Shown: positions 1 through 64,000 of the stretch, in pieces
Numbering within the stretch: position 1 is the stretch's first letter
How the letters are laid out: the number at the start of each line of letters is the position of its first letter
Assembly (NCBI RefSeq): GCF_050250995.1
Contig: NZ_JBFWNP010000030.1
Span: 367-64,366, forward strand
DNA length: 64,000 nt
Direction: 5' to 3'
Source: Ramlibacter sp.
GTDB lineage: Bacteria > Pseudomonadota > Gammaproteobacteria > Burkholderiales > Burkholderiaceae_C
Notes under the pieces: generated by a model
Seen by the model: the letters and a program-made list of their open reading frames with translations, nothing else
The model's database searches: none
Told to the model about the DNA's origin: nothing
Made by a program: the position numbers and the translations under genes

Positions 1-1300
1 GGCGGTCTTTCCGACGAGTTGAAGAACCTGGAGAGCCACGCTGAATTCTTGCGCGGCTACGACTCTGCGACCGTTCGAGTGGAAGATGAGCCCCGTGCTC
101 ACATCGAAACGGTTCTGACCCTACGCCTGAAGGTCACGAGCGACCTCGAGCCCTCGTGGACGCCGTTCTCCGAACGCGCTGAGCAACAGGCCCTAGAGCG
201 GATTCTTGCCTGGAAGTCCGAACCGCGCTCGCGCCGGCGCGCATCGGGAGCTACGCAAACACAAACCTGTCCTGGACCCGGGGCTAGGTCCTGATCGCCT
301 GACCGACGAGCAGCCCAACCTCGGGGCGGAGCTTGCGCGCGCAGCGCGTGAGGCGCGAGCGAACTTCGGGAACCAGGCAGGCGCCCAACTCGCGTCCACC
401 CTTCAGCGAGTTACCCAGACTGCAAACTTGCTTAGTGTCCCCGTCGGCCCGTCGGCCCAAGCCTTGCTGGACGCACATTCGGTCTCCATCGGGGATGGCG
501 CCATTGCCCTACACAACGCCGAAGGTGTTCCTCTGCGATCGCTGGAACCGGTTCATCACGCCTGCTCATCGCCGGCCTGCAACGGATGGCCGCTGGCACC
601 GCGACGATTGCGTTGGTCGACGAAGTCGAATACGGTCTTGAGCCTCACCGCTTGACCCGCCTTCTGGACTCGATGGGCGTCAAAGATCCAGCATGGCCGC
701 TACAGGTCTTCATGACAAGTCACTCGCCAGTGGCCGTCCGCGAACTCTCAGGAAACCAGGTCTGCGTCGTCCGTGCTCACGCGGGGCAGCACTACGTTCT
801 GGAGGTAGGCATCGCCGATGATGTCCAAAGCACTCTTCGCGCGGACCCGGAAGCGTTCCTGGCCAAGTCGGTCGTCGTCTGCGAGGGTGCCAGCGAGGTC
901 GGCCTGGCGCGTGGGTTGGACCAGTTCTGGGTCGGCAAGGGTAGGCCATCTTTCTTCGCTTTGGGCGGCGCCTACGTCGACGTTGGCGGAAGCAACCCGG
1001 ATTGGTGCTTCACCCGTGGCATGGCGCTCCTGCGGCTCGGCTACCGCGTACTCGTCTTCGTAGACGCAGACAACGCCCCGACCCCCGAGGTCGTTGCAGG
1101 CTACCAATCGCTGGGCGGCCAAACACTTACCTGGCGAGCCGGGCGCGCGCTCGAGGATGAATTGTTCCGCAGCCTCGGCGATGGCGCCATCGACGCCCTT
1201 CTCGAGAAGGCCATCGAAGTAGTCGGGCGGGATCTGGTGGAGGCGCACATCGCGTCCAAGTCGATCGGACAGCGAACCCTCGATGCCGTGGAACTAGACC
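1..1300 (+). pseudogene. OLD-family ATP-dependent endonuclease (ABC ATPase + TOPRIM; GajA-like), 5' end outside window, frameshifted and 3'-truncated
   Basis: ORF 586-1422 has Walker B/D-loop LVDEVEYGLEPH, H-loop MTSHSP, TOPRIM VVVCEGASE and DAD. Upstream homologous-looking peptide pieces lie in three frames (19-294; RIGSYANTNLSWTRG then TAG at 285-287; 206-545), implying indels near 230, 295 and 545. Confidence 0.75.
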
Positions 1301-1302
1301 GC

Positions 1303-1422
1303 CGCCTGATGGTGTCGCGCGCCGGCCAGGTGTTCGATGCGTCGGGCGCCATGGTGGACGAGAAGATGAAGGAGCAGCTGAAGCAGTTCCTGCAAGGTTT
1401 CGTCGATTCGCTGGGCCGCTAG
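1303..1422 (+). pseudogene. 3' remnant of an NAD(P)H-dependent FMN reductase (ChrR/YieF-like) fused in frame to the OLD gene
   Basis: RLMVSRAGQVFDASGAMVDEKMKEQLKQFLQGFVDSL resembles the C-terminal helix region of flavodoxin-like FMN reductases; codon usage switches to host-like G/C-ending. Confidence 0.55.
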
Positions 1423-1455
1423 CGCGGCGGCCGCCGGAAGCGCTGAGCGCCTGCT

Positions 1456-1478
1456 TGCAGCGCATCTGCGATACACTG
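1456..1478 (+). promoter_or_regulatory. TA promoter/operator, copy 1
   Basis: TGCAGCGCATCTGCGATACACTG is identical at 10562-10584; contains palindrome CGCA-TC-TGCG and -10-like TACACT just upstream of the ATG. Confidence 0.55.
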
Positions 1479-1483
1479 GCCGC

Positions 1484-1765
1484 ATGAAGAACGCCACGAT
1501 CCCTTCCGTCCGCGTCGAGCCGGAATTTCGTGCCGAGGTCGAGGCTGTCCTTGGCGAAGGCGAAACCTTGTCGCAGTTCGTCGAATCTTCGATTCGGGCC
1601 GGCGTGGAGCGCAGGCGCATTCAGTCTGAATTCATCGCGCGTGGGCTTCGATCTCGCGATGCAGCTCGCCGAAGCGGAGACTACGTGGACGCGGAAGTCG
1701 TGCTTGCCGACTTGCAGCGCAAGCTGGTGGCGGCTCGCAAACGGCCTGCCAAGCATCGAAATTGA
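1484..1765 (+). CDS. YlcI/YnfO-family (RHH-like) antitoxin, copy 1
   Basis: MKNATIPSVRVEPEFRAEVEAVL...ETLSQFVE; stop overlaps the toxin start. Confidence 0.8.
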   Translation: MKNATIPSVRVEPEFRAEVEAVLGEGETLSQFVESSIRAGVERRRIQSEFIARGLRSRDAARRSGDYVDAEVVLADLQRKLVAARKRPAKHRN

Positions 1766-2082
1766 GCTTCCGGGTACGCCTCACTCGAGACGCCGCGCAG
1801 GACCTCGAGCGTTTGTTCGACTTCATCATCGAACGAGAGATTGCGCGCGACAGTGGCGGCGACCTGGATCTTGCCCAACGAGCTCTCGATGCAGTTCGAG
1901 CAGGTATCGCGACCTCGCAGACGTCGCCTTTCACCTGCCGGAAGGCAGGCGGCAACGCATTCCTGCGTGAACTGGTGATCTCGTTCGGCCGTTCAGGCTA
2001 CCTCGCCTTGTTCGAAATCGAGGATGCCGAAAACATCTCGGTTGTCGCTGTCCGGCATCAGCTCGAAGACGATTACCACTGA
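1762..2082 (+). CDS. RelE/ParE-family toxin, copy 1
   Basis: F-R-V-R-L-T..AAQDLERLFDF...RELVISFGRSGYLALFEI...VVAVRHQLEDDYH; TTG start overlapping the antitoxin stop. Confidence 0.85.
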   Translation: MSFRVRLTRDAAQDLERLFDFIIEREIARDSGGDLDLAQRALDAVRAGIATSQTSPFTCRKAGGNAFLRELVISFGRSGYLALFEIEDAENISVVAVRHQLEDDYH

Positions 2083-2137
2083 GCGCGCGGGATATCGTCG
2101 ATTGCGACAAGCCCCTGAAACGCGATAAGGTTGACCC

Positions 2138-2848
2138 ATGAAGTCGTCCGCCCGTTCCACCGGCGCCCCCGTGGCCGCGAACCCGCTGGCCGACCTTCTC
2201 ACCTCCGCCACCTACCCGCTGCACAGCCGCCTGCCGCCGGAGCGCGAACTCGCGGAAACGCTCAATCTTCCGCGCGGCAAAGTCCGCCAGGCCTTGAAGC
2301 AGCTGGAAGACGAGGGCCGCATCTGGCGCCGCGTCGGCATGGGCACCTTCGTCGGCGGCCGGCCGCGATCCATCCAATCTCGGCCCGAATCGCTCGGTGG
2401 CGCGACGACCCTCAATGAACTGTTCGAGATGCGCTCGCTGGTCGAGCCGATCGTGGCGGGTCTCGCGGCGCTGCGGGCCGAGGAGGCGGACATCGCCATG
2501 ATGCGGCAGTACTCGGCGCGCGCGGACACGTCGACCAACTGGGCCGATTGGGAGAGGTGGGACGAGCTGCTGCACCGGGCCATCGTCGAGGCGAGCGGCA
2601 ACGGCCTCTTGATCAACACCATCGACCAGCTCCTGCGCATCAAGGCGCACCCGCGCTGGACCATCAAGCGGGCCTCCGCATTCGACCCCGCCCTGACGGC
2701 GCGCTACGGACGCGAACACGCCGCCGTCATCCACTGCATCGCCGAGCGCGACAGCGAGGGCGCCAAGGCAGCCATGCACCAGCACATGCTGGGCGTGAGC
2801 ACGACCGTGGGTCCCGCCATCTCCAACCGGTCCCAGCGAAGCAGCTGA
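2138..2848 (+). CDS. GntR/FadR-family transcriptional regulator
   Basis: wHTH RLPPERELAETLNLPRGKVRQALKQLE; FCD domain with DELLHRAIVEASGN. Confidence 0.9.
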   Translation: MKSSARSTGAPVAANPLADLLTSATYPLHSRLPPERELAETLNLPRGKVRQALKQLEDEGRIWRRVGMGTFVGGRPRSIQSRPESLGGATTLNELFEMRSLVEPIVAGLAALRAEEADIAMMRQYSARADTSTNWADWERWDELLHRAIVEASGNGLLINTIDQLLRIKAHPRWTIKRASAFDPALTARYGREHAAVIHCIAERDSEGAKAAMHQHMLGVSTTVGPAISNRSQRSS

Positions 2849-2878
2849 CCGGCGTCGCCGTCAATCTTCCGCAACGCT

Positions 2879-2900
2879 GAACCAATCCCGCGATTGGTTC
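2879..2900. promoter_or_regulatory. Perfect 9-bp inverted repeat (candidate GntR operator or hairpin)
   Basis: GAACCAATC-ccgc-GATTGGTTC between the regulator and the SDR gene. Confidence 0.45.
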
Positions 2901-2981
2901 GAATCGGGCGCGCCCACCGCGCCTTCCAAAGATATTCTTGCCTCAGCGTGCAAGACGACCCACACAAGGAAACACGTTCAA

Positions 2982-3728
2982 ATGAATTTCGGCCTGAATG
3001 ATCGTCACGTCGTGATCGTCGGTGGCAACAGGGGTATCGGCCTGGAGATCGCCAAGGGGTTTCAGGAACAGGGCGCCCGGGTCACGATCACCTCCGAACA
3101 TGAGAGCGTGTTCGAAGCGCAGGCGGGTTTGAACCAGGGCACCGCGAAAAAGGTGGAGGCGATCCAGTTCGACATCACCGACCGCGACGCCGTCGATGCG
3201 GCGTTCGCCAGGCTCGGTTCCATCGACGTTCTCGTCAACAACTCGGGTGTGTTCTGGGACACGCCCTCCGACGACCGGTCGGCGAAGAACTACGACACCT
3301 TCGTCAAGCAACTGATGATCAACGTCGTCGGCACCTGGTGGTGCGCGATGGCGGCGGTGCCGCACATGAAGGACGGCGGGCGGATCATCTTCACGTCGTC
3401 GATCTCCGGCCGGCTCGGGTCGCCGAAGCACTCCGGCTACGCCGCGTCCAAGCACGCGATCCTGGGCATGGTGAAAAGCCTCGCCAAGGACCTCGGCCCG
3501 CTGGGGATTTCCGTCAATGCGGTGTGCCCCGGCAGTTCGGCGACCGACACCAACCTCCGGTCCCTGCCGCTCGAGCGTCAGCAGCTCGCGGCGCGGAACA
3601 TGGCGTTGCATCCCGGCCTGCTCGATCCGGCCGATCACGTCGGCTCCTATCTGTTCCTCGCTTCCGCGGCGGCTGCGCACATCACCGGCCAGACGATCAC
3701 CGTCGACCGTGGACAGACCTGCATCTGA
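2982..3728 (+). CDS. Short-chain dehydrogenase/reductase
   Basis: GGNRGIG, NNSG, catalytic YAASK. Confidence 0.92.
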   Translation: MNFGLNDRHVVIVGGNRGIGLEIAKGFQEQGARVTITSEHESVFEAQAGLNQGTAKKVEAIQFDITDRDAVDAAFARLGSIDVLVNNSGVFWDTPSDDRSAKNYDTFVKQLMINVVGTWWCAMAAVPHMKDGGRIIFTSSISGRLGSPKHSGYAASKHAILGMVKSLAKDLGPLGISVNAVCPGSSATDTNLRSLPLERQQLAARNMALHPGLLDPADHVGSYLFLASAAAAHITGQTITVDRGQTCI

Positions 3729-3732
3729 GCGG

Positions 3733-4839
3733 ATGCGAATGCGGATGCGCGAGATGAAGCCCAGCACGTCCACCGGCGCCGCGATCCGCATTCGCAATCT
3801 GCGAAAGGCATTCGGGTCGGCGGTCGCGGTCGACGATGTGTCGCTCGACGTCGAGCCCGGTGAATTCCTCGCGCTGCTCGGACCGTCGGGTTCGGGCAAG
3901 TCGACGATCCTCATGAGCATCGCGGGCTTCGAGAGCCCCACCAGCGGACAGATCCTGATGGACGGCGTGGACTGCACCCACATCGCGCCCCACCGCAGGA
4001 ACGTGGGCATGGTCTTCCAGAACTACACGCTGTTCCCGCATCTGAGCGTGCTGGACAACGTGGCGTTCCCGCTGAAGATGCGCGGCCTCGCGAAAGCCGA
4101 GCGGCATGCGCAGGCGGAGCAGGCGCTCAAGAGCGTTCACCTCGGGGGCTACGGCGCGCGCATGCCGCACCAGCTGTCCGGGGGCCAGCAGCAGCGCGTC
4201 GCGCTGGCGCGGGCCATCGTCTACAAGCCGCGGCTGCTCCTGATGGACGAGCCGTTCTCCGCGCTCGACAAGAAGCTGCGCCAGGAGATGCGCCTGGAGA
4301 CCAAGCGGCTGCACGCGGAACTCGGCCTGAGCGTCGTCTTCGTCACGCACGACCAGGAGGAAGCGCTGACGATGTCCGACCGCGTGGCGGTGCTGAAGGA
4401 CGGACGCCTGCAGCAGATCGGCTCCGCGCACGACCTGTACGAGCGCCCCGTGAACCTGTTCGTCGCCGGCTTCATCGGCGACATGAATTTCATCCCCGCG
4501 ACGTTCACCGGCGAGTGCGTGCGGCTTCCCGGCGGCGAAGCGTGGAGCGTGCCGCCGGCAGCGGTCGTCGGCGAACTCTCCCCCGGCTCCGCCACCGTGG
4601 CGATCCGGCCGGAGCGGCTGTCGCTCGCGGCGAACCCCGGCGACCTCCGCCTGGCGGGCCGGGTGACGGACGTCATCTACTCCGGCGCGGACACCCTCGT
4701 CCTGGCGACGCTCGAGGACGGCACGCCCATCCAGGCGCGCACGAGCAGCCTCGACCGGCACCGGCATCGCGTCGGGGACGCCATCGCGCTGCATTGCCCG
4801 ACCGATGCGCCCCTCGTCTACGGGGCGGCCAGCGCATGA
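3733..4839 (+). CDS. ABC transporter ATP-binding protein (PotA/polyamine-opine type, TOBE domain)
   Basis: GPSGSGKS, LSGGQQQRV, LLLMDEP, VTHDQEEA; start ambiguous among ATGs at 3733/3739/3745/3754. Confidence 0.92.
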   Translation: MRMRMREMKPSTSTGAAIRIRNLRKAFGSAVAVDDVSLDVEPGEFLALLGPSGSGKSTILMSIAGFESPTSGQILMDGVDCTHIAPHRRNVGMVFQNYTLFPHLSVLDNVAFPLKMRGLAKAERHAQAEQALKSVHLGGYGARMPHQLSGGQQQRVALARAIVYKPRLLLMDEPFSALDKKLRQEMRLETKRLHAELGLSVVFVTHDQEEALTMSDRVAVLKDGRLQQIGSAHDLYERPVNLFVAGFIGDMNFIPATFTGECVRLPGGEAWSVPPAAVVGELSPGSATVAIRPERLSLAANPGDLRLAGRVTDVIYSGADTLVLATLEDGTPIQARTSSLDRHRHRVGDAIALHCPTDAPLVYGAASA

Positions 4840-5708
4840 ACGCCGTGTCGCGCATCTTCCAGCCCGATGGCCGCAACCTGTCGAGCGGCGGGTTCGCGCT
4901 GCTCGTCGCGCCCTTCTTCACGCTGATGCTGCTGGTCTTCCTGTATCCGATGCTGTCCCTGCTGTCCGCATCGGTCCTGGAGCCCGAGCCCACCGTGGCG
5001 CACTACGAGCGCGCGCTCACGGACCCCGTCTTCGTCGGCATCCTGCTGCGCACGCTGCAGATCGGCTTCACGGTGGCGGTCGCATCGCTCCTCATGGCCT
5101 ACCCCGTCGCGCTCCTCATGGCGCGTTCGAGCGGCCCGAAGTCGATCCTGATCACCGCGTGCATCGTGCTGCCGATGTGGTCCTCGGTCCTGGTGCGGAC
5201 CACGGCCTGGGCGGTGCTGCTGCAGCGCAACGGGCTGGTCAACGAAGCCCTGCAGTTCCTCCACCTCACCGACGGGCCGCTGAAGCTGCTCTACACGCGC
5301 ACGGCCGTCGTGCTGGCCATGACGCACGTGCTGCTTCCGCTCATGGTGCTGCCGATCTACGGGTCGCTCCGGTCCATTCCGGTCAACTACGACCGCGCCG
5401 CCGAGATCATGGGCGCGAGCCCCTTGCGACGCTTCCTCGAGGTCACCCTGCCGCTGTCGATGCCGGGCGTGCTGACCGGCTTCCTCATGGTCTTCCTGAT
5501 CTCGCTGGGCTACTTCATCACGCCCGCGCTGCTCGGCTCGCCGCAGGAAATGATGGTGTCCACCCTCATCTCGCAGCAGATCACCATGCTGCTCGACTGG
5601 CCCTTCGGCGCCGCGCTCGTGGGCGTCCTGACGCTCTTCGTCCTGTTCGTGGTCCTCGCGTTCGGAAAGTTCGCGCGATTCGACAAGCTGATGGGAGGCG
5701 CGGTGTGA
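4836..5708 (+). CDS. ABC permease (PotB-like)
   Basis: Hydrophobic helices, EAA-like loop NYDRAAEIMGASPLRRF; ATG overlaps the upstream stop. Confidence 0.9.
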   Translation: MNAVSRIFQPDGRNLSSGGFALLVAPFFTLMLLVFLYPMLSLLSASVLEPEPTVAHYERALTDPVFVGILLRTLQIGFTVAVASLLMAYPVALLMARSSGPKSILITACIVLPMWSSVLVRTTAWAVLLQRNGLVNEALQFLHLTDGPLKLLYTRTAVVLAMTHVLLPLMVLPIYGSLRSIPVNYDRAAEIMGASPLRRFLEVTLPLSMPGVLTGFLMVFLISLGYFITPALLGSPQEMMVSTLISQQITMLLDWPFGAALVGVLTLFVLFVVLAFGKFARFDKLMGGAV

Positions 5709-6508
5709 ACGTCCGATTGCTCGCGCTGAACATCTACGTCTGCGCCGTGCTCGCGTTCGTCCTCGTGCCGATCCTCGTGATCTTGCCGATGGCGTTCAGC
5801 AACACCTCCTACCTGACGTTTCCGCCGAAGGGCTTTTCTTTCCGCTGGTTCATCGAGTTCTTCAGCAACTCGCGCTGGATGGGCGCGGCCGCCTTCAGCC
5901 TCACCATCGCGTTCTGCGTCGCCCTCGTGACCTCGGTGGTCGGCACGATGACCAGCTATGCGATGGTCCGCGGCGGCGGCCGCCTCGCCACGGTCTTCCG
6001 CATCACCCTCATGCTGCCGGTGATCGTGCCGCACGTCGCGCTGGCGGTGGCGCTCTACCTCGTCTTCCAGAAGGTGGGGCTGATGGGCACGACGGCGGGC
6101 TACGTCCTGGCGCATTCGGTCATCGCCATGCCCTTCACCGTCTTCACGGTGAGCGCGGCGCTGTCGCGCATCGATCCCGCGCTCGAGTCCGCGGCCATGA
6201 GTTGCGGCGCAACCCGGTTCGACGCGTTTCGCCTGGTCACCCTGCCGAACATCCTTCCGAACGTGTTCTCGGGCGCGCTCTTCGCTTTCATCATCTCCTT
6301 CGACGAACCCGTCATCACCTACTTCCTGGCGGGCGCCCGCGACAAGACGCTGCCCCGGATGATGTTCGACGACATCCAGATGAACATCACGCCGATGCTC
6401 GCCGCCATCGCCGTGCTCCTGACCGGCCTGTCCATCGCCGTCCTGCTGTCCGCGGCGCTTCTTCAACGTCGCTCGCGGACGGGAAGCCCGAGCGAACCAT
6501 CCACTTAG
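5705..6508 (+). CDS. ABC permease (PotC-like)
   Basis: LTFPPKGFSFRWF, ESAAMSCGATRFDAF, ISFDE; GTG start overlapping the stop. Confidence 0.9.
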   Translation: MNVRLLALNIYVCAVLAFVLVPILVILPMAFSNTSYLTFPPKGFSFRWFIEFFSNSRWMGAAAFSLTIAFCVALVTSVVGTMTSYAMVRGGGRLATVFRITLMLPVIVPHVALAVALYLVFQKVGLMGTTAGYVLAHSVIAMPFTVFTVSAALSRIDPALESAAMSCGATRFDAFRLVTLPNILPNVFSGALFAFIISFDEPVITYFLAGARDKTLPRMMFDDIQMNITPMLAAIAVLLTGLSIAVLLSAALLQRRSRTGSPSEPST

Positions 6509-6528
6509 CCTTAGCCCTAGCCCTAGCC
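6505..6528 (+). repeat. Hexamer microsatellite (TTAGCC)2(CTAGCC)2
   Basis: Read directly; gives four in-frame TAG codons immediately before the GAGGAG Shine-Dalgarno of the next gene. Confidence 0.85.
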
Positions 6529-6543
6529 CGAGGAGTCTCCGAC

Positions 6544-7590
6544 ATGCGTCTCTTGAACCGAATCCTGCAAGGCGCCGCCTTGCTCACGCTGATCGCCGCA
6601 GGCGCTGTCGCCTCGGCGGACGAAATCGTCGTCGCCGCCAATGGCGGGACGATGCGCGAAGCCCGCGACGATTTCTACTTCAAGCCCTTCACCAAGAAGA
6701 CGGGCACGAAGGTGATCCCGTTCGACATCGAGATCTACGACCAGTGGGCGCGCGTGAAGGCGATGCAGCGCACCGGCAAGTACGAGTTCGACATCGTCAA
6801 CGCCTCGGCCGCCGACCTGATCCTGCACCGCGACATCCTCGCGCCGATGAACTGCGCGTCGCTGCCCAACGTGAAGAAGGCGCTGCCGGGTGCGTGCGAT
6901 CCCTACGCCATGTCCAGCCATGCGGGCGCGCTCCTGCTGATGTACAACAAGGACGTCTTCAAGAGCAGGGCGCCGAGGACGTGGGCGGACTTCTGGGACG
7001 TCAAGGCCTTCCCCGGCCCGCGTGCCCTGCCGGACTCCGGCGACCGCGCGTGGTGGGTGCCCGCTGCCGCGCTGCTGGCCGACGGCGTGAAGAAGGAAAA
7101 CCTGTTTCCGCTGGATCTCGACCGCGCCTACCGGAAGATGGACCAGATCAAGCCGCACATCAACGTGTGGTGGAAGACGGCCGCGCAGATGATGCAGATC
7201 GTGCGGGACAAGGAGATCGTCATGACCATGGGCTTCTCCGGCCGTGCGTTCACCGCCATCCAGGACGGCGCGCCCTTCGACATCTCGTGGGAAGGCGCCC
7301 TGCACGACCAGGGCTATCTCGCGGTGCTCAAGGACGCGCCGAACCGCAGGAAGGCCATCGAGTTCCTCGACTTCATGATCGGCGAGGTCGACGGGCAGGT
7401 GAACTTCATGAACAAGATCAACTATTCCACGTTCACGCAGGCGGCCCTGGACAAGGTGCCGCCGGCGCGCCTGAAGTTCTACGCCACGGTCCCCGAGAAC
7501 GCGGCCAAGGTCGCGCGCCCGGACTGGGAATGGATCGCGAAGAACCAGGGGATGCTCAACGACCGTTTCAACAAGTGGATCACCCGCTAA
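6544..7590 (+). CDS. ABC substrate-binding protein (PotD/PotF-like, SBP_bac_8)
   Basis: Signal peptide, APRTWADFWDVKAFPGPRAL, DLDRAYRKMDQIKP. Confidence 0.9.
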   Translation: MRLLNRILQGAALLTLIAAGAVASADEIVVAANGGTMREARDDFYFKPFTKKTGTKVIPFDIEIYDQWARVKAMQRTGKYEFDIVNASAADLILHRDILAPMNCASLPNVKKALPGACDPYAMSSHAGALLLMYNKDVFKSRAPRTWADFWDVKAFPGPRALPDSGDRAWWVPAAALLADGVKKENLFPLDLDRAYRKMDQIKPHINVWWKTAAQMMQIVRDKEIVMTMGFSGRAFTAIQDGAPFDISWEGALHDQGYLAVLKDAPNRRKAIEFLDFMIGEVDGQVNFMNKINYSTFTQAALDKVPPARLKFYATVPENAAKVARPDWEWIAKNQGMLNDRFNKWITR

Positions 7591-7609
7591 GGACGGATTC
7601 CGCCGCTTC

Positions 7610-8083
7610 ATGAATGCCAACGAGATGAACGCACTTTCCCTCGACCACTACAACGTCTACTGCAAGGATCTCGCGGCGAGCGTGCATTTCTACGAGCGGT
7701 ACGTCGGACTCCGGATCGGCGACCGCCCGCCCCTGCCTTTCCCGGGCGCCTGGCTGTACGCGGACGACAAGGCCGTGCTGCATCTCATCGCGGAGTCGGG
7801 GCGGCAGGACGAGGGCAGCGGGGCCATCGATCATGTGTCCATCAACTGCTCGGGCATCCGGTCGGCCATCGACCGGATCAAGGCCGACAACCTGCCGGTG
7901 GACGTTCGGCTGGTGCCGGGCATGCAGCTGCAGCAGGTGTTCATCCGCGATCCGGACGGCGTGCTCATCGAGCTGAACTTCCGGGACGAACCGCAGGTGG
8001 AAGAGCTCGCGAATTTCGATGCGGCGACGGAAGACCCGCGCAAGCGCGAACGGCCGGGCTCGCGTTCGGCATCGCGGGGCTGA
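7610..8083 (+). CDS. VOC/glyoxalase-family protein
   Basis: LDHYNV...FYERYVGL...IDHVS...FIRDPDGVLIELN. Confidence 0.88.
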   Translation: MNANEMNALSLDHYNVYCKDLAASVHFYERYVGLRIGDRPPLPFPGAWLYADDKAVLHLIAESGRQDEGSGAIDHVSINCSGIRSAIDRIKADNLPVDVRLVPGMQLQQVFIRDPDGVLIELNFRDEPQVEELANFDAATEDPRKRERPGSRSASRG

Positions 8084-8105
8084 GGCGCATTCGGGGAGGA
8101 TTCGC

Positions 8106-9191
8106 ATGGAATATCGCAGACTCGGCGCTTCGGGATTGATGGTGCCGGCCCTCAGCTACGGCACGGGCACCTTCATTCCGCCCGGCACGCCGGGCCGCAC
8201 GGGGATCGAGCCCGATGCGGCCCGCCGGATCGTCGACGCGTGCATCGACACGGGCATCACCATGTTCGACACGGCGAGCACCTACGGAGGCGGCTATTCC
8301 GAGGAGGTGCTCGGCGCCGCGATCAAGGGTCGCCGGGACAAGGTGATCGTCTCGACCAAGGCGGGCCAGCCCGCGGGAGCCGGCCCGAACGAGCTGGGAC
8401 TGTCCCGCGCCAACCTCACCGCCGCTATCGAACGTTCGCTGCGCCGACTCGGCACCGACTACATCGACGTGTTCCAGTGCCATGTTCACGACCCGATGAC
8501 GCCCGTCGAGGAGACGCTCTCGACGCTCGACGGCTTCGTCCGCGCCGGCAAGATCCGCTACATCGGTGTGTCCAACTTCTCGGCCTGGTATCTGATGAAG
8601 GCGCTGGCGGCAGCCGAGAAGCACCACTTCACGCGCTACGTCGTCCAGCAGGTCTACTACTCGCTGATCGGCCGCGACTACGAACTCGAACTCATGCCGC
8701 TTGCCCGCGACCAGGGGCTGGGTGCCGCGGTATGGAGCCCGCTCGGCTGGGGCCGATTGACGGGCAAGGTCCGGCGCGGCGGCGTGATGCCTGAAGCGAC
8801 GAGCCGCCTGCACGCAACCTGGGATCTCGGCCCGCCCGTCGAGAACGAGGCCCTGTTCAGCGCGATCGACGTGCTGGAGCAGCTGGCGGAGGAGACGGGC
8901 AAGTCGATCTCGCAGATCGCCCTCAACTGGCTGCTGCAGCGACCCACCGTCTCCACCGTCATCGTCGGCGCGCGCAACGAAGCCCAGTTGCACGAGAACG
9001 CGGGCGCCGTCGGCTGGAACCTCACCGCGGAACAGGTGGCCCGGCTCGATGCCGCGAGCCCGGTGCGTCCGCTGTATCCGAACTGGTTCCACGAGGATTT
9101 CGAGTTCGACCGGGCGCGGGACCGATCGCAACCGGCGCCTCGCGACAGGCGACCGATTGCCGGAAGATCGCTTCCTGTAGAAAAGCCCTAG
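8106..9191 (+). CDS. Aldo/keto reductase
   Basis: MEYRRLGASGL, FDTASTY, VSTK, SLRRLGTDYID, GKIRYIGVSN. Confidence 0.92.
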   Translation: MEYRRLGASGLMVPALSYGTGTFIPPGTPGRTGIEPDAARRIVDACIDTGITMFDTASTYGGGYSEEVLGAAIKGRRDKVIVSTKAGQPAGAGPNELGLSRANLTAAIERSLRRLGTDYIDVFQCHVHDPMTPVEETLSTLDGFVRAGKIRYIGVSNFSAWYLMKALAAAEKHHFTRYVVQQVYYSLIGRDYELELMPLARDQGLGAAVWSPLGWGRLTGKVRRGGVMPEATSRLHATWDLGPPVENEALFSAIDVLEQLAEETGKSISQIALNWLLQRPTVSTVIVGARNEAQLHENAGAVGWNLTAEQVARLDAASPVRPLYPNWFHEDFEFDRARDRSQPAPRDRRPIAGRSLPVEKP

Positions 9192-9463
9192 TTCGCGGAG
9201 AGCCGTTCGGCGATCACCTGCTTCACGATCGTATCGATCAAGGTAGCAGCCATGCCCTCGTCGAGGCCGGCCCGAACGCATTGTTCGACGAAACTCTTTT
9301 TCTGATCCTGGACGCGGGTCGGGTCGTAAGGGGCCTGGCCATTTTTCTTCTTGATCGCGCCGATCTCGCGCGAGCGTTCGAAGCGCCGACTCAGCAGGGC
9401 GACCAGTTGCTCGTCGAGGCTGTCGATCTCGGCCATCAGGGACGGCATGTCTTGCGCGTGCAT
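9188..9463 (-). CDS. Stand-alone chorismate mutase type II (AroQ-like)
   Basis: EIDSLDEQLVALLSRRFERSREIGAIKK...YDPTR. Confidence 0.8.
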   Translation of the reverse strand: MHAQDMPSLMAEIDSLDEQLVALLSRRFERSREIGAIKKKNGQAPYDPTRVQDQKKSFVEQCVRAGLDEGMAATLIDTIVKQVIAERLSAN

Positions 9464-9597
9464 CGAATTCACTCCTGGCAAGCTTGCATGCTACATCTCG
9501 CAGTCAATTTGCTGGGACCCGATTCGTCGGAATCCTCGCTCATTACCGGTTCTTCTGCTTCGACGCAGTCGCACGAATCATCAGGCATGCTCCACGC

Positions 9598-9960
9598 ATG
9601 CAACTCGAGTACCTGCTTTTCGATACGTCCGACGAAGAGGACGGCGCCTGCAGCTTCGATGCGTTGGCATCGGTCCTTGCGACACACCGGGCGGGCCTGG
9701 GCGCCGAAGTCGAGGCGGTGCTCGGCTGGGCCTATCGCGCCTTCGGCTCTCCGTTGGCCGACCAGGACGGCGGCGACTGGGATTTCGACTTGCAGGCGGT
9801 CGACGACGATGACGAGCCGCTGGCGATCGCCTACGACGTCGCGCGCGGCCAGGTCGCCATGCCGCAAGGTTGCGGGCGCGTCACGGTGGCGCTCACCTTG
9901 AGCGGATCGCGTGCATTCGCGGACGCCTTCCGCGAGGCATTTGCGAACGATTCGGATTGA
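9598..9960 (+). CDS. Acidic hypothetical protein
   Basis: MQLEYLLFDTSDEEDGACSFDALASV...; plausible composition, no family recognised. Confidence 0.6.
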   Translation: MQLEYLLFDTSDEEDGACSFDALASVLATHRAGLGAEVEAVLGWAYRAFGSPLADQDGGDWDFDLQAVDDDDEPLAIAYDVARGQVAMPQGCGRVTVALTLSGSRAFADAFREAFANDSD

Positions 9961-9970
9961 AGGCCCGGCC

Positions 9971-10528
9971 TCAGTTCGCGCGCCGATAGTGAACGGCGAC
10001 GGCGCCGCATCGCAGTGGTTTCGAGGAAACGAGTTCGAGCTTTCGCGTACCTGGCAGCCCGTCCGCATACAGGGTCGGGCCATGCCCGGCGATTCGCGGC
10101 TGGATGAGGAACCGATACTCGTCGATCAGACCCAGCCGGTCCAGCTCGGTTGCGAGCTTGCCGCTACCGAGCAGCACGCCTTCCGGGGTCGCGTCCTTGA
10201 GCTTCAGCACGCCCGCTCGTAGGTCGCCCTCGACATGATGACTGTTCGTCCAGGCGAAGTCCTTGCGCGTCGACGACACCACGTACTTCGGCTTTGCTTC
10301 CAGCTTGACGGCCCACTCGCGTATCGCAGGCGGCGCTTCGACGTCGCCACGCGCGACGGCAGGCCAGTAGCTCTCCATCATCTCGTAGGTCACGCGCCCC
10401 CACAGCATGGCGCCGTGCTCGTCCATGAGGCGAGTGAAGAAGCCGTGCGTCTCGTCGTCGGCAATACCCTCCTGGTGGTCGACGCAGCCGTCGAGGGTGA
10501 CGTTGAGGCAAAAGGTCAGGTGTCCCAC
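9971..10528 (-). CDS. Dihydrofolate reductase-like / RibD C-terminal family protein
   Basis: GTG start; LNVTLDG, LWGRVTYEM, KYVVSST, GSGKLA, LIDEYRF. Confidence 0.88.
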   Translation of the reverse strand: MGHLTFCLNVTLDGCVDHQEGIADDETHGFFTRLMDEHGAMLWGRVTYEMMESYWPAVARGDVEAPPAIREWAVKLEAKPKYVVSSTRKDFAWTNSHHVEGDLRAGVLKLKDATPEGVLLGSGKLATELDRLGLIDEYRFLIQPRIAGHGPTLYADGLPGTRKLELVSSKPLRCGAVAVHYRRAN

Positions 10529-10561
10529 GGGGTGGAGTCTATTCGAGCGCCGTGGTCGTGG

Positions 10562-10584
10562 TGCAGCGCATCTGCGATACACTG
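10562..10584 (+). promoter_or_regulatory. TA promoter/operator, copy 2
   Basis: Identical 23-mer to 1456-1478; lies in the divergent gap with the RibD_C gene. Confidence 0.55.
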
Positions 10585-10589
10585 ACCGA

Positions 10590-10871
10590 ATGAAGAATGC
10601 CACGATCCCTTCCGTCCGCGTGGAGCCGGAATTTCGTGCCGAAGTGGAAGCCGTGCTTGGCGAGGGCGAGACATTGTCGCAGTTCGTGGAAGCATCGGTT
10701 CGTGCGGGCGTGGAGCGGCGTCGCATCCACTCGGAATTCGTCGCACGTGGCCTTCGTTCCCGCGACGCCGCTCGCAGAAGCGGTGACTACGTGGACGCCG
10801 AAGTCGTGCTCGCCGACTTGCAACGCAAGCTTGTCGCAGCTCGAAGGCGGCCAGCCCAAAAGCGCAATTGA
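10590..10871 (+). CDS. YlcI/YnfO-family antitoxin, copy 2
   Basis: Same length (93 aa) as copy 1, mostly synonymous differences. Confidence 0.8.
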   Translation: MKNATIPSVRVEPEFRAEVEAVLGEGETLSQFVEASVRAGVERRRIHSEFVARGLRSRDAARRSGDYVDAEVVLADLQRKLVAARRRPAQKRN

Positions 10872-11188
10872 CGTTCCGGGTCCGCCTTACTCGAGATGCG
10901 GCGCAGGATCTCGAGCGCCTGTTCGATTTCATCATCGAGCGAGAGATGGCGCGCGATGGCGGCGGCGACCTGGAGCTTGCTCAGCGGGCGCTCGATGCAG
11001 TCCGCGCAGGCATCGCGACATTGCAGACTTCGCCATTCACTTGCCGAAAGGCAGGCGGGAATGCATTTCTTCGTGAGCTGATCATCTCATTCGGTCGCTC
11101 TGGCTATGTCGCGCTATTCGAAATCGAGGATGCCGAGAACGTCTCGGTCGTCGCTGTTCGGCACCAGTTGGAGGACGACTACCACTAA
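10868..11188 (+). CDS. RelE/ParE-family toxin, copy 2
   Basis: Near-identical protein to 1762-2082. Confidence 0.85.
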   Translation: MTFRVRLTRDAAQDLERLFDFIIEREMARDGGGDLELAQRALDAVRAGIATLQTSPFTCRKAGGNAFLRELIISFGRSGYVALFEIEDAENVSVVAVRHQLEDDYH

Positions 11189-11332
11189 GCGCGCCGCCTG
11201 GCGTTACGAGGCATTGCAACCTCCGGCGGCGATCATCTGACGCCCCACGCCGAGCTACGATGCCAAGATGGCGGTCCATCGAGAAATCCTCGTTTCAGAC
11301 GGAGCCACCCGCATCGCCCCGACGCGAACGCG

Positions 11333-12040
11333 ATGCTGAAGATCATTCACCTCGACACCGACCTCGTCGCCATCGACAAGCCCGCGGGCCTGCTCGTACA
11401 TCCGAGCCGGCTCGACGCGCACGAGCGGGAAACGGCGCTCGCGACGCTGGAACGCCAGCTGGGCGAAAAGCTCTTTCCCGTACACCGCCTGGACAAGGCC
11501 ACGAGCGGCGTGCTTCTTTTCGCGCGCTCGGGCGAGGCAGCGCGCCACTTCGCCGCGGGCCTCGAAGCCACGGAGAAGCGCTACCTCGCGCTCGTGCGCG
11601 GCTGGCCGCCGGAGGCGGGCGCCGTCGAACACCCGCTCGCGCGGGACCCCGAGAAACCTTCGGCCGGCCAGCCTCAGCGCGAGGCGCTGACCCGCTACCA
11701 CCGCCTCGCAACGCACGAGTGGCCGTTCCGCGTGGACGAGCGCCATGCGACGACGCGCACCGCCCTGGTGGAAGCACGACCCATCACCGGCCGCCGGCAC
11801 CAGCTGCGGCGACACTTCAAGCACATCGCACACCCGATCGTCGGCGATTCGACGCATGGCAAGGGTCCGCTCAACCGCGCGGCCGCGGCTCACTTCGGCG
11901 TGCAGCGGCTGTGGCTGCACGCGCTGTCGCTGCGCCTGCCTGGCGGGTTGAGCATCCGGGCGGCGCCGGATGAGGCGTGGGGGCGGTTTCTGGCTGATGG
12001 CGATCCAGCGGTCGCGGCATCACCTGATCCGCAATATTGA
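11333..12040 (+). CDS. truC: RluA/TruC-family pseudouridine synthase (TruC-like)
   Basis: AIDKPAGLLVH, VHRLDKATSG, KRYLALVRG, TGRRHQLRRH, HPIVGD; no S4 domain. Confidence 0.7.
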   Translation: MLKIIHLDTDLVAIDKPAGLLVHPSRLDAHERETALATLERQLGEKLFPVHRLDKATSGVLLFARSGEAARHFAAGLEATEKRYLALVRGWPPEAGAVEHPLARDPEKPSAGQPQREALTRYHRLATHEWPFRVDERHATTRTALVEARPITGRRHQLRRHFKHIAHPIVGDSTHGKGPLNRAAAAHFGVQRLWLHALSLRLPGGLSIRAAPDEAWGRFLADGDPAVAASPDPQY

Positions 12041-12059
12041 GCCGCCCGCCGCCATGGGC

Positions 12060-12280
12060 CTCCCTCACGGCCCTGCAGCCGATGGACAGGTCTGGAAAGT
12101 AGGCCGGGACGAAGCTTGGCACGGACCTCGTCGAAAGAGCCTTGCACGGGCGGGTCGCCAATATCACCCACTTCGAAGACTGCACCGGAGATCGCTTGGC
12201 TACGCGCACAGGCGAGCAGCTCCTGGTCCGCGTCGATGCCGACGACCAGCGCCCCGCGCGTGACCAGATCGCGGGACTGC
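12060..12280 (-). pseudogene. Class I SAM-dependent methyltransferase fragment
   Basis: Minus strand reads RDLVTRGALVVGIDADQELLACAR...FEVGDI, then after a frameshift SFVPAYFPDL; no motif I or start recognised. Confidence 0.5.
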
Positions 12281-12413
12281 AGGCGTCAACACTCAGATGC
12301 TCTAACATGCGCGCGAGAAGGCTGCAAAAAATTGAAACCGTTGCGGAACACGCGATGCTCACAAGCGCCCGCGATTGCGCCGCCTTGCGTGAGCAGTACG
12401 TTCACCCCGCCGC

Positions 12414-13877
12414 ATGCACTTCCTGCTTGACACCAATGTCCTGATTCCGCTGGAGGATTCAGCCATTCCGCTGAGGGACAGTCTAGCCAACTTCGTTAGG
12501 TTGGCCACAGCGAACAAGCACGTGCTGGTATATCACCCGGCTTCGATCGAGGATATTGAGGAAGACAAGAACGACGCCCGCCGCGCACAGACGCTGCAGC
12601 GGCTTCGCCAGTACACGAAGCTGGAACACCGGCCGCCTTGTCCATGGAACACGCCGGATACAAAGCGCAATGATGCCGCTGACAATGAAATCCTCTACGC
12701 GCTTTCACTGCACGCAGCATCCGCGCTCGTCACGGAGGACCGGCAGATCCACGACAAGGCGAAGGCCAGAGGGCTTCTCGACCGCGTCTTTACGATCCAG
12801 ACGGCCGAAGACCTGCTGCTGCGCCTGCACGAGACGGTCGGCGTCAGACTGCCGAACATCGAGGAGGTCCCGCTCTACCAGCTGACGCCCCTGCTGGCGT
12901 CCAAGTTCTTCGACAGTCTGCGCGATAGCTACGACTTCGACCGGTGGTTTCGGCGAAAGTCTGAAGAGGGGTGTCGCGCATGGGTACATTGGGAGGCGCA
13001 GGACAGGCTTGGAGGCATCTGCATCTTTCAGCGTCAGGACAATGAGCGCATCGCGGACGGCGTCACGCTTGAGGGAGCGGCCCTCAAGCTCTCGACCTTC
13101 AAGGTGGACCCGGCCTGCCAAGGCCGCAAGGTCGGTGAACTCTTCCTGAAAGCCGCGTTTCAGTTCGCGAGCGTGAATCGCCTCCAGGACATCTTTGTCC
13201 ACGGCGACGAGGAACGTCACTACTTTCTATTTGAGATGCTCGCCGACTTCGGTTTTAAGCAGGTCGGCCACCATCCCGCATGCGGACGCCGCGACGTCGT
13301 CTACCTGAAGCATCACCCGGTTGACGCCCCTACGGCCTCGGTTCCGCCCTTCGAATACCTCCGCTCGTACTTCCCCCACTTCCGCCACGATCCGTCCGTT
13401 TCGGCATATGTTGTACCAATCCGGCCTGAATACCACGACATTCTGTTCCCGGATTTCGAAGGCGCATCGACCCAACAGCGGCACCTGTTCCAGCGCGACA
13501 ACTATGCGGGTAACGCCATCAAAATGGCCTACTTGTGCAAAGCACAGTTAAAGGCAATGAACCCCGGCGACGTCTTGCTCTTCTATCGTTCAGTGGACGA
13601 GCATGCCTTGACCAGCATCGGAGTCGTCGAGACCTACGAGACGCTGGCCGATGCCGAGGCGATCGTCGCTCGCGTAAAGCGGCGTACGGTGTATTCCCTC
13701 CCGGAGATACAGAAGATGGCAAGCAAGCCTACAAGGGTGATCCTGTTCCGGTTCGTGCGACATCTGACTCAGGCGTTGCCTCTCCAGGAATTACTGGCAC
13801 GCCGAATCCTTGGCGGGCATCCGCAGAGCATCACAAAGATTTCCCATGACAAGTTCGAAGACATCCTTTACCTTTGA
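12414..13877 (+). CDS. PIN + GNAT + PUA-like (EVE/ASCH) multidomain protein
   Basis: N-term PIN FLLDTNVL...D.EIL...LVTED; GNAT LKLSTFKV...QGRKVGELFLK, FGF; C-term PGDVLLFYRS...SIGVVE...PQSI. Confidence 0.8.
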   Translation: MHFLLDTNVLIPLEDSAIPLRDSLANFVRLATANKHVLVYHPASIEDIEEDKNDARRAQTLQRLRQYTKLEHRPPCPWNTPDTKRNDAADNEILYALSLHAASALVTEDRQIHDKAKARGLLDRVFTIQTAEDLLLRLHETVGVRLPNIEEVPLYQLTPLLASKFFDSLRDSYDFDRWFRRKSEEGCRAWVHWEAQDRLGGICIFQRQDNERIADGVTLEGAALKLSTFKVDPACQGRKVGELFLKAAFQFASVNRLQDIFVHGDEERHYFLFEMLADFGFKQVGHHPACGRRDVVYLKHHPVDAPTASVPPFEYLRSYFPHFRHDPSVSAYVVPIRPEYHDILFPDFEGASTQQRHLFQRDNYAGNAIKMAYLCKAQLKAMNPGDVLLFYRSVDEHALTSIGVVETYETLADAEAIVARVKRRTVYSLPEIQKMASKPTRVILFRFVRHLTQALPLQELLARRILGGHPQSITKISHDKFEDILYL

Positions 13878-13890
13878 GGGAGATGTCGCG

Positions 13891-14304
13891 TTGATCTCGG
13901 TTCATCCCGTCCACGTCGAGAAAATTATGTCCGGCGAAAAGAACGTGGAATTCAGACGGGTCTGGCCCACTCGAGCAATTAAGACGCTCGTCGTCTATTC
14001 CACGCATCCCGAGCAACGGCTTGCCGCAATCGTGCAGGTCGCCAACGTTGTACGTGGTTCGAAGACGGCGCTATGGCAGGTGGCCTTGGCCGAGGGCGGA
14101 GGCATCACGCGGCAAGCGCTCTCCGACTATCTGGAAGGGAAGGAGTTTGGCGTCGCTATCCGCCTGGGCGAGCGAGTGAATCTGGGCTCGGGCGTGCTCC
14201 CGAGAGAAATTTTTGGCGCGTCCTTTCGGCCCCCACAGTCGTTCCGCTATCTGTCGGATACCGAAAAGGCGAAAGTGCGTGCCGTTGTGGAGGCCGTTCG
14301 GTGA
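13891..14304 (+). CDS. ASCH-domain protein
   Basis: ISVHPVHVEKIMSGEKNVEFRR, VVYST, RPPQSFRYL; GAGGGAG SD before TTG. Confidence 0.85.
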   Translation: MISVHPVHVEKIMSGEKNVEFRRVWPTRAIKTLVVYSTHPEQRLAAIVQVANVVRGSKTALWQVALAEGGGITRQALSDYLEGKEFGVAIRLGERVNLGSGVLPREIFGASFRPPQSFRYLSDTEKAKVRAVVEAVR

Positions 14305-14482
14305 CTGTCCTCTTTGTCTTTGGGGTGCATGGGCGGGGAAAGCTCCCGCTGTGCTCAGGTCGCGCAGCTTGATGGCTGTCTGCATGTGACGGCCAGCGAG
14401 ATCATTCGCCGTGCGCGCGCACAAGTGATTGCCTCGACAGGAAAGTTTGTGGCCGATGTGGATGGCAACCAGAAACTGCTTA
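14301..14482 (+). pseudogene. P-loop NMP-kinase-like/AAA_17 protein, frameshifted and truncated
   Basis: GTG overlaps the ASCH stop. VLFVFGVHG in one frame continues as SSRCAQ...HVTASEIIR...KFVADVDGNQKLL in the next; restoring bases in the G and A runs gives GVHGAGKSS. Similarity ends near 14480. Confidence 0.65.
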
Positions 14483-14506
14483 AGGTTCTCTATCTCGGCA
14501 TCCTGA

Positions 14507-14622
14507 GACGCTTCTTCTCAATGCGTCGGATCGAGAACGATTGCGATCCCAGATCAGGCGTTCCTGCGTTCTGGGTCATACTCTGCCTCAGTGCAGAGCG
14601 ACTCGACGCTCTGCACTGAGGC
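14507..14622 (+). ncRNA. Candidate structured ncRNA upstream of the RT
   Basis: Perfect 16-bp hairpin 14585-14600/14607-14622 plus shorter stems 14507-11/14523-27, 14528-33/14544-49 and 14545-53/14570-77 (enclosing 14555-58/14563-66). Confidence 0.45.
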
Positions 14623-14665
14623 TCGGGCCTCGGCCTAAGAAGAATTGGAGCTGCACCGCATTGGT

Positions 14666-16345
14666 ATGGACCGACTCGAAAGACTCCTGAACCTGGGCTA
14701 CCTGCCGTCCCAGTTGCCGCCGGCATTCAAGTCAATCGACTTAGCGTCCCACCATGCCGGCCTGTACGCCATATGGTCCGCTATGCCTTCCAAGGCTGGT
14801 GTTCCGACATCGCCAAGGGCGAAGTCGGAATTATTCAGTGTCGCGCGGGCAGGACATCAGCGTCGAGCAACGAGCTTGCCAAACCCTATCGCTCAGACTT
14901 TTTTGAGCAAGGCAGTCGTCGACAACTGGGCCAGCATCGTCGTGCATTTCCGCCGCTCGCAGATGAGCGCGAGCCACCCCCGCTTTCGGCGCGACTCCAA
15001 TCGCGCTGCAAGCTTGCCGTCCATGCAAGGTCTGTACGAGCGACGATTGTTGCAAGGCGCTGGTTACCGGTACGTCCTCCGGACCGATATCTCACGATTC
15101 TTTCCGACTATCTACACGCACTCCATTCCGTGGGCCCTGCACGGAAAGTCGGCAGCCAAGAAGACTACGAAAGTCACGCCAAAGTTTTTTGGCAACCTGT
15201 TGGACTTGGCAATTCGCCAAGGCCAGGATGGACAGACACTCGGGCTTCCGATCGGCCCGGATACGTCGCACATCATTGCCGAGTGCATCGCGACGTCGAT
15301 CGACGTCGACCTACGGCGCAGACTGAAAACCAAACTCGCCGGCTTTCGCTACGTCGATGACTACTACCTTTTTTTCGAGACGCACGACGATGCAGAAAGG
15401 GCGCTCGCCTACTTGGTACGGAGTCTTCGCGACTTCGAACTTCAAATAAATTTCGAGAAAACTCGGATATGCCGCGTCGACGAACTGGAAGACGACTCGT
15501 GGACACTCGCCCTTCGCAGCATATCGATTGCTGCCAATGGTCAGCGACAGCGCTCCGACATCAATCACTATTTCGAGCTGGCGCGCGATCTCGCTAAGCG
15601 TCATGCAACCGACGGCGTCATGGTTTATGCCCTGCGCCGCGTCGGCTCGGTGATCTTGCGTCTACAGAACTGGGACGCATTTGAGGCACAACTTTGCTTG
15701 GTCGCAGCTGCACATCCCGTAACGCTTCAGTCGATTGCAAGGCTTCTTTCCACGTATTCAAAGTTGGGTTTCCCAATTGGAAAGCTACGCTTGACGCGAC
15801 TTTTGAACTCGATTATCGCGGAGCACGCGCCACTCGAGCACCACAGCGAGGTCGCATGGTGCCTGTGGATCTGCAAAGAGCTTGGCTTGGCAATGTCGGC
15901 CGCAAATGTCGACTCGGTGGCAGCGATGGATTCGTCAATCTGCGCGCTGATTTTGCTGGACCTCCATTCAACCGGGTGTCTACCCAAGACGCCCTCCCCC
16001 TCTCGCTGGAAGGCGTTCGAGACAACGAGCGCACTGTGGGAGGAGCAGTGGATGCTCAGCTATGAAGCTGCTGTTCGGGGATGGGGAGGCATGTCGGACG
16101 TCCACGTGAGGGCAGATCCGCATTTCGAGGAGTTGCGCACGCGCCAGGTTCGCTTCTACGACACGGGCGCATCTATGGCTCCGATCATTACCCCGAAGCC
16201 AGATGCGCTAAAGCGCTACAACTTCGACACCATCGCTCAGTTGCTGGAACTTGACGATCTACACGACGTCTTTGAATACGAGGATGAAGAGGACTCATAC
16301 GGGAACCCGATCGAGTCCGATGACGAAGACGAACACGATTTCTGA
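14666..16345 (+). CDS. UG/Abi-type (defence-associated) reverse transcriptase with C-terminal helical domain
   Basis: DISRFFPTIYTHSIPWALHG, GLPIGPDTS, RYVDDY, INFEKT; about 250 aa helical C-terminal region (HHSEVAWCLW, WMLSYE). Start may be TTG 14645. Confidence 0.88.
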   Translation: MDRLERLLNLGYLPSQLPPAFKSIDLASHHAGLYAIWSAMPSKAGVPTSPRAKSELFSVARAGHQRRATSLPNPIAQTFLSKAVVDNWASIVVHFRRSQMSASHPRFRRDSNRAASLPSMQGLYERRLLQGAGYRYVLRTDISRFFPTIYTHSIPWALHGKSAAKKTTKVTPKFFGNLLDLAIRQGQDGQTLGLPIGPDTSHIIAECIATSIDVDLRRRLKTKLAGFRYVDDYYLFFETHDDAERALAYLVRSLRDFELQINFEKTRICRVDELEDDSWTLALRSISIAANGQRQRSDINHYFELARDLAKRHATDGVMVYALRRVGSVILRLQNWDAFEAQLCLVAAAHPVTLQSIARLLSTYSKLGFPIGKLRLTRLLNSIIAEHAPLEHHSEVAWCLWICKELGLAMSAANVDSVAAMDSSICALILLDLHSTGCLPKTPSPSRWKAFETTSALWEEQWMLSYEAAVRGWGGMSDVHVRADPHFEELRTRQVRFYDTGASMAPIITPKPDALKRYNFDTIAQLLELDDLHDVFEYEDEEDSYGNPIESDDEDEHDF

Positions 16346-16346
16346 C

Positions 16347-16447
16347 CCTTTCAACTTGCCTAGGAGTGAAAGGCAGCTAAGGTAGCATGGTGTTATGCAT
16401 AGGCTGGCGAGAGGCTGCGACCTGACCTTAGGCAGACCTAGAGGTCA
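16347..16447. other. Hairpin-rich non-coding segment downstream of the RT
   Basis: CCTTTCA/TGAAAGG stem 16347-16373; TGACCT-TAGG-caga-CCTA-g-AGGTCA 16423-16447; no U-tail. Confidence 0.45.
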
Positions 16448-16630
16448 TCCTCGTGGTACTTCCGTCCCCAGTCTGAACCGCTCATCCACCGACAACTGAT
16501 CTTGCCTGAACCAACGCTGTAGCAGCGTGACGCCAGCTCTCGGCCCGCAAGCGGCCATACGCAACGCGCCCACGCCCACAGCAGGCCTGCGCCCCCGCAA
16601 TAGCCCACCCCGCCAGCGACAATCCCCACC

Positions 16631-17503
16631 ATGTCCTCCGGCATGCTCCAAGCAGCCCTCGCGTACGCGATGTGGGGCCTCTTCCCGCTCTACTTCCATC
16701 TCGTGTCGGCCGCCGGCCCGCTGGAGATCGTGCTTCATCGCGCCTTGTGGTCGCTGGTCTTCGTGCTGGCGGTGCTCGCGGTGCTGCGTCGATGGACGTG
16801 GCTGCGGGACGTCGTGCGCCACCCCCGGACGCTCGCGACCTTTGCCACCAGCGCACTGCTGCTGTCGACCAACTGGCTGGTGTACGTCTGGGCGGTGAAC
16901 AACGAGCGTGTGGTCGAGGCGAGCCTGGGCTACTTCATCACGCCGCTGATCAACGTGCTGCTCGGCTATTTCGTGCTGAAGGAGCGGCCGCGTCGGGGGC
17001 AGTGGTACGCGCTCGCGATCGCAGCGGCCGGCGTCCTGTGGCTGACCCACGTTGCCGGCTCGCTGCCATGGGTGGGGCTGATCCTCGCGGGGACGTTCGG
17101 CATCTACGGGCTGATACGCAAGACCGCTCCCCTGGGCGCGCTCGAGGGTCTGGCGCTCGAGACCTTGCTTCTCGCTCCGCTGGCGGCCGGCTTGCTCGCC
17201 TGGCGGACCGCGCACGCTGGCAGTGTCGTGTGGGGCGATCCGGCGCTGCTCGGGCTGCTGGCCCTGGCAGGACCGCTGACCGCGCTGCCGCTGCTGCTGT
17301 TTGCGGCCGGGGCGCGCCGCATCCCGATGGCCACCCTCGGCCTGCTGCAATACATCGGCCCGACGATCCAGTTCGCGCTCGGGGTGTGGCTGTTCCACGA
17401 ACCGTTCGCCGGTGCGCGTCTGGCCGGCTTTGTTCTCATCTGGCTGGCGCTGGTGATCTACACCGCGGAAGGCTGGGTGTCGCTGCGACGTCGGGATTCC
17501 TGA
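16631..17503 (+). CDS. rarD: EamA-family transporter RarD
   Basis: AYAMWGLFPLYF, ASLGYFITPL, LGLLQYIGPT. Confidence 0.92.
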   Translation: MSSGMLQAALAYAMWGLFPLYFHLVSAAGPLEIVLHRALWSLVFVLAVLAVLRRWTWLRDVVRHPRTLATFATSALLLSTNWLVYVWAVNNERVVEASLGYFITPLINVLLGYFVLKERPRRGQWYALAIAAAGVLWLTHVAGSLPWVGLILAGTFGIYGLIRKTAPLGALEGLALETLLLAPLAAGLLAWRTAHAGSVVWGDPALLGLLALAGPLTALPLLLFAAGARRIPMATLGLLQYIGPTIQFALGVWLFHEPFAGARLAGFVLIWLALVIYTAEGWVSLRRRDS

Positions 17504-17526
17504 TCGCGACGCGGCATCATTGCGGG

Positions 17527-18135
17527 ATGACATCCACGGTCCCGGGTCCTGACGGACTACCTCGTTGCAGCTGGTGCGCCGGCGCCCCACCCGACTACGT
17601 CGCCTACCACGACCGCGAATGGGGGTTCCCCGTGGCGGACGACCATCGCCTGTTCGAGAAAGTCAGCCTCGAGGGATTCCAGTCGGGCTTGAGCTGGCGC
17701 ACGATCCTCGACAAGCGGGAAAACTTCCGCGCGGCTTTCAAGGGATTCGATTTCCGCAAAGTCGCGCGCTTCGGCGAGAAAGACGTCGCGCGCCTGCTTG
17801 CCGATGCGGGCATCGTGCGCCACCGCGGCAAGATCGAAGCCGTGATCAACAACGCGAAGCGCGCGTGCGAGTTGGTCCAGGAGACGGACACGCTGGCGGC
17901 GTACTTCTGGCGCTTCGAGCCCGCTGCGCACGAGGTCGACGCACATCGCTCGGTCCCGGTCTCGCGAGCTTCGCGCGACCTGTCCAAGGACCTGAAAAGG
18001 CGCGGGTGGAAATTCGTCGGCCCGACCACCATGCACGCCTTGATCCAGGCCATGGGGCTGGTGAATGACCATGCCGAGGGGTGCGTGACCCGGGCAAAGG
18101 TGGAGCAGGCGCGCAAGAGATTCAAGCGCCCATAG
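17527..18135 (+). CDS. tag: DNA-3-methyladenine glycosylase I
   Basis: RCSWC...YHDREWG, LEGFQSGLSW, IVRHRGKIEAVINNA, FVGPTT, NDH...C. Confidence 0.93.
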   Translation: MTSTVPGPDGLPRCSWCAGAPPDYVAYHDREWGFPVADDHRLFEKVSLEGFQSGLSWRTILDKRENFRAAFKGFDFRKVARFGEKDVARLLADAGIVRHRGKIEAVINNAKRACELVQETDTLAAYFWRFEPAAHEVDAHRSVPVSRASRDLSKDLKRRGWKFVGPTTMHALIQAMGLVNDHAEGCVTRAKVEQARKRFKRP

Positions 18136-18145
18136 TTATCAGCGC

Positions 18146-19201
18146 CTACGCCTCCAGCGGCAGCAGCTCCGACACCGGCGCGCCATTGAGCAGCAACGCG
18201 CGCCCGATCCGGGCCGACGGATCGGCGGACCGCGACAGCGCGTCCTGGTAGACGCCCACCTGCCAGCCCATCTGGCGAGCGAACTCGCGCAACGCGAGTG
18301 CATGCGCGACGGTGGCGCCGGGCAGGATCGTGCAGCTCGCGTCGCCGCTTCGCTTGCTCAGCACGGCAATCGTCACTTCGCCGCAGGCGAGCGCAACGAC
18401 CAGGGGCGAATCCGAAGCGTCGGCGCCGCGCGTGGTCTGCGCCGCGCGGCGCAGGGCCATCGCGGCCTCGATCGCGTCCGAGATGCCCGATTCCATGGTG
18501 CCGTACTGGTGCGCATCGAACACCGCCACCACTTCCGCCCCGTACGGCAGCACGGCGATCGCGCCCATCTTGTAGAGCGAGTCGCGCGCGGCCCGGAACA
18601 TCTCCACGAGCATGCCCGATCCCACGCTATCCTCGCCGAGCGCGCCGAACAGGTTGGTCAGGAGCACCGTCGCATTCGACAGCACCAGCAGGCCGTGCCG
18701 GTCGACCGCGTTCAGCCAGGGCACGGCGCCCGCGGAGAGGACCTCCAGCGAGGCGGGCATGGTCTTGTCCGGCTCGCGCAGCGCGGCGGCGAATGCCTGC
18801 TGGTGCTGCTGGCGGCCCGTGTCGGCGCGCACCGCATGACGGCGCAGCAGCGCCGCGACGGCATCGACGAGCTCCTGCGCGCTGTACGGCTTGCTCAGGT
18901 AGTCGTCGGCGCCGCTGGTCATGCCCACGCGCATCTGCACGCGATCGGACAAGGTGCTCAGCAGCAGCAAGGGCGTGTGCGCGATGGCGGGGTCCGCGCG
19001 CAGCGCCGTGGCGAGCTGGAAGCCGTTGAGCCCCGGCATGACCACGGCACTGACCACGACGTCGGGCCGCTCGGTGTGGATCAGCGCGAAGCCCCGGTCG
19101 CTTTCGCTCGCGACGAGCGTCTCGTGGCCCGCGCCCTGCAGCGCGCGCGCCGTCAGCAACTGCTGCACGGTGTCGTGGTCGATGACGAGAATCCTGGCCA
19201 T
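18146..19201 (-). CDS. Response-regulator-like protein: pseudo-receiver + degenerate class III nucleotide cyclase-like domain
   Basis: ARILVIDHD...PDVVVSAVVMPGLNG (A at the phospho-Asp position), DYLSKPY; output NATVLLTNLF...GAEVVAVF...PGATVAHALAL. Confidence 0.7.
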   Translation of the reverse strand: MARILVIDHDTVQQLLTARALQGAGHETLVASESDRGFALIHTERPDVVVSAVVMPGLNGFQLATALRADPAIAHTPLLLLSTLSDRVQMRVGMTSGADDYLSKPYSAQELVDAVAALLRRHAVRADTGRQQHQQAFAAALREPDKTMPASLEVLSAGAVPWLNAVDRHGLLVLSNATVLLTNLFGALGEDSVGSGMLVEMFRAARDSLYKMGAIAVLPYGAEVVAVFDAHQYGTMESGISDAIEAAMALRRAAQTTRGADASDSPLVVALACGEVTIAVLSKRSGDASCTILPGATVAHALALREFARQMGWQVGVYQDALSRSADPSARIGRALLLNGAPVSELLPLEA

Positions 19202-19218
19202 GCGCAACCAGGCTCTGC

Positions 19219-21105
19219 TTACGTCAGCAGCGCGTTGACACGCTTCACATACGCCGCCGGGTCTTCCGGCATGCCGCCTTCGGCGAGCAGCGCCTGGTCG
19301 AACAGGATGTGCGCGAGGTCGTGGAAGTTCGGCGAGCCTTCGAGCTTCTTCACGAGCGCGTGCTCGGCGTTCACTTCGAGCACGGGCTTCACGTCCGGCG
19401 CCTTCTGGCCCGCCTGCTTCAGCATGCGCGCGAGCTGCATGCTCATGCCGTCGTCCTTCGCCACCAGGCACGCCGGCGAATCGACGAGGCGCGTCGTGAC
19501 GCGCACGTCCTCCGCCTTGTCCTTCAGCGCTTCCTTCAGCTTCGCGAGCAGCGGCTTGAACGACTCCGCGGCTTCCTCCGCGGCCTTCTTCTCGGCCTCG
19601 TCCTGCAGCTTGCCCAGGTCGACCTGGCCGCGCGCGACGGATTGCAGGGGCGTGCCGTCGAACTCGTTGAGGTAGTTCAGCGCCCACTCGTCCACGCGGT
19701 CGGTCATGAGCAGCACTTCGATGCCCTTCTTGCGGAAGACCTCGAGCTGCGGACTGTTCTTCGCGGCCGCGGCCGTGTCGGCGGTGATGTAGTAGATGGC
19801 CTCCTGGCCTTCCTTCATCCGCGCCTTGTAGTCGGCGAGCGATACGGTCGCGGCGTCCGTGGTGGTGGACGCGAAGCGCAGCAGCTTCGCGATGCGCTCC
19901 TTGTTGCCGAAGTCCTCGCCCAGGCCTTCCTTCAGCACCGCGCCGAACTCCGACCAGAACTTGCCGTAGTCCTCGCCGCCCTCGGCCTTCGCCAGGTCCT
20001 CCAGCATCGACAGCACGCGGCGCGTGTTGCCCTCGCGGATGGCCCGCACGTCGCGGCTTTCCTGCAGCAGCTCGCGGCTCACGTTCAGCGGCAGGTCGGC
20101 GGAGTCGACCACGCCCTTCACGAAGCGCAGGTACAGCGGCAGCAGCGACTCGGCCTCGTCCATGATGAAGACGCGCTTCACGTAAAGCTTCACGCCATGC
20201 GGCTTGTCGCGGTTCCACAGGTCGAACGGCGCCTTCGCCGGCACGTACAGCAGCTGCGTGTACTCCGTGCTGCCCTCCACGCGGTTGTGGCTCCAGGCCA
20301 GCGGGTCTTCGTGGTCGTGCGAGATCTGCTTGTAGAACGCCTTGTACTGTTCGTCCGTCACGTCCTTCTTCGGCCGCGTCCAAAGCGCGCTCGCCTGGTT
20401 GACGGTCTCCCATTCGTCGGTGAGCACCATTTCGCCGGGCTGGTCGTTCTCGCCTTCCTTCCACTCTTCCTTGCGCATGAGGATGGGCAGCGAGATGTGG
20501 TCGGAGTATTTGGAGACGATGGACTTGAGCTTCCACACCGACAGGTATTCGGTGCTGTCCTCGCGCAGGTGCAGCGTGACGCTCGTGCCGCGCTCGGGGC
20601 GCGTGATGGTCTCGACCTCGAAGTCGCCGGTGCCCGCGCTCGTCCAGCGCACGCCCTCTTCGGGCTTCTGGCCGGCGCGGCGCGACTCCACCGTGATGCG
20701 GTCCGCGACGATGAAGCCGGAGTAGAAGCCCACGCCGAACTGGCCGATCAGCTGGGCGTCGGACTTCTGGTCGCCCGAGAGCTTGCCCATGAACTCCTTG
20801 GTGCCGCTCTTGGCGATGGTGCCCAGGTTGTCCACGGCCTCCTGCTGCGACATGCCGATGCCGTTGTCCGCGATGGTCAGCGTGCGCTGCGCCTTGTCGA
20901 AGGAGATGCGCACCTCGAGGTTCGGCGCGTCCTCGTAGAGCGTGCCGTCGTTGAGCGCCTCGAAGCGCAGCTTGTCGCACGCGTCGGACGCGTTGGAGAT
21001 CAGCTCGCGAAGGAAGATCTCCTTGTTGGAGTAGAGCGAGTGCGTGACGAGGTGCAGGAGTTGCGCGACCTCGGCCTGGAACGACAGGGTTTGTTTCTGG
21101 CTCAT
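19219..21105 (-). CDS. htpG: Molecular chaperone HtpG (Hsp90)
   Basis: [53 protein letters not shown]. Confidence 0.98.
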
Positions 21106-21148
21106 TTTTTTTGTCGTGGCGTGATGAAGAAAAAGGGATGCGGCGGAG

Positions 21149-21176
21149 ATTTGCGGGCCACCCCGCGATTTTCAAG
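21149..21176 (-). promoter_or_regulatory. Probable sigma32 promoter of htpG
   Basis: Minus strand cTTGAAA-N13-CCGCAAAT versus consensus TTGAAA-N13-14-CCCCATNT. Confidence 0.5.
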
Positions 21177-21271
21177 CCGGCGCGGTCGAGTTGCGGCAGC
21201 GTGACAAATATGACGTGGACGGGTCGATTTCCCCGATTGTGCGCCGAGCCCTGTTGGACAAGGAATGACAA

Positions 21272-21517
21272 GTGGTTACAGTACAGGCCGTGAACCCGAA
21301 TCCTTCCGTGACCATCAAGCGCGTGCGGCGGCCCGCAGCGGCGGCGTCGCTCACGTTGACGCTGCATCAGCTGGCTGTCGCGCAAGTGATCGCCGCGGAC
21401 GCCCTGCCCACGGAGTTCGGGCGGATCGCGGTGCGGGCGGAAGTCGAAGCGGAGCCCATCCGTACGCCGATGCCGGGCGCGGGCTTCACGCCACTGCTGC
21501 TGACGCTGACGTTCTAG
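21272..21517 (+). CDS. Small hypothetical protein (81 aa)
   Basis: AAGGA SD 8 nt before GTG; fills the gap between divergent htpG and the convergent response regulator. Confidence 0.5.
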   Translation: MVTVQAVNPNPSVTIKRVRRPAAAASLTLTLHQLAVAQVIAADALPTEFGRIAVRAEVEAEPIRTPMPGAGFTPLLLTLTF

Positions 21518-21539
21518 GGACCCGGCCAGACCGCCGGGG

Positions 21540-22184
21540 TCAGGGCGCAATGAGCTGGTGCTTCAGGGCGTAGCGCGTCAGAGTGGCGATGTCATTCATC
21601 CGCAGCCGCTCCATGATGCGAGCCCGATGCGCGTCGACCGTCTTGGTGCTGAGGTTCAGCGCGTAGGCAATCTCCTTGGCCGACTCCCCGCTGGCAAGCC
21701 GCTTGACGATCTCGATCTGCCGCTCCGTGAGAACGTCCGTGGGCGAGGGCTCGGTCTTGGACAGCAGCAGCGCCGCGACGCCGGGACTCCAGTACGTCCC
21801 CCGTTCCAGGATGCTCTGGATCGCGTTGCCGAACTCCTGCGACGACGCGTCCTTCATCACGTAGCCGGCGGCACCCGCGGCCGCCGCACGCTTGACCATG
21901 TCGGCCGTGTTGTGCGCCGACACGACCACGGCGCGCACACCCGGGCAGCTATTGGACAGTTCGCGGATGGCGCCGATTCCGTCGAGCCTGGGCATTTCCA
22001 GGTCGGTGAAAACGATGTCGGGCTCCAGGGCCTGCGCCACCCGGACCAGCTCGTCGCCGCTGCCCGCCTCCGCGACGACTTCGACGGACGGCAGCTGTTC
22101 GAGCAACGCCCGGAAGCCCGCCCGGGTGAGCATGTGGTCGTCGGCGAGGATGACGCGGACTTTCTGCGCCTGGATCTTCTGCAT
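21540..22184 (-). CDS. NarL/LuxR-family response regulator
   Basis: VILADDH, TDLEMP, GYVMK; HTH LTERQIEIV...KEIAYALNLSTKTVDAHR. Confidence 0.93.
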   Translation of the reverse strand: MQKIQAQKVRVILADDHMLTRAGFRALLEQLPSVEVVAEAGSGDELVRVAQALEPDIVFTDLEMPRLDGIGAIRELSNSCPGVRAVVVSAHNTADMVKRAAAAGAAGYVMKDASSQEFGNAIQSILERGTYWSPGVAALLLSKTEPSPTDVLTERQIEIVKRLASGESAKEIAYALNLSTKTVDAHRARIMERLRMNDIATLTRYALKHQLIAP

Positions 22185-22188
22185 GGAT

Positions 22189-25100
22189 TCACTCCTGGAG
22201 CGACCACTCGCGCTGGCCGCGAACGGCCTGCGCAAGCGCATCGAAAGAACTCTGGACGGCGAGCATCGCCCGCTTCGCGCCGGCGTCGTCGGCTCCGCGC
22301 AGGCACGCCTCGAGTTGTCCGGCGGCGGACTGCAGGTCGGATGCGCCGAGCATCGACGCGGCGCCTCGCAGCGAGTGGGCCAGGGCGCGCGCCGCTTCGC
22401 GTTCGCAGCGCGCGACACAGTCCGCCAGGCGAACGAGTTCCGGCGCCTGCGTGTCGACAAGCAGGTCGAGCATCTGGAGGTAGCGCGCGGGCTGGCCGCT
22501 GAAGTCGCGCACGCGCTCGGGATCCATGAGAGGCGAACTGGCGAGCGCTTCCAGGGTCTGGTCGCTGCCCTGCGGCACGGCGGCGGGCTCAGGCGGCGGC
22601 TCGGCGCGCGGGGTGGCCGGCAGCCACTTCAGCAGCATGCCGTACAGCTGTGAAGGACGCATCGGCTTCGGCAGGAAATCGTTCATGCCGGCTTCGGAAC
22701 AGCGCTTGCGGTCCTCGGCCATCACGTTGGCCGTCAACGCGATGATCGGGCAGTCGCCGCCCGCGGGCAGCGCGCGGATACGCTGCGTCGTCTCGACCCC
22801 GTCCATGCCCGGCATCTGCATGTCCATGAGGATGATGTCGTACGCGTTCGACGCCGCCAGCTCCACGGCCCGCGCGCCGTCGCTGGCGTGGTCGACGCGC
22901 AGGCCCGCGGCGCCGAGGAAATCGAGCACCACCTGGGCGCTGACCGTGTTGTCTTCGGTCAGCAGGACGCGCCGGCCTTCGTAGCGCTCCCGTATCGAAA
23001 GCGCCGTGGCCCCCTGGTCCGCGTTCGCCGCATGCGCGGGCTCGTCCGACCGGGGCAGCCGCACGGTCATCGAGAACGTGCTGCCGAGTCCTTCCGTGCT
23101 CGCTACATCGACCGAGCCACCCATCATCTCCGCGAAGTGTTTGGTGATCGCGAGGCCCAACCCCGTCCCCCCGAATTTTCGCGAAGTCGAGTTGTCGAGC
23201 TGCTCGAAAGGCGCGAACAGACTGGACAGCCGGTCCGCCGGAATGCCGATGCCGGTGTCCTCGACCTCGAAGCGGATGAGCGCGTCCTTTTCGTTCTCCT
23301 CGAGGACACGGCAGCGCAGCGCCACCTTGCCGCGCGACGTGAACTTGATCGCGTTGCCCACGTAGTTGAGGATGGCCTGGCGCAGGCGCGTCGGATCGCC
23401 GCGCAGCACGAGCGTCGAATCGCGCCCGCCGGTGCTCAGTTCGAGCCCCTTCGCGAGCGCCTGGGGTCGAACCATCGAATCCACATCCGCGAGCAAGGCG
23501 CCGAGGGCGAAGGGGATTTCCTCCAGCGTCAGCTTGCCGGCCTCGACCTTGGAGAGATCCAGGATGTCGTTCACGAGCTCCACGAGGTGCTCGCCCGAGC
23601 GCTCGATCTGCTGCAGCCGCGCCGCCTGGGCCGGCGTCATGCCGTCCTTCCGGAGGAGGTGGGTGAGGCCGATGATCGCATGGAGCGGCGTGCGGATCTC
23701 GTGGCTCATGTTGGCGAGGAAGTCGCTCTTGGCCCGGTTGGCCGCATCGGCGGCATCGCGCGCGGCCACCAGTTCCACCGTTCGCGTCACCACGAGCTGT
23801 TCCAGGGCTTCGCGCTGCATCTGCCTGTCGATGTGGGTGGACATCAGCTGCGCCAGGGACTCGAGCACCGCGCGCTCTTCCTTCAGGAACGGGCCTTCGT
23901 CGCCGGGTGGCCGCTCCTGCGTGTAAGCAACCTCGATCGTTCCGCGGCCGCCTGCCGTCGTGAAGTCCTGGCACTGACGCCACGGCGAATCGCGCCACCC
24001 CGGCGTCTCCGCGACGAACGCCTCGTAGCGGACCCGCGCCTCGCAACACTCCGGAAACTGCCAGGCGGGCGGGATCATGGGGGCCAGCAGAGCCGGCAGG
24101 TCGCCGATCTCGACGCTGCTCTCCTGCAGTTGCTTCGCGAACCGATGCAGCAGCTCCAGCTCCTTCACGCGCTCGCCCAACTGGCGCATGACCCGCTTCC
24201 GCTCTGTGACATCGAAGTTCAGCCCGACAATCCGCATCGGCGCTCCCGGCTCGCCTTCGACCAGCCGGGCCGCGCGCTCTATATAGCGGACCTCGCCATC
24301 GGGGAGGACGGTGCGGAAATCGCTCAGGATATGGCGCACCTCACCCCGCTCGAGCTGCATCATCCTGGCGGCCACCTCGTCCCGGTCGGCGGGATGGATC
24401 GTCTCATACCATGCTTCCCGCAGAAGGCCCTCGCCCGCCGGCGGCGGGACGAGACCATGGCGCCTGTACTGCGTCATGTCGGCATGGATAAACCGGCTGC
24501 CGACGTCGCGGAACCAGACCCCGATCTGCCCGACTTCGAGCGCCAGGTCGAGACTCGCCTGGACGAGGCGGCGCTCGCGCAGTTCCTCGTTGGCTCGTTG
24601 CAGCACGCGCCGCAGCGACGCGGAGATCATCTCCTGCAGCAACAGCGTCAGCCCCAAGGGCACGGCCAGGAAGGCGAACATCGCCAGCGGCGAAAAGTCG
24701 AACTGGGGCGGCGGCAGCCAGCCGCGCGTCCCGGCCAGCGCCAGAAAGGCGCCGATGCCCACGCACGCGCCCCCGGTGACCTGCGCGCCCCGCTTGCCGA
24801 GCAACAGGCCCGCCATCATCACGAACACGACCACGAACGGGACCAACGGAGCGTGGAGCCCGCCGAGGCGCCACGCGCGCAGCGACACATGCAGCACGAG
24901 CCCGAGCACAAGCAGCCAGCTGCCGGCCGCCGTCCATCCGCACCGGTTCAGCGTGTGGACCGAGACGACCAGGACGGCGAGGACCAGGGTGCTTTGAAGG
25001 CGGGCCTGCAGGGTCTCGGGCTGGAGCGCCACCAGGATGACGATCCCGGCGAGCCAGATGAGCAGCGTGCCCCAGGAAAGCTTCCAGAGGGTCAGCGCAC

Positions 25101-25206
25101 GTTCCGTGCCCTCCGGCGAGTCCAGCTCGGGCGGCATGAACCATTGCGCCAGGGAATTCCGCTCCCTGCGATGCGCTTCATTCTTCACGGGCACCTCCGA
25201 CCTCAC
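22189..25206 (-). CDS. Membrane hybrid sensor histidine kinase (TM, PAS, GAF-like, HisKA, HATPase, REC, Hpt)
   Basis: ANMSHEIRTPL, NYVGNAIKFT, DTGIG, GGTGLGL, ILMDMQMP, AHSLRGAA; start may be ATG 25137. Confidence 0.93.
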   Translation of the reverse strand: MRSEVPVKNEAHRRERNSLAQWFMPPELDSPEGTERALTLWKLSWGTLLIWLAGIVILVALQPETLQARLQSTLVLAVLVVSVHTLNRCGWTAAGSWLLVLGLVLHVSLRAWRLGGLHAPLVPFVVVFVMMAGLLLGKRGAQVTGGACVGIGAFLALAGTRGWLPPPQFDFSPLAMFAFLAVPLGLTLLLQEMISASLRRVLQRANEELRERRLVQASLDLALEVGQIGVWFRDVGSRFIHADMTQYRRHGLVPPPAGEGLLREAWYETIHPADRDEVAARMMQLERGEVRHILSDFRTVLPDGEVRYIERAARLVEGEPGAPMRIVGLNFDVTERKRVMRQLGERVKELELLHRFAKQLQESSVEIGDLPALLAPMIPPAWQFPECCEARVRYEAFVAETPGWRDSPWRQCQDFTTAGGRGTIEVAYTQERPPGDEGPFLKEERAVLESLAQLMSTHIDRQMQREALEQLVVTRTVELVAARDAADAANRAKSDFLANMSHEIRTPLHAIIGLTHLLRKDGMTPAQAARLQQIERSGEHLVELVNDILDLSKVEAGKLTLEEIPFALGALLADVDSMVRPQALAKGLELSTGGRDSTLVLRGDPTRLRQAILNYVGNAIKFTSRGKVALRCRVLEENEKDALIRFEVEDTGIGIPADRLSSLFAPFEQLDNSTSRKFGGTGLGLAITKHFAEMMGGSVDVASTEGLGSTFSMTVRLPRSDEPAHAANADQGATALSIRERYEGRRVLLTEDNTVSAQVVLDFLGAAGLRVDHASDGARAVELAASNAYDIILMDMQMPGMDGVETTQRIRALPAGGDCPIIALTANVMAEDRKRCSEAGMNDFLPKPMRPSQLYGMLLKWLPATPRAEPPPEPAAVPQGSDQTLEALASSPLMDPERVRDFSGQPARYLQMLDLLVDTQAPELVRLADCVARCEREAARALAHSLRGAASMLGASDLQSAAGQLEACLRGADDAGAKRAMLAVQSSFDALAQAVRGQREWSLQE

Positions 25207-25226
25207 TTTAGTCTACACCGCGGACC

Positions 25227-25263
25227 CCGACGCGCCGACGCGGCCGACGCGGCCGACGGCGAC
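25227..25263. repeat. Tandem CCGACGCG(G) repeats, about 4 units
   Basis: Read directly in the divergent intergenic region. Confidence 0.7.
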
Positions 25264-25367
25264 ACTGACTGAAGCTCGCTGCATCCAATTCCCTAAGGCG
25301 GCCGCACATCGCTCGGCTCTACTGTGTCCATCGCCGGCAATGTCCGGCTTGCCCCAAGGAGACCGGA

Positions 25368-25892
25368 ATGGCGCAAGCGCATCACGTGACCGATTGGTCA
25401 GACTCGGCCGCCCGTGCCCTGGAGGTGGTCACGCGTGAATTCGTGGTGGTCACCGCGGAGTCCGCGGACCTCCGGTCGTTCCAGCCGCTGTGCGCGTTCC
25501 TGCGCCGGGTCCGCAAGGGATTCGGCGTGACCGCGGCCTTCATCTGCGAAGCCAGCGACGGTGAGACGTTCGTGCGCAGTCGCGATGCCGTCAACCTCTC
25601 GGGCGCCGACGAGCTGCGGTCGATGTACGGGATGCGCTTGCTGACCACGGGCGCGGCACAAGGCCGTGCGCATTCCTGCGTCGCCATTCCCGTCATCACC
25701 CGCGACGGCCTCGAAGTCGGCACCCTGTGCGGCCGCCTCGCCGACGCAGGCTCGCCGCTCGACCCGGGCGCCCTGGACTCCCTCGCACAGCTGATCGCCA
25801 ACTGGTTCGACGACGCCGAACTCTCGATCAGTGGGTTCACCCCGCTGTCCGCCGGGTCGGGGATGTCCAGCGCCATGGCGGCGGCATGGTGA
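25368..25892 (+). CDS. Stand-alone GAF-like protein
   Basis: LRRVRKGFGVTAAFI...VAIPVITRDGLEVGTLCG...ALDSLAQLIA; AAGGAG SD. Confidence 0.6.
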   Translation: MAQAHHVTDWSDSAARALEVVTREFVVVTAESADLRSFQPLCAFLRRVRKGFGVTAAFICEASDGETFVRSRDAVNLSGADELRSMYGMRLLTTGAAQGRAHSCVAIPVITRDGLEVGTLCGRLADAGSPLDPGALDSLAQLIANWFDDAELSISGFTPLSAGSGMSSAMAAAW

Positions 25893-25935
25893 ATCGACGC
25901 AAGGCCCCGACGGCTGTCGGGGCCGGCGCCGGACA

Positions 25936-26955
25936 TCAGCGCGGCAGCGATTCCACCTCGCGCGTCCACCGGTCCACCAGGCGACGCCGCTCGCTCGCGC
26001 GGCCGAACTTCTCGAAGTCGTACTTGATCAGCCGCACCTCGTCCATGGCCGGGATGCGCAGATCGGGCTTGAAGGTCTTGTTGGCCGGCACCTGCAGGCT
26101 GTTGGCGCGCGCGCCGATCTGCTGGCCCTCCCGGCTCATCAGCCAGTCGTAATAGCGCCGCGCGGCGTCGCGGTTGCGCGAGCCCTTGATGAGCGCGATG
26201 CCGCCGATCTCGTAGCTCGTGCCTTCGCACGGCGCGGCGGAATGCACCGGGAATTTGTTGGTGAGCCGCTCGTTCTCGAAGCCGAAGATGAAGCTCAGGC
26301 CGACACCCACCTCGCCTTTGGCCACGCTGCGCGCCTGGGCGGTGCCGCTGCGGGTGTACTGGGTGACGTTGCGGTGCAGCTTCTTCATGTAGTCGAAGGC
26401 GGCGTCCTCGCCCATCATCTGCACGAGCCCGGCGAGGATCGTGTAGCCGGTGCCGCTCGAGCCGGGGTGCGAAGTCTCGATCTCGCCCTTGTAGCGCGGA
26501 TCGAGCAGGTCCTTCCAGCACTTGGGCGCGGGGACCTTCTTCTTCCTCAGCACCTCGTCGTTCCAGCCGAAGCCGATGGCGCTCGTGTAGAAGCCGCCCA
26601 CGTGGTTCTGCGTCATCGCGTACTGCCGAACGGCCCAGCCGTGCAGCGTGTCGAGGTAGTCGGGCCGGTAGGGGTCGAGAATGCCGGCCTCGGCGGCTTG
26701 GTAGAACGGGTCGCCGGTGCCGCCCCACCACAGGTCGGTCTTGGGGTTGGACGCTTCCGCGCGCAACTGCGCGAGCGCCTCGCCCGTCGGCTTGCGCGTC
26801 TGCAGCACGCGCACGCCGGTGGCGCGGGTGAATTCCTGGGCGGCAAGTTCGCACCACGACTGATCGGTGCTGCAGATCGCATTCACCACGCCTTGCGCGT
26901 GGGATGCGCAGGCAAGGACCGCCGTAAAAGCCGCAAGGACGAGTTGCTTGATCAT
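25936..26955 (-). CDS. ABC substrate-binding protein, AfuA/FbpA-like
   Basis: ICSTDQSWCE, WWGGTGDP, PKCWKDLLDPRYKG, SSGTGYT, SYEIGG. Confidence 0.85.
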   Translation of the reverse strand: MIKQLVLAAFTAVLACASHAQGVVNAICSTDQSWCELAAQEFTRATGVRVLQTRKPTGEALAQLRAEASNPKTDLWWGGTGDPFYQAAEAGILDPYRPDYLDTLHGWAVRQYAMTQNHVGGFYTSAIGFGWNDEVLRKKKVPAPKCWKDLLDPRYKGEIETSHPGSSGTGYTILAGLVQMMGEDAAFDYMKKLHRNVTQYTRSGTAQARSVAKGEVGVGLSFIFGFENERLTNKFPVHSAAPCEGTSYEIGGIALIKGSRNRDAARRYYDWLMSREGQQIGARANSLQVPANKTFKPDLRIPAMDEVRLIKYDFEKFGRASERRRLVDRWTREVESLPR

Positions 26956-26957
26956 GA

Positions 26958-27716
26958 TCAGAATTTCTCGAAGGGGGAGAGATAGCGCCATTGGCCCACC
27001 GGCAACTGCCCGAGCGTGACGCGGCCGATGCGCACGCGCTTGAGGCCGACCACGCGCAGCCCGACCAGCTCGCACATGCGGCGGATCTGCCGCTTGCGGC
27101 CTTCCCGGAGCACGAAGCGCAACTGCTCGGGGTTCTGCCAGTCGACCCGCGCCGGCTTGAGCATCCGGTCGTCCAGCGACAGGCCGTGCCGCAGCCGCGC
27201 GAGCTGCGCGGGCGGGAAGGCCCGCTGCACGTCGGTCGTCGCCGCGCCGTACTCCACGCGCACGAGGTATTCCTTCTCGACCTCGCTGTCTTCGCCGATC
27301 AGCTGGCGCGCCACGCGGCCGTCCTGCGTCAGCACGAGCAGCCCGGTGGAATCGATGTCGAGCCGCCCCGCCGGCGCGAGCCCCTTGAAGTTCGCGGGGG
27401 AGAAGCGGGTCTTCGACGGATCGCCCGTCCAGTGCGTGGCCGCACCCACCAGCGTGACGGCGGGCTTGTAGCCGTCTTCCGCCTGTCCGCTCACGTAGCC
27501 CACGGGCTTGTGCAGCAGGATCGTCACCTGCTGCTGTTGCCGGCCCTGCGCGCGCTTGTCGACGTCGATGCGCGCCTCGGCCGTCACCTGCTGCCCCATG
27601 AGCGCCACGGCGCCGTCGACCTTCACCCAGCCGTTGGCGATCCACTCGTCGGCCTCGCGGCGCGAGCACAGGCCGAGTTCGGCCATGCGTTTGTTCAGAC
27701 GCGAGGTCTGCGTCAT
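26958..27716 (-). CDS. rluF: S4-domain rRNA pseudouridine synthase (RsuA family, RluF-like)
   Basis: [45 protein letters not shown]. Confidence 0.75.
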
Positions 27717-28465
27717 GCCGCTGCCTTCGCGGAAGTCGCCGCACCGGCCGCATCGGCGGACACGAACGCGTTCGAGCGCAGCGCCGTCAGGTCGAGCACG
27801 CGCAGCCCGCCGTATTCGACGCGGATGCAGCCCTGCGCCTGCATCACCGACAGCGCCTCGTTCACACGCTGTCGCGACAGGCCGACGAGGTACGCGAGCT
27901 CCTGCTGCGTGATGCGCAGGACTTCACCCACGCCCGGATACAGCACGGGGTTGAAGAGCGACGCCAGGCTGCGTGCGACGCGCTGGTCGGGGTTGGTCAT
28001 GCGGTCGATTTCGCGCGCCGCGATGAACTGCGCGAGCCGCTCGTTGAGCTGGTTCATCACGAAACGGTTGAAGCCGATGGAGTGGTCCAGCAGCCAGTGG
28101 AAGCTGTCGATGGGCAGGCCCGCGACGACGCTGCGGCGCAGCGCCTGGATGTTGTAGCGATAGGCCTCGCGCTTGAGCGCCGTGCCTTCGCCGAACCAGC
28201 CGCCCGGGGGCACGCCGGTGAATGTCATCGTCTGTCCTTCTTCGTTGCCGCTCGACATCTTGAGGAGGCCCTCGATCACGCCGAACCAGTAGGTGACGGG
28301 GCGGCCGACGCGGCACACGTAGTCGCCCGTGTCGGCATCGGCCACCTTGATGTGCGGGGCGACGAGATCGTATTCGCTGCGCTGCAGCACGCGCAGCCAC
28401 GGAATGCCGGCGAGCTCGACGCCGGTCGGGTCGCGCCGGCGCTGGTGCAGGGTCAGTTCGGCCAT
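27713..28465 (-). CDS. Crp/Fnr-family regulator
   Basis: cNMP-binding domain [26 protein letters not shown]. Confidence 0.9.
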
Positions 28466-28501
28466 GTCCCCTCGTTGCCCCTACTAGGAGTTTCCCTTGA
28501 A

Positions 28502-28519
28502 TTGTCGGCGCAAAGACAA
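28502..28519. promoter_or_regulatory. TTGTC-N8-GACAA palindrome (candidate Crp-family site)
   Basis: In the 87-bp divergent gap between crp and the acyl-CoA ligase. Confidence 0.45.
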
Positions 28520-28552
28520 CTCAACGTCAAAGCAGTTCCTACATTGCGGTGG

Positions 28553-30487
28553 ATGGACACGACGTTCCCCCGGCTTCTCCTCCAGCACGCTTCGCAGCGC
28601 TCCAGCGCGCCCGCGATGCGCGAGAAGGAGTACGGCATCTGGCAGACCCTCGCCTGGGGCGAGTTGCGCTCGCTGGTGGAACGCATCGCCTGCGGGCTGC
28701 ACCTGGCGGGCCTCGGTCGCGGCGAGCACATGGTCGTGATCGGCGCGAACCGCCCGCGCCTCTACGCGACGATGCTCGCGGCGCAGGCGCTCGGCGCGAT
28801 TCCCATTCCGCTGTACCAGGACGCGGTCGCCGCCGAATGCGTGCTGCCCATCGTGAACGCCGACGTGCGCTTCGCGTTCGCGGAAGACCAGGAGCAGGTC
28901 GACAAGCTGCTGGAGATCCGGCCGCAGTGCCCGCAGCTCTCGGCGATCTACTTCGACGACGCGCGCGGCTTGCGCAACTACGACGAAACCGGCCTGCACG
29001 CCCTCGACGCCTTGATCGAGCGGGGCGCCGACTTCGCGAAGGCGAATCCCGCGTGGTTCGAGGCCGAGGTCGGCAAGGCCCGGCCCGACGACGTGGCCGC
29101 GATGTTCTACACCTCGGGCACCACGGGCCAGGCGAAGGGCGTGGTGCATACGCACCGCAGCCTGCTCGACCGCGCGAAGGCGGGCGCCGACTTCGACGCG
29201 CTCACCGGCGACGAGGAAGTGCTCGCCTATCTGCCGCCCGCATGGATCGGGCAGAACATCTTCAGCTACGCGCAATGGCTCGCGTGCGGCTACGTGGTCA
29301 ACTGCCCCGAGTCGGCGGCCACCGTGACGATCGACCTCAAGGAGATCGGACCCACCTACTATTTCGCGCCGCCGCGCGTGTTCGAGGGCCTGCTCACGAA
29401 CGTGATGATCCGCATGGAAGACGCGAGCGCGCCCAAGCGCAAGCTGTTCCACGCCTTCATGGAGGTGGCGCGCCGCGTGGGCCCGGCCCTGCGGGACGGC
29501 AAACCGACGGGCATGCTCGACCGCATCAAATATGCGCTGGGCGACTGGCTCGTGTACGGGCCGCTGCGCAACAACCTCGGGCTGTCGCGCGTGCGCGTGG
29601 CGTACACCGCGGGCGAGGCGATCGGGCCCGACCTCTTCACGTTCTACCGCGCCATCGGCGTGAACCTGAAGCAGTTGTACGGCTCGACCGAGACGGCGGT
29701 GTTCGTCTGCATGCAGCCCGACCACCAGGTGCGGCCCGACACGGTGGGCGTGCCGTGCAACGGCGTCGAGATCCGGGTGGCCGGCAACGGCGAGGTGCTG
29801 GTGCGCTCGGCGGGCCTGCTGAAGGAGTACTACAAGAACCCGGAAGCCACCGCCGAGGTGAAGACCGCCGACGGCTGGTACCACACGGGCGATGCGGGCT
29901 TCCTGGACGCGCAGGGCCACCTGAAGATCATCGACCGCGCGAAGGACGTGGGACAGCTCGCCGACGGTTCGCTCTTCGCGCCGAAGTACATCGAGAACAA
30001 GCTGAAGTTCTTCCCGCACATCAAGGAGGCGGTGGCGGTGGGCGACCGGCGCGAGAAGGTGTGCGTGATGCTCAACATCGATTTCGAAGCGGTGGGCAAC
30101 TGGGCCGAGAAGCGCAACCTGCCCTATGCCGGCTACACCGACCTCGCGCAGAAGCCCGAGGTGTATCAACTGATCCGGGAGTGCGTGGAGAAGGTCAACG
30201 CCGACCTCGCGGCCGACGAGAAGCTCGCCGGCAGCCAGATCCATCGCTTCCTGATCCTGCACAAGGAGCTCGACGCCGACGACGGCGAGCTGACGCGGAC
30301 CAACAAGGTGAGGCGCGGCTTCATCGCGGACAAGTACGGCGTGCTGGTCGATGCACTCTATGCGGGCCGCACCGAGCAGTTCATCGAGACGGTGGTGAAG
30401 TTCGAGGACGGACGCAGCGGCCGGGTGAGCGCGACGCTGAAGATCGACGACGCCCGGACCTTCGCGCCGATGAAGGCGGCGGCATGA
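28553..30487 (+). CDS. Long-chain acyl-CoA synthetase-like AMP-binding protein
   Basis: YTSGTTGQAKG, YGSTE, WYHTGDAG. Confidence 0.92.
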   Translation: MDTTFPRLLLQHASQRSSAPAMREKEYGIWQTLAWGELRSLVERIACGLHLAGLGRGEHMVVIGANRPRLYATMLAAQALGAIPIPLYQDAVAAECVLPIVNADVRFAFAEDQEQVDKLLEIRPQCPQLSAIYFDDARGLRNYDETGLHALDALIERGADFAKANPAWFEAEVGKARPDDVAAMFYTSGTTGQAKGVVHTHRSLLDRAKAGADFDALTGDEEVLAYLPPAWIGQNIFSYAQWLACGYVVNCPESAATVTIDLKEIGPTYYFAPPRVFEGLLTNVMIRMEDASAPKRKLFHAFMEVARRVGPALRDGKPTGMLDRIKYALGDWLVYGPLRNNLGLSRVRVAYTAGEAIGPDLFTFYRAIGVNLKQLYGSTETAVFVCMQPDHQVRPDTVGVPCNGVEIRVAGNGEVLVRSAGLLKEYYKNPEATAEVKTADGWYHTGDAGFLDAQGHLKIIDRAKDVGQLADGSLFAPKYIENKLKFFPHIKEAVAVGDRREKVCVMLNIDFEAVGNWAEKRNLPYAGYTDLAQKPEVYQLIRECVEKVNADLAADEKLAGSQIHRFLILHKELDADDGELTRTNKVRRGFIADKYGVLVDALYAGRTEQFIETVVKFEDGRSGRVSATLKIDDARTFAPMKAAA

Positions 30488-31329
30488 AGACCATGAGCGA
30501 ACACGGCGGCACCCTTCACGCGGCCGAGGACGACCGGTCGGCCGCAGGGGGCAGGAAGACGGGCGACGTGATCCTGGACGTCAGGAACATCTCGCTCGCG
30601 TTCGGCGGCGTGAAGGCGCTGACCGACATCGCGTTCGACGTCCGCGAGCACGAGATCCGCGCGATCATCGGCCCCAACGGCGCGGGCAAGAGCTCCATGC
30701 TCAACTGCATCAACGGCGTCTACCAGCCGCAGCAGGGCACGATCAGTTTCCGCGGCCGCACGTTCAAGCACATGAACCCGCGGCAGGTGGCCGAGATGGG
30801 CATCGCGCGCACGTTCCAGAACCTCGCGCTGTTCAAGGGCATGAGCGTGCTCGACAACATCATGACGGGGCGCAACCTGCGCATCAGGAGCAACATCCTG
30901 CTCCAGGCGCTGCGCATCGGCCCGGCGGAGCGCGAGGAGATCCGGCATCGCGAATACGTCGAGCGGATCATCGACTTCCTCGAGATCCAGGCGTTCCGCA
31001 AGACGCCGGTGGGGCAATTGCCCTACGGCCTGCAAAAGCGCGTGGACCTCGGCCGCGCGCTCGCGATGGAGCCGCAGGTGCTGCTGCTCGACGAGCCCAT
31101 GGCCGGCATGAACCTGGAAGAAAAGCAGGACATGTGCCGCTTCGTGCTCGACGTCAACGACGAGTTCGGCACGACCGTCGTGCTGATCGAGCACGACATG
31201 GGCGTGGTGATGGACATCTCCGACCGCGTGGTGGTGCTGGACTACGGCCGCAAGATCGGCGACGGCACGCCGGCGCAGGTGCGCAACAACCCGGATGTGA
31301 TCTCCGCCTACCTCGGGACCTCGCACTGA
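30484..31329 (+). CDS. Branched-chain-type ABC ATP-binding protein (LivG-like)
   Basis: GPNGAGKS, LPYGLQKRV, LLDEP. Confidence 0.92.
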   Translation: MKTMSEHGGTLHAAEDDRSAAGGRKTGDVILDVRNISLAFGGVKALTDIAFDVREHEIRAIIGPNGAGKSSMLNCINGVYQPQQGTISFRGRTFKHMNPRQVAEMGIARTFQNLALFKGMSVLDNIMTGRNLRIRSNILLQALRIGPAEREEIRHREYVERIIDFLEIQAFRKTPVGQLPYGLQKRVDLGRALAMEPQVLLLDEPMAGMNLEEKQDMCRFVLDVNDEFGTTVVLIEHDMGVVMDISDRVVVLDYGRKIGDGTPAQVRNNPDVISAYLGTSH

Positions 31330-31330
31330 C

Positions 31331-32260
31331 ATGGGACCCTTCCTCGAAACCCTCCTCGGCGGCCTGATGACGGGCATGCTGTATTCGCTCGTCGCGCTCG
31401 GCTTCGTGCTGATCTTCAAGGCGTCCGGCGTCTTCAACTTCGCGCAGGGCGCGATGGTGCTGTTCGCGGCGTTGGCGATGTCGCGCTTCTCCGCATGGCT
31501 GCCGAAATGGCTGGGTTTCGAAAGCCTCGTGCTTGCGAACATCCTGGCCTTCCTCATCGCCGGCGTGCTGATGTTCGCGGTCGCGTGGCTCGTCGAGCGG
31601 CTCGTGCTGCGGCACCTGGTGAATCAGGACGGCGCGACACTGCTGATGGCGACCCTGGGCATCACGTATTTCCTGGACGGGCTCGGACAAGGTCTCTTCG
31701 GCTCCGACGTCTACAAGATCGACGTCGGCATGCCCAAGGAACCGTGGATCGCCATGACCTCGACCTTCGACGGCGGCATCCTCATCAGCAGGGAGGATCT
31801 CGTGGCCGCCGCGGTGGCGGCCGGGCTCGTCGCGCTGCTGGCCCTTTTCTTCCAGAAGACCGGCACCGGCCGCGCGCTGCGCGCGGTGGCCGACGACCAC
31901 CAGGCCGCGCAGTCGATCGGCATTCCGCTCGACCGCATCTGGATCATCGTGTGGTGCGTGGCCGGCATCGTCGCGCTCGTCGCGGGCGTGATCTGGGGAT
32001 CGAAGCTCGGCGTGCAGTTCTCGCTGTCGACCGTCGCCCTGCGCGCGCTGCCCGTGGTGATCCTGGGCGGCCTCACGTCGGTGCCCGGCGCGATCATCGG
32101 GGGGCTGATCATCGGCGTGGGCGAGAAGCTGTCGGAGGTCTACATCGGCCCGATGGTCGGCGGCGGCATCGAGATCTGGTTCGCCTACATGCTGGCGCTC
32201 GTCGTGCTCCTGTTCAGGCCCCAGGGCCTGTTCGGCGAGAAGATCATCGATCGCGTGTGA
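31331..32260 (+). CDS. Branched-chain-type ABC permease (LivH-like)
   Basis: YSLVALGFVLIFKASGVFNFAQG. Confidence 0.92.
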   Translation: MGPFLETLLGGLMTGMLYSLVALGFVLIFKASGVFNFAQGAMVLFAALAMSRFSAWLPKWLGFESLVLANILAFLIAGVLMFAVAWLVERLVLRHLVNQDGATLLMATLGITYFLDGLGQGLFGSDVYKIDVGMPKEPWIAMTSTFDGGILISREDLVAAAVAAGLVALLALFFQKTGTGRALRAVADDHQAAQSIGIPLDRIWIIVWCVAGIVALVAGVIWGSKLGVQFSLSTVALRALPVVILGGLTSVPGAIIGGLIIGVGEKLSEVYIGPMVGGGIEIWFAYMLALVVLLFRPQGLFGEKIIDRV

Positions 32261-32276
32261 TCGGGGACGCACAAAA

Positions 32277-33353
32277 ATGATCTATCGCGAAAACGGCCAG
32301 TTCAAGACGAGCTACCGCGCCGACCAGCAGATCTTCCCCGTGCTGCAGGACCGCTGGGCGGTCGCCGCGATCCTCGCGGTCGCGTTCATCGCCGTGCCGG
32401 CGCTCGCCAGCGACTACATGCTGCGGGCCGTGCTCATCCCCTTCCTCATCCTCTCGCTCGCGGCGCTCGGCGTGAACATCCTCGTGGGCTACTGCGGCCA
32501 GATCTCGCTGGGCTCGGGCGCCTTCATGGCCGTCGGCGCCTACGCGGCCTACAACGCGTTCGTGCGCCTGGACGGCATGCCGGTCGTCGTCGCCATCCTG
32601 GTGGGCGGCTTCTTCGCGATGCTCGTCGGCATGGCGTTCGGCATTCCCAGCCTGCGCGTGCGCGGCCTCTACCTGGCCGTGGCGACGCTCGCCGCGCAGT
32701 TCTTCTGCGACTGGGCGTTCCTACGCATCAAGTGGTTCACCAACAACTCGTCGTCCGGCTCGGTCGCCGTCTCCGACATCCACATCATGGGCTGGCTGGT
32801 CGACTCCCCCGCCGACAAGTACCTGTTCTGCCTCGGCTTCCTCGCGGTCTTCGCGCTGCTCGCCAAGAACCTCGTGCGCAGCGCGATCGGCCGCGAATGG
32901 ATGGCCATCCGCGACATGGACGTCGCCGCCGCGGTGATTGGCATCCGGCCGATGTACGCGAAGCTGAGCGCGTTCGCGGTGAGCTCGTTCATCGTCGGCG
33001 TGGCCGGCGCGCTGTGGGCGTTCATCTACCTCGGCTCGTGGGAGCCGCTGGCCTTCTCGGTCGACCGCTCGTTCCAGCTGCTGTTCATGGTGATCATCGG
33101 CGGCCTCGGCTCGATCATGGGCAGCTTCTTCGGCGCCGCCTTCATCGTCGTGCTGCCGATCTTCCTGAATCAGGCGTTGCCGGCCGCGGCCGCCCTGTTC
33201 GGCGTGACGATCTCGACCGCGGGCGTCGCGCACACGGAATACATGGTCTTCGGCGCGCTCATCGTCTGGTTCCTGATCGTCGAGCCGCACGGCCTTGCCC
33301 GACTCTGGTCCATCGGCAAGCAGAAGCTGCGGATATGGCCTTTCCCCCACTGA
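32277..33353 (+). CDS. Branched-chain-type ABC permease (LivM-like)
   Basis: GYCGQISLG, GLYLAVATLA, MVIIGGLGS. Confidence 0.92.
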   Translation: MIYRENGQFKTSYRADQQIFPVLQDRWAVAAILAVAFIAVPALASDYMLRAVLIPFLILSLAALGVNILVGYCGQISLGSGAFMAVGAYAAYNAFVRLDGMPVVVAILVGGFFAMLVGMAFGIPSLRVRGLYLAVATLAAQFFCDWAFLRIKWFTNNSSSGSVAVSDIHIMGWLVDSPADKYLFCLGFLAVFALLAKNLVRSAIGREWMAIRDMDVAAAVIGIRPMYAKLSAFAVSSFIVGVAGALWAFIYLGSWEPLAFSVDRSFQLLFMVIIGGLGSIMGSFFGAAFIVVLPIFLNQALPAAAALFGVTISTAGVAHTEYMVFGALIVWFLIVEPHGLARLWSIGKQKLRIWPFPH

Positions 33354-33396
33354 CGGCATTTCCCGTCCTTCCCGCTTTTTCCTAAGGAGACATGGC

Positions 33397-34719
33397 ATGA
33401 AACTGCGACACATCGCCCTCGCCGCCTGCGCGGCCGCCGCACTGGCATCCGGCATGGCGCAAGCCCAGCAGAAAGTGCAGTTCTTCCCGAGCCTCACGGG
33501 GCGCACGGGTCCGGTGGCGCCGAACGCGACGCCGTTCGCCAACGGCTACGCCGACTACATGAAGCTGGTCAACCTGCGGGGCGGCATCAACGGCGTGATG
33601 ACCCTGGTGGAGGAATGCGAGACCGCCTACGACACCGCACGCGGCGTCGAATGCTACGAGCGCCTCAAGGGCAAGCACGGCGGCGCGACCGTGTTCCAGC
33701 CGCTGTCCACCGGCATCACCTTCGCGCTGACCGAGAAGGTGCCCGCCGACAAGATCCCGCTCATCACCTCCGGCTACGGCCGCAGCGACAGCGCGGACGG
33801 CACCATCTTCAAGTGGAACTTCCCGCTGCTCGGCCACTACTGGGTCGCGGGCGACACCGTGCTCCAGCACATCGCGAAGCAGCAGGGCGGCTGGGACAAG
33901 CTCAAGGGCAAGAAGATCGCCGTCGTGTTCCACGACAGCCCGTTCGGCAAGGAGCTGCTGCCGATCGTCCAGGAACGCGCCGCGATGCACGGCTTCGAGC
34001 TGCAGCTGCTGCCGGTGCCGGCGCCCGGCGTGGAGCAGAAGTCGATCTGGCTGCAGGTGCGCCAGCAGCGGCCCGACTTCGTGGTGATGCAGACCTGGGG
34101 CGTCATGACGCCCACCGCGATCAAGGAGGCGATCGCCGTCGGCTATCCGCGCGAGAAGATGTTCGGCACCTGGTGGTCCGGCGCGGAGCCGGACCTGCGC
34201 GACATCGGCGCGAGCGCGAAGGGCTACAACGCGGTGATGATGCAGCACGGCGCCGAGCCGCAGTCGGCCGTGGTCAAGGAAATCCTCGAGAAGGTCCATG
34301 CCAAGGGCCAGGGCACCGGCCCGAAGGAAGAGGTCGGGTCCGTCCTCTACATGCGCGGGGTGGTCGGCGCGATGCTGGCGGTCGAAGGCGTCCGCGCGGC
34401 GCAGGAACGCTACGGCAAGGGCAAGCCGATGACGGGCGAGCAGGCGCGCTGGGGCTACGAGAACCTGAACCTCACCCAGGCCAAGCTCGACGCCGCGGGC
34501 TTCAAGGGCGTGCTGCGCCCGATCTCCACGAGCTGCAACGACCACATGGGCGCGACCGTCGCGCGCGTGCATACCTGGGACGGCGCGAAGTTCACCTGGG
34601 CGTCCGACTGGCTGCAGGCCGACGAATCGCTGATCAAGCCGCTCGTCAGGACCTCCGCCGAGAAGTACGCGGGCGAGAAGAAGCTGACGCGCCGCGCACC
34701 CTCGGACTGCCAGTCCTGA
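33397..34719 (+). CDS. ABC substrate-binding protein (periplasmic binding protein type 1)
   Basis: Signal peptide; CETAYDTARGVECYERLK; AAGGAG SD. Confidence 0.9.
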   Translation: MKLRHIALAACAAAALASGMAQAQQKVQFFPSLTGRTGPVAPNATPFANGYADYMKLVNLRGGINGVMTLVEECETAYDTARGVECYERLKGKHGGATVFQPLSTGITFALTEKVPADKIPLITSGYGRSDSADGTIFKWNFPLLGHYWVAGDTVLQHIAKQQGGWDKLKGKKIAVVFHDSPFGKELLPIVQERAAMHGFELQLLPVPAPGVEQKSIWLQVRQQRPDFVVMQTWGVMTPTAIKEAIAVGYPREKMFGTWWSGAEPDLRDIGASAKGYNAVMMQHGAEPQSAVVKEILEKVHAKGQGTGPKEEVGSVLYMRGVVGAMLAVEGVRAAQERYGKGKPMTGEQARWGYENLNLTQAKLDAAGFKGVLRPISTSCNDHMGATVARVHTWDGAKFTWASDWLQADESLIKPLVRTSAEKYAGEKKLTRRAPSDCQS

Positions 34720-34721
34720 TC

Positions 34722-35531
34722 GTGGAGACCCGCAGGATCGTCCTCGACGTCAACGGCATCGAGGTCATCTACAACCACGTGATCCTCGTGCTCAAGGGGG
34801 TCTCGCTGCAGGTGCCCGAGGGCAGCGTGGTCGCGCTGCTCGGCGGCAACGGCGCGGGCAAGACGACCACGCTGCGCGCCGTGTCCAACCTGCTCGCGGG
34901 CCAGCGCGGCGTGGTGACCAAGGGCTCGATCGAGCTGCGCGGCGAACGCATCGAGAACCTGACGCCCGCCGACCTCGTGCAGCGAGGCGTGGTGCAGGTG
35001 ATGGAGGGCCGGCACTGCTTCGCGCACCTCACGATCGAGGAGAACCTGCTCACGGGCGCCTACACGCGCAAGAGCAAAGGCGAGATCGCTGCGAGTCTCG
35101 ACAAGGTGTACGCGTACTTCCCGCGCCTGAAGACCCGCCGCACCTCGCAGGCCGCGTACACCTCGGGCGGCGAGCAGCAGATGTGCGCCATCGGCCGCGC
35201 GCTGATGGCGAACCCGTCGCTCGTGCTGCTCGACGAGCCGTCGATGGGACTCGCGCCGCAGATCGTGGAGGAGGTGTTCGAGATCGTGAAGGACCTGAAC
35301 ACGAAGGAGAAGGTCACCTTCCTGCTCGCCGAGCAGAACACGAACATGGCGCTGAAGTACGCAGGCTACGGCTACATCCTCGAGAGCGGCCGCATCGTGA
35401 TGGACGGGCCGGCCAGCGATCTCGCATCGAACGAGGACGTGAAGGAGTTCTACCTCGGCGTGGGCGGCGGCGAACGCAAGAGCTTCCGCGACGTGAAGAG
35501 CTACAAGCGCCGCAAGAGGTGGCTCGCGTGA
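34722..35531 (+). CDS. ABC ATP-binding protein (LivF-like)
   Basis: GGNGAGKT, TSGGEQQM, LLDEPSMGLAP. Confidence 0.92.
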   Translation: METRRIVLDVNGIEVIYNHVILVLKGVSLQVPEGSVVALLGGNGAGKTTTLRAVSNLLAGQRGVVTKGSIELRGERIENLTPADLVQRGVVQVMEGRHCFAHLTIEENLLTGAYTRKSKGEIAASLDKVYAYFPRLKTRRTSQAAYTSGGEQQMCAIGRALMANPSLVLLDEPSMGLAPQIVEEVFEIVKDLNTKEKVTFLLAEQNTNMALKYAGYGYILESGRIVMDGPASDLASNEDVKEFYLGVGGGERKSFRDVKSYKRRKRWLA

Positions 35532-36775
35532 ACTCCTTCTTCGACGATCTGGAGCAACGCTCGCGCGACGAGCGCGAGGCGCACCTGCTCGCCGCGTTGC
35601 CGGGGCACGTCGCGCATGCGAAGAATGCGTCGCGCGCCTTCGCGCAATCGCTGGCCGAGGTCGACGCGTCGCGCGTCACCACGCGCGACGCCCTTGCGAA
35701 GCTGCCCGTGCTGCGCAAGCACGAGCTGCTGGAACGCCAGCGCGCGCACAAGGACACCGATGCCTTCGGCGGCTTCGCCGCCGTCGTGCGCGGGCCGAGG
35801 ATGCCGCGCGTGTTCGCATCTCCCGGGCCGATCTACGAGCCCGAAGGCGCGGCGCGGGACTACTGGCGCGCCGGGCGCGCGATGTTCGCCGCGGGCTTCC
35901 GCGCGGGGGACCTCGTCCACAACGCCTTCAGCTACCACATGACGCCGGGCGCGTTCATCATGGAATCGGGCGCGCACGCCGTGGGCTGCACGGTCTTCCC
36001 CGCCGGCACCGGCCAGACGGAGCAGCAGCTGCAGGCGATTGCCGAGCTGAAGCCGGATGCGTATTCGGGAACGCCGAGCTTCCTGCGCATTCTCGTCGAG
36101 AAGGCGCAGGAGACCGGCGCCGGCATCGCGAGCCTTCGCAAGGCGATGGTGGGCGGCGAGGCCTTCCCGCCGAGCCTGCGCGACTGGTTCGGCGAACAGG
36201 GAATCGCCGCTTACCAGTGCTACGCAACCGCCGACCTCGGCATGGTCGCGTACGAAACCGCATCGCGCGAAGGCATGGTCGTCGAGGAAAGCGTCATCGT
36301 CGAGATCGTGCGTCCCGGCACCGGCGACCCCGTGGCCGAAGGCGAAGTGGGCGAGGTCGTCGTCACCGTGCTGAACCCGGACTACCCGCTCATCCGTTTC
36401 GGCACGGGCGACCTCTCGGCCGTGCTGCCCGGGATCTGCCCGACCGGCCGCACGAACATGCGCATCAAGGGCTGGATGGGGCGTGCGGACCAGACCACCA
36501 AGATCCGCGGCATGTTCGTCCATCCGTCGCAGGTGGCGGACGTCGCGCGGCGCTTTCCCGAAATCGTGAAGGCGCGGCTCGTGGTCAGCGGCGAGATGGC
36601 CAACGACACGATGACGCTGCACGTCGAGGCTTCTTCCAACCCTCGGGACCTAGACTTGCGTATAGGGGAGGCTGTACGCGAAGTGACCAAATTGCGGGCC
36701 GACGTCGTGATGCTCGCGCCGGGCTCTCTTCCCAATGACGGCAAGGTCATCGAGGACGCGCGGAGCTACAAGTAA
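35528..36775 (+). CDS. Phenylacetate-CoA ligase-like (PaaK family) protein
   Basis: FASPGPIYEP, YATADLG, YPLIRFGTGD, KIRGMFVHP. Confidence 0.88.
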   Translation: MNSFFDDLEQRSRDEREAHLLAALPGHVAHAKNASRAFAQSLAEVDASRVTTRDALAKLPVLRKHELLERQRAHKDTDAFGGFAAVVRGPRMPRVFASPGPIYEPEGAARDYWRAGRAMFAAGFRAGDLVHNAFSYHMTPGAFIMESGAHAVGCTVFPAGTGQTEQQLQAIAELKPDAYSGTPSFLRILVEKAQETGAGIASLRKAMVGGEAFPPSLRDWFGEQGIAAYQCYATADLGMVAYETASREGMVVEESVIVEIVRPGTGDPVAEGEVGEVVVTVLNPDYPLIRFGTGDLSAVLPGICPTGRTNMRIKGWMGRADQTTKIRGMFVHPSQVADVARRFPEIVKARLVVSGEMANDTMTLHVEASSNPRDLDLRIGEAVREVTKLRADVVMLAPGSLPNDGKVIEDARSYK

Positions 36776-36868
36776 ATGTTGGTTCGCGGCGCCTCGCGCT
36801 ACGTAGTTACCGCGTTGCCCGGCCGGCGCCGGATGCCTATCATGGCCGCGCACATTCAAGGAGCGTTC

Positions 36869-37858
36869 ATGCACAAGTTTCTCAAGTCCCTGGTGCCCGT
36901 GGCACTGCTCGCCGTCGCGGCCGCCGCCGGTGCGCAGGGATTCCCCGTCAAAGACAAGGTGATCACGCTCGTCGTGCCCTTCGCCGCCGGCGGTCCCACC
37001 GACCGCGTCGCCCGCGATCTCGCGGAAGCCATGCGCAAGCCGATGGGCGGCGGCACGATCGTCGTGGACAACGCGGCCGGCGCGGGCGGCTCGATCGGCG
37101 CGAACAAGGTGGCCAAGGCCCCCGCCGACGGCTACACGCTGCTCGTCCATCACATCGGCATGGCCACGATGCCCACGCTGGTGCGCAACATCCCGTTCAA
37201 GGTCGAGAGCGATTTCGAGTACGTGGGCCTCGTCAACGACGTGCCCATGACGCTGATCAGCCGCCCGTCCCTTGCCGCCAACAACTACAAGGAACTCGTG
37301 TCCTGGATCGGCGCGAACAAGGGCAAGGTCAACCTGGCGAACGCCGGCGTCGGCTCCGCCTCGCACCTGTGCGGCATGCTGTTCCAGTCCGCGCCGAAGG
37401 AAGACATGACGACGGTGCCTTACAAGGGCACCGGCCCGGCCATGACCGACCTCATCGCCGGCCAGGTCGACATCATGTGCGACCAGACCACCAACACCAC
37501 GGCGCAGATCGAAGGCAAGAAGGTCAAGGCCTTCGCGGTGAGCTCGCCGAAGCGCCTCACGACGCCGGCCCTCAAGGACCTGCCGACGCTCGACGAAGCC
37601 GGCCTCAAGGGCTTCAACGTGAGCATCTTCCACGGCCTCTACGCGCCCAAGGGCACGCCCCCCGCCGTGATCGCCAAGCTCAACGATGCGCTCAAGGTCG
37701 CCCTGAAGGACCCCGAGTTCATCAAGAAGCAGGAAGGCCTGGGCGCCGTGGTCGTGAACGACAAGCGCATGGAGCCGGCGGAGCACAAGCGCTTCGTCGC
37801 CGCGGAAATCGCGAAGTGGAGCCCGGTCATCAAGGCCGCCGGCGTCTACGTCGACTGA
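36869..37858 (+). CDS. Bug/TctC tripartite tricarboxylate transporter substrate-binding protein
   Basis: [30 protein letters not shown]. Confidence 0.93.
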
Positions 37859-37885
37859 TCGCCAGCCGATCGTCGCGCTCTCATG

Positions 37886-37917
37886 GAAAAGCCGCTCTCC
37901 GGAGCGGCTTTTTCTTT
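37886..37917. terminator. Rho-independent (bidirectional) terminator
   Basis: AAAAGCCGCTC-tccg-GAGCGGCTTTT followed by TCTTT. Confidence 0.85.
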
Positions 37918-37949
37918 GGCATCATCGAAGAACAAAAAGGAGACAAGCC

Positions 37950-38936
37950 ATGTCAGGCACCCGCCGCAATTTCATCGCGTTCGCTGCGGCCACGGCCGCC
38001 GCGTCGGCCTTCTCGCAGTCGGCATGGCCGAACCGGCCCGTGCGCATCGTCGTGCCGTTCCCGGCCGGCGGCACCACCGACATCCTCGCGCGCGCGATCG
38101 CGCCCGAACTCTCGCGCGCCTTCGGGCAGCAGTTCATCGTCGAGAACCGCGGGGGCGCGGGCGGCAACGTCGGCGCCGAACTCGTCGCGAAGTCGCCCGG
38201 CGACGGCTACACCTTCCTCATGGGCACGGTCGGCACGCACGGCATCAACCGCGCGCTCTACGACAAGATGCCCTACGACCCGATCAAGGACTTCGCGCCG
38301 GTCACGATGGTCGCGGGCGTGCCCAACGTGATGGTGATGAACCCGGACAAGGCGCGTGCCTACGGCATCAACAACGTCCGCGATTTCATCCGCTATGCGA
38401 AGGCGAACCCCGCCAAGCTCAACATGTCGTCGAGCGGCAACGGCACGTCGATCCACCTGGCCGGCGAACTCTTCAAGAGCCAGGCAGGCGTGTACATGGT
38501 TCACTTTCCTTACCGCGGATCGGCCCCGGCGCTGCTCGACCTCGTGGGCGGGACCATGGACGTGATGTTCGACAACCTGCCTTCCGCGCTGCAGCAGATC
38601 CGCGCCGGCAAGCTCAAGCCACTCGCGGTGACCAGCCTGCAGCGATCGGCCGCGCTGCCCGACGTGCCCACGATCGAGGAAGCCGCCGGCTTCAAGGGCT
38701 TCGATGCCACGTCATGGTTCGGCCTGCTCGCGCCGGCCGGCACGCCCGCCGACATCGTCAACCGGGTGCAGCAGGAAGTGGCGAAGGCCCTGGCCACGCC
38801 CGCGATGAAGGAAAAACTCGTGGCGCAGGGCGCGATCCCGAGCGGCAACACGCCGGCCGAGTTCGCCAGGCACATCGATGCCGAACATCGCAAGTGGGCG
38901 GCGGTGGTGAAGGCGTCGGGCGCGAAGGTGGATTGA
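37950..38936 (+). CDS. Bug/TctC substrate-binding protein
   Basis: [31 protein letters not shown]. Confidence 0.93.
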
Positions 38937-38964
38937 CGTCATTCCCGCGCAGGCGGGAATGACG
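38937..38964. repeat. REP/dRS3-like palindrome
   Basis: CGTCATTCCCGC-gcag-GCGGGAATGACG, 12-bp stem containing ATTCCC-N8-GGGAAT, between convergent genes. Confidence 0.75.
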
Positions 38965-38968
38965 CCGA

Positions 38969-39292
38969 TCACACGCCCCAGACGATCTCGTGCCCGGCCT
39001 GCTGCGCGCGCCGCAGCATGTCGATAAAGGGGACGGCGCGCTGGCGCAGGGACACGGCATCGGCGCGCGGCGCGACCTCGCCGCGGGCCTTGGCTTCGTC
39101 GGCGGCGGCTTTCTGCTCCGCCTCTTCCTGCGCGATGGCCTGCTCCAGTGCGGCGATGGCGGCCGGCATCTGCGACGCCTCGATGATTCCCTTTGGCGCG
39201 GGGTCCTTGCCGATCGCTTCGAGCACGCGCCGCCCGTTGGGCTCGAGCATGATGAGGTCGCCGGCCGCTTTCGATTTGAACTTGTACAGCAT
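38969..39292 (-). CDS. DUF1840-family protein
   Basis: MLYKFKSKAAGDLIMLE...LRQRAVPFIDML...IVWGV. Confidence 0.85.
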   Translation of the reverse strand: MLYKFKSKAAGDLIMLEPNGRRVLEAIGKDPAPKGIIEASQMPAAIAALEQAIAQEEAEQKAAADEAKARGEVAPRADAVSLRQRAVPFIDMLRRAQQAGHEIVWGV

Positions 39293-39302
39293 GGCGCCAG
39301 TA

Positions 39303-40565
39303 TCAGCGATACACGTGGTCGCGTGTGAAGGGGTAGCTCGACTGCGCCCCCGGCAGTGAGCCGGTGCCCAGGTCCTCGTCGGGATGCGTCGCCAGGATCT
39401 GGTGCAGCGCGACCCAGCCCTGCTCGAACGTCATCGCGCAGCCCGCGAGATAGAGCCGGTAGGCGCGCAGCACCCGCGCGCCCTGCTCCTCGCCCGCTTC
39501 ACGCGCCAATACCGCCTGCGCATGGTCGAGCTGCGCCTCCAGCGCATCGGACCAGGCCCACAGCGTGCGTGCGTAGTGCGGCCGCAGGTTCTCGGTGTCG
39601 ACCATTTCCAGCCCGGCCGTCGCGGCGTCGCGCAGCACGCGGCTCACGTGCAGCAGCTCGCCGCCGGGAAAGATGTACTTGTCGATGAAGTCGCCCATGC
39701 CCGCGCCGAGCTGGCCCGCCTCCAGCGACCCCGCGGTGATGCCGTGGTTCATGACGAGCCCGCCGCGGCGCAGCAGCCGGCGGATGGTGGCGAAATACGT
39801 CGGCATGTTCGCAAGGCCGACGTGCTCGAACATGCCGACCGAGGCGATCTTGTCGAAAGGACGATCGACCTCGAGCTGCCGGTAGTCGCGCAGGTGGATG
39901 CGCACGCGGCCGGCCAGTCCCCGCTCGTCGATCAGCCGCTGCACGTAGGCGTGCTGGTTCTTCGACAGCGTGATGCCGGTCGCGTCCACGCCGTAGTGCT
40001 CCGCCGCCCAGAGCAGCAAACCGCCCCAGCCCGCGCCGATGTCGAGGAAGCGCTCGCCCGGCGCGAGCATCAGCTTGCGGCAGATCAGGTCGAGCTTGGC
40101 CTCCTGCGCCTGCGCGAGGGACATCTGCGCCTCGCGGAAATAGGCGCACGAGTACACCCGCCGCGCGTCGAGCCAGAGCGCGTAGAAATCGTCGGAGACG
40201 TCGTAGTGGAACTCGATCTGCCGCGCGTCCCGCTGCGGGGTGTGCTTGGCGAGCGAGAGCGCGCGCCGCCGCATGCGCGCCCACCAGGGCTCCTCGTTGT
40301 CGAGCGGGCTGGCGGTGAGCAGGCCCGCGGCCACCGCCATCAGGTCGCGCGCGCGGCCCTGGATGTCGACGCGCTTCTCGACGTAGGCCTCGGCCACGCG
40401 GCCGATCTGCCCGGTGGCAAGGCGGGCGAAATCCGACCACTCGTCGAATGCCAGCCGCACGGCGCCACCGTCGGCGCCGACCTGCCGGCCACCCGGGAGG
40501 CGCAGCGACACCTTGACGGGAAGGCGGTCGAGCCGGGACTCGATCGCCTGGATCAGCGCGTCCAT
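39303..40565 (-). CDS. cfa: Cyclopropane-fatty-acyl-phospholipid synthase-like methyltransferase
   Basis: HYDVSDDFY, YSCAYF, LDIGAGWG, SVGMFEHVG, YIFPGG. Confidence 0.85.
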   Translation of the reverse strand: MDALIQAIESRLDRLPVKVSLRLPGGRQVGADGGAVRLAFDEWSDFARLATGQIGRVAEAYVEKRVDIQGRARDLMAVAAGLLTASPLDNEEPWWARMRRRALSLAKHTPQRDARQIEFHYDVSDDFYALWLDARRVYSCAYFREAQMSLAQAQEAKLDLICRKLMLAPGERFLDIGAGWGGLLLWAAEHYGVDATGITLSKNQHAYVQRLIDERGLAGRVRIHLRDYRQLEVDRPFDKIASVGMFEHVGLANMPTYFATIRRLLRRGGLVMNHGITAGSLEAGQLGAGMGDFIDKYIFPGGELLHVSRVLRDAATAGLEMVDTENLRPHYARTLWAWSDALEAQLDHAQAVLAREAGEEQGARVLRAYRLYLAGCAMTFEQGWVALHQILATHPDEDLGTGSLPGAQSSYPFTRDHVYR

Positions 40566-40621
40566 GCCCGAATTTTCGTCAGGGCCGGGCACCGGCGTCA
40601 ACAGGCGCCAGGGGCGAAGGA

Positions 40622-40649
40622 TTGACAGGCATTTCTTCAGGTTTAAACT
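40622..40649 (+). promoter_or_regulatory. sigma70 promoter with overlapping palindrome (MarR autoregulation candidate)
   Basis: TTGACA-N16-TAAACT; GTTTAAAC palindrome at 40641-40648. Confidence 0.6.
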
Positions 40650-40677
40650 ATTTAGGTCGAAGCAAAGGATGCGCCCC

Positions 40678-41154
40678 ATGGACATCGAAGCCCGCGCCCA
40701 CAGCGAGCACCCCGAAGCCCTGCGCCTGTGGCTGCGCCTGCTGACGTGCACGCAGCTCGTCGAGAAGGACGTGCGCTCGCGCCTGCGGGAGCGTTTCGAC
40801 ACGACGCTGCCCCGCTTCGACCTCATGGCGCAGCTCGAGCGATCCGAGGACGGGCTGAAGATGAACGAACTCTCTCGCCGCATGATGGTCACGGGCGGCA
40901 ACGTGACCGGCATCACCGACCAGCTGGTGGCCGAGGGGCTCGTCGAGCGCATCGACGTCGAAGGCGACCGGCGCGCCTACCGCGTGCGACTGACGGCGAA
41001 GGGACGGCGGCTGTTCAACGACATGGCGCGCGAGCACGAGACCTGGATCCTCGATGCCTTCTCGGCCTTGACCGAACGCGAGGTCGCGACGCTGCACCGC
41101 CTGCTCGGCAAGGTGAAGGACCATGCCCGCGGATCGGCGGAGGTGTCGCCGTGA
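40678..41154 (+). CDS. MarR-family regulator
   Basis: LWLRLL...TLPRFDLMAQL...VTGGNVTGITDQL...DRR. Confidence 0.9.
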   Translation: MDIEARAHSEHPEALRLWLRLLTCTQLVEKDVRSRLRERFDTTLPRFDLMAQLERSEDGLKMNELSRRMMVTGGNVTGITDQLVAEGLVERIDVEGDRRAYRVRLTAKGRRLFNDMAREHETWILDAFSALTEREVATLHRLLGKVKDHARGSAEVSP

Positions 41155-41210
41155 GGGCGCGCGCCGACCGCGCCGCGGGCGTCCGGCGCGGCAATGGAGC
41201 CCGCGGATGA
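41151..41210 (+). other. 19-codon mini-ORF coupling marR to the ligase
   Basis: GTG overlaps the marR TGA; its TGA overlaps the ligase ATG; GGAGG SD upstream. Confidence 0.4.
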
Positions 41211-42820
41211 GCCGGCCGACCGACCGTTTCGCGCGCGACCGCCTGCCGCCCGCGGCGCAATGGCCTGAACTGCGCTACGACCTGCCCGAGCTTCGGTTGC
41301 CGGCCGAGTGCAACCTCGTGGAGACCCTGCTCGACAAGGCGCGCGAACGCGGCTGGGCCGACCGACCGATGCTGCGCTCGAGCGCGGGCACGCTCACTTA
41401 CGACCAGGCGCGCCAGCGCATCGACCGGGTGGCGCGCGTGCTGGTCGAGGACCTCGGCGTCCAGCCCGGCCACCGCGTGCTGCTGCGCGGCGGCAACTCC
41501 ATCGGGCTCGCCATCGCCTGGCTCGCCGTCGTGAAGTGCGGCGCGATCGCGGTCGCCACCATGCCGCTGCTGCGCGCTCGCGAACTCGGCGACATCCTCG
41601 ACAAGGCGCAGCCGGCGCTCGCGCTGTGCGACGCGAAGCTGCTCGACGAACTCGAATTCGCGCGCCGCGAGCGGCCGACCCTGCGTCGCGTGGTTGCGTT
41701 CAACGCGGGCAACGATCCGGCTTCGCTGGAAGCCCTCGCTGAGGGCAAGGCGGGCGACTTCGCGGCCGCCGCCACCGATGCCGACGACGTTGCCCTGCTT
41801 GCCTTCACGTCGGGAACCACGGGCAAGCCCAAGGCGGCCGCGCACACGCACCGCGATGTGCTGGCCGCCTGCGAGGCCTGGCCGCGTCACGTGCTTCGCT
41901 CGACGCCGCAGGACGTCGTGATCGGCAGCCCGCCGCTCGCCTTCACCTTCGGCCTCGGCGGCCTGCTGATCTTTCCCATGTGGGCCGGCAGCTCGGTGTA
42001 TTTTCCCGACGCGCCCTACACGCCCGAGACCATGGTGCGGACGATCCATGAGGTCGGCGCCACGATCTGCTACACCGCGCCGACCTTCTACCGGCAGATG
42101 GCGCCGTTCGCGAAACGGCAGGGCATCGGGGCACTGCGCGTGAGCGTGAGCGCGGGCGAGGGCCTGCCCGACGCGACACGGCAGCTCTGGAAGGAAGCGA
42201 GCGGCATCGAGATCACCGACGGCATCGGCGCCACGGAGATGTTCCATATCTTCATTTCCTCGCCGCCGGCCGAAGTCCGCCGCGGCGCGATCGGCAAGGT
42301 GGTGCCCGGCTACACCGCGAAGGTGGTCGACGACGAGGGCAAGGAAGTGCCGCGCGGCCAGGTCGGCAAGCTCGCCGTGATCGGGCCGACGGGCTGCAAA
42401 TACCTCGACGACCCCCGCCAGTCGAACTACGTGAAGGACGGCTGGAACTACCCCGGCGACGCATTCACGCAGGACGAGGACGGCTATTTTTTCTATCGCG
42501 CGCGGGCGGACGACATGATCATCACGGCCGGCTACAACGTGGGCGGCCCGGAGGTCGAGGATGCGCTGCTGAAGCACGCGGCCGTGGCCGAGTGCGGCGT
42601 CGTCGGCAAGCCCGACGAGGAGCGCGGGATGATCGTCAAGGCCTTCGTCGTGCTCAAGCCCGGGAACGAGCCCGGTGCGTCGATGGCGAAGGCGCTGCAG
42701 GACCACGTGAAGGCGACCATCGCGCCGTTCAAGTATCCGCGCGAGATCGAATTCGTCGCGAGCCTGCCGCGCACCGAAACCGGCAAGCTGCAGCGATTCC
42801 GGCTGCGCGAGCGCGACTGA
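41207..42820 (+). CDS. Aryl-CoA ligase (2-aminobenzoate/benzoate-CoA ligase family)
   Basis: FARDRLPP..QWP, FTSGTTGKPK, DGIGATE, GWNYPGD, LPRTETGKLQRF. Confidence 0.88.
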   Translation: MSRPTDRFARDRLPPAAQWPELRYDLPELRLPAECNLVETLLDKARERGWADRPMLRSSAGTLTYDQARQRIDRVARVLVEDLGVQPGHRVLLRGGNSIGLAIAWLAVVKCGAIAVATMPLLRARELGDILDKAQPALALCDAKLLDELEFARRERPTLRRVVAFNAGNDPASLEALAEGKAGDFAAAATDADDVALLAFTSGTTGKPKAAAHTHRDVLAACEAWPRHVLRSTPQDVVIGSPPLAFTFGLGGLLIFPMWAGSSVYFPDAPYTPETMVRTIHEVGATICYTAPTFYRQMAPFAKRQGIGALRVSVSAGEGLPDATRQLWKEASGIEITDGIGATEMFHIFISSPPAEVRRGAIGKVVPGYTAKVVDDEGKEVPRGQVGKLAVIGPTGCKYLDDPRQSNYVKDGWNYPGDAFTQDEDGYFFYRARADDMIITAGYNVGGPEVEDALLKHAAVAECGVVGKPDEERGMIVKAFVVLKPGNEPGASMAKALQDHVKATIAPFKYPREIEFVASLPRTETGKLQRFRLRERD

Positions 42821-42835
42821 GCGCCCGTTGGTGCG

Positions 42836-44965
42836 CTAGAAGCCGCTTTCGCGGACGAGGACCTGCAGGCCGCGGCGCGTTGCCGCTGCGAGCGAATCGA
42901 GGGGTCCCGTTGGCACCACGAGCCGGCCTGCCAGCACGGCGCCCGGCGCCCGTCCCGGTATCTGCACGTCAACCTGGTACAGCGTCTCCTTGAGCTGCCA
43001 TTCGCCGCGCGCGCTCTGCGTCGCGATCAGGTCGCCGCCGTGGTGCGCATCGAGCAACTGGTGCGGCAGCACGCGCGTGCCCGTGGTGTCGATGCGCACC
43101 ACCTTGCCCTCGACACGCGGCCGCTCGGGCAGGTTCGGCACGAAGGTGACTTCGGTGCCGACGGCGAGCCGGCGGACCTGCGTCTCGGACACCCACGCCC
43201 GCACCTGGCCCTGTTCGATGTCGACGAGCCGGCCCAGCAGCCGGCGCGGGTTGATCCAGCGGCCGGGCGCGATGTCCGTCGGGACGTCGACCAGGCGCCC
43301 CGCGTGCGCGCTGCGGATTGTGAGCCGCTCGAGCTCGTCGGCCACCGCGCGCTGCTCGGACACGGCCTGTTCGAGCTCCTCCTGCAGCACGAGGGCGCGC
43401 TCGCGGTTGCGGTCGCTCGCCGGAATGCGCGCGAGTTCGGCGCGGTTGCGCTCGATGCGCACCGCCGCCGCCTGCCCCCGGAAGTAGAGATCGGGCGCCT
43501 GCAGCTCGAGCAGCAGCTGGCCCGCCTTGACGACCTGTCCGTCTTCCACATGCACGGCCGCCACCTGCGCCGGCGTGGCGGCGTAGATGCGGGTTTCCTC
43601 GCCCGCCAGCCATAGCGCGGGCGCGCGCGATTCGCCGGACCACGCGAGCAGTGTCGCGGTGCCGCCCAGCAGCGCGAGGATCGCGATCAGTCGCCCCCAG
43701 CGCGGTCGCGCCCGGGCGCGATCCTTCCACACGGCCCGCGCCTCGCTCCAGACCGGCCGCGCGAGGAACCAGACCAGTTCGACCGCCATGAGCAGGATGC
43801 CCAGCGCCTTGAAGAAGGCGAAGTACACGAGCGCGGCGATGCCGAGGAAGACGATCGCGCGATAGGCCCAGGTGACGTAGGCAAAGCCGATCAGGAAGCG
43901 CCGCATGCCCGCGCCGAAATGTTCCGGCGCCGGCACGTCGATGCCCCACAGCTGCTTGCGCATCCACCACTTCGCCAGCGCGCCGCTGCGCTCGTGCAGG
44001 TTGGGGAAGTCGAGCGCGTCCGAGAGCAGGAAGTAGCCGTCGAAGCGCATGAACGGGCTCGCGTTGATCGAGATCGTGAGAATCAGCGAGGTGGTGGCCA
44101 GGAAGAAGAGCGCGGCGCGCAGCGCGCCCGGCGGCGCGAGCGTCCACAGGAACAGGCAGACCAGCGCGATGCTCAGCTCGGTGGCGACGCCGGCGGCGGC
44201 GATGCGGAAGCGGGCGCGATGGTCTTCGAGTTTCCAGCTGTCGCTGGTGTCCGTGTAGAGCATCGGCCACAGCACGAGGAAGGCCAGGCCCATCACCGGC
44301 ACCCGCACGCCATGATGGCGCGCGACGAACGCATGCCCCAGCTCGTGCAGGACTTTGGCGAACGACGCCGCGACGGCGGAGGCGATGAGCCCGTCGATCG
44401 TGAACAGCCCCGCGAACGACTGCGTGAACTCGGTCCATTCGCGCGCCACGGCGAACGGCGTGAGGATCGCGAGGACGACCAGCGCCACCTTGACCGGCGT
44501 CGACACGAGCAAGCGCGCCCACGGCAGCATGCGCTCGAGCCAGGCATCGGGCCGCACGAGCGGCAGGCGGAAGAAGAGGTAGTGGTGCAGCAGCCAGACG
44601 AGCCAGTGCTGGTGCCCGCGCCGCCACAGCTCCAGCAGCACGGCGTAGTCGCCGCTGTGCCCCGCGGCCACCAGCTGGTGGCGCAGCAGGAATTCGCGCA
44701 GCGCGAGCACTTCCTCGACGTCCACGTCGACGCCCAGCTGCTCGCCGGCGCGCGCCGCGATGTCGGCCGGCGTCGCGCCCGCCTGCCACTGGGCGAGCAT
44801 CTCGACGTCGAAGGTGCCGAGCTCGAAGTAGCGGTTGCGCAGCGGGTCGTGGATGCGAAAGCGCGGCGAGCCGTCGCGGAAGATGCCCACGCGCTGCACG
44901 TGCAGGTCTTCGCGCAGCCCCGGCAGGGCCATCTGCGCGGGATTCAGCCCCATGGTGAAGGCCAT
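42836..44965 (-). CDS. Site-2 protease (M50)-like membrane protein with C-terminal HlyD/biotinyl-lipoyl-like domain
   Basis: HELGH, NASPFMRFDG, multiple TM helices, then VEDGQVVKAGQLL and coiled coil. Confidence 0.85.
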   Translation of the reverse strand: MAFTMGLNPAQMALPGLREDLHVQRVGIFRDGSPRFRIHDPLRNRYFELGTFDVEMLAQWQAGATPADIAARAGEQLGVDVDVEEVLALREFLLRHQLVAAGHSGDYAVLLELWRRGHQHWLVWLLHHYLFFRLPLVRPDAWLERMLPWARLLVSTPVKVALVVLAILTPFAVAREWTEFTQSFAGLFTIDGLIASAVAASFAKVLHELGHAFVARHHGVRVPVMGLAFLVLWPMLYTDTSDSWKLEDHRARFRIAAAGVATELSIALVCLFLWTLAPPGALRAALFFLATTSLILTISINASPFMRFDGYFLLSDALDFPNLHERSGALAKWWMRKQLWGIDVPAPEHFGAGMRRFLIGFAYVTWAYRAIVFLGIAALVYFAFFKALGILLMAVELVWFLARPVWSEARAVWKDRARARPRWGRLIAILALLGGTATLLAWSGESRAPALWLAGEETRIYAATPAQVAAVHVEDGQVVKAGQLLLELQAPDLYFRGQAAAVRIERNRAELARIPASDRNRERALVLQEELEQAVSEQRAVADELERLTIRSAHAGRLVDVPTDIAPGRWINPRRLLGRLVDIEQGQVRAWVSETQVRRLAVGTEVTFVPNLPERPRVEGKVVRIDTTGTRVLPHQLLDAHHGGDLIATQSARGEWQLKETLYQVDVQIPGRAPGAVLAGRLVVPTGPLDSLAAATRRGLQVLVRESGF

Positions 44966-44969
44966 TTCA

Positions 44970-45045
44970 GTGCCGCCCGGCCGCCCGAAGGCACTGAGAA
45001 GCCCCCTCGGGGGGCACCGGACCGCGCGAAGCGGGGGAGCGTGGC
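44970..45045. repeat. Burkholderiales-type dispersed palindromic repeat
   Basis: GCCGCCCGGCCGCCCGAAGGC...GCCCCCTCGGGGGGCA...CGCGAAGCGGGGGAGCGTGG; resembles an element I recognise from Comamonadaceae intergenic DNA. Confidence 0.55.
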
Positions 45046-45057
45046 GGCTGTCTCACT

Positions 45058-46383
45058 TCAGAACCCCAGCATGCGCCGCGCGGTCGCGAACGGCCGGCGG
45101 AAGATGTAGTAGCCGAGCGGCACGGTGTCGCCATAGATCTTGGCCGAGCCGCGCACGCCCAGGCGCGGCGCCTGCGTGCCTCGCTCGAATTCGGCGCGCA
45201 GCACGTAGGCGAGGCCTGCATCGACCGTGTTCTCCGCCTCGTAGCCGATCAGGACGATGGTGGCGGTGAGCGTGTCCAGCGGCGAGATGTTCTGATAGAA
45301 CTGCACCTCGCTGCCGACGCGGATGTCGATGAGATCCTCCGCGGGCAGATGCAGCGTGAGGCCGGCCAGCGCGGGGTTCGCGACGGTCGCGATGCGCTCG
45401 CCGGTCACGAGCGGCCGGCCGATCCATTCGTCCGCGCTCGTGTACGTCACGAGCCCGTCGATCGGCGCCTTGAGCTGCACGCGGCCCAGCAACTCCTCGT
45501 TGTAGGCGAGTTCGGCCTGCTTTTCGTCCATGCGCGCCTTCAGCGTCAGCAGTTCCGAGCGGCTCTGGTCGTCGCCGAAGGCCTTGGAGCCGGCGCGCGC
45601 GTACTCGGCGCGCGCGATTTCGAGACCCTTGCTGGCGACCGCGAAGCGGTTGCGCACGACCGTATCGTCGATGGACGCGACGACGGTGCCCGCCTTCACC
45701 ATGGTGTTGGGCGGGACATGGAAGCGGGCGAGCACGCCGTCGACGGGCGCGGCGATGGCGGCGGGATCGAGCGGCGTCACCTCGGCCGGCGCGACGGCCG
45801 TGAGGCGCACCGGGATCGCCATGAGGCCGGCGATGACGAGGATCGAGATCAGCAGCGCGCTGCGCGAACCGCGCAGGCGCTGGCCCAGCCGCTCGCGCCA
45901 GCCCCGGCCTTCCCACGCCGCGAGCACCAGCGCCACCTGGCGCGACGCGAGCTGCAGCAGCGCGACGCCCTGCGCGGGCAGGGGCTCTTCGAACGCCACC
46001 AGCAGCCAGCCGAGCAGGCCGCCCGAGGGCGACACGAGCCGGCACAGCACCGCCTGCTCGGGCAGCCATTCGGCCCAGTCGCGAGCGAGCGCTTCGGGCA
46101 CGTCCTCGACTGTGAACGCGGCCACCGGCTGGTCGCCCGCGTGCTTCACGAGCTGCGTCAGCCACTGCGCGAAGGGCGCGTTCTCGTCGACTTCGGAGAG
46201 ATGCGAGACGGCCGCGATGCGCACCTTGCGCACCGCGTCGGGCTTGAGCAGCACCGCGAGGCGGTGCGGCATGACGGTGCCCAACCGGTTGGCGGCGACG
46301 AAGCCCGCTTCGGCGGCGGAGTGCGCCCCCACCAGTTCGGCCTCGAAGCGCAGCAGTGCCTGAGCAGGATCGGCGGCTTCCAT
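45058..46383 (-). CDS. GAF-like + HlyD-family periplasmic adaptor
   Basis: N-term GAF-like domain, TM helix, IAAPVDGV, LKAPIDG, GERIA. Confidence 0.85.
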   Translation of the reverse strand: MEAADPAQALLRFEAELVGAHSAAEAGFVAANRLGTVMPHRLAVLLKPDAVRKVRIAAVSHLSEVDENAPFAQWLTQLVKHAGDQPVAAFTVEDVPEALARDWAEWLPEQAVLCRLVSPSGGLLGWLLVAFEEPLPAQGVALLQLASRQVALVLAAWEGRGWRERLGQRLRGSRSALLISILVIAGLMAIPVRLTAVAPAEVTPLDPAAIAAPVDGVLARFHVPPNTMVKAGTVVASIDDTVVRNRFAVASKGLEIARAEYARAGSKAFGDDQSRSELLTLKARMDEKQAELAYNEELLGRVQLKAPIDGLVTYTSADEWIGRPLVTGERIATVANPALAGLTLHLPAEDLIDIRVGSEVQFYQNISPLDTLTATIVLIGYEAENTVDAGLAYVLRAEFERGTQAPRLGVRGSAKIYGDTVPLGYYIFRRPFATARRMLGF

Positions 46384-46388
46384 CGGCA

Positions 46389-47285
46389 CTAGCGCGCGCC
46401 GTCGAACACGGCCTTGCCGATCATCCCGGGGAGCACGTTGACCGGCACCCTGTCGAAGCGGCCGGTGACCTCCACGGTCTGGCTCGACCCGTCGATGCGG
46501 CTGCTGATCTTGGCGATCTTCGCCCGGTAACTGCTCCCGGTCTCGTCCACGGTGAGCGTGAAATTCGCGCCGGGCTTGAGCCAGCGCAGCCACGCGGAGG
46601 GAACGAACAACTGCGCGCGCAGGCTCGCGGGATTGACGATCTCCAGCAGCGGCTGCCCCAGGTTCACCGACTCGAAGGCCTTGGCGCGCATGCGCACGAC
46701 CTTGCCCGGATAGGGCGCGTGCACCACGCAGTATTGCTCCTGGGTACGGGCGAGCTCGAGCTGCGAGCGCGCCTTCGCGGCCGCGGCCGCGGCCACGGTC
46801 ACGTCGAGGTCGCTCGCGGCGCCGAGGCTTTGCAGCTTGAGTCGCGCGAGGTGGGTCTCGCGCGCGCTCAGGAGCTCGGCCTGCGCCACCTTCACCGTGG
46901 CCTGCCGCTCCGAGCAGTCGAAGGCGGCGAGCAGTTCGCCCTGCTTGAAGCTGTCGCCGACCTGCTTGGGCATGCTGATCAGACGGCCGGCGAACTGCGA
47001 CGAGATCGTGGCTTCCATTTCGGCGACGACGAGCGCGCGCACTTCACCCGGGCCAGCGATCGGCACCCCGAGCGTGGCCGGGGCCGGGACGGGAATGGCC
47101 GTCGGCGCCGCCACCGAATCGGCGGGGGCGATGGCGCGCGGCGGGCGCAGCGGCAGCGGCTGCACCTGGCCCGGCGGCGCCGGGCGGGGCGGCGTCTGCG
47201 CCAGGACGGCGGCAGCCGACAGGCCCAGCGTCGCAACGGCGGTCCAGCGCGCGAAGACCCGGTACATCAGGAAATTATTCGGCAT
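46389..47285 (-). CDS. Efflux RND/HlyD periplasmic adaptor subunit
   Basis: Signal peptide + Pro-rich linker, TISSQFAGR, VHAPYPGKV, RIDGSSQT, LPGMIG. Confidence 0.88.
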   Translation of the reverse strand: MPNNFLMYRVFARWTAVATLGLSAAAVLAQTPPRPAPPGQVQPLPLRPPRAIAPADSVAAPTAIPVPAPATLGVPIAGPGEVRALVVAEMEATISSQFAGRLISMPKQVGDSFKQGELLAAFDCSERQATVKVAQAELLSARETHLARLKLQSLGAASDLDVTVAAAAAAKARSQLELARTQEQYCVVHAPYPGKVVRMRAKAFESVNLGQPLLEIVNPASLRAQLFVPSAWLRWLKPGANFTLTVDETGSSYRAKIAKISSRIDGSSQTVEVTGRFDRVPVNVLPGMIGKAVFDGAR

Positions 47286-47311
47286 TCCTTGGCGAAAGAC
47301 TGAGGCGCGCT

Positions 47312-49309
47312 TCATCGCGCCGTGGATGGCAAAAACCGAGGGCCCGACCACGACCGATCGAGCTTCAGAGCGCCGCCCTCCGTCATCGTGAGCGTATCCC
47401 GCGGGATCGCGGGCCGCGCTCCGATGAGCTGGCGCAGATTTTCGGCGATCTTGAAGATCGCGGCTTCTCCAAGCACTTTCCACTGGTCGCGCGTCACGGG
47501 GTCGAGCAGCATCGAATTCATCTGGACCACGTGCAGCATGTTCCCGCTCGAGCCGTCCGCCAGCGTGATCTTCAGCGTCACCGGCCGGCCGGCGTCCTGG
47601 CGCGGGCCCAGCTTCACCGCCACGTCGGCCTCGATCGCGGGGGTCTTCTGCACCACCGGCACCTGCATGACGCGCATCACGGTCACCATCGATTCGGTGA
47701 AGTCCCCGAGCATGTCGTTCGGAACGCCGACGATGGCCCCGACGCCCACCGTGCGCAGCGCCTGGCCCGCCTGCGTGATGAAGTGGGCGTCCGCGAACTT
47801 GCCGAAGGCGGCATCGATCTGGTTGGCGAGCGTCGGCGTTTCGTCGGCGTTCGTCTCCGCGTTGACCACATCGTAGCCCACCGAGTTCATCACGCGCCCC
47901 AGCGAATGTTCGAGGTTGGCGTGGATCACGTCGCGGCTGATCTCGGTCACGGTCACGCGGGCGCCCGCGCGGATGAGTTCGAGCTCGGTCTCCAGCCCCG
48001 ACTGCTGCGTCGATTGCAAGGCCCGCAGCAGCGCGCGGTCGTCGGCCAGCGCCTGGTTCCAGATGCCCAGTTCGTGCTTGAGCAGGTCGTAGCGCGTGAC
48101 GGCCACGCGCGTCTGCGCCATCACCGCCATCGTGAGCGCTTCGCGCCGCGCCTTGTCCAGCTCCTCGGCGGCCTGCTGGGTGCGCTTCATCGCGGGCAGC
48201 GAGAGCAGCTTGAGCAGGTTGAAGCTCACGAGGCTGGTCAGCTCGCTCCACTGGTTGTTGACCAGGAAACGGTTGCTGTCGTAGTTGGAGCCGACGTTCA
48301 GGTTGATGCCCGGCAGCAGCGACAGGAGCTGGCGCCTGCCTTCGTCCTGCGTGATACGGATGCGCAGGCGTTCCTCGGCGAGCTCGGGCCGGCGTTCGAG
48401 CGCCATCGCCTCCAGGTCGTCGGCACGCGTCGCAAGATCGGGCAGCGGCGGGAGCACGCCCTGCGGCGGGCTGACGACCCGGTAGTTCTCGCCCGGCCGC
48501 AGTCCCACGAGTTCGGCGAACTCGGCACGCCATTGCGCGAGCTCCTGCCGGCGCGCGCTCAGCTGCTGCTGCAGGTCGAGCAGGGAGCGGCGGTACGCGA
48601 TGATCTGCAGTGGCGGCATCAGCCGGCGCGCCTCGATCAGCCGCGACCGCTCCGCCGAGCGGTCGATCTGCTCTAGCATCGCGTCGATCTGCGGCAGCAG
48701 GCGTTGAGCAGCCTCGGCGCGCCACCAGGCCAGCCGGACGTCGAGCACGAGGTTCTGCAGCGCGCGGCGGCGGCGCTCCTCGGCGATCAGCACCTGGTCG
48801 GCGTTCTGCCGGGCGCGGTAATAGGACAGCCCGAAGTCGAGGACGCTCCAGCTGAGGGCCGCGTTGGCCGTGCTGTGCACCCGCTCCGTGGCGGCGGAGG
48901 GCGTGGAAGAAATCGTGCCGTCGGGCTGATAGCCCACGCCGAATGCATCGTTGCTGCGCCAGTTGTACCCGGCGGAAAGCGCCAGCCGCGGAAGCATGTC
49001 GTAGCGCGAGAGGTCGAGATTCGACGACTGCACCATCGCCTCCATCTGCCGCACGCGCACTTCGAGGTTGTTGCGCATCGCGCGCGCCGTCGCCTCGGAC
49101 AGCGTGAGGGGTCCCTTGAGCGGCTCGAGCCTGTCGATGATCGACGCGAGATCCTTCTGCGCCTGAGACGAGTTCTCCTGAAGCGTCAGCGGCTTCGGTG
49201 TCAGGGCGCAGGCCGCGAGCGCCGACGCCAAGGCGGCGGCTGCGGCCACCCGTCCCGCACGCCCCAGGGGCGACGCCCGAACGGAACGGGGTGCTTCTTC
49301 ACTCGGCAA
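47312..49309 (-). CDS. TolC-family outer-membrane protein with C-terminal extension
   Basis: Lipobox LAAC; LTLSEATARAMRNN, LSWSVLDFGLSY, RRPEL; about 130 extra C-terminal residues. Confidence 0.88.
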   Translation of the reverse strand: MPSEEAPRSVRASPLGRAGRVAAAAALASALAACALTPKPLTLQENSSQAQKDLASIIDRLEPLKGPLTLSEATARAMRNNLEVRVRQMEAMVQSSNLDLSRYDMLPRLALSAGYNWRSNDAFGVGYQPDGTISSTPSAATERVHSTANAALSWSVLDFGLSYYRARQNADQVLIAEERRRRALQNLVLDVRLAWWRAEAAQRLLPQIDAMLEQIDRSAERSRLIEARRLMPPLQIIAYRRSLLDLQQQLSARRQELAQWRAEFAELVGLRPGENYRVVSPPQGVLPPLPDLATRADDLEAMALERRPELAEERLRIRITQDEGRRQLLSLLPGINLNVGSNYDSNRFLVNNQWSELTSLVSFNLLKLLSLPAMKRTQQAAEELDKARREALTMAVMAQTRVAVTRYDLLKHELGIWNQALADDRALLRALQSTQQSGLETELELIRAGARVTVTEISRDVIHANLEHSLGRVMNSVGYDVVNAETNADETPTLANQIDAAFGKFADAHFITQAGQALRTVGVGAIVGVPNDMLGDFTESMVTVMRVMQVPVVQKTPAIEADVAVKLGPRQDAGRPVTLKITLADGSSGNMLHVVQMNSMLLDPVTRDQWKVLGEAAIFKIAENLRQLIGARPAIPRDTLTMTEGGALKLDRSWSGPRFLPSTAR

Positions 49310-49329
49310 ACTCGGTTTCCTTCTCCGTG

Positions 49330-52300
49330 TTACGCGCCTGCACGACCTCCTGGCGGACGCTTCGCCGGTTGACCATCGAGCGCACGTGCCAACAGGGCCT
49401 GATCCGACCGGCCCGGCGTTTGTTCCCGCGCCGTGCGAATCTGGTCGGCGAACTTCGCCGCCGCACGCTTCGCGGGCTTCTCTTCCTTCCTGGCGTCTTC
49501 GTTTTCGCCATCCTTGGCTTCCGCGGTTTCGCTCGTGTCGACGAACGCCGCATCGGCCTGTCCGGGGTCGGCGGGCGCGGTCGACCGCTGATCGGCCGAT
49601 TCGCCGGGCACCGACGGCACGAGCGAGGCATTCCCGCCCGCGCCGACTTGGATGTTGACCTGTGTCGACGCCTCCAGTCCGTTATTGTCGCGCGCAACCA
49701 CGCGGATTTGCAACAAATCGTTAAAGCCGAGCGGGGGCTGGCCGGTGATTTGTCCCGTTGCCGCGTCAAATCTCACCCAGTTCGGCAGCGGTTGCCCGTT
49801 GGCGAGGCCGGCTTCGAGCTGGACCGTGGCCGTCGCACTGGTGTGCGCGAACGCGGACGGCGGGATGGTGATCGAGAAGCCGCCGGAGGTCACCGTGGGC
49901 TGCGTCGTGATCGGCTCGAACCGGACCAGCGTGTCGTTGCCCTGCGGGCTGCGCGCGAGGCCCAGTTGCTCCGGCGTGACGCGCGCGACGTTGAAGGTCG
50001 GCGCGGTCGCGGTCACCGTCGAGAACAGCGGCGTCGACAGGTTGCCCGAGCGCGTCGCATCGCTGACGATCGCGAAGTTCGTGCGCACCTGCCGGCCGGC
50101 GTCGTCGCTTGCGACGATCTGCAGCTGCAGCGTCGGCATCGGGCCGGTCTCGGGCCGGCCGTTGATGAGGCCGGACGTGCTGTCGAACACGAGCCAGGGC
50201 GGCAGCGGTGAGCCGTCGGCCTGCCGCGCCTCGAGCGTCACGATGCCGGTGCCGCCGGCCGCGAAGGCGTCGGACGGAATTGCGAAACTGACCCCGTTGG
50301 AGCTGGCGCGCAGGTCCGGAATGCCGTTGAGCACGGTGACCGCGGTGGGCGGCGGTGCGCCGGTGCTCGTGCCGGCGGTCGTGGGCGTCGCGGCCTGGAA
50401 GCCGGTGCGAACGGGCTCGACGACGCGCGAAGCCGCTGCCGGCGTGCCGACTGGCTGGATCGTCACGATGCCCGTGGACACGTCGGCCGCGGGTGCATTC
50501 GCGCCGGTCGCGGCGCCGGGCGCGGCGACGATCGTGCGCGCCACGTTCGGCAATGTGCCGCTGCCGCCGGTGAGCGTGCTCGGACCCGTCAGCGTCGACG
50601 TGTTGAGCGTCGGCGATGCGGGCGCCGGCGCCTCGGCGGACGCGGAGGTCGGCGTCGGCTGCAGGATCTGCTCGATCGTCACGGGCGCCGGGATGGGCGC
50701 GGCCACCGGAGCCGTCGGCACGACCACCGGCGCAGGCGCCGGCACCGTGACCGGCGCGGGCGGCGGCGGGACCGGAACCGGAACTGGCGCGGGCGGCGGT
50801 GGCGCAGGCGGCTCGGGCACCGGCGCGGGCGGCGGCGGGACGGGCACGGGAGCCGGCGGCGGCGGGGCCGGCGGTTCGGGTGCTGGTGCCGGCGGGGCCG
50901 GAGGCTCTGGCGCCGGGGCAGGCGGCGGCGGGGCAGGCGGCTGCGGTGCCGGCGGCGGCGGAGCGGGCGGTTGCGGCGCGGGAGGCACGACCGCACCGCC
51001 GCCGCCGCCGTTGTCGACCGGAGGCGGAGCCGGCGGCGGGGGCGCGGGCGGGGGCGGCTCGACCGGCGGCGGGGCCGGCGGTTCCGGCGCGGGCGCCGGC
51101 GGCGGAGGCGGCGGCTCGGGCGCCGGCGGCGGCGCCGCGGTGTCGTTCACGTCGAGGACGCGCATGCGCACGGCCACCGCCTGCGACCAGTTGCCCGCGG
51201 CGTCGCGTGCCTGCACCATCTCCGTCATCTCGTTGGGCGCCGTCTCGAAGTCGTTGACGGCCGCGCTCGCTGCGCCGGCGGCCGTCATGCGGATCTGGCC
51301 GCCGCTCGAGATCATGAAGTTGCCGTCGGCGCTCATGTTGCCGCCCGAGTCGGCGAAGCGGAACGCCATGACGGCGCCGCCGTCGGTCGCCGTGACCCAG
51401 CCGAGCGCGTCGCCCGCGGCGCTGTTTTCCGAATAGCTGATCACCTGGCCCGAGGCGATGACGGGCGCCTCGTCGTCGACGTCGCGCACGCGCAGCGTGA
51501 ACGTTTCCGCGGGGGACCACTGGCCTTTGGTGTCCTGCGCCTGCACCGAGTACATGAACACGTTGGGCGTCGCCTCGAAGTCGTTCGCCGCCGATGCGGC
51601 GCCGGCCGCCGTCAGCACGACACGGCCGTCGTTGCCGATCGTGAAGAAGCCGTCGGCGCTGGTCGTCGTGCCGGTCGCGGTGAAGCGGAAGGCCGCGACG
51701 CCCACGTCGTCGTTGGCCGTCACGTCGCCCACCGTGTCGCCCGCTACGCTGTTCTCGTTGTATTCGAACAGCTGGCCGGCCGCGACGACGGGCGGCGTGT
51801 CCGGCGCCGGGGCCGGCGGGGGCGGGGCCGGCGGGGGCGGGGGCGGCGGCTCCGGCGCGGGCGGCGGCGGCGGGGGTGGCGCGGGCGGCGCGCCATTGGT
51901 GACCGTGGCGTCGGTGAACGTCACCGCCGTGTTCCCGGCCAGGTCCACGAGAGCGCTCGAACCCGGTGCGTAGCCGACGGTGATGGTGTCGCCGCCCGAG
52001 ACGGCGGAAGCGAGCGTGAGGGTGACGGTCTTGGCCGCGGCGTCCACGCTGACCGAGTCCACGCCTCGTGCGGCCCCACCGACCTTGACCGTGTAGTCGC
52101 CGGCCGCCGGCGTCGTGCCCGCGAGCCCGCCCGCCTCCGTGTACGTGAGGACGAGCGTCGTGCCCGTGGCGTGCGCCGCGCTCAGCACCGGCGCCGACGT
52201 GTCGACGACGATGGCGAGTGCCGGCGAGACCCCCGATGCATTGCCGGCCGCGTCGGTGACGGTGGCCGTCATGCTGCGCGTGCCGGCGGTGAGCGTGGGC

Positions 52301-55300
52301 GTGATCTCCACGAAGCCGCCGGTGATGTCGGTCGCGGAGAGCGTCGCGCTCGCCACTTCGATGCCATCGGCGAAGAGCCGCACGACGTCGCCCGCGACCG
52401 GCGCCGCCGCGCCGCTGCCCGCGAGCGTGACGCGAACCGTCGGCGTGGTGTCGGCCGTGATGTTGTCGCTGTCGCTCGCGCCGCTGTCGCTCGCCGCGAC
52501 GAGGTCGAGCGTCGGCGCGGCCGGCGCGGTGACGTCGGACGAGCCGTTGCTCACCGCGCGATCGACGAGCGCGGCGGCGACGTTGCCGGCAACGTCGGCC
52601 AGCGGGTTCGCGCCGGGCGTGTAGCTCACCTTCACGGACTCGCCGCTGTCGACGGCGGAGGCGAGCGTGAGGGTCACGGTGCCGGCGACGGCGTCGACGT
52701 TCACCGCGGTGACGGCGCGTGCCGAGCCGGCGACGTCGACCACGAAGTCGCCGGTTGCCGGATTCGCCGCGGCCAGTCCGCTGCCGCTGTCGGCGTACGT
52801 GAGCACGATGCTGCTGCCATTGGCCGTCGCGCTGGCGAGCGTCGGCGCGCCCGTGTCGATCGTGATGGCCGTCGGATGGCTCGCGGCGACCGAGATGTTG
52901 CCTGCCGCATCGGACTGGCGAACCTGCACGGCGCCGGCCGCGTACTGCCCGGAAGCCAGCGTGAAGGCCGAGCCGGAACCCGTCGTCCACGTCGCGCCGC
53001 TGTCGACGCTGTACTGCCAGGTCGCGCCGGTCTCGAGACCGCCGACCTGCATGAGGCCGTTGCTCGTGGTGCCGTCGCTTGCGCTCGTGCCCGTGTCCGC
53101 GGACATGGCAAGCGTCGGCGCCGTGGGCGGCGTGGTGTCGGGCGCGGCGGCGGTGTCGACCGTGACCGTGCGCGTCGCCGCGGCGCTGGGGTTGCCGGCG
53201 GCATCCGTCGCGACCACGCTGACCGTGTAGGTGCCGTCGGCCGGAATCTGCGCGCTCGCGAACGCACGGCTCCAGTTGCCCGAACCGTCCGCGGTCGTCG
53301 TGAGCGTCGTCGAGCCGAACGTGACGGAGACCGTCGCGTTGGCTTCGGCCGTGCCGATGACCGTCACGCCCGCGGCCTTCTCGGTCGCATCGATCACATC
53401 GTTGGCGGCGACGCTGCCGAGCGTCGGCACGCCCGGGGCGGCGGTGTCGATGGTGATCGTCCGCGTGCCGGCCGCGCTCACGTTGCCGTCCGTGTCGGTA
53501 GCGACGGCGCTGATCGTCTCCGTGCCCTGCCCCATCGCCGTGAGGTCCGCGGCCACGAGCGTGTAGCTCCACTGGCCGCTGCCGTCGGCGGTGACGGTGC
53601 GCGTGTTGCCGCTGCCCAGCGTGAGCGCGACGCTCGCGTTGGAGCCGGCCGTGCCGGTGATCGTCGAGCCGGCCTCCGCCGCATTGACGACGTCGTTGCC
53701 AGCCACGATGTCGATCGACGGCGCGCCCGGCGCGCCGGTGGCGACGGTGATGGCGCGGGTGCCGGCGCTGCTCACGTTGCCCGCGGCATCCGTCGCGGTC
53801 ACGCTGACCGTGTAGCTGCCGTCGGCGGGAATCTGCGCCGAGGTGAACGTGCGGCTCCAGTTGCCCGAGCCGTCCGCGGTCGTCGTGAGGGTCGTGCCGC
53901 CGAACGTGACGGAGATCGACGCGTTGGCTTCCGCCGTGCCGCCGATCTCGATGCCCGCGGCCTTCTCGCTCGCACTCACGCGGTCGTCGCCGGCGACCGC
54001 CGTCACGACCGGCGCCGAGGGCAGGCCCGTATCGACCACGACGCTGCGCGTGACGGTGGCGCCGACGTTGCCGGACGTGTCGGTGGCGGTCACGCTGACC
54101 GTGTGCGTTCCGTCCGCGGGAATCTGCGCCGAAGTGAACGCCTGGCTCCACTGGCCGGACGCATCCGCCGTGGTGGTGAGCGTCGTCGAGCCGAAAGCGA
54201 TCGACACGGACGCATTCGCTTCCGTCGTGCCGGAGATCGTCACGCCCGCGGTCTTCTCGCTGGCGGCGATGCGGTCGTCACCGGCCACGACGGCGATGGT
54301 CGAAGTGCCGGGCACATCGGTGTCGATGGTGATGGTCCGCGTGGTCGCCGGGCTCACGTTTCCGGTCGCATCCGCCGCGGTGACGCTGATCGTCTCCGTG
54401 CCCTGGCCCATGGCCATGATGTCGGCCGCGACCAGGGTGTAGGTCCAGTTGCCGCTGCCGTCGGCGGTGACCGTGCGCACATTGCCCGCGCCGAGGGTCA
54501 GGCTGACCGTCGCGCCCGCTTCGGCCGTGCCCGCGATGGCGCTGCCGGCCTCGGACGCATCGATCGCATCGTCGCCCGCGATCGTTGCGATGGTCGGCGC
54601 GGCGGGTGCGGTCAGATCGACCGTCACGGAAGTCGCGGCACTCACGCCGCCGACGTTATTCGCGGCGTCCACGACGCGGCTCGTGACGCCGAACGTCCCC
54701 GCGCCCTGCGCGGCGATGGTCGCCTGCGACACGATGACGGTCGCGCTGCTGCCGGCGATGTCGCCGGAGGTGAGCGTGTAATCGACGACCTGCGCACCCC
54801 AGTTGATTCGCAGCGTGTCGCCCGCGACCGCGTTCGTGCCGCCGAGGTTCACGACCACCGGCGTTCCATTGGCCGCTTCGGCCGCGCTGATGCCGCCGCC
54901 CGCGTTCTCCGAAACGGTCGGCGCGCCGGCGGGCGCCACCGGTCCTGCCAGCACCACGCTGACGGACGTGGCGGCGCTCGCCGCGCTCGCGTTGCCCACC
55001 GAGTCGACGAGCTGCGTGGTCACGTTGAAAGTGCCCGTGCCCTGCGCCGTGATCGTCGCCTCCGGCACGGTGACGGTCGCGCTGTTGCCGGTGACGTCGC
55101 CGCTCGTGAGCGTGTAGTTGAAGGTCTGCGAACCCCAGTTGATGCGCAGCGTCTCGCCCGCGACCGCGCCGGTGCCGGTGAGGTCCACCACGACCGGCGT
55201 GCCGTCGGCCGCCTCGGTCGCGTTGATGCCGCCGCCGCCGTTCTCGGCGATGGCCGGGGCCGTGCCGGGCGCCGACGGCGCGGTCGTGTCGACGGTGACG

Positions 55301-58300
55301 CTGCGGCTGCCCGCGCTGCTCACGTTGCCTGCGGCATCGGTGGCCGTCGCGCTGACCGTGTAGGTGCCGTCGGCGGGAAGGTCTCCGCTCGCGAAGTTGC
55401 GTGTCCAGACGCCCGACCCGTCGGCCGTCGTCGTGAGCGTGGTGCCGCCGAAAGTGACGGAGACCGTCGCGTCGGCCTCGGCCGTGCCGCTGAGCGTGAC
55501 GCCCGCGGTCTTCTCCGCGGCATTGACGACGTCGTCGGTGGCGATGGCATTCAGCGCCGGTGCGCCTGGCGCGCCGGTGTCGATGGTGATCGCGCGCGTG
55601 ACGGTGCCGCTGACGTTGCCCGTCGTGTCCGTCGCGGTGACGCTGATCGTCTCGGCGCCCTCGCCCATCGCCGCGATATCGGCGGGAACGAGCGTGTAGG
55701 ACCAGTCGCCGTTCGCATCCGCCGTGAACGTGCGCACGTTGCCGATGCCGAGCGTGAGGTTCACCGTCGCGTTCGCTTCGGCCGTGCCGGTGATGACGCT
55801 GGCGGTCTCGCCGGCATTGACGATGTCGTTGCCCGCGACGACGTTGATCGCCGGTGCGCCGGGGCCGCCCGTGTCCACGGTGACGCTGCGCGTGCCCGCG
55901 CTGCTCACGTTGCCGGCGGCATCGGTCGCGGTGACGCTGACCGTGTAGGTCCCATCGGCAGGGATCTGCGCCGCGGTGAAGGCGCGGCTCCAGTTGCCGG
56001 AACCGTCGGCCGTGGTCGTCAGCGTCGTGCCGCCGAACACGACCGAGACGGCGGCGTTCGCTTCGGCCGTGCCGGCGATGGTGATGCCCGACGTCTTCTC
56101 CGCATCGCTCACGAGGTCGTCGCCCGCGACGACGCCCACGACCGGCGCGACCGGCGTGCCGGTGTCGATGCCGATTGACCTCGTAGTAGCGCCGCTGACA
56201 TTGCCTGCGGCATCGGTGGCCGTGACGCTGATCGTCTCCGCGCCCTGGCCCATGGCCGTGATGTCGGCGGCGACGAGCGTGTACGTCCAGTCGCCGTTCG
56301 CATCCGCCGTGAACGTGCGCACGTTGCTGCCGAGCGTGAGGCTGATCGTCGCGTTCGCTTCGGCCGTGCCCGTTATCGCGCTGCCGGCCTCGGCCGCGTT
56401 GATCACGTCGTTGCCGGCCACGACGTTGATCGTCGGCGCATTGGGTCCGCCCGTGTCGACGGTGACACTGCGGCTGGCGCTGCTGCTCACGTTGCCGGCG
56501 GCATCGGTCGCGGTGACGCTGACCGTGTAGGTGCCGTCGGCGGGAATCTGCGCGCTGCTGAACGCCTGGCTCCAGTTGCCGGCGCCGTCCGCGGTCGTCG
56601 TGAGCGTCGTGCCGCCGAAGGTGACGGCGACCGATGCGTTGGCCTCGGCCGCGCCCGTCAGCGTCAGGCCGGCCGACTTCTCGGCGGCGCTCACGTTGTC
56701 GTCGGCGGCGACCGCGCCGATGGACGGCAGGCCCGGCGTGCCGGTGTCGATGCTGATGGCGCGCGTCGTCGCCGCGCTCACGTTGCCCGCGGCGTCGGCC
56801 GCGGTGGCGCTGATCGTCTCGGCGCCCTGGCCCATGGCCGTGATGTCCGCGGCGACGAGCGTGTAGGTCCACTGGCCGCTGCCATCGGCCGTGACGGTGC
56901 GCACATTGCCCGAGCCGAGCGTGAGGCTGACCGTCGCGCCCGCTTCCGCGGTGCCGGTGATGGCCGAACCGGCCTCGCCCGAGTTGATGACGTCGTTGCC
57001 GGCCACGACGTCGATCACCGGCGTGCCGGGCGTGGCCGTGTCGACGGTCACGGATCGCGTGCCCGCCAGGCTCGCATTGCCGGCGGCGTCCGTGGCGGTG
57101 ACGCTCACCGTGTAGGTGCCGTCGACAGGAATCTGCGCCGGCGTGAACGCCTGGCTCCAGTTGCCCGAACCGTCGGCCGTCGTCGTGAGCGTCGTGCCGC
57201 CGAAGGTGACGGAGATGGCGGCATTGGCTTCGGCTGTACCGGAGAGCGTGAGTCCCGCCGTCTTCTCGGCGGCATTCACGAAGTTGTCTCCCGACACGGC
57301 ATTGACGACGGGTGCGCCCGGCGTCGCCGTATCGAGCGTGATCGCACGCGTGCCCGCGCTGCTCACGTTCCCCGCGGCATCGGTGGCCGTCGCGCTGATC
57401 GTCGCGGCGCCCTGGCCCAGCGCCGTGATATCGGCGCCGACGAGCGTGTACGTCCACTGGCCGCTGCCATCGGCTGTCACCGCGCGCACGTTGCCCGTGC
57501 CCAGCGTCAGGTTTACGGTCGCGTTCGCCTCGGCCGTGCCGGTGATGGCGCTGCCGGCTTCGGCGGCGTTGATCTCGTCGTTGCCCGCGACCAGGTCGAT
57601 GACCGGAGCGGCCGGCGGCGTGAGGTCCACCGTGACGCTCGTCACCGGGCTCAGGCCACCCACGTTGTTCGCGGAATCGATCACCCGGCCCGTCACGTTG
57701 AACGTGCCCGCACCTTGCGCGGAGACGACCGCATTCGACACGTTCACCGTCGCGGTACCCGCCGTCACGTCGCCGGAAGTGACCGTGTAGTCCACGATCT
57801 GCGTGCCCCAGAGGACCCGGACCGTGTCCCCGGCAACCGCGTTCGTGCCCGCGAGGCTCACGGCGACATCCGTTCCGTCTGCCGCCTCCGCGGCGTTGAT
57901 GCCTCCGCCCGCGTTCTCCGCGATGGTCGGCGCGCTGCCCGGCGCATTCGGCCCGGCGAGCGCGACCGTGACGCTCGTCGGCGCGCTCGCCGCACTCGCA
58001 TTGCCCGCGGCGTCGACGACCTGGGTCGTCACGTTGAAGGTGCCGTTGCCTTGTGCCGTGATCGTCGTGTCGGGCACGGTGACCGAGGCGCTGCCGCCGC
58101 TCACGTCGCCCGCGGTCAGCGTGTACGTGTAAGTCTGCGCGCCCCAGTTGATGCGCAGGGTGTCGCCAGCCGTCGCATTGGTTCCGGTGAGATCGACGAC
58201 CGCCACCGTCCCGTCCGCGGCCTCGATGGAGTTGATGCCACCGCCCGCGTTCTCGGCAATGGCGGGCGCGCCCGGCGTGCCCGGGGCCGTCGCGTCGACG

Positions 58301-61300
58301 GTCACCGTGCGCGTGCCGGCACTGCCAGCGTTGCCGGCGGCGTCGGTTGCGGTGACGCTGATCGCGTGGTTGCCGTCGGCCGGAACCTGAGGGGCCCCGA
58401 ACGTCCGGCTCCAGTTGCCGTCGTTGCCGGCGGTGGCGGTGAGCGTCGTGCCGCCGAAGGTGACGGCCACCGTGGCGTTCGCTTCCGCGGTGCCGGCGAT
58501 GGTCACGCCGGCCTGCTTCTCGGCCGCATTGATCACGTCGTTCGCCGCAACGAGGCCGATGGTCGGCAGGCCCGGCGCGACCGTGTCGATGGTGATCGCG
58601 CGCGTGCCCGCGGCGCTCGCGTTGCCGGCCGCATCGGTGGCCACGGCGCTGATCGTCTCGGCGCCTTCCGCCATGGCGGCGATGTCGCCCGCGACGAGCG
58701 CATAGCTCCAGTCGCCATTGACGTCCGCGACCACCGTGCGCACGTTGCCCGTGCCCAGGGTGAGCGCAATCGATGCGCCGGCTTCGGCGGTGCCGGTGAT
58801 CGTCGATCCGGCTTCCGCCGCATTGACGACGTCGTCGCCGGCGACCACCGCGATGACGGGCGCGCCGGGCGCGCCGGTGTCGACCGCGATCGTCACGCTG
58901 CCGGCCCCGCCGTTGTTGCCCGCGGCATCGGTGTAGGCGCCGACCGCGACGGTCACGCCCGCGCTCGCATTGGTGGCGTTCGCCGCTGGCGTGAACGTCG
59001 CCGTGTAGACCTTCGGATCCCCGGTGCTCGCGAAGTTTGAAATCGTGCCGTCCGTCGCGGCGATGTCGCCCGCCACGAAGTCGAGCGGCGCTTCGCTGAA
59101 CGTGAACGTCAGCGTGGCCGTTTCGCCGTTGCCGACGCTGGACTTGCTGCTCGCGATCGAGAGCGTGGGCGCGGTCGTGTCGACCTTGTAGGCCGCGTCG
59201 TCGGTGACCGCGCCGTGCGTGAGCGTCGCGTCGTTGCCCGAGGCGTCCCTGAGCGCGCCCGCATTGAGCGCCAGCGCGTTCGCCGCGATCGCGATGCCGT
59301 TCGCATCCGTGTCGCCGGCCTGCACCGTGTACGCGAACGTCAGCGTCGTCGTGCCGCTGCCGCCCGTGTAGCTCGCCGCGCGGCTGTCCGCGCCCACGTT
59401 CAACGCCAGTTGCGGCGTGCCCGTCACGTTGGTGGCTTCGCTCATCGTCACCGTGACGGTGACCACGTCGCCCGCGTTCAGCGTGCTCGCCTGCGCACCC
59501 GTGGCGCTGGTGATCGCCACGCCCGTGACCGTCGGGCCGCCCGCGTCCACCGTGATTGCGCCCAGTTGCGCCGCCGTGCCCACGTTGCCCGCCGCATCGG
59601 TCTGCCGCACCTGCACCGCGTTGGCCGCATACGTGCCCGCGCCCAGCGTGAAGCTGCCGCCCGTGCCGGCCGTCCACGCGCCGCCGCCGTTGGTGCTGTA
59701 CTGCCACGTCGCGCCGGCCTCCAGCCCGCTCACGTCCACCTGGCCGTTGCTCGTGACGCCGTCGCTGTTGCTCGCGCCCGTGTCGCTCGCCAGCGCCGCC
59801 GTCGGCGCGTTCGGCGCCGTCGTGTCCACCTTGTACGCCGCGTTGTCGCTCGCCGCGCCATGCGCGAGCGTCGCGTCGTTGCCCGAGGCGTCCCGGAGCG
59901 TGCCCGCATTGAGCGCCAGCGCGTTGGCCGCAATGGCGATGCCGTCGATGTCCGTGTCGCCCGCCTGCACGGTGTAGCTGAACACCAGCGTCGTCGCCGT
60001 GCTCGCGCCCGCGTCGTACGTGGCCGTGCGCGCGTTCGATCCCACCTGCAGCGCCAACTCGGGGCTGCCCGTCACGGTCGTGGTTTCGCTCATCGTCACC
60101 GTGACGGTGACCACGTCGCCCGCGTTCAGCGTGCTCGCCTGCGCACCCGTGGCGCTGGTGATCGCCACGCCCGTGACCGTCGGGCCGCCCGCGTCCACCG
60201 TGATCGCGCCCAGCTGCGCCGCCGTGCCGACGTTGCCCGCCGCATCGGTCTGCCGCACCTGCACCGCGTTGGCCGCATACGTGCCCGCGCCCAGCGTGAA
60301 GCTGCCGCCCGTGCCGCTCGTCCACGCGCCGCCGCCGTTGGTGCTGTACTGCCACGTCGCGCCGGCCTCCAGCCCGCTCACGTCCACCTGGCCGTTGCTC
60401 GTGACGCCGTCGCTGTTGCTCGCGCCCGTGTCGCTCGCCAGCGCCGCCGTCGGCGCGTTCGGCGCCGCCGTGTCCACCTTGTACGCCGCGTTGCTCGTCA
60501 CCAGGGCATGCGTCAGGCTCGCGCCGACGCCGCCGGTGTCGCGGATCGTGCCGCCATTGAGCGAGATGGCATTGGTGCCGATGGAGATGCCGTCGAGGTC
60601 CGTCTCGCCCGCCTGGATGGTGTACGTGAAGACCAGCGTGCTGCCGCCCGACCCGCTCGCATACGTCGCGTTGACGGTCGTACCGCCGATTTGGAGCGCG
60701 ACCGAGGGGGCACCGCCCGTCGTGTCCACGAGCGTGTCTTCGCTCATCGTGACGGTGACGTTGACCACGTCGCCCGCATTCAGCGTGCTGTTCTGCGCCC
60801 CCGCGGCGCTCGTGATCGCGACCGAGGCCACGGTCGGCGCGCCACCGTCCACGACATACGGAATCGCGTTGCTGGCCTGACCGCTCGCATTGCCCGCGGC
60901 ATCGAGTTGCCGCACCCGCACCTCGCCACCCGAATAGGTTCCGTCGCCCAGCGTGAACGTGGTGCCCGAACCGGTTGCCCAGTCGGTGCCGCCATTGATC
61001 GAGTACTCCCACGTGGCGCCGGGTTCGATGCCGCCGACGGTGATCTCGCCGTTGCTCGTGACACCGTCGGCGTTGTCGGTGCCCGTGTCCGCGGTCAAGC
61101 CCATGGTCGGCGTGGCCGGGGCGGTGGTGTCGACCTTGTAGCTGGCATTGTCCGAAACGCTGCCGTGGCCCAGCGCCAGGTCGTTGCCCGCGCCGTCCTT
61201 CAGCGTGCCGCCGTTCGCGGCCAGCGCATTGCCGCCGATGGAAATGCCGTTGGCATCGGTGTCGCCGGCCGCGATCGTGTACTCGAAGACGAGGCTCGTC

Positions 61301-64000
61301 GTGCCGGAGCCGCTCGCGTAGGCCGCGATCCGGCTTTGCCCTCCAACGTCGAGCGTCAGCTGCGGATTGCCCGTGACCGTCGTCGCTTCGCTCATCGTGA
61401 CGGTGACGCTGACCTTGTCGCCCGCGTTCAGGGTGTTCGCCTGCGCGCCCGTCGCGCTCGTGATCGCCACGTTCGTGACCGTCGGCACCGTGCTGTCGAT
61501 CGTCACCGTGTTGGCCGATGCCGCGCTCACGTTGCCCGCGGCATCCACCGTGTACACCTTGTAGGTGCCGTCGATCAGCCCGGTGGCCGCCAGCGCCGTG
61601 TCCGCGTTCGCGCTTGCGATGGCGACCGCATTCCACACGTTGCCCGCCGCGTTCACGATGCTCGCTTCGTCCGTCACCGTCACGCTCGACGCCACCAGGT
61701 AGGCCGTGCCCGGCTCGCTGGACTGCACCAGCACCTCACCCGTGTTCGCGACCGTCGCCGCCGTCACGCTCGCCGTGGGCAGGCCGCTGTCGACCTTGTA
61801 CGCCGCGTTGTCGCTGGCCGCACCGTGCGTGAGCGTCGCGTCATTGCCGGACGCGTCCTTCAGCGTGCCCGAACCGAGGGACAGCGCATTCGCGGCAATC
61901 GCGATGCCGTTCGCGTCCGTGTCGCCGGCCTGCACCGTGTAGGCGAACGTCAGAGATGTCGTGCCGCTGCCGCCGGTGTAGCTTGCCGTGCGGCCCGTGC
62001 CGCCGACGTCCAGCGTGATTTCCGGCGTTCCCGTGACGGTCGTGGCTTCGCTCATCGTCACCGTCACGGTGACGACGTCGCCCGCGTTCAGCGTGCTGTT
62101 CTGCGCGCCCGTTGCGCTGGTGATCGCGACTCCGGCGACCGTGGGTCGCGCGGTGTCGACCGTGAGCGTGACCGTGTTGTTCGCATCCGCACCGTCGGTG
62201 TTCAGGTTGCCCGCGGCATCCGTGAACTTGCTGCTCGCCACGCTGATCGTGCCGTTGGCCGTGCTGTCCGCCGTCGGCGTGAACGTCGCCGTGCGCGTGA
62301 GGCCCGTGCCGCTCAAGGTGCCCAGCGTGCCGCCGCCCACCGCGATGTCGCTCGCGTCGAAGCTCGACCCCGGGTCTTCGCTGAACGTGAAGGTGATCGT
62401 GGCCGTCTCGCCGGCCTTCAAGGTCGCCGCATTGCTCGTGATGGCAATGGTCGGACGCTCGGAGTCGATCGTGAGCGTCACCGTGTTGTTGGCGTCGCCA
62501 CCGTCGGTGTTCAGGTTGCCTGCGGCGTCCTCGAACTTGCTGCTTGCAACGCTGATCGTGCCGTCGGCTGTGCTTCCTGCGGTCGGCGTGAATGTCGCGG
62601 TCCGCGTCAAGCCCGTGCCGCTGAGCGTCCCGAGCGTGCCGCCGGATACCGCGATGTCCGTGGCATCGAACGTCGCGCCCGGGTCTTCGCTGAACGTGAA
62701 GGTGATGGTCGCCGTCTCGCCCGACTTCAGCGTCGCCGCGTTGGTGGTGATCGCGACCGTCGGGCGTTCGGAGTCGATCGTCAGCGTGACCGTGTTGTTC
62801 GCGTCGCCGCCGTCGGCGTTCAGGTTGCCTGCGGCATCCGTGAACTTGCTGCTCGCCACGCTGATCGTGCCGTTGGCGGTGCTGTCCGCCGTCGGCGTGA
62901 ACGTCGCCGTCCGCGTGAGGCCCGTGCCGCTGAGCGTGCCCAACGTGCCGCCGGTCACCCCAATGTCGCTCGCGTCGAAGCTCGAACCCGGGTCTTCGGT
63001 GAAGGTAAACGTGATCGTCGCCGTCTCGCCCGCTTTCAGCGTCGCTGCGTTGCTGGTGATCGCCAACGTCGGCCGTTCGGAGTCGATCGTCAGCGTGACC
63101 GTATTGTTCGCGTCGCCGCCGTCGGTGTTCAGGTTGCCCGCGGCATCTTCGAACTTGCTGCTCGCCACGCTGATCGTGCCGTTGGCGGCGCTGTCCGCCG
63201 TCGGCGTGAACGTCGCGGTGCGCGTCAGGCCTGTGCCGCTGAGCGTGCCCAGCGTGCCGCCGCTCACCGCGATGTCGCTCGCGTCGAAGCTGGAGCCCGG
63301 GTCTTCGCTGAAGGTGAAGGTGATCGTCGCCGTCTCGCCCGCTTTCAGCGTCGCTGCGTTGCTGGTGATCGCCAACGTCGGCCGTTCGGAGTCGATCGTG
63401 AGGGTGACCGTGTTGTTGGCGTCGCCGCCATCCGCGTTCAGGTTGCCGGCGGCGTCCTCGAACTTGCTGATCGCCACGCTGATCGTGCCGTTGACCGTGC
63501 TGTCCGCCGTCGGCGTGAAGGTCGCCGTGCGCGTCAGGCCCGTGCCGCTCAGCGTGCCCAACGTGCCGCCGCTCACCGCGATGTCGGTGGCGTCGAAGGT
63601 CGCACCCGGGTCTTCGGTGAACGTGAAGGTGACCGTCGCCGTCTCGCCCGCCTTCAAGGTTGTGGCGTTGCTCGTGATGGCAACGGTCGGACGCTCCGAA
63701 TCGATCGTCAGCGTGACCGTGTTGTTCGCGTCACCGCCGTCGGTGTTCAGGTTGCCTGCGGCGTCCGTGAACTTGCTGCTCGCCACGCTGATCGTGCCGT
63801 TGGCTGTGCTGTCGGCCGTCGGCGTGAAGGTCGCCGTCCGCGTCAGACCCGTGCCGCTCAGCGTGCCCAGCGTGCCGCCGCTCACCGCGATATCGGTCGC
63901 GTCGAACGTCGCGCCTGGGTCTTCGCTGAAGGTGAAGGTGATGGTCGCCGTCTCGCCGGCCTTCAGCGTCGTTGCGTTGCCGGTGATCGCCAACGTCGGC
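49330..64000 (-). CDS. Giant repetitive surface adhesin (bacterial Ig-like, SwmA-type, cadherin and He_PIG-like domains); 5' end outside window
   Basis: Uninterrupted 4,887+ codon frame, T/A/G/V-rich, DAAGN-type repeats, DxxxNAAE motifs, cadherin-like DVDDEAP, LPxWLxFD domains. Confidence 0.93.
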   Translation of the reverse strand, partial: PTLAITGNATTLKAGETATITFTFSEDPGATFDATDIAVSGGTLGTLSGTGLTRTATFTPTADSTANGTISVASSKFTDAAGNLNTDGGDANNTVTLTIDSERPTVAITSNATTLKAGETATVTFTFTEDPGATFDATDIAVSGGTLGTLSGTGLTRTATFTPTADSTVNGTISVAISKFEDAAGNLNADGGDANNTVTLTIDSERPTLAITSNAATLKAGETATITFTFSEDPGSSFDASDIAVSGGTLGTLSGTGLTRTATFTPTADSAANGTISVASSKFEDAAGNLNTDGGDANNTVTLTIDSERPTLAITSNAATLKAGETATITFTFTEDPGSSFDASDIGVTGGTLGTLSGTGLTRTATFTPTADSTANGTISVASSKFTDAAGNLNADGGDANNTVTLTIDSERPTVAITTNAATLKSGETATITFTFSEDPGATFDATDIAVSGGTLGTLSGTGLTRTATFTPTAGSTADGTISVASSKFEDAAGNLNTDGGDANNTVTLTIDSERPTIAITSNAATLKAGETATITFTFSEDPGSSFDASDIAVGGGTLGTLSGTGLTRTATFTPTADSTANGTISVASSKFTDAAGNLNTDGADANNTVTLTVDTARPTVAGVAITSATGAQNSTLNAGDVVTVTVTMSEATTVTGTPEITLDVGGTGRTASYTGGSGTTSLTFAYTVQAGDTDANGIAIAANALSLGSGTLKDASGNDATLTHGAASDNAAYKVDSGLPTASVTAATVANTGEVLVQSSEPGTAYLVASSVTVTDEASIVNAAGNVWNAVAIASANADTALAATGLIDGTYKVYTVDAAGNVSAASANTVTIDSTVPTVTNVAITSATGAQANTLNAGDKVSVTVTMSEATTVTGNPQLTLDVGGQSRIAAYASGSGTTSLVFEYTIAAGDTDANGISIGGNALAANGGTLKDGAGNDLALGHGSVSDNASYKVDTTAPATPTMGLTADTGTDNADGVTSNGEITVGGIEPGATWEYSINGGTDWATGSGTTFTLGDGTYSGGEVRVRQLDAAGNASGQASNAIPYVVDGGAPTVASVAITSAAGAQNSTLNAGDVVNVTVTMSEDTLVDTTGGAPSVALQIGGTTVNATYASGSGGSTLVFTYTIQAGETDLDGISIGTNAISLNGGTIRDTGGVGASLTHALVTSNAAYKVDTAAPNAPTAALASDTGASNSDGVTSNGQVDVSGLEAGATWQYSTNGGGAWTSGTGGSFTLGAGTYAANAVQVRQTDAAGNVGTAAQLGAITVDAGGPTVTGVAITSATGAQASTLNAGDVVTVTVTMSETTTVTGSPELALQVGSNARTATYDAGASTATTLVFSYTVQAGDTDIDGIAIAANALALNAGTLRDASGNDATLAHGAASDNAAYKVDTTAPNAPTAALASDTGASNSDGVTSNGQVDVSGLEAGATWQYSTNGGGAWTAGTGGSFTLGAGTYAANAVQVRQTDAAGNVGTAAQLGAITVDAGGPTVTGVAITSATGAQASTLNAGDVVTVTVTMSEATNVTGTPQLALNVGADSRAASYTGGSGTTTLTFAYTVQAGDTDANGIAIAANALALNAGALRDASGNDATLTHGAVTDDAAYKVDTTAPTLSIASSKSSVGNGETATLTFTFSEAPLDFVAGDIAATDGTISNFASTGDPKVYTATFTPAANATNASAGVTVAVGAYTDAAGNNGGAGSVTIAVDTGAPGAPVIAVVAGDDVVNAAEAGSTITGTAEAGASIALTLGTGNVRTVVADVNGDWSYALVAGDIAAMAEGAETISAVATDAAGNASAAGTRAITIDTVAPGLPTIGLVAANDVINAAEKQAGVTIAGTAEANATVAVTFGGTTLTATAGNDGNWSRTFGAPQVPADGNHAISVTATDAAGNAGSAGTRTVTVDATAPGTPGAPAIAENAGGGINSIEAADGTVAVVDLTGTNATAGDTLRINWGAQTYTYTLTAGDVSGGSASVTVPDTTITAQGNGTFNVTTQVVDAAGNASAASAPTSVTVALAGPNAPGSAPTIAENAGGGINAAEAADGTDVAVSLAGTNAVAGDTVRVLWGTQIVDYTVTSGDVTAGTATVNVSNAVVSAQGAGTFNVTGRVIDSANNVGGLSPVTSVTVDLTPPAAPVIDLVAGNDEINAAEAGSAITGTAEANATVNLTLGTGNVRAVTADGSGQWTYTLVGADITALGQGAATISATATDAAGNVSSAGTRAITLDTATPGAPVVNAVSGDNFVNAAEKTAGLTLSGTAEANAAISVTFGGTTLTTTADGSGNWSQAFTPAQIPVDGTYTVSVTATDAAGNASLAGTRSVTVDTATPGTPVIDVVAGNDVINSGEAGSAITGTAEAGATVSLTLGSGNVRTVTADGSGQWTYTLVAADITAMGQGAETISATAADAAGNVSAATTRAISIDTGTPGLPSIGAVAADDNVSAAEKSAGLTLTGAAEANASVAVTFGGTTLTTTADGAGNWSQAFSSAQIPADGTYTVSVTATDAAGNVSSSASRSVTVDTGGPNAPTINVVAGNDVINAAEAGSAITGTAEANATISLTLGSNVRTFTADANGDWTYTLVAADITAMGQGAETISVTATDAAGNVSGATTRSIGIDTGTPVAPVVGVVAGDDLVSDAEKTSGITIAGTAEANAAVSVVFGGTTLTTTADGSGNWSRAFTAAQIPADGTYTVSVTATDAAGNVSSAGTRSVTVDTGGPGAPAINVVAGNDIVNAGETASVITGTAEANATVNLTLGIGNVRTFTADANGDWSYTLVPADIAAMGEGAETISVTATDTTGNVSGTVTRAITIDTGAPGAPALNAIATDDVVNAAEKTAGVTLSGTAEADATVSVTFGGTTLTTTADGSGVWTRNFASGDLPADGTYTVSATATDAAGNVSSAGSRSVTVDTTAPSAPGTAPAIAENGGGGINATEAADGTPVVVDLTGTGAVAGETLRINWGSQTFNYTLTSGDVTGNSATVTVPEATITAQGTGTFNVTTQLVDSVGNASAASAATSVSVVLAGPVAPAGAPTVSENAGGGISAAEAANGTPVVVNLGGTNAVAGDTLRINWGAQVVDYTLTSGDIAGSSATVIVSQATIAAQGAGTFGVTSRVVDAANNVGGVSAATSVTVDLTAPAAPTIATIAGDDAIDASEAGSAIAGTAEAGATVSLTLGAGNVRTVTADGSGNWTYTLVAADIMAMGQGTETISVTAADATGNVSPATTRTITIDTDVPGTSTIAVVAGDDRIAASEKTAGVTISGTTEANASVSIAFGSTTLTTTADASGQWSQAFTSAQIPADGTHTVSVTATDTSGNVGATVTRSVVVDTGLPSAPVVTAVAGDDRVSASEKAAGIEIGGTAEANASISVTFGGTTLTTTADGSGNWSRTFTSAQIPADGSYTVSVTATDAAGNVSSAGTRAITVATGAPGAPSIDIVAGNDVVNAAEAGSTITGTAGSNASVALTLGSGNTRTVTADGSGQWSYTLVAADLTAMGQGTETISAVATDTDGNVSAAGTRTITIDTAAPGVPTLGSVAANDVIDATEKAAGVTVIGTAEANATVSVTFGSTTLTTTADGSGNWSRAFASAQIPADGTYTVSVVATDAAGNPSAAATRTVTVDTAAAPDTTPPTAPTLAMSADTGTSASDGTTSNGLMQVGGLETGATWQYSVDSGATWTTGSGSAFTLASGQYAAGAVQVRQSDAAGNISVAASHPTAITIDTGAPTLASATANGSSIVLTYADSGSGLAAANPATGDFVVDVAGSARAVTAVNVDAVAGTVTLTLASAVDSGESVKVSYTPGANPLADVAGNVAAALVDRAVSNGSSDVTAPAAPTLDLVAASDSGASDSDNITADTTPTVRVTLAGSGAAAPVAGDVVRLFADGIEVASATLSATDITGGFVEITPTLTAGTRSMTATVTDAAGNASGVSPALAIVVDTSAPVLSAAHATGTTLVLTYTEAGGLAGTTPAAGDYTVKVGGAARGVDSVSVDAAAKTVTLTLASAVSGGDTITVGYAPGSSALVDLAGNTAVTFTDATVTNGAPPAPPPPPPPAPEPPPPPPPAPPPPAPAPDTPPVVAAGQLFEYNENSVAGDTVGDVTANDDVGVAAFRFTATGTTTSADGFFTIGNDGRVVLTAAGAASAANDFEATPNVFMYSVQAQDTKGQWSPAETFTLRVRDVDDEAPVIASGQVISYSENSAAGDALGWVTATDGGAVMAFRFADSGGNMSADGNFMISSGGQIRMTAAGAASAAVNDFETAPNEMTEMVQARDAAGNWSQAVAVRMRVLDVNDTAAPPPAPEPPPPPPAPAPEPPAPPPVEPPPPAPPPPAPPPVDNGGGGGAVVPPAPQPPAPPPPAPQPPAPPPPAPAPEPPAPPAPAPEPPAPPPPAPVPVPPPPAPVPEPPAPPPPAPVPVPVPPPPAPVTVPAPAPVVVPTAPVAAPIPAPVTIEQILQPTPTSASAEAPAPASPTLNTSTLTGPSTLTGGSGTLPNVARTIVAAPGAATGANAPAADVSTGIVTIQPVGTPAAASRVVEPVRTGFQAATPTTAGTSTGAPPPTAVTVLNGIPDLRASSNGVSFAIPSDAFAAGGTGIVTLEARQADGSPLPPWLVFDSTSGLINGRPETGPMPTLQLQIVASDDAGRQVRTNFAIVSDATRSGNLSTPLFSTVTATAPTFNVARVTPEQLGLARSPQGNDTLVRFEPITTQPTVTSGGFSITIPPSAFAHTSATATVQLEAGLANGQPLPNWVRFDAATGQITGQPPLGFNDLLQIRVVARDNNGLEASTQVNIQVGAGGNASLVPSVPGESADQRSTAPADPGQADAAFVDTSETAEAKDGENEDARKEEKPAKRAAAKFADQIRTAREQTPGRSDQALLARALDGQPAKRPPGGRAGA
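50690..51135 (-). repeat. Pro-rich low-complexity repeat (PPPAPEPP/PAPQPP)n; second short block at about 51800-51890
   Basis: Read from translation and GGCGGC-rich DNA. Confidence 0.9.
53150..58890 (-). repeat. 19 tandem Ig-like domains of three subtypes
   Basis: Order A B C C A B A B A B A B C C A B B A B (A: TLTLGxGNVRT; B: VTFGGTTLT...QIPADG; C: AENAGGGINA). Confidence 0.8.
59437..60508 (-). repeat. Near-identical internal duplication, offset 648 bp
   Basis: About 59437-59860 matches 60085-60508 almost base for base. Confidence 0.85.
62146..64000 (-). repeat. Six tandem 309-bp (103-aa) Ig-like repeats, probably continuing beyond the window
   Basis: ERPT.AITSN..TLKAGETATITFTFSEDPG...NNTVTLTIDS; period 309 measured at 63072/63381. 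Confidence 0.92.

Follow-up and report, generated by a model that had tools for sequence, protein, structure and literature searches.

A probable DRT6 (UG12) reverse transcriptase with an acidic, Phe-ended tail in a low-GC defence islet

To which family does a stand-alone, defence-type reverse transcriptase (RT) belong, and would it act by itself or together with the genes and the DNA that surround it? This question is raised by an open reading frame (ORF) found on the + strand at 14,666-16,345 of a stretch of 64,000 nucleotides (hereafter "the window") from a high-GC organism known from a landfill metagenome. A preliminary description of the DNA had proposed a class 1 UG/Abi enzyme of the AbiK/AbiP2/DRT4-like kind and had left its UG number unassigned. 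Profile matches, the match to a DRT6 structure (PDB entry 9wy8) and the predicted fold bear this proposal out, and the number can now be given as UG12, that is, DRT6. We put the probability at about 0.88 that the ORF specifies a class 1 UG/Abi RT of the DRT6 (UG12) type which acts as a single-gene abortive-infection system.

The reverse transcriptase gene and its family

The ORF is intact from either a TTG at 14,645 or an ATG at 14,666 to 16,345 on the + strand (ORF list), without frameshift or premature stop. The in-frame TTG would give a product of 566 aa, and homologues lend this start no support. Since the N-terminus MDR is invariant in homologues, and since the close homologues with called genes are 557-559 aa long, the ATG at 14,666 is the likely start, giving 559 aa plus a stop codon. 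The three motifs that had been read as intact in the preliminary description, YVDD, YTHSIPW and GLPIGPDTS, are all located in this 559-aa ORF. The catalytic core, delimited by motif coordinates and family conservation, spans 15,086-15,361 (+ strand), from the motif A Asp (D141, 15,086-15,088) through YTHSIPW (aa 150-156, 15,113-15,133) and GLPIGPDTS (aa 193-201, 15,242-15,268) to YVDD (aa 229-232, 15,350-15,361), whose Asp pair is D231/D232. Among 202 non-redundant family members, D141, Y150, T151, H152, G197, P198, D199, D231 and D232 are conserved in at least 95%, as are R67 (which aligns with R75 of DRT4) and R113, and every family residue conserved to this degree is retained in the window RT. 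The only Pfam domain found in the protein is RVT_1 (aa 95-270), in agreement with the earlier statement that Cas1, a maturase tail and an effector domain are missing; neither of the retron signatures NAxxH and VTG is present, as had also been stated. The long helical C-terminus noted before corresponds to aa 292-492 (15,539-16,141, + strand), which AlphaFold2 (AF2) predicts as almost wholly helical with high pLDDT. In the RT model this all-helical (alphaRep/HEAT-like) domain superposes on the DRT6, DRT4, AbiK and Abi-P2 structures, and a C-terminal alphaRep domain is a hallmark of class 1 UG/Abi RTs (PMC9226505).

Placement against HMM profiles, which had been suggested as a check on the first reading, gives a full-length match to the PADLOC Drt6 model (PDLC03748, 583 bits, profile positions 1-497 of 511), and the E-values of the PADLOC matches lie between 1e-175 and 1e-180. 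The RT also matches PDB entry 9wy8 ("Cryo-EM structure of the hexameric DRT6") with an E-value of 3.7e-134 (451 bits), in an alignment that runs end to end over residues 1-558, with 548 aligned and 41.6% identity. The same entry ranks first in Foldseek (TM 0.79/0.89) for the AF2 model, in which pLDDT is below 50 over aa 144-199, fingers and palm motifs included. The YVDD motif maps onto D223/D224, the published catalytic mutant of DRT6. Judged from these profiles and alignments, the match to DRT6 is far above chance. UG12 is DRT type 6 and defends against the phages T5 and ZL-19, and mutation of the RT active site abolishes this defence (PMC9226505).

The top PADLOC model is nevertheless PDLC02179 (597 bits, full length), which bears the label "Drt4", and DRT4 structures rank second in the fold match (TM 0.68), so that one might take the gene for a DRT4 (UG15) and not a DRT6. 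This is highly improbable in our view. With 223.4 bits the RT stays below the NCBIfam Drt4 equivalog cutoff of 450, the UG15-derived PADLOC model PDLC03752 reaches merely 249 bits, and the DRT4 chains in the PDB give 103 bits versus 451 for DRT6, with 21-22% identity in the structure-based alignment to DRT4. The validated Sphingopyxis DRT6 (locus L020 in our set) yields the same order of PADLOC models as the window RT and is itself best on PDLC02179, which makes the "Drt4" label a naming quirk. The NCBI name "Drt4", for its part, is attached to true UG15 relatives, whereas the relatives of the window RT are called "RNA-directed DNA polymerase", and the motif MNYE around the DRT4 priming Tyr, found in 103 of 117 UG15 proteins, is absent from the window RT. 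The assignment to DRT6 thus comes with a labelling trap for users of these databases: true DRT6 proteins score best on a PADLOC model called "Drt4", and NCBI gives the relatives of this RT no DRT name at all.

With the DRT6 of Sphingopyxis sp. (PHR10625.1; 9wy8), the window RT shares a collinear full-length alignment, the RT motifs, the helical C-terminal domain, an unresolved or disordered acidic tail, the single-gene architecture and the PADLOC profile pattern, and by analogy it would also be expected to make untemplated ssDNA from a protein primer and to abort infection. The two differ at the tip of the tail (...GDIFE in Sphingopyxis, ...EHDF in the window) and in sub-lineage, that of the window RT having named members in Hydrogenophaga, Acidovorax and Thiocapsa. 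As the identity to this sole characterised DRT6 is only 41.6%, the two may also differ in the phages that they act on, in their trigger and in their product. The DRT4 (UG15) of E. coli (9vdo, 9vdv, 9l9s, 21ou) has the class 1 UG/Abi fold and the single gene in common with the window RT, forms the hexamer that is expected of the latter, and makes random ssDNA independently of a template, its restraint by ExoI and its triggering by T5 ORF55 having also been shown for DRT6; it is, however, only about 21-23% identical to the window RT, which falls below the NCBIfam Drt4 cutoff. AbiK, Abi-P2 and AbiA (Lactococcus, P2-prophage) are likewise class 1 UG/Abi RTs with a helical C-terminal domain, and are oligomeric, protein-primed, template-independent DNA polymerases that give fold matches to the RT model, but they stand further away (15-19% identity, TM 0.35-0.63, and 123-139 bits for their PADLOC models versus 583 for Drt6).

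Gene neighbourhood, upstream leader and RNA

The RT gene sits in a low-GC defence islet (GC 0.57 for the gene versus 0.68 for the window), with a ParE toxin gene nearby and PDC-M11, a separate candidate defence system (12,414-14,304, + strand), adjoining it. We found no marks of island ends (flanking repeats, tRNA, integrase). PADLOC and Pfam identify two PDC-M11 genes on the + strand, gene A (12,414-13,877; PIN, GNAT and EVE; PDC-M11A, 440 bits) and gene B (13,846-14,304; ASCH; PDC-M11B, 130 bits). Behind them, at 14,301-14,481 (+ strand), tblastn and DNA homology reveal the remnant of a P-loop kinase-like gene that lies outside the RT system: it covers roughly the first 61 of 177 codons, is frameshifted (in tblastn, frame 1 matches codons 13-61 and frame 3 codons 1-27, with 76% identity) and is cut off at 14,480. 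A kinase-like gene comes after a near-identical PDC-M11A/B pair in Hydrogenophaga crocea, and DNA homology between window positions 12,411-14,480 and locus L090 (85%) ends at 14,480 as well. By homology, a large share of what looks like an intergenic spacer upstream of the RT consists of this remnant. DNA associated with the RT starts no earlier than 14,482 and is recognisable from 14,548, and these homology boundaries indicate that PDC-M11 and the RT are two separate modules joined between 14,481 and 14,548.

The neighbourhood of the family was surveyed by all-against-all clustering of the ORFs that lie up to 4 kb from the RT at 80 related loci, and no neighbouring gene recurs at more than three of them; relatives at 82-88% identity lie in unrelated genomic contexts. 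The single-gene reading of the preliminary description is upheld by this lack of a conserved partner at 80 loci and by the lack of any Rfam RNA. A gene for a 1305-aa AAA_23/SMC-like protein, considered as a partner and rejected, precedes the RT by 39 nt at loci L086-L089 only, which are 95-100% identical and represent one lineage; it is a lineage-specific neighbour, absent from the window and from the other loci.

Between the junction and the start codon lies a 5' leader of 118 nt (14,548-14,665, + strand), defined by DNA homology with the nearest relative (L084) only, which probably serves this RT copy as promoter and 5' UTR. It contains a hairpin with a perfect 16-bp stem (14,585-14,622, z -4.6) 44 nt upstream of the RT start codon. 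Beyond L084, homologues have only the ORF in common with the window (39 nt upstream in one lineage), and on this comparison the leader lies outside the conserved part of the RT system. No terminator was detected at the RT, and no consensus sigma-70 promoter at 12,000-16,800 in a scan for a consensus of the E. coli type, by which the promoters of a high-GC organism are poorly judged.

This setting leaves three other readings to be weighed. The PIN-GNAT-EVE and ASCH genes of PDC-M11 and the RT gene all lie on the + strand in one low-GC islet (12.4-16.3 kb), from which one might conclude that they form a single three-gene system. We hold this to be very improbable, as PDC-M11A/B homologues are absent within 8 kb at all 80 related RT loci, as the H. 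crocea pair is followed by its kinase-like gene with no RT within 7 kb on either side, and as the third gene of the PDC-M11 operon, broken at 14,480, marks a junction of separate modules. The strong hairpin, in turn, could suggest that the RT depends on RNA, as retrons, DRT2/DRT9 and group II introns do, and copies an adjacent ncRNA such as a transcript of the upstream leader. This has equally little to commend it: no Rfam family matches anywhere in the window, retron and intron RNAs included; hairpin and leader are common to the window and its nearest relative only; and the published DRT6 synthesis is template-independent. Besides the missing retron signatures, the matches to retron, group II intron and DRT9 models are weak (35.6 bits for the retron St85 model against a cutoff of 235, and 45 bits for the group II intron model TIGR04416 against a cutoff of 300, with no maturase domain). 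The "gene + RNA" option of the preliminary description therefore finds no support, the spacer being mostly pseudogene remnant and a leader shared with the nearest relative alone.

Somewhat less remote, yet still unlikely, is that the gene is an intact but silent passenger, unexpressed because a recombination that truncated the upstream operon brought it in. The truncated-gene junction just upstream of the RT would fit such a history, as would the result of the promoter scan and the absence of RNA runs among the public runs listed for the RT sequence (three landfill metagenome runs of DNA type, two of them with the RT sequence). Against it speak the undamaged ORF with its full set of conserved family residues and the 118-nt leader that travelled with the RT gene, as in the nearest relative, while the promoter scan carries little weight for the reason given above. 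A single-gene DRT6 is thus the reading that we retain.

Expected mode of action and priming

DRT6 has been described as an oligomeric enzyme that synthesizes DNA without a template and keeps the product covalently bound; it is triggered by ORF55 of T5, shows toxicity in delta-sbcB cells and protects through abortive infection (PMC12783706). According to reviews, its product and mechanism are less well understood than in the case of DRT4. The steps that we propose for the window RT are transferred from the publications on Sphingopyxis DRT6 and on DRT4. By analogy with 9wy8, the RT would assemble as a hexamer, and it would continuously make untemplated ssDNA starting at a side chain of its own, to which the DNA would remain covalently attached. 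In the uninfected cell this ssDNA would be trimmed by a 3'-5' exonuclease of the host (in E. coli, ExoI/SbcB); upon infection its 3' end would be shielded by a DNA-binding protein of the phage (in the model system, T5 ORF55), the ssDNA would then build up, and growth arrest or death would precede the release of phage.

The side chain used for priming seems to differ from that of DRT4. AbiK primes from an N-terminal tyrosine, Tyr44 (7z0z is the Y44F variant), and DRT4 from Tyr125, which lies within MNYE and has no counterpart in the window RT: it aligns with L117, the nearest Tyr being Y124. Y124 is invariant in an alignment of 27 sequences, yet conservation is lost once the 202 non-redundant members are compared, close relatives having F, S, N or H at this position, and we thus rejected it as an assignable priming site equivalent to Tyr125. 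From these alignments, the priming residue of the RT does not appear to be a DRT4-type tyrosine; it could sit elsewhere, for example at the conserved Tyr of the tail (Y545).

The acidic C-terminal tail and its possible role

In most respects, the window gene is an ordinary additional member of the already characterised DRT6 defence family, and, as the preliminary description had foreseen, so clean a match to a known DRT type makes it less novel. Its less ordinary trait is an acidic, Phe-ended tail that resembles the C-terminal tip of bacterial SSB. This tail (aa 520-559; 16,223-16,342, + strand), recognised from composition, pLDDT and family statistics, counts 18 Asp/Glu and no Lys/Arg, carries a conserved acidic-Tyr motif (Y545) and ends in ...ESDDEDEHDF; its last part (aa 540-559) is predicted by AF2 to be disordered, with a pLDDT of about 30. 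A strongly acidic tail (net charge of -8 or more acidic) is found in 43 of 49 non-redundant proteins of the clade versus 9 of 117 DRT4 proteins. Phe-ended tails occur in 25 of the 49 and in 50 of the 117, respectively. We had considered the acidic tail as a trait of DRT6 only, which had to be rejected in part: DRT4 proteins are often Phe-ended too, albeit with tails of far lower acidity.

Among relatives of the RT the tail ends in IDDIPF, EDDIPF, DDIPL, DDIPY, DDLPF or DEIPF, and many members end in ...DDIPF, ...DDLPF or ...DDF. The bacterial SSB tip (...DDDIPF) is likewise disordered and acidic with an aromatic end residue, and it binds ExoI/SbcB and other partners (cited in the DRT10 preprint). 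The resemblance is limited to the tail, as the RT has no OB fold and the tip in the window, EHDF, lacks the Pro. In a limited literature search, no tail, whether described as acidic or as C-terminal, was found to be mentioned for these RTs.

The conserved acidic, Phe-ended tail may take part in exonuclease and trigger control, either as an SSB-C-tip-like handle for ssDNA-processing enzymes or as a mimic of ssDNA. That the disordered DRT6 tail functionally imitates the SSB tip is a tentative proposal, drawn from sequence resemblance, to which we give rather less than even odds. On this proposal, the tail would tether enzymes of the SSB interactome, such as the 3'-5' exonuclease that would curb the ssDNA product of the RT; alternatively, it would compete with the SSB-like triggers of phages. 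If true, the tail would switch the system from tolerance to abortive infection.

The window adds one DRT6 to a family of about a thousand clusters at 50% identity, a count taken at E <= 1e-30 that also includes related RT groups. It offers an example of modularity, in which an RT cassette consisting of little more than the ORF has been placed beside a truncated PDC-M11 operon. The SSB-tip-like tail, conserved in DRT6 and to some extent in DRT4, is a testable lead, which could explain how exonuclease control and SSB-like triggers of phages reach these enzymes.

An intact reverse transcriptase gene of the DRT6 type

The reverse transcriptase (RT) is encoded by a single uninterrupted ORF (14645/14666-16345, + strand). 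We favor the ATG at 14666, giving 559 aa, over the TTG at 14645, since the N-terminal MDR is invariant among homologs and the close homologs fetched with called genes are 557-559 aa long. The motifs YTHSIPW (aa 150-156, nt 15113-15133), GLPIGPDTS (aa 193-201, nt 15242-15268) and YVDD (aa 229-232, nt 15350-15361), reported as intact in the preliminary description, all lie within it on the + strand. The protein also keeps D141, D231/D232, R67, R113 and other residues conserved to at least 95% among 202 non-redundant family members, and the enzyme is intact. The retron signatures NAxxH and VTG are absent from it and RVT_1 (aa 95-270) is its sole Pfam domain, in line with the earlier view that it has neither these signatures nor a maturase tail, Cas1 or effector domain. 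The long helical C-terminus noted then is likewise seen in the AlphaFold2 model, in which aa 292-492 of the C-terminal half are predicted to be almost wholly helical.

The subfamily assignment had to be made between DRT4 (UG15) and DRT6, the name given to UG12 by Mestre et al. (2022; PMC9226505). Full-length matches to PADLOC models (E 1e-175 to 1e-180) carried conflicting labels, PDLC02179 ("Drt4") scoring 597 bits and PDLC03748 ("Drt6") 583 bits, while PDLC03752, the "Drt4" entry in the UG-named model series and presumably UG15, reached 249 bits and the AbiK and AbiP2 models about 125-140 bits. The NCBIfam Drt4 equivalog scored 223 bits versus a cutoff of 450, and the protein is thus not Drt4 in NCBI's sense. 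The label conflict was resolved by structural database comparisons and by applying the PADLOC profiles to the experimentally validated DRT6 of a Sphingopyxis MAG. In the PDB search, chain 9wy8_A aligned collinearly with residues 1-558 (E 3.7e-134, 451 bits; 41.6% identity over 548 aligned positions), versus 103 bits at most, over residues 60-287, for DRT4/UG15 chains. Foldseek ranked the same entry ("Cryo-EM structure of the hexameric DRT6") first for the AlphaFold2 model (TM 0.79/0.89, 42% identity), above DRT4/UG15 (TM about 0.68), AbiK, Abi-P2 and AbiA. The YVDD aspartates of 9wy8, D621/D622 of the MBP fusion, correspond to D223/D224 of its RT, the DRT6 catalytic mutant (PMC12783706). The Sphingopyxis DRT6 gave the same model order as the window RT (PDLC02179 > PDLC03748 > PDLC02177 >> PDLC03752), which makes the "Drt4" label of PDLC02179 a naming quirk.

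We conclude that the RT belongs to DRT6/UG12, a characterized type with a solved structure, and that its modeled fold is that of DRT6. The earlier placement among class 1 UG/Abi-type defense RTs thereby holds and is narrowed by PADLOC, PDB and Foldseek, and the PADLOC and reference comparison proposed with it returned a clean match to a characterized type. Since the best scores for the validated DRT6 and further UG12 members go to PDLC02179 and PDLC02177, both labeled "Drt4", DRT6 genes may be annotated as DRT4 by automated pipelines. In NCBI's naming, true UG15 relatives are "antiviral reverse transcriptase Drt4", and relatives of the window RT just "RNA-directed DNA polymerase". The family is large: at E <= 1e-10 the word-indexed search matched 1022 or more clusters of 90% identity, and at E <= 1e-30 an exhaustive search gave 1046 clusters of 50% identity, a count that includes related RT groups.

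A single gene beside a candidate PDC-M11 system

The RT gene lies in an islet (12.4-16.3 kb) with a GC content of 0.57-0.59 versus 0.68 for the window, flanked by a pseudouridine synthase gene on one side and an EamA-family transporter gene on the other; neither flanking repeats nor an integrase were found around it. We compared 80 genome loci encoding RT relatives (31-73% identity), with flanks that extended to 8 kb or to the end of the contig. No homologs of the two genes upstream of the RT were present in these loci, and clustering of all neighboring ORFs yielded none occurring in more than three of them. Even relatives at 82-88% identity adjoin quite different genes: an M48 peptidase and a Mrr-like nuclease, a LysR regulator, an apparent (by eye) Tn3-type transposase with a second RT after it, or a 1305-aa AAA_23/SMC-like gene, the last in a single lineage. 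At the DNA level, homology to these relatives is restricted to the RT ORF, the nearest one (L084) additionally sharing 118 nt upstream (14548-14665). The mobile unit is therefore essentially the RT gene, which has no conserved partner gene and no detectable RNA. The single-gene architecture proposed initially is thus borne out, and its "gene + RNA" variant gains no support; Rfam detected no RNA family over the whole window, which also lacks tRNAs.

Within the shared 118-nt leader lies a perfect inverted repeat (GCCTCAGTGCAGAGCG / CGCTCTGCACTGAGGC; 14585-14622, + strand) of 16 bp around a 6-nt loop, 44 nt 5' of the RT start and strongly stable as RNA (z -4.6). It is partly conserved, in L084 only, and was therefore not counted within the RT system; it could be a 5'-UTR stabilizer or an operator.

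The two upstream genes form a separate candidate defense system, PDC-M11. PDC-M11A (12414-13877, +; 487 aa) carries PIN, GNAT and EVE domains, and PDC-M11B (13846-14304, +; 152 aa from the ATG at 13846), with an ASCH domain, overlaps it by 32 nt. In Hydrogenophaga crocea (locus L090), A shares a 90%-identity cluster with the window's A, and B is 82% identical. Behind that pair comes a translationally coupled P-loop (AAA_17/18) kinase-like gene of 177 aa (L090 8888-9421), its start codon overlapping the preceding stop codon; PADLOC does not count this gene as a PDC-M11 component. The window retains only a remnant of this third gene (14301-14481, +): codons 1-27 follow one frame beginning at 14301, and codons 13-61 a second frame that runs to 14481. 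The frameshift falls inside the Walker A motif, and the gene breaks off after about codon 61; DNA homology to L090 (85%) stops at 14480. The 361-nt "spacer" before the RT is thus made up of roughly 180 nt of pseudogene, the 118-nt leader and, between them, 66 nt of other sequence. A full PDC-M11 system may in fact have three genes, and may be disabled in the window.

Several other arrangements were observed. In four near-identical loci of one lineage (L086-L089), whose RTs are 82-83% identical to the window RT, an AAA_23/SMC_N-like ATPase gene of 1305-1312 aa (positions 23/44-3961) lies 39 nt upstream of the RT on the same strand; absent from the window and the other 80 loci, it could form a lineage-specific two-gene arrangement with the RT. 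In L084 (4129-6538), a second, different RT (564 aa, RVT_1) and a 245-aa gene lie directly downstream of the DRT6 gene, with the C-terminus of a Tn3-type transposase, recognized by eye, upstream; together these look like an RT-rich mobile defense patch. About 1.2 kb from the islet, the window carries a ParE-family toxin gene (10868-11188, +; Pfam E 1e-10), its start overlapped by a small ORF ending at 10871, likely the antitoxin. A giant ORF (49330-63993, -), 4887 aa or longer, lies where GC is very high (0.71-0.78) and AT skew strongly negative; it probably encodes a very large repetitive protein that is secreted or displayed on the surface. The window derives from a landfill metagenome, and there are no RNA runs among the public runs carrying it.

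Putative mechanism and the acidic C-terminal tail

UG12/DRT6 guards E. coli against T5 and ZL-19, a protection lost in an RT active-site mutant (PMC9226505). It is oligomeric, synthesizes DNA without template, with the product covalently bound to the protein, and acts by abortive infection; both co-expression of the T5 DNA-binding protein ORF55 and a delta-sbcB background make it toxic (PMC12783706). In the better-studied DRT4, random ssDNA is degraded by ExoI until its 3' end comes under the protection of ORF55 (PMC12783706); reviews consider the product and mechanism of DRT6 less well resolved than those of DRT4. By analogy, an oligomer of the window RT would make untemplated, protein-attached DNA, a host exonuclease (ExoI in the DRT4 case) would degrade this ssDNA in the uninfected cell, and a phage DNA-binding protein (ORF55 in the DRT4 case) would shield its 3' end, leading to abortive infection. 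Judging from the alignment, the DRT4 priming residue is not transferable to this protein: Tyr125 aligns with L117. The nearby Y124, invariant in a first alignment, is not conserved across the family; close relatives have F, S, N or H at this position, and it is not assignable as a priming site.

The last 40 residues of the window RT include 18 Asp/Glu and no Lys/Arg, ending in ...ESDDEDEHDF, and residues 540-559 are predicted to be disordered; in 9wy8, only 495 residues of the DRT6 chain are modeled. Within a clade of 49 sequences (non-redundant at 70% identity) that includes the window RT and the validated DRT6, the net charge over the last 30 residues is -8 or more acidic in 43, 35 share an acidic-Tyr motif (Y545 in the window RT), 25 end in Phe and 14 in P[FYWL] (e.g., IDDIPF, EDDIPF, DDIPL, DDIPY, DDLPF). 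In a control set of 492 ORFs drawn from the same loci, four have a tail as acidic as this and 17 a Phe end; in none do an acidic tail and a terminal aromatic residue occur together. The C-termini of DRT4 proteins (P0279-P0398) are much less acidic than those of the DRT6 clade; 50/117 have Phe as the last residue, often preceded by Pro or acidic residues (...DDDLIPF, ...EKLPF, ...PEPDF), so that an aromatic C-tip is common to DRT4 and DRT6, though they are only about 22% identical. The DRT6-clade tails show the same pattern as the SSB C-terminal tip (DDDIPF), the window RT lacking its Pro. No mention of an acidic or C-terminal tail on DRT RTs was found in the DRT papers searched. A DRT10 preprint cites the SSB C-tip as a handle for SbcB and other partners, and reports such a tip on a phage SSB-like trigger. 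Based on this likeness and on the tip's partner role, we hypothesize that the tail might recruit host ssDNA-processing enzymes or compete with phage SSB-like proteins. This conserved SSB-tip-like tail is worth keeping in mind, together with the annotation trap, the pseudogene junction explaining the spacer, and the unassignable priming residue.

Follow-up and report, generated by a model that had tools for sequence, protein, structure and literature searches.

A probable SecA-less member of a widespread five-gene candidate secretion module beside a giant repetitive protein of Ramlibacter

The locus described here is probably a SecA-less, outer-membrane factor (OMF)-linked member of a very large group of five-gene candidate secretion modules. 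It lies in a 64,000-nucleotide stretch of Ramlibacter DNA, hereafter the window, and comprises the genes of a giant protein, a TolC-like OMF and three different adaptors. One adaptor is fused to a predicted RRE-type peptide-binding domain and a site-2-type zinc protease, and no ABC transporter gene accompanies the set.

Giant adhesin-like proteins, some of the largest proteins that bacteria make, are thought to be exported by ABC-driven type I secretion (T1SS). If a leader-binding membrane protease stands in place of the ABC transporter, a major secretion route would have gone unrecognised in several proteobacterial classes, and the so far unexplained LEPR-XLL tag would be explained. The window locus is one more instance of a widespread module, with the N-terminus of its cargo missing, and the gain from it is modest. 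New here are the C-terminal motif of the giants and the clean contrast between SecA-less and SecA-bearing variants.

Results

The gene row

The five genes are arranged on the minus strand in the order giant, OMF, small adaptor, GAF-adaptor and M50-adaptor (Table 1). The giant's stop is 20 nt from the OMF start, the small adaptor starts on the OMF stop in an ATGA overlap, and the following gaps are 5 nt to the GAF-adaptor and 92 nt from there to the M50-adaptor. HlyD_3/HlyD_D23 is matched in all three adaptors (Pfam and NCBIfam). The co-orientation of giant, TolC-like protein, adaptor, GAF-adaptor and S2P-adaptor, noted in a preliminary description of the DNA, is borne out by the ORFs, the Pfam and NCBIfam matches and the fold matches.

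Promoter and terminator scans at the locus stayed at chance level. An internal terminator of the kind proposed for M. extorquens was considered for the 92-nt spacer and rejected, the fold of the spacer being no better than those of shuffles (z = -0.08). The sequencing runs that contain the window sequence are of metagenome DNA (landfill) only.

Table 1. Coordinates of the module genes and their main features in the window
Feature	Position	Strand	Remarks
Giant cargo gene, 3' part	49330..64000	-	ORF 49330..63999, >4,889 aa, 5'-open
Last He_PIG (dystroglycan-type Ig-like) domain	49645..49914	-	directly before the tail; second He_PIG at ~50214
C-terminal motif FADQIR	49435..49452	-	40 residues from the C-terminus; window copy of [FL]xxQ[LIV][RK]
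TolC-like outer-membrane factor (OEP/OMF)	47312..49309	-	665 aa; OEP domain
OMF C-terminal extension	47315..47860	-	~180 aa; conserved in the Ramlibacter/Acidovorax clade only
Small periplasmic adaptor	46389..47315	-	308 aa; RND_mfp 102.6 bits
GAF-TM-adaptor	45058..46383	-	441 aa; HlyD_3 and GAF fold
RRE-M50-adaptor fusion	42836..44965	-	709 aa; Peptidase_M50, PqqD/RRE-like fold, adaptor
HELGH zinc-binding/catalytic motif, residues 207-211	44333..44347	-	H207, E208 and H211 invariant in 74 sequences
NASPFMRFDG (NxxPxxxxDG third-ligand motif), residues 301-310	44036..44065	-	N301, P304, D309 and G310 invariant

Relatives and spread

The same five gene families are found in 85 loci of Beta-, Gamma- and Alphaproteobacteria and Desulfobacterota. 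Since this set recurs so often, the arrangement is far beyond chance. The preliminary view of the five genes as a single conserved unit of function around the giant is supported. All four accessory genes are visible in 55 of the 85 loci. The giant is a dedicated partner of the module: it lies next to or within the module in 56 of the 85, and nearly all the other loci are cut off by a contig end within 2 kb. Wherever the flank is present the giant is adjacent, across four classes and at least five gene orders, and in four loci (L004, L078, L088 and L089) it lies between module genes.

The family is large, with 3,001 clusters at 50% identity (E<=1e-30), and plasmids make the module mobile in E. 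coli, Citrobacter and Hafnia. IncF plasmids of E. coli have the five genes flanked by IS elements (IS5 ... IS1), and among 5,426 complete E. coli genomes, 24 contain this IS-bounded cassette at an identity of at least 99%. Genes for c-di-GMP turn up by some modules: L004 and L089 each have a PAS-GGDEF-EAL gene there, and the E. coli plasmid has one for a diguanylate cyclase.

ABC transporter and SecA searches

The preliminary description saw no Walker A or LSGGQ protein, and a scan of the 21-kb region in six frames likewise gave neither motif. GEGKT is found in no ORF. Downstream of the giant, over 49 kb of the window, the only ABC proteins belong to importers of the TOBE and Liv types. An ABC-like ORF lies within 5 kb in one of the 85 related loci and is unrelated, while the other 84 have no ABC gene beside the module. 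As first described, no cognate ABC ATPase gene is seen in the locus.

No ABC gene was found within 20 kb on either side of the C. metallidurans CH34 module, and the E. coli plasmid cassette bounded by IS elements has none either. The operon of a sister variant, L090, encodes a truncated SecA-type motor with a preprotein-binding domain. When the SecA-like protein of L090 and DUF3467 were used as tblastn queries, nothing SecA-like and no DUF3467 was found in the window and 89 other loci. The window module encodes no known inner-membrane protein channel or ATPase.

The RRE-M50-adaptor fusion

The layout of the M50-adaptor is a PqqD/RRE-like part (residues 22-95), about seven TM helices with a site-2-protease (S2P) fold and an adaptor part (445-709). 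By topology the N-domain is cytoplasmic and the adaptor periplasmic. The Pfam Peptidase_M50 score is 34.5 (cut-off 27.2), and Foldseek matches the fold to 3b4r (E 2.5e-5). With HExxH and NxxPxxxxDG in TM helices on this fold, the protein belongs to the site-2 protease (M50) family.

The RRE-like part is modelled with strands at residues 22-28, 34-40 and 45-49 and helices at 51-58, 66-77 and 83-95. It matches PqqD (5sxy) and the TbiB1-leader structures (5v1u/5v1v) with probabilities of 0.85-1.0 and TM-scores of 0.57-0.72; the probability is at least 0.97 for 5sxy, 5v1u_A/B and 5v1v_A. The predicted fold places it among the RRE (PqqD-like) domains, with tag binding putative. Pfam PqqD gives no match in the window M50-adaptor; it is matched in the distant member L090 (24.1 against 23.4), and PGAP names the distant members 'PqqD family peptide modification chaperone'. 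The daptide MpaP model (NF041824, daptide_HExxH) scores 131.6 bits against a cut-off of 300, below equivalog level.

Sequence and model together show a predicted inner-membrane protein that combines an RRE-type peptide-binding domain, a site-2-type zinc protease with intact catalytic motifs and an adaptor. The preliminary description took the M50-like domain as the inner-membrane component. That view needs amending: because the catalytic residues are invariant, the domain is better seen as a leader-peptidase-like enzyme than merely as a pore. Given the invariant HExxH and NxxPxxxxDG motifs and the RRE-like fold, the M50 part looks like an active leader peptidase.

The other accessory proteins

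The second adaptor has an N-terminal part of about residues 1-170, a TM helix at 176-194 and a periplasmic HlyD_3 adaptor. Its AlphaFold model (pLDDT 87.9) shows the N-terminal part as a predicted cytoplasmic GAF domain, matching PDB GAF domains with E ~1e-6 and a probability of 1.0; Pfam gives no GAF match on this part of the window protein. The small adaptor is purely periplasmic, with a signal-peptide-like N-terminus, and passes the RND_mfp model. All the adaptors have short RND/MacA-like hairpins, and with type_I_hlyD they reach 15.7-19.8, the cut-off being 208.

The OMF matches Pfam OEP with E 3e-30 and scores 34.8 against a cut-off of 225 with type_I_sec_TolC. A lipobox LAAC at Cys34 makes it a TolC-like lipoprotein. 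Its start codon is TTG, with the Shine-Dalgarno-like sequence GGAGAAGGA ahead. The C-terminal extension contains no Pfam domain, and a PDB sequence search with it was without match.

The giant and its terminal motifs

The visible part of the window giant is made of Big_12 (seven), Big_13 (18) and Big_6 (15) domains, SWM repeats, two He_PIG domains, Pro-rich linkers and a basic C-terminal tail. The preliminary description reported no RTX nonapeptides, and GGxGxD is indeed absent from all 4,889 residues scanned. No T1SS C-terminal target domain was found in the last 400 residues of five giants (NCBIfam). The N-terminus of the window giant is lost, because the contig (64,763 nt) ends ~760 nt beyond the window; the nearest complete giants, P0122 and P0124, share 50-55% identity with it in the C-terminal region.

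A Ramlibacter giant that also has He_PIG, P0125, gives no hint of a hidden ABC transporter here: it belongs to a different system, as an RTX/T1SS substrate of the canonical kind that is accompanied by a C39-ABC and an MFP.

Where the 5' end is visible, the relatives' giants all carry the N-terminal tag ALE(P/Q)RxxFDGA (23 of 23). The tag is matched 23 times in 3.4 million six-frame residues, each time at the start of a module-linked giant. From these relatives we infer the same tag for the window giant. The relatives' N-terminus is basic, followed by ALEPRxLFDGA with charged residues, and no Sec- or Tat-type signal is seen.

The other end is conserved too. The motif [FL]xxQ[LIV][RK] is present within the last 60 residues of 42 of the 44 module-linked giants, the window's included. 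The remainder of these proteins gives an expectation of ~0.7%, and the pattern was derived post hoc on the same sequences as counted.

NCBIfam LEPR-8K reaches 16.2-16.4 against a cut-off of 17 in two of the eight giants tested and leaves the others unmatched. PGAP names the giant of distant members 'LEPR-XLL domain-containing protein'. DUF4347 is matched in the giant of L085 (E 1.6e-50). As a side observation, DUF4347 was considered as a clan-CD-like protease from its invariant SHG...YGC pattern; its only solved relative, 9qpe chain G, is named no further than 'DUF4347'.

Discussion

Relation to the published locus

A related locus was described in silico by Kamneva, Poudel and Ward (PLoS One 2015, PMC4452313) as a conserved secondary SecA_DEAD, Peptidase_M50/HlyD, HlyD and GAF/HlyD set, with or without OEP. 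They already proposed M50 as the inner-membrane component replacing the ABC transporter, with the truncated SecA as the ATPase. Their text names no cargo, the words 'giant', 'adhesin' and 'cargo' being absent from it, mentions no RRE and no terminal motifs, and leaves the role as 'completely unknown'. In the literature we found no experimental work on the module, only this study and incidental mentions.

The three adaptor families and the OEP are the same in the published locus and in the window, where M50-HlyD, GAF-HlyD (by fold), the small HlyD/biotin-lipoyl protein and OEP are all found, and their order is kept in relatives. In contrast to the published locus, of which L090 is a SecA-bearing example, SecA_DEAD and DUF3467 are missing near the module both in the window and in its 85 closest relatives, and OEP is always present in these. 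The pathway of the preliminary proposal had already been recognised: its accessory genes and the proposed inner-membrane role of M50 were in print in 2015 (Kamneva).

A possible mechanism

In the reading we favour, the three adaptors and the OMF would form an envelope-spanning duct for the giant. In the cytoplasm the RRE would read the giant's N-terminal ALE(P/Q)RxxFDGA tag, which the M50 site would clip, in the manner of a peptidase-containing T1SS exporter minus its ABC domains. The C-terminal [FL]xxQ[LIV][RK] tail may act as a further element for recognition or retention, with the GAF domain as its possible partner. Energy might be supplied by an unlinked or housekeeping SecA-type ATPase, or by the extracellular folding of the Ig-like repeats. 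What speaks against this reading is that the module encodes no known inner-membrane channel or ATPase and that an S2P fold, as a monomer, does not conduct proteins.

A stronger form seems to us rather doubtful. In it the five genes would by themselves make up a separate secretion pathway of Gram-negative bacteria, working without an ABC transporter and without a motor of its own. Here the RRE would capture the nascent giant by its N-terminal tag, the M50 site would clip it, and the giant would be threaded N-terminus first, possibly co-translationally. RRE-M50-adaptor and GAF-adaptor subunits would form a ring through which it enters the adaptor/OMF duct, and the Ig-like repeats folding outside the cell would pull it out. 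The C-terminal tail would stay in the cytoplasm or bound in the duct, where it would serve as an anchor and be read by the GAF domain.

Alternatives

The module may instead be chiefly a device for retention, release or signalling, a functional analogue of LapD/LapG, in which a GAF-controlled M50 protease sheds or matures a giant that crosses the inner membrane otherwise. An intact-motif protease next to a ligand-sensor-type GAF domain fits this, as do the c-di-GMP genes adjoining some modules and the conserved C-terminal tail. But such a giant would have to cross with neither a Sec- nor a Tat-type signal, three adaptors and an OMF are parts of a duct rather than of a signalling device, and the sister variant comes with a SecA-type translocation motor. 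We consider this reading unlikely.

It is quite unlikely that the module is an accessory only, contributing the outer-membrane channel, additional adaptors and a protease for processing to a canonical T1SS (HlyB-type ABC and HlyD) encoded elsewhere. T1SS genes can be unlinked, and a Ramlibacter genome has a canonical C39-ABC/MFP adjoining another giant RTX protein. Against a hidden exporter of this kind, RTX repeats are missing from the window giant and the T1SS C-terminal domain from the five giants examined, and the adaptors are of the short-hairpin RND/MacA type, far below the type_I_hlyD cut-off. Moreover, the five genes move as one IS-bounded E. coli plasmid unit without an ABC gene, and 84 of the 85 loci have none beside the module.

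Finally, it is very improbable that the four accessory genes are an efflux system or a small-peptide (RiPP-like) exporter only incidentally beside the giant, as might be read from the daptide leader peptidase model being the closest match of the M50 domain and from the KEGG-style name 'putative peptide zinc metalloprotease': the daptide score is far below its cut-off, the operon has no small precursor or RiPP-modifying genes, the tag is confined to module-linked giants, and the giant stays adjacent through the gene orders and classes listed above.

Comparison with known systems

Between the candidate secretion module and the RiPP leader peptidases (daptide MpaP, NF041824; YydH-type), the HExxH membrane protease (residues 43-400, E 3.9e-38) and the PqqD-like N-domain are common. 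The window protein differs in being fused to a periplasmic adaptor and in having no RiPP precursor or tailoring genes around it.

In the peptidase-containing exporters (PCAT, e.g. CvaAB-TolC), a protease that is part of the TolC-coupled exporter recognises the leader and cuts it at the inner membrane. The leader-cutting logic would be the same, with a C39 cysteine protease there and a putatively RRE-guided M50 metalloprotease here. The module lacks the ABC transmembrane and ATPase domains, and its cargo is thousands of residues long.

Giant adhesins with T1SS include LapA/LapBCE with LapD/LapG, SiiE/SiiCDF and MpIBP. Their operons likewise join a repetitive Ig-like giant with membrane-fusion-type adaptors and a TolC-family channel, and LapG/LapD may be paralleled by the protease and the sensor domain of the window module. 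The marks of a canonical T1SS, an ABC exporter in or beside the locus and an RTX or known T1SS C-terminal domain on the substrate, are absent from the window module, which has instead three different short-hairpin adaptors and a conserved tag placed N-terminally.

The module in the window

The window holds a genuine instance of the module, with a cut-off cargo, and we consider it probable that the module is a dedicated ABC-independent export and processing machine. Five tightly packed genes lie in the same orientation on the minus strand of 42836-64000 (table), in a Ramlibacter-like contig from a landfill metagenome. The giant's N-terminus is missing because the assembly contig stops at 64,763 nt. 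The visible part consists of Big_12, Big_13, Big_6 and SWM repeats, proline-rich linkers and two He_PIG domains. By Pfam and NCBIfam, the 665-aa protein carries an OEP domain (E 3e-30), all three adaptors carry HlyD_3/HlyD_D23, and the 709-aa protein matches Peptidase_M50, its residues 43-400 being homologous to the daptide HExxH intramembrane protease. GGxGxD is absent from the window's giant, and Walker A and LSGGQ from every frame of the 21-kb region. The preliminary description had listed co-oriented genes for an adhesin, TolC, an adaptor, a GAF-adaptor and an S2P-adaptor without these motifs; the ORFs, domain matches and frame scans therefore bear it out on all items.

The outer-membrane factor (OMF) ends in an extension of ~180 aa without a Pfam or PDB sequence match. 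It is kept at 48-57% identity in the Ramlibacter/Acidovorax-clade modules, weakly detectable in three other modules and absent from the Pseudomonas versions.

Two other gene groups of the window were noticed. A low-GC island (0.58-0.59 vs about 0.67) encodes anti-phage defence proteins: the 487-aa PDC-M11A (E 3e-132), which has an EVE domain at its C-terminus, the 164-aa PDC-M11B (E 1.5e-38) and a 566-aa defence reverse transcriptase of the Drt4 type (E 1e-179). The genes of HtpG (Hsp90), a response regulator of the LuxR type and a hybrid histidine kinase of 1,005 aa (PAS-HisKA-HATPase-REC-Hpt) are ordinary and have no visible tie to the module.

Coordinates of the features in the window and in the comparison loci
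Feature	Record	Position	Strand	Remark
Giant ORF	window	49330 to window end	-	>4,889 aa, 5'-open
C-terminal motif FADQIR of the giant	window	49435-49452	-	position -40
OEP/TolC-family protein (OMF)	window	47312-49309	-	665 aa, lipobox LAAC; start 20 nt after the giant's stop
C-terminal extension of the OMF	window	47315-47860	-	
Small adaptor	window	46389-47315	-	308 aa; ATG overlaps the OEP stop (ATGA)
Adaptor, 441 aa	window	45058-46383	-	5-nt gap before
M50 adaptor protein, 709 aa	window	42836-44965	-	
Defence island	window	12414-16345	+	
HtpG, response regulator, histidine kinase	window	19219-25206	-	
Canonical T1SS and giant	L003	5808-23986		Ramlibacter sp. PS4R-6
PAS-GGDEF-EAL gene	L004	17252-19387		metagenomic relative
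PAS-GGDEF-EAL gene	L089	16547-18682		metagenomic relative
DUF4347	L015	12236-13045		
Five-gene unit	L086	794-22923		E. coli plasmid NZ_CP081687.1
Diguanylate cyclase gene	L087	8006-9388		cassette-bearing E. coli plasmid

Domain anatomy of the adaptors

Pfam recognised no domain in the N-terminal parts of the 441-aa and 709-aa adaptors, so these were modelled on alignments built from the related loci. The 441-aa adaptor gave a confident model over residues 1-240 (pLDDT 87.9), for which every Foldseek match is a GAF domain (E about 1e-6, probability 1.0). The GAF is followed by one TM helix (176-194), beyond which lies the periplasmic adaptor.

For the 709-aa protein, residues 1-445 were also modelled confidently (pLDDT 89.1, pTM 0.80). 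Residues 22-95 form a strand-strand-strand-helix-helix-helix domain that matches PqqD (5sxy) and the lasso-peptide leader-binding protein TbiB1 complexed with its leader (5v1u, 5v1v), at a probability of 0.85-1.0 (≥0.97, one chain excepted) and a TM-score by target of 0.57-0.72. The membrane domain, which is helical, matches the site-2 protease (S2P) of M. jannaschii (3b4r, E 2.5e-5). Both HExxH (H207, E208, H211) and NxxPxxxxDG (N301, P304, D309, G310) are invariant in 74 homologues. By these fold matches and invariant catalytic motifs, the protein combines a PqqD-like leader-binding domain (RRE), an active-looking S2P protease and an adaptor in one chain. The RRE beta2-beta3 segment, IHDP.RN..F, is nearly invariant. 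The mutual identity of the three periplasmic adaptor parts, at most 21%, marks them as old paralogues.

Association with the giants

The window's proteins were mapped onto all ORFs of a locus set comprising 80 loci from a one-genome-per-species scan, two close Ramlibacter genomes, plasmid and chromid records and two close metagenomic relatives. Module genes occur in 85 loci, with all four accessory genes visible in 55. In 56 loci the module has an ORF of ≥900 aa directly beside it or within it, and nearly all the remaining loci have a contig end <2 kb from the module, as is expected with repetitive giant genes. The start of a tagged giant is visible at the contig cut in L021 and L022.

The five families occur in at least five gene orders. 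The window shares giant-OMF-small adaptor-GAF adaptor-M50 adaptor with Ramlibacter, Pseudomonas, Azospirillum, Cupriavidus and the E. coli plasmids. The giant is third, after OMF and small adaptor and before GAF adaptor and M50 adaptor, in L078 and L088. L004 and L089 most likely share this order; their contigs start within the small adaptor, which leaves the OMF out of view. The others are M50 adaptor-giant-OMF (L015, L016), small adaptor-GAF adaptor-M50 adaptor-giant (L083) and a divergent arrangement (L036, L053). The taxa are Beta-, Gamma- and Alphaproteobacteria and Desulfobacterota. Chance adjacency is ruled out by the recurrence, the gene orders and the taxon spread. The association of the module with a tagged giant is obligate.

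The module is also mobile. On a 69-kb IncFIA/FIB plasmid of E. coli, a five-gene unit of a 4,459-aa giant, TolC and three adaptors lies between IS5-family and IS1 transposase genes. Of 5,426 complete E. coli genomes, 24 have its accessory genes at ≥99% identity (21 placements on plasmids, 4 on chromosomes), and the cassette genes are found on Citrobacter and Hafnia plasmids too.

Signals at the ends of the giants

All giants with a visible 5' end open in the same way, a basic stretch being followed by [A]LE[P/Q/A/S]Rx[LMVI][FY]D[GA]A. This N-tag pattern occurs 23 times in the 3.4 million six-frame residues of all loci, always 20-300 residues (20-142 in 22 of 23) into the stop-to-stop frame of a module-linked giant and nowhere else. 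The 24-position NCBIfam model LEPR-8K ('LEPR-XLL') matches two of eight tested giants slightly below its cut-off (16.2-16.4 vs 17), and a distant module's giant carries the PGAP name 'LEPR-XLL domain-containing protein'. DUF4347 comes after the tag in most giants (E 1.6e-50 in L085). The tag stands without it in L004 and L078, so the tag, not DUF4347, is the constant element.

In the alignment of the giants' N-termini, DUF4347 shows an invariant SHG ... (L/Y)GC that recalls a His/Cys dyad. Among solved structures, its sole sequence relative is chain G of PDB 9qpe, a 'DUF4347 domain-containing protein' (E 2.3e-6). The small DUF4347 protein PA0256 has been reported as a putative Hcp-dependent T6SS effector (PMC8262886).

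At the other end, [FL]-x-x-Q-[LIVMF]-[RK...], typically FS(E/D/A)QLR, lies 14-46 residues from the C-terminus, with small residues before it and a basic, Ala-rich tail after it. The motif occurs in 42 of the 44 module-linked giants against ~0.7% expected from its frequency elsewhere in the same proteins, the pattern having been defined on these sequences; the other two carry near-variants. No known T1SS C-terminal domain was detected by NCBIfam in the last 400 aa of five module-linked giants. A conserved C-terminal tail would also suit a module that acts as a retention or release device, the giant being exported by another route, a reading that we regard as unlikely.

ABC and SecA genes

The ABC ATPases that the window has outside the module are a TOBE-type importer and Liv-type importer components. 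With two ABC queries, an ABC-like ORF lies within 5 kb of the module in one of 85 loci, on the opposite strand and unrelated. C. metallidurans CH34 has no ABC within 20 kb on either side, including the 5 kb upstream of a complete 3,750-aa giant, and neither an ABC exporter nor SecA is among the genes listed for the 69-kb E. coli IncF plasmid. That the module is an accessory to an unlinked ABC T1SS is quite improbable.

A SecA-bearing sister variant was confirmed on a Pontibrevibacter plasmid (L090). It has a LEPR-XLL giant of ~10,600 aa, DUF3467, a small adaptor, a GAF-adaptor with GAF detected directly by Pfam, a 'PqqD family' M50-adaptor with Pfam PqqD above cut-off, and a 661-aa SecA_DEAD+PPXD+NBD2 protein. 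By tblastn, its SecA-like protein and DUF3467 have no match in the window or the other 89 loci. Among plasmid records, SecA-like paralogues share replicons with the M50-adaptors of a distant subfamily, at 24-29% identity to the one in the window, and none is among the top-listed records of the close subfamily. Therefore, the window has an OMF-linked variant of the module that lacks SecA at the locus.

Proposed mechanism

The gene set, the folds, the intact catalytic site and the membrane topology are established, as is the absence of a linked ABC or SecA gene. In the proposed ABC-independent machine, the adaptors and the OMF would form a duct. The cytoplasmic RRE would bind the invariant N-tag of the giant, and the M50 site would cut it off. 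The C-terminal motif may be another element for recognition or retention, with the GAF domain perhaps as its reader. Either a SecA-type motor in trans or folding of the giant's repeats outside the cell could supply the energy. An unrelated efflux or peptide system is very hard to credit beside the obligate giant.

A PAS-GGDEF-EAL gene directly follows the M50-adaptor in L004 and L089, and a diguanylate cyclase gene is on a cassette-bearing E. coli plasmid. Such c-di-GMP genes beside some modules are a hint of control by nucleotides, perhaps through the GAF domain.

Comparison with known systems

In Kamneva, Poudel and Ward 2015 (PMC4452313), a truncated 'secondary SecA_DEAD' protein is surrounded by genes for M50/HlyD, HlyD and GAF/HlyD proteins, to which OEP may or may not be added. 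The authors suggested that SecA_DEAD acts as the ATPase and that the M50 protein forms the membrane pore; the role was to them 'completely unknown'. The accessory module and the idea, also voiced in the preliminary description, of the M50-like domain as the inner-membrane part were already in print as an in-silico observation. The paper says nothing of a giant, an adhesin or a cargo, nor does it contain the cargo link, the RRE or the terminal motifs. Our literature search found no experimental study of the module.

In Ramlibacter sp. PS4R-6, an RTX/He_PIG giant of 4,661 aa has a separate canonical T1SS (C39-ABC and MFP) immediately upstream, so both kinds of giant-protein system exist in Ramlibacter. 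Compared with the HlyD of the canonical T1SS, all three adaptors here have short hairpins of about 55-62 residues.
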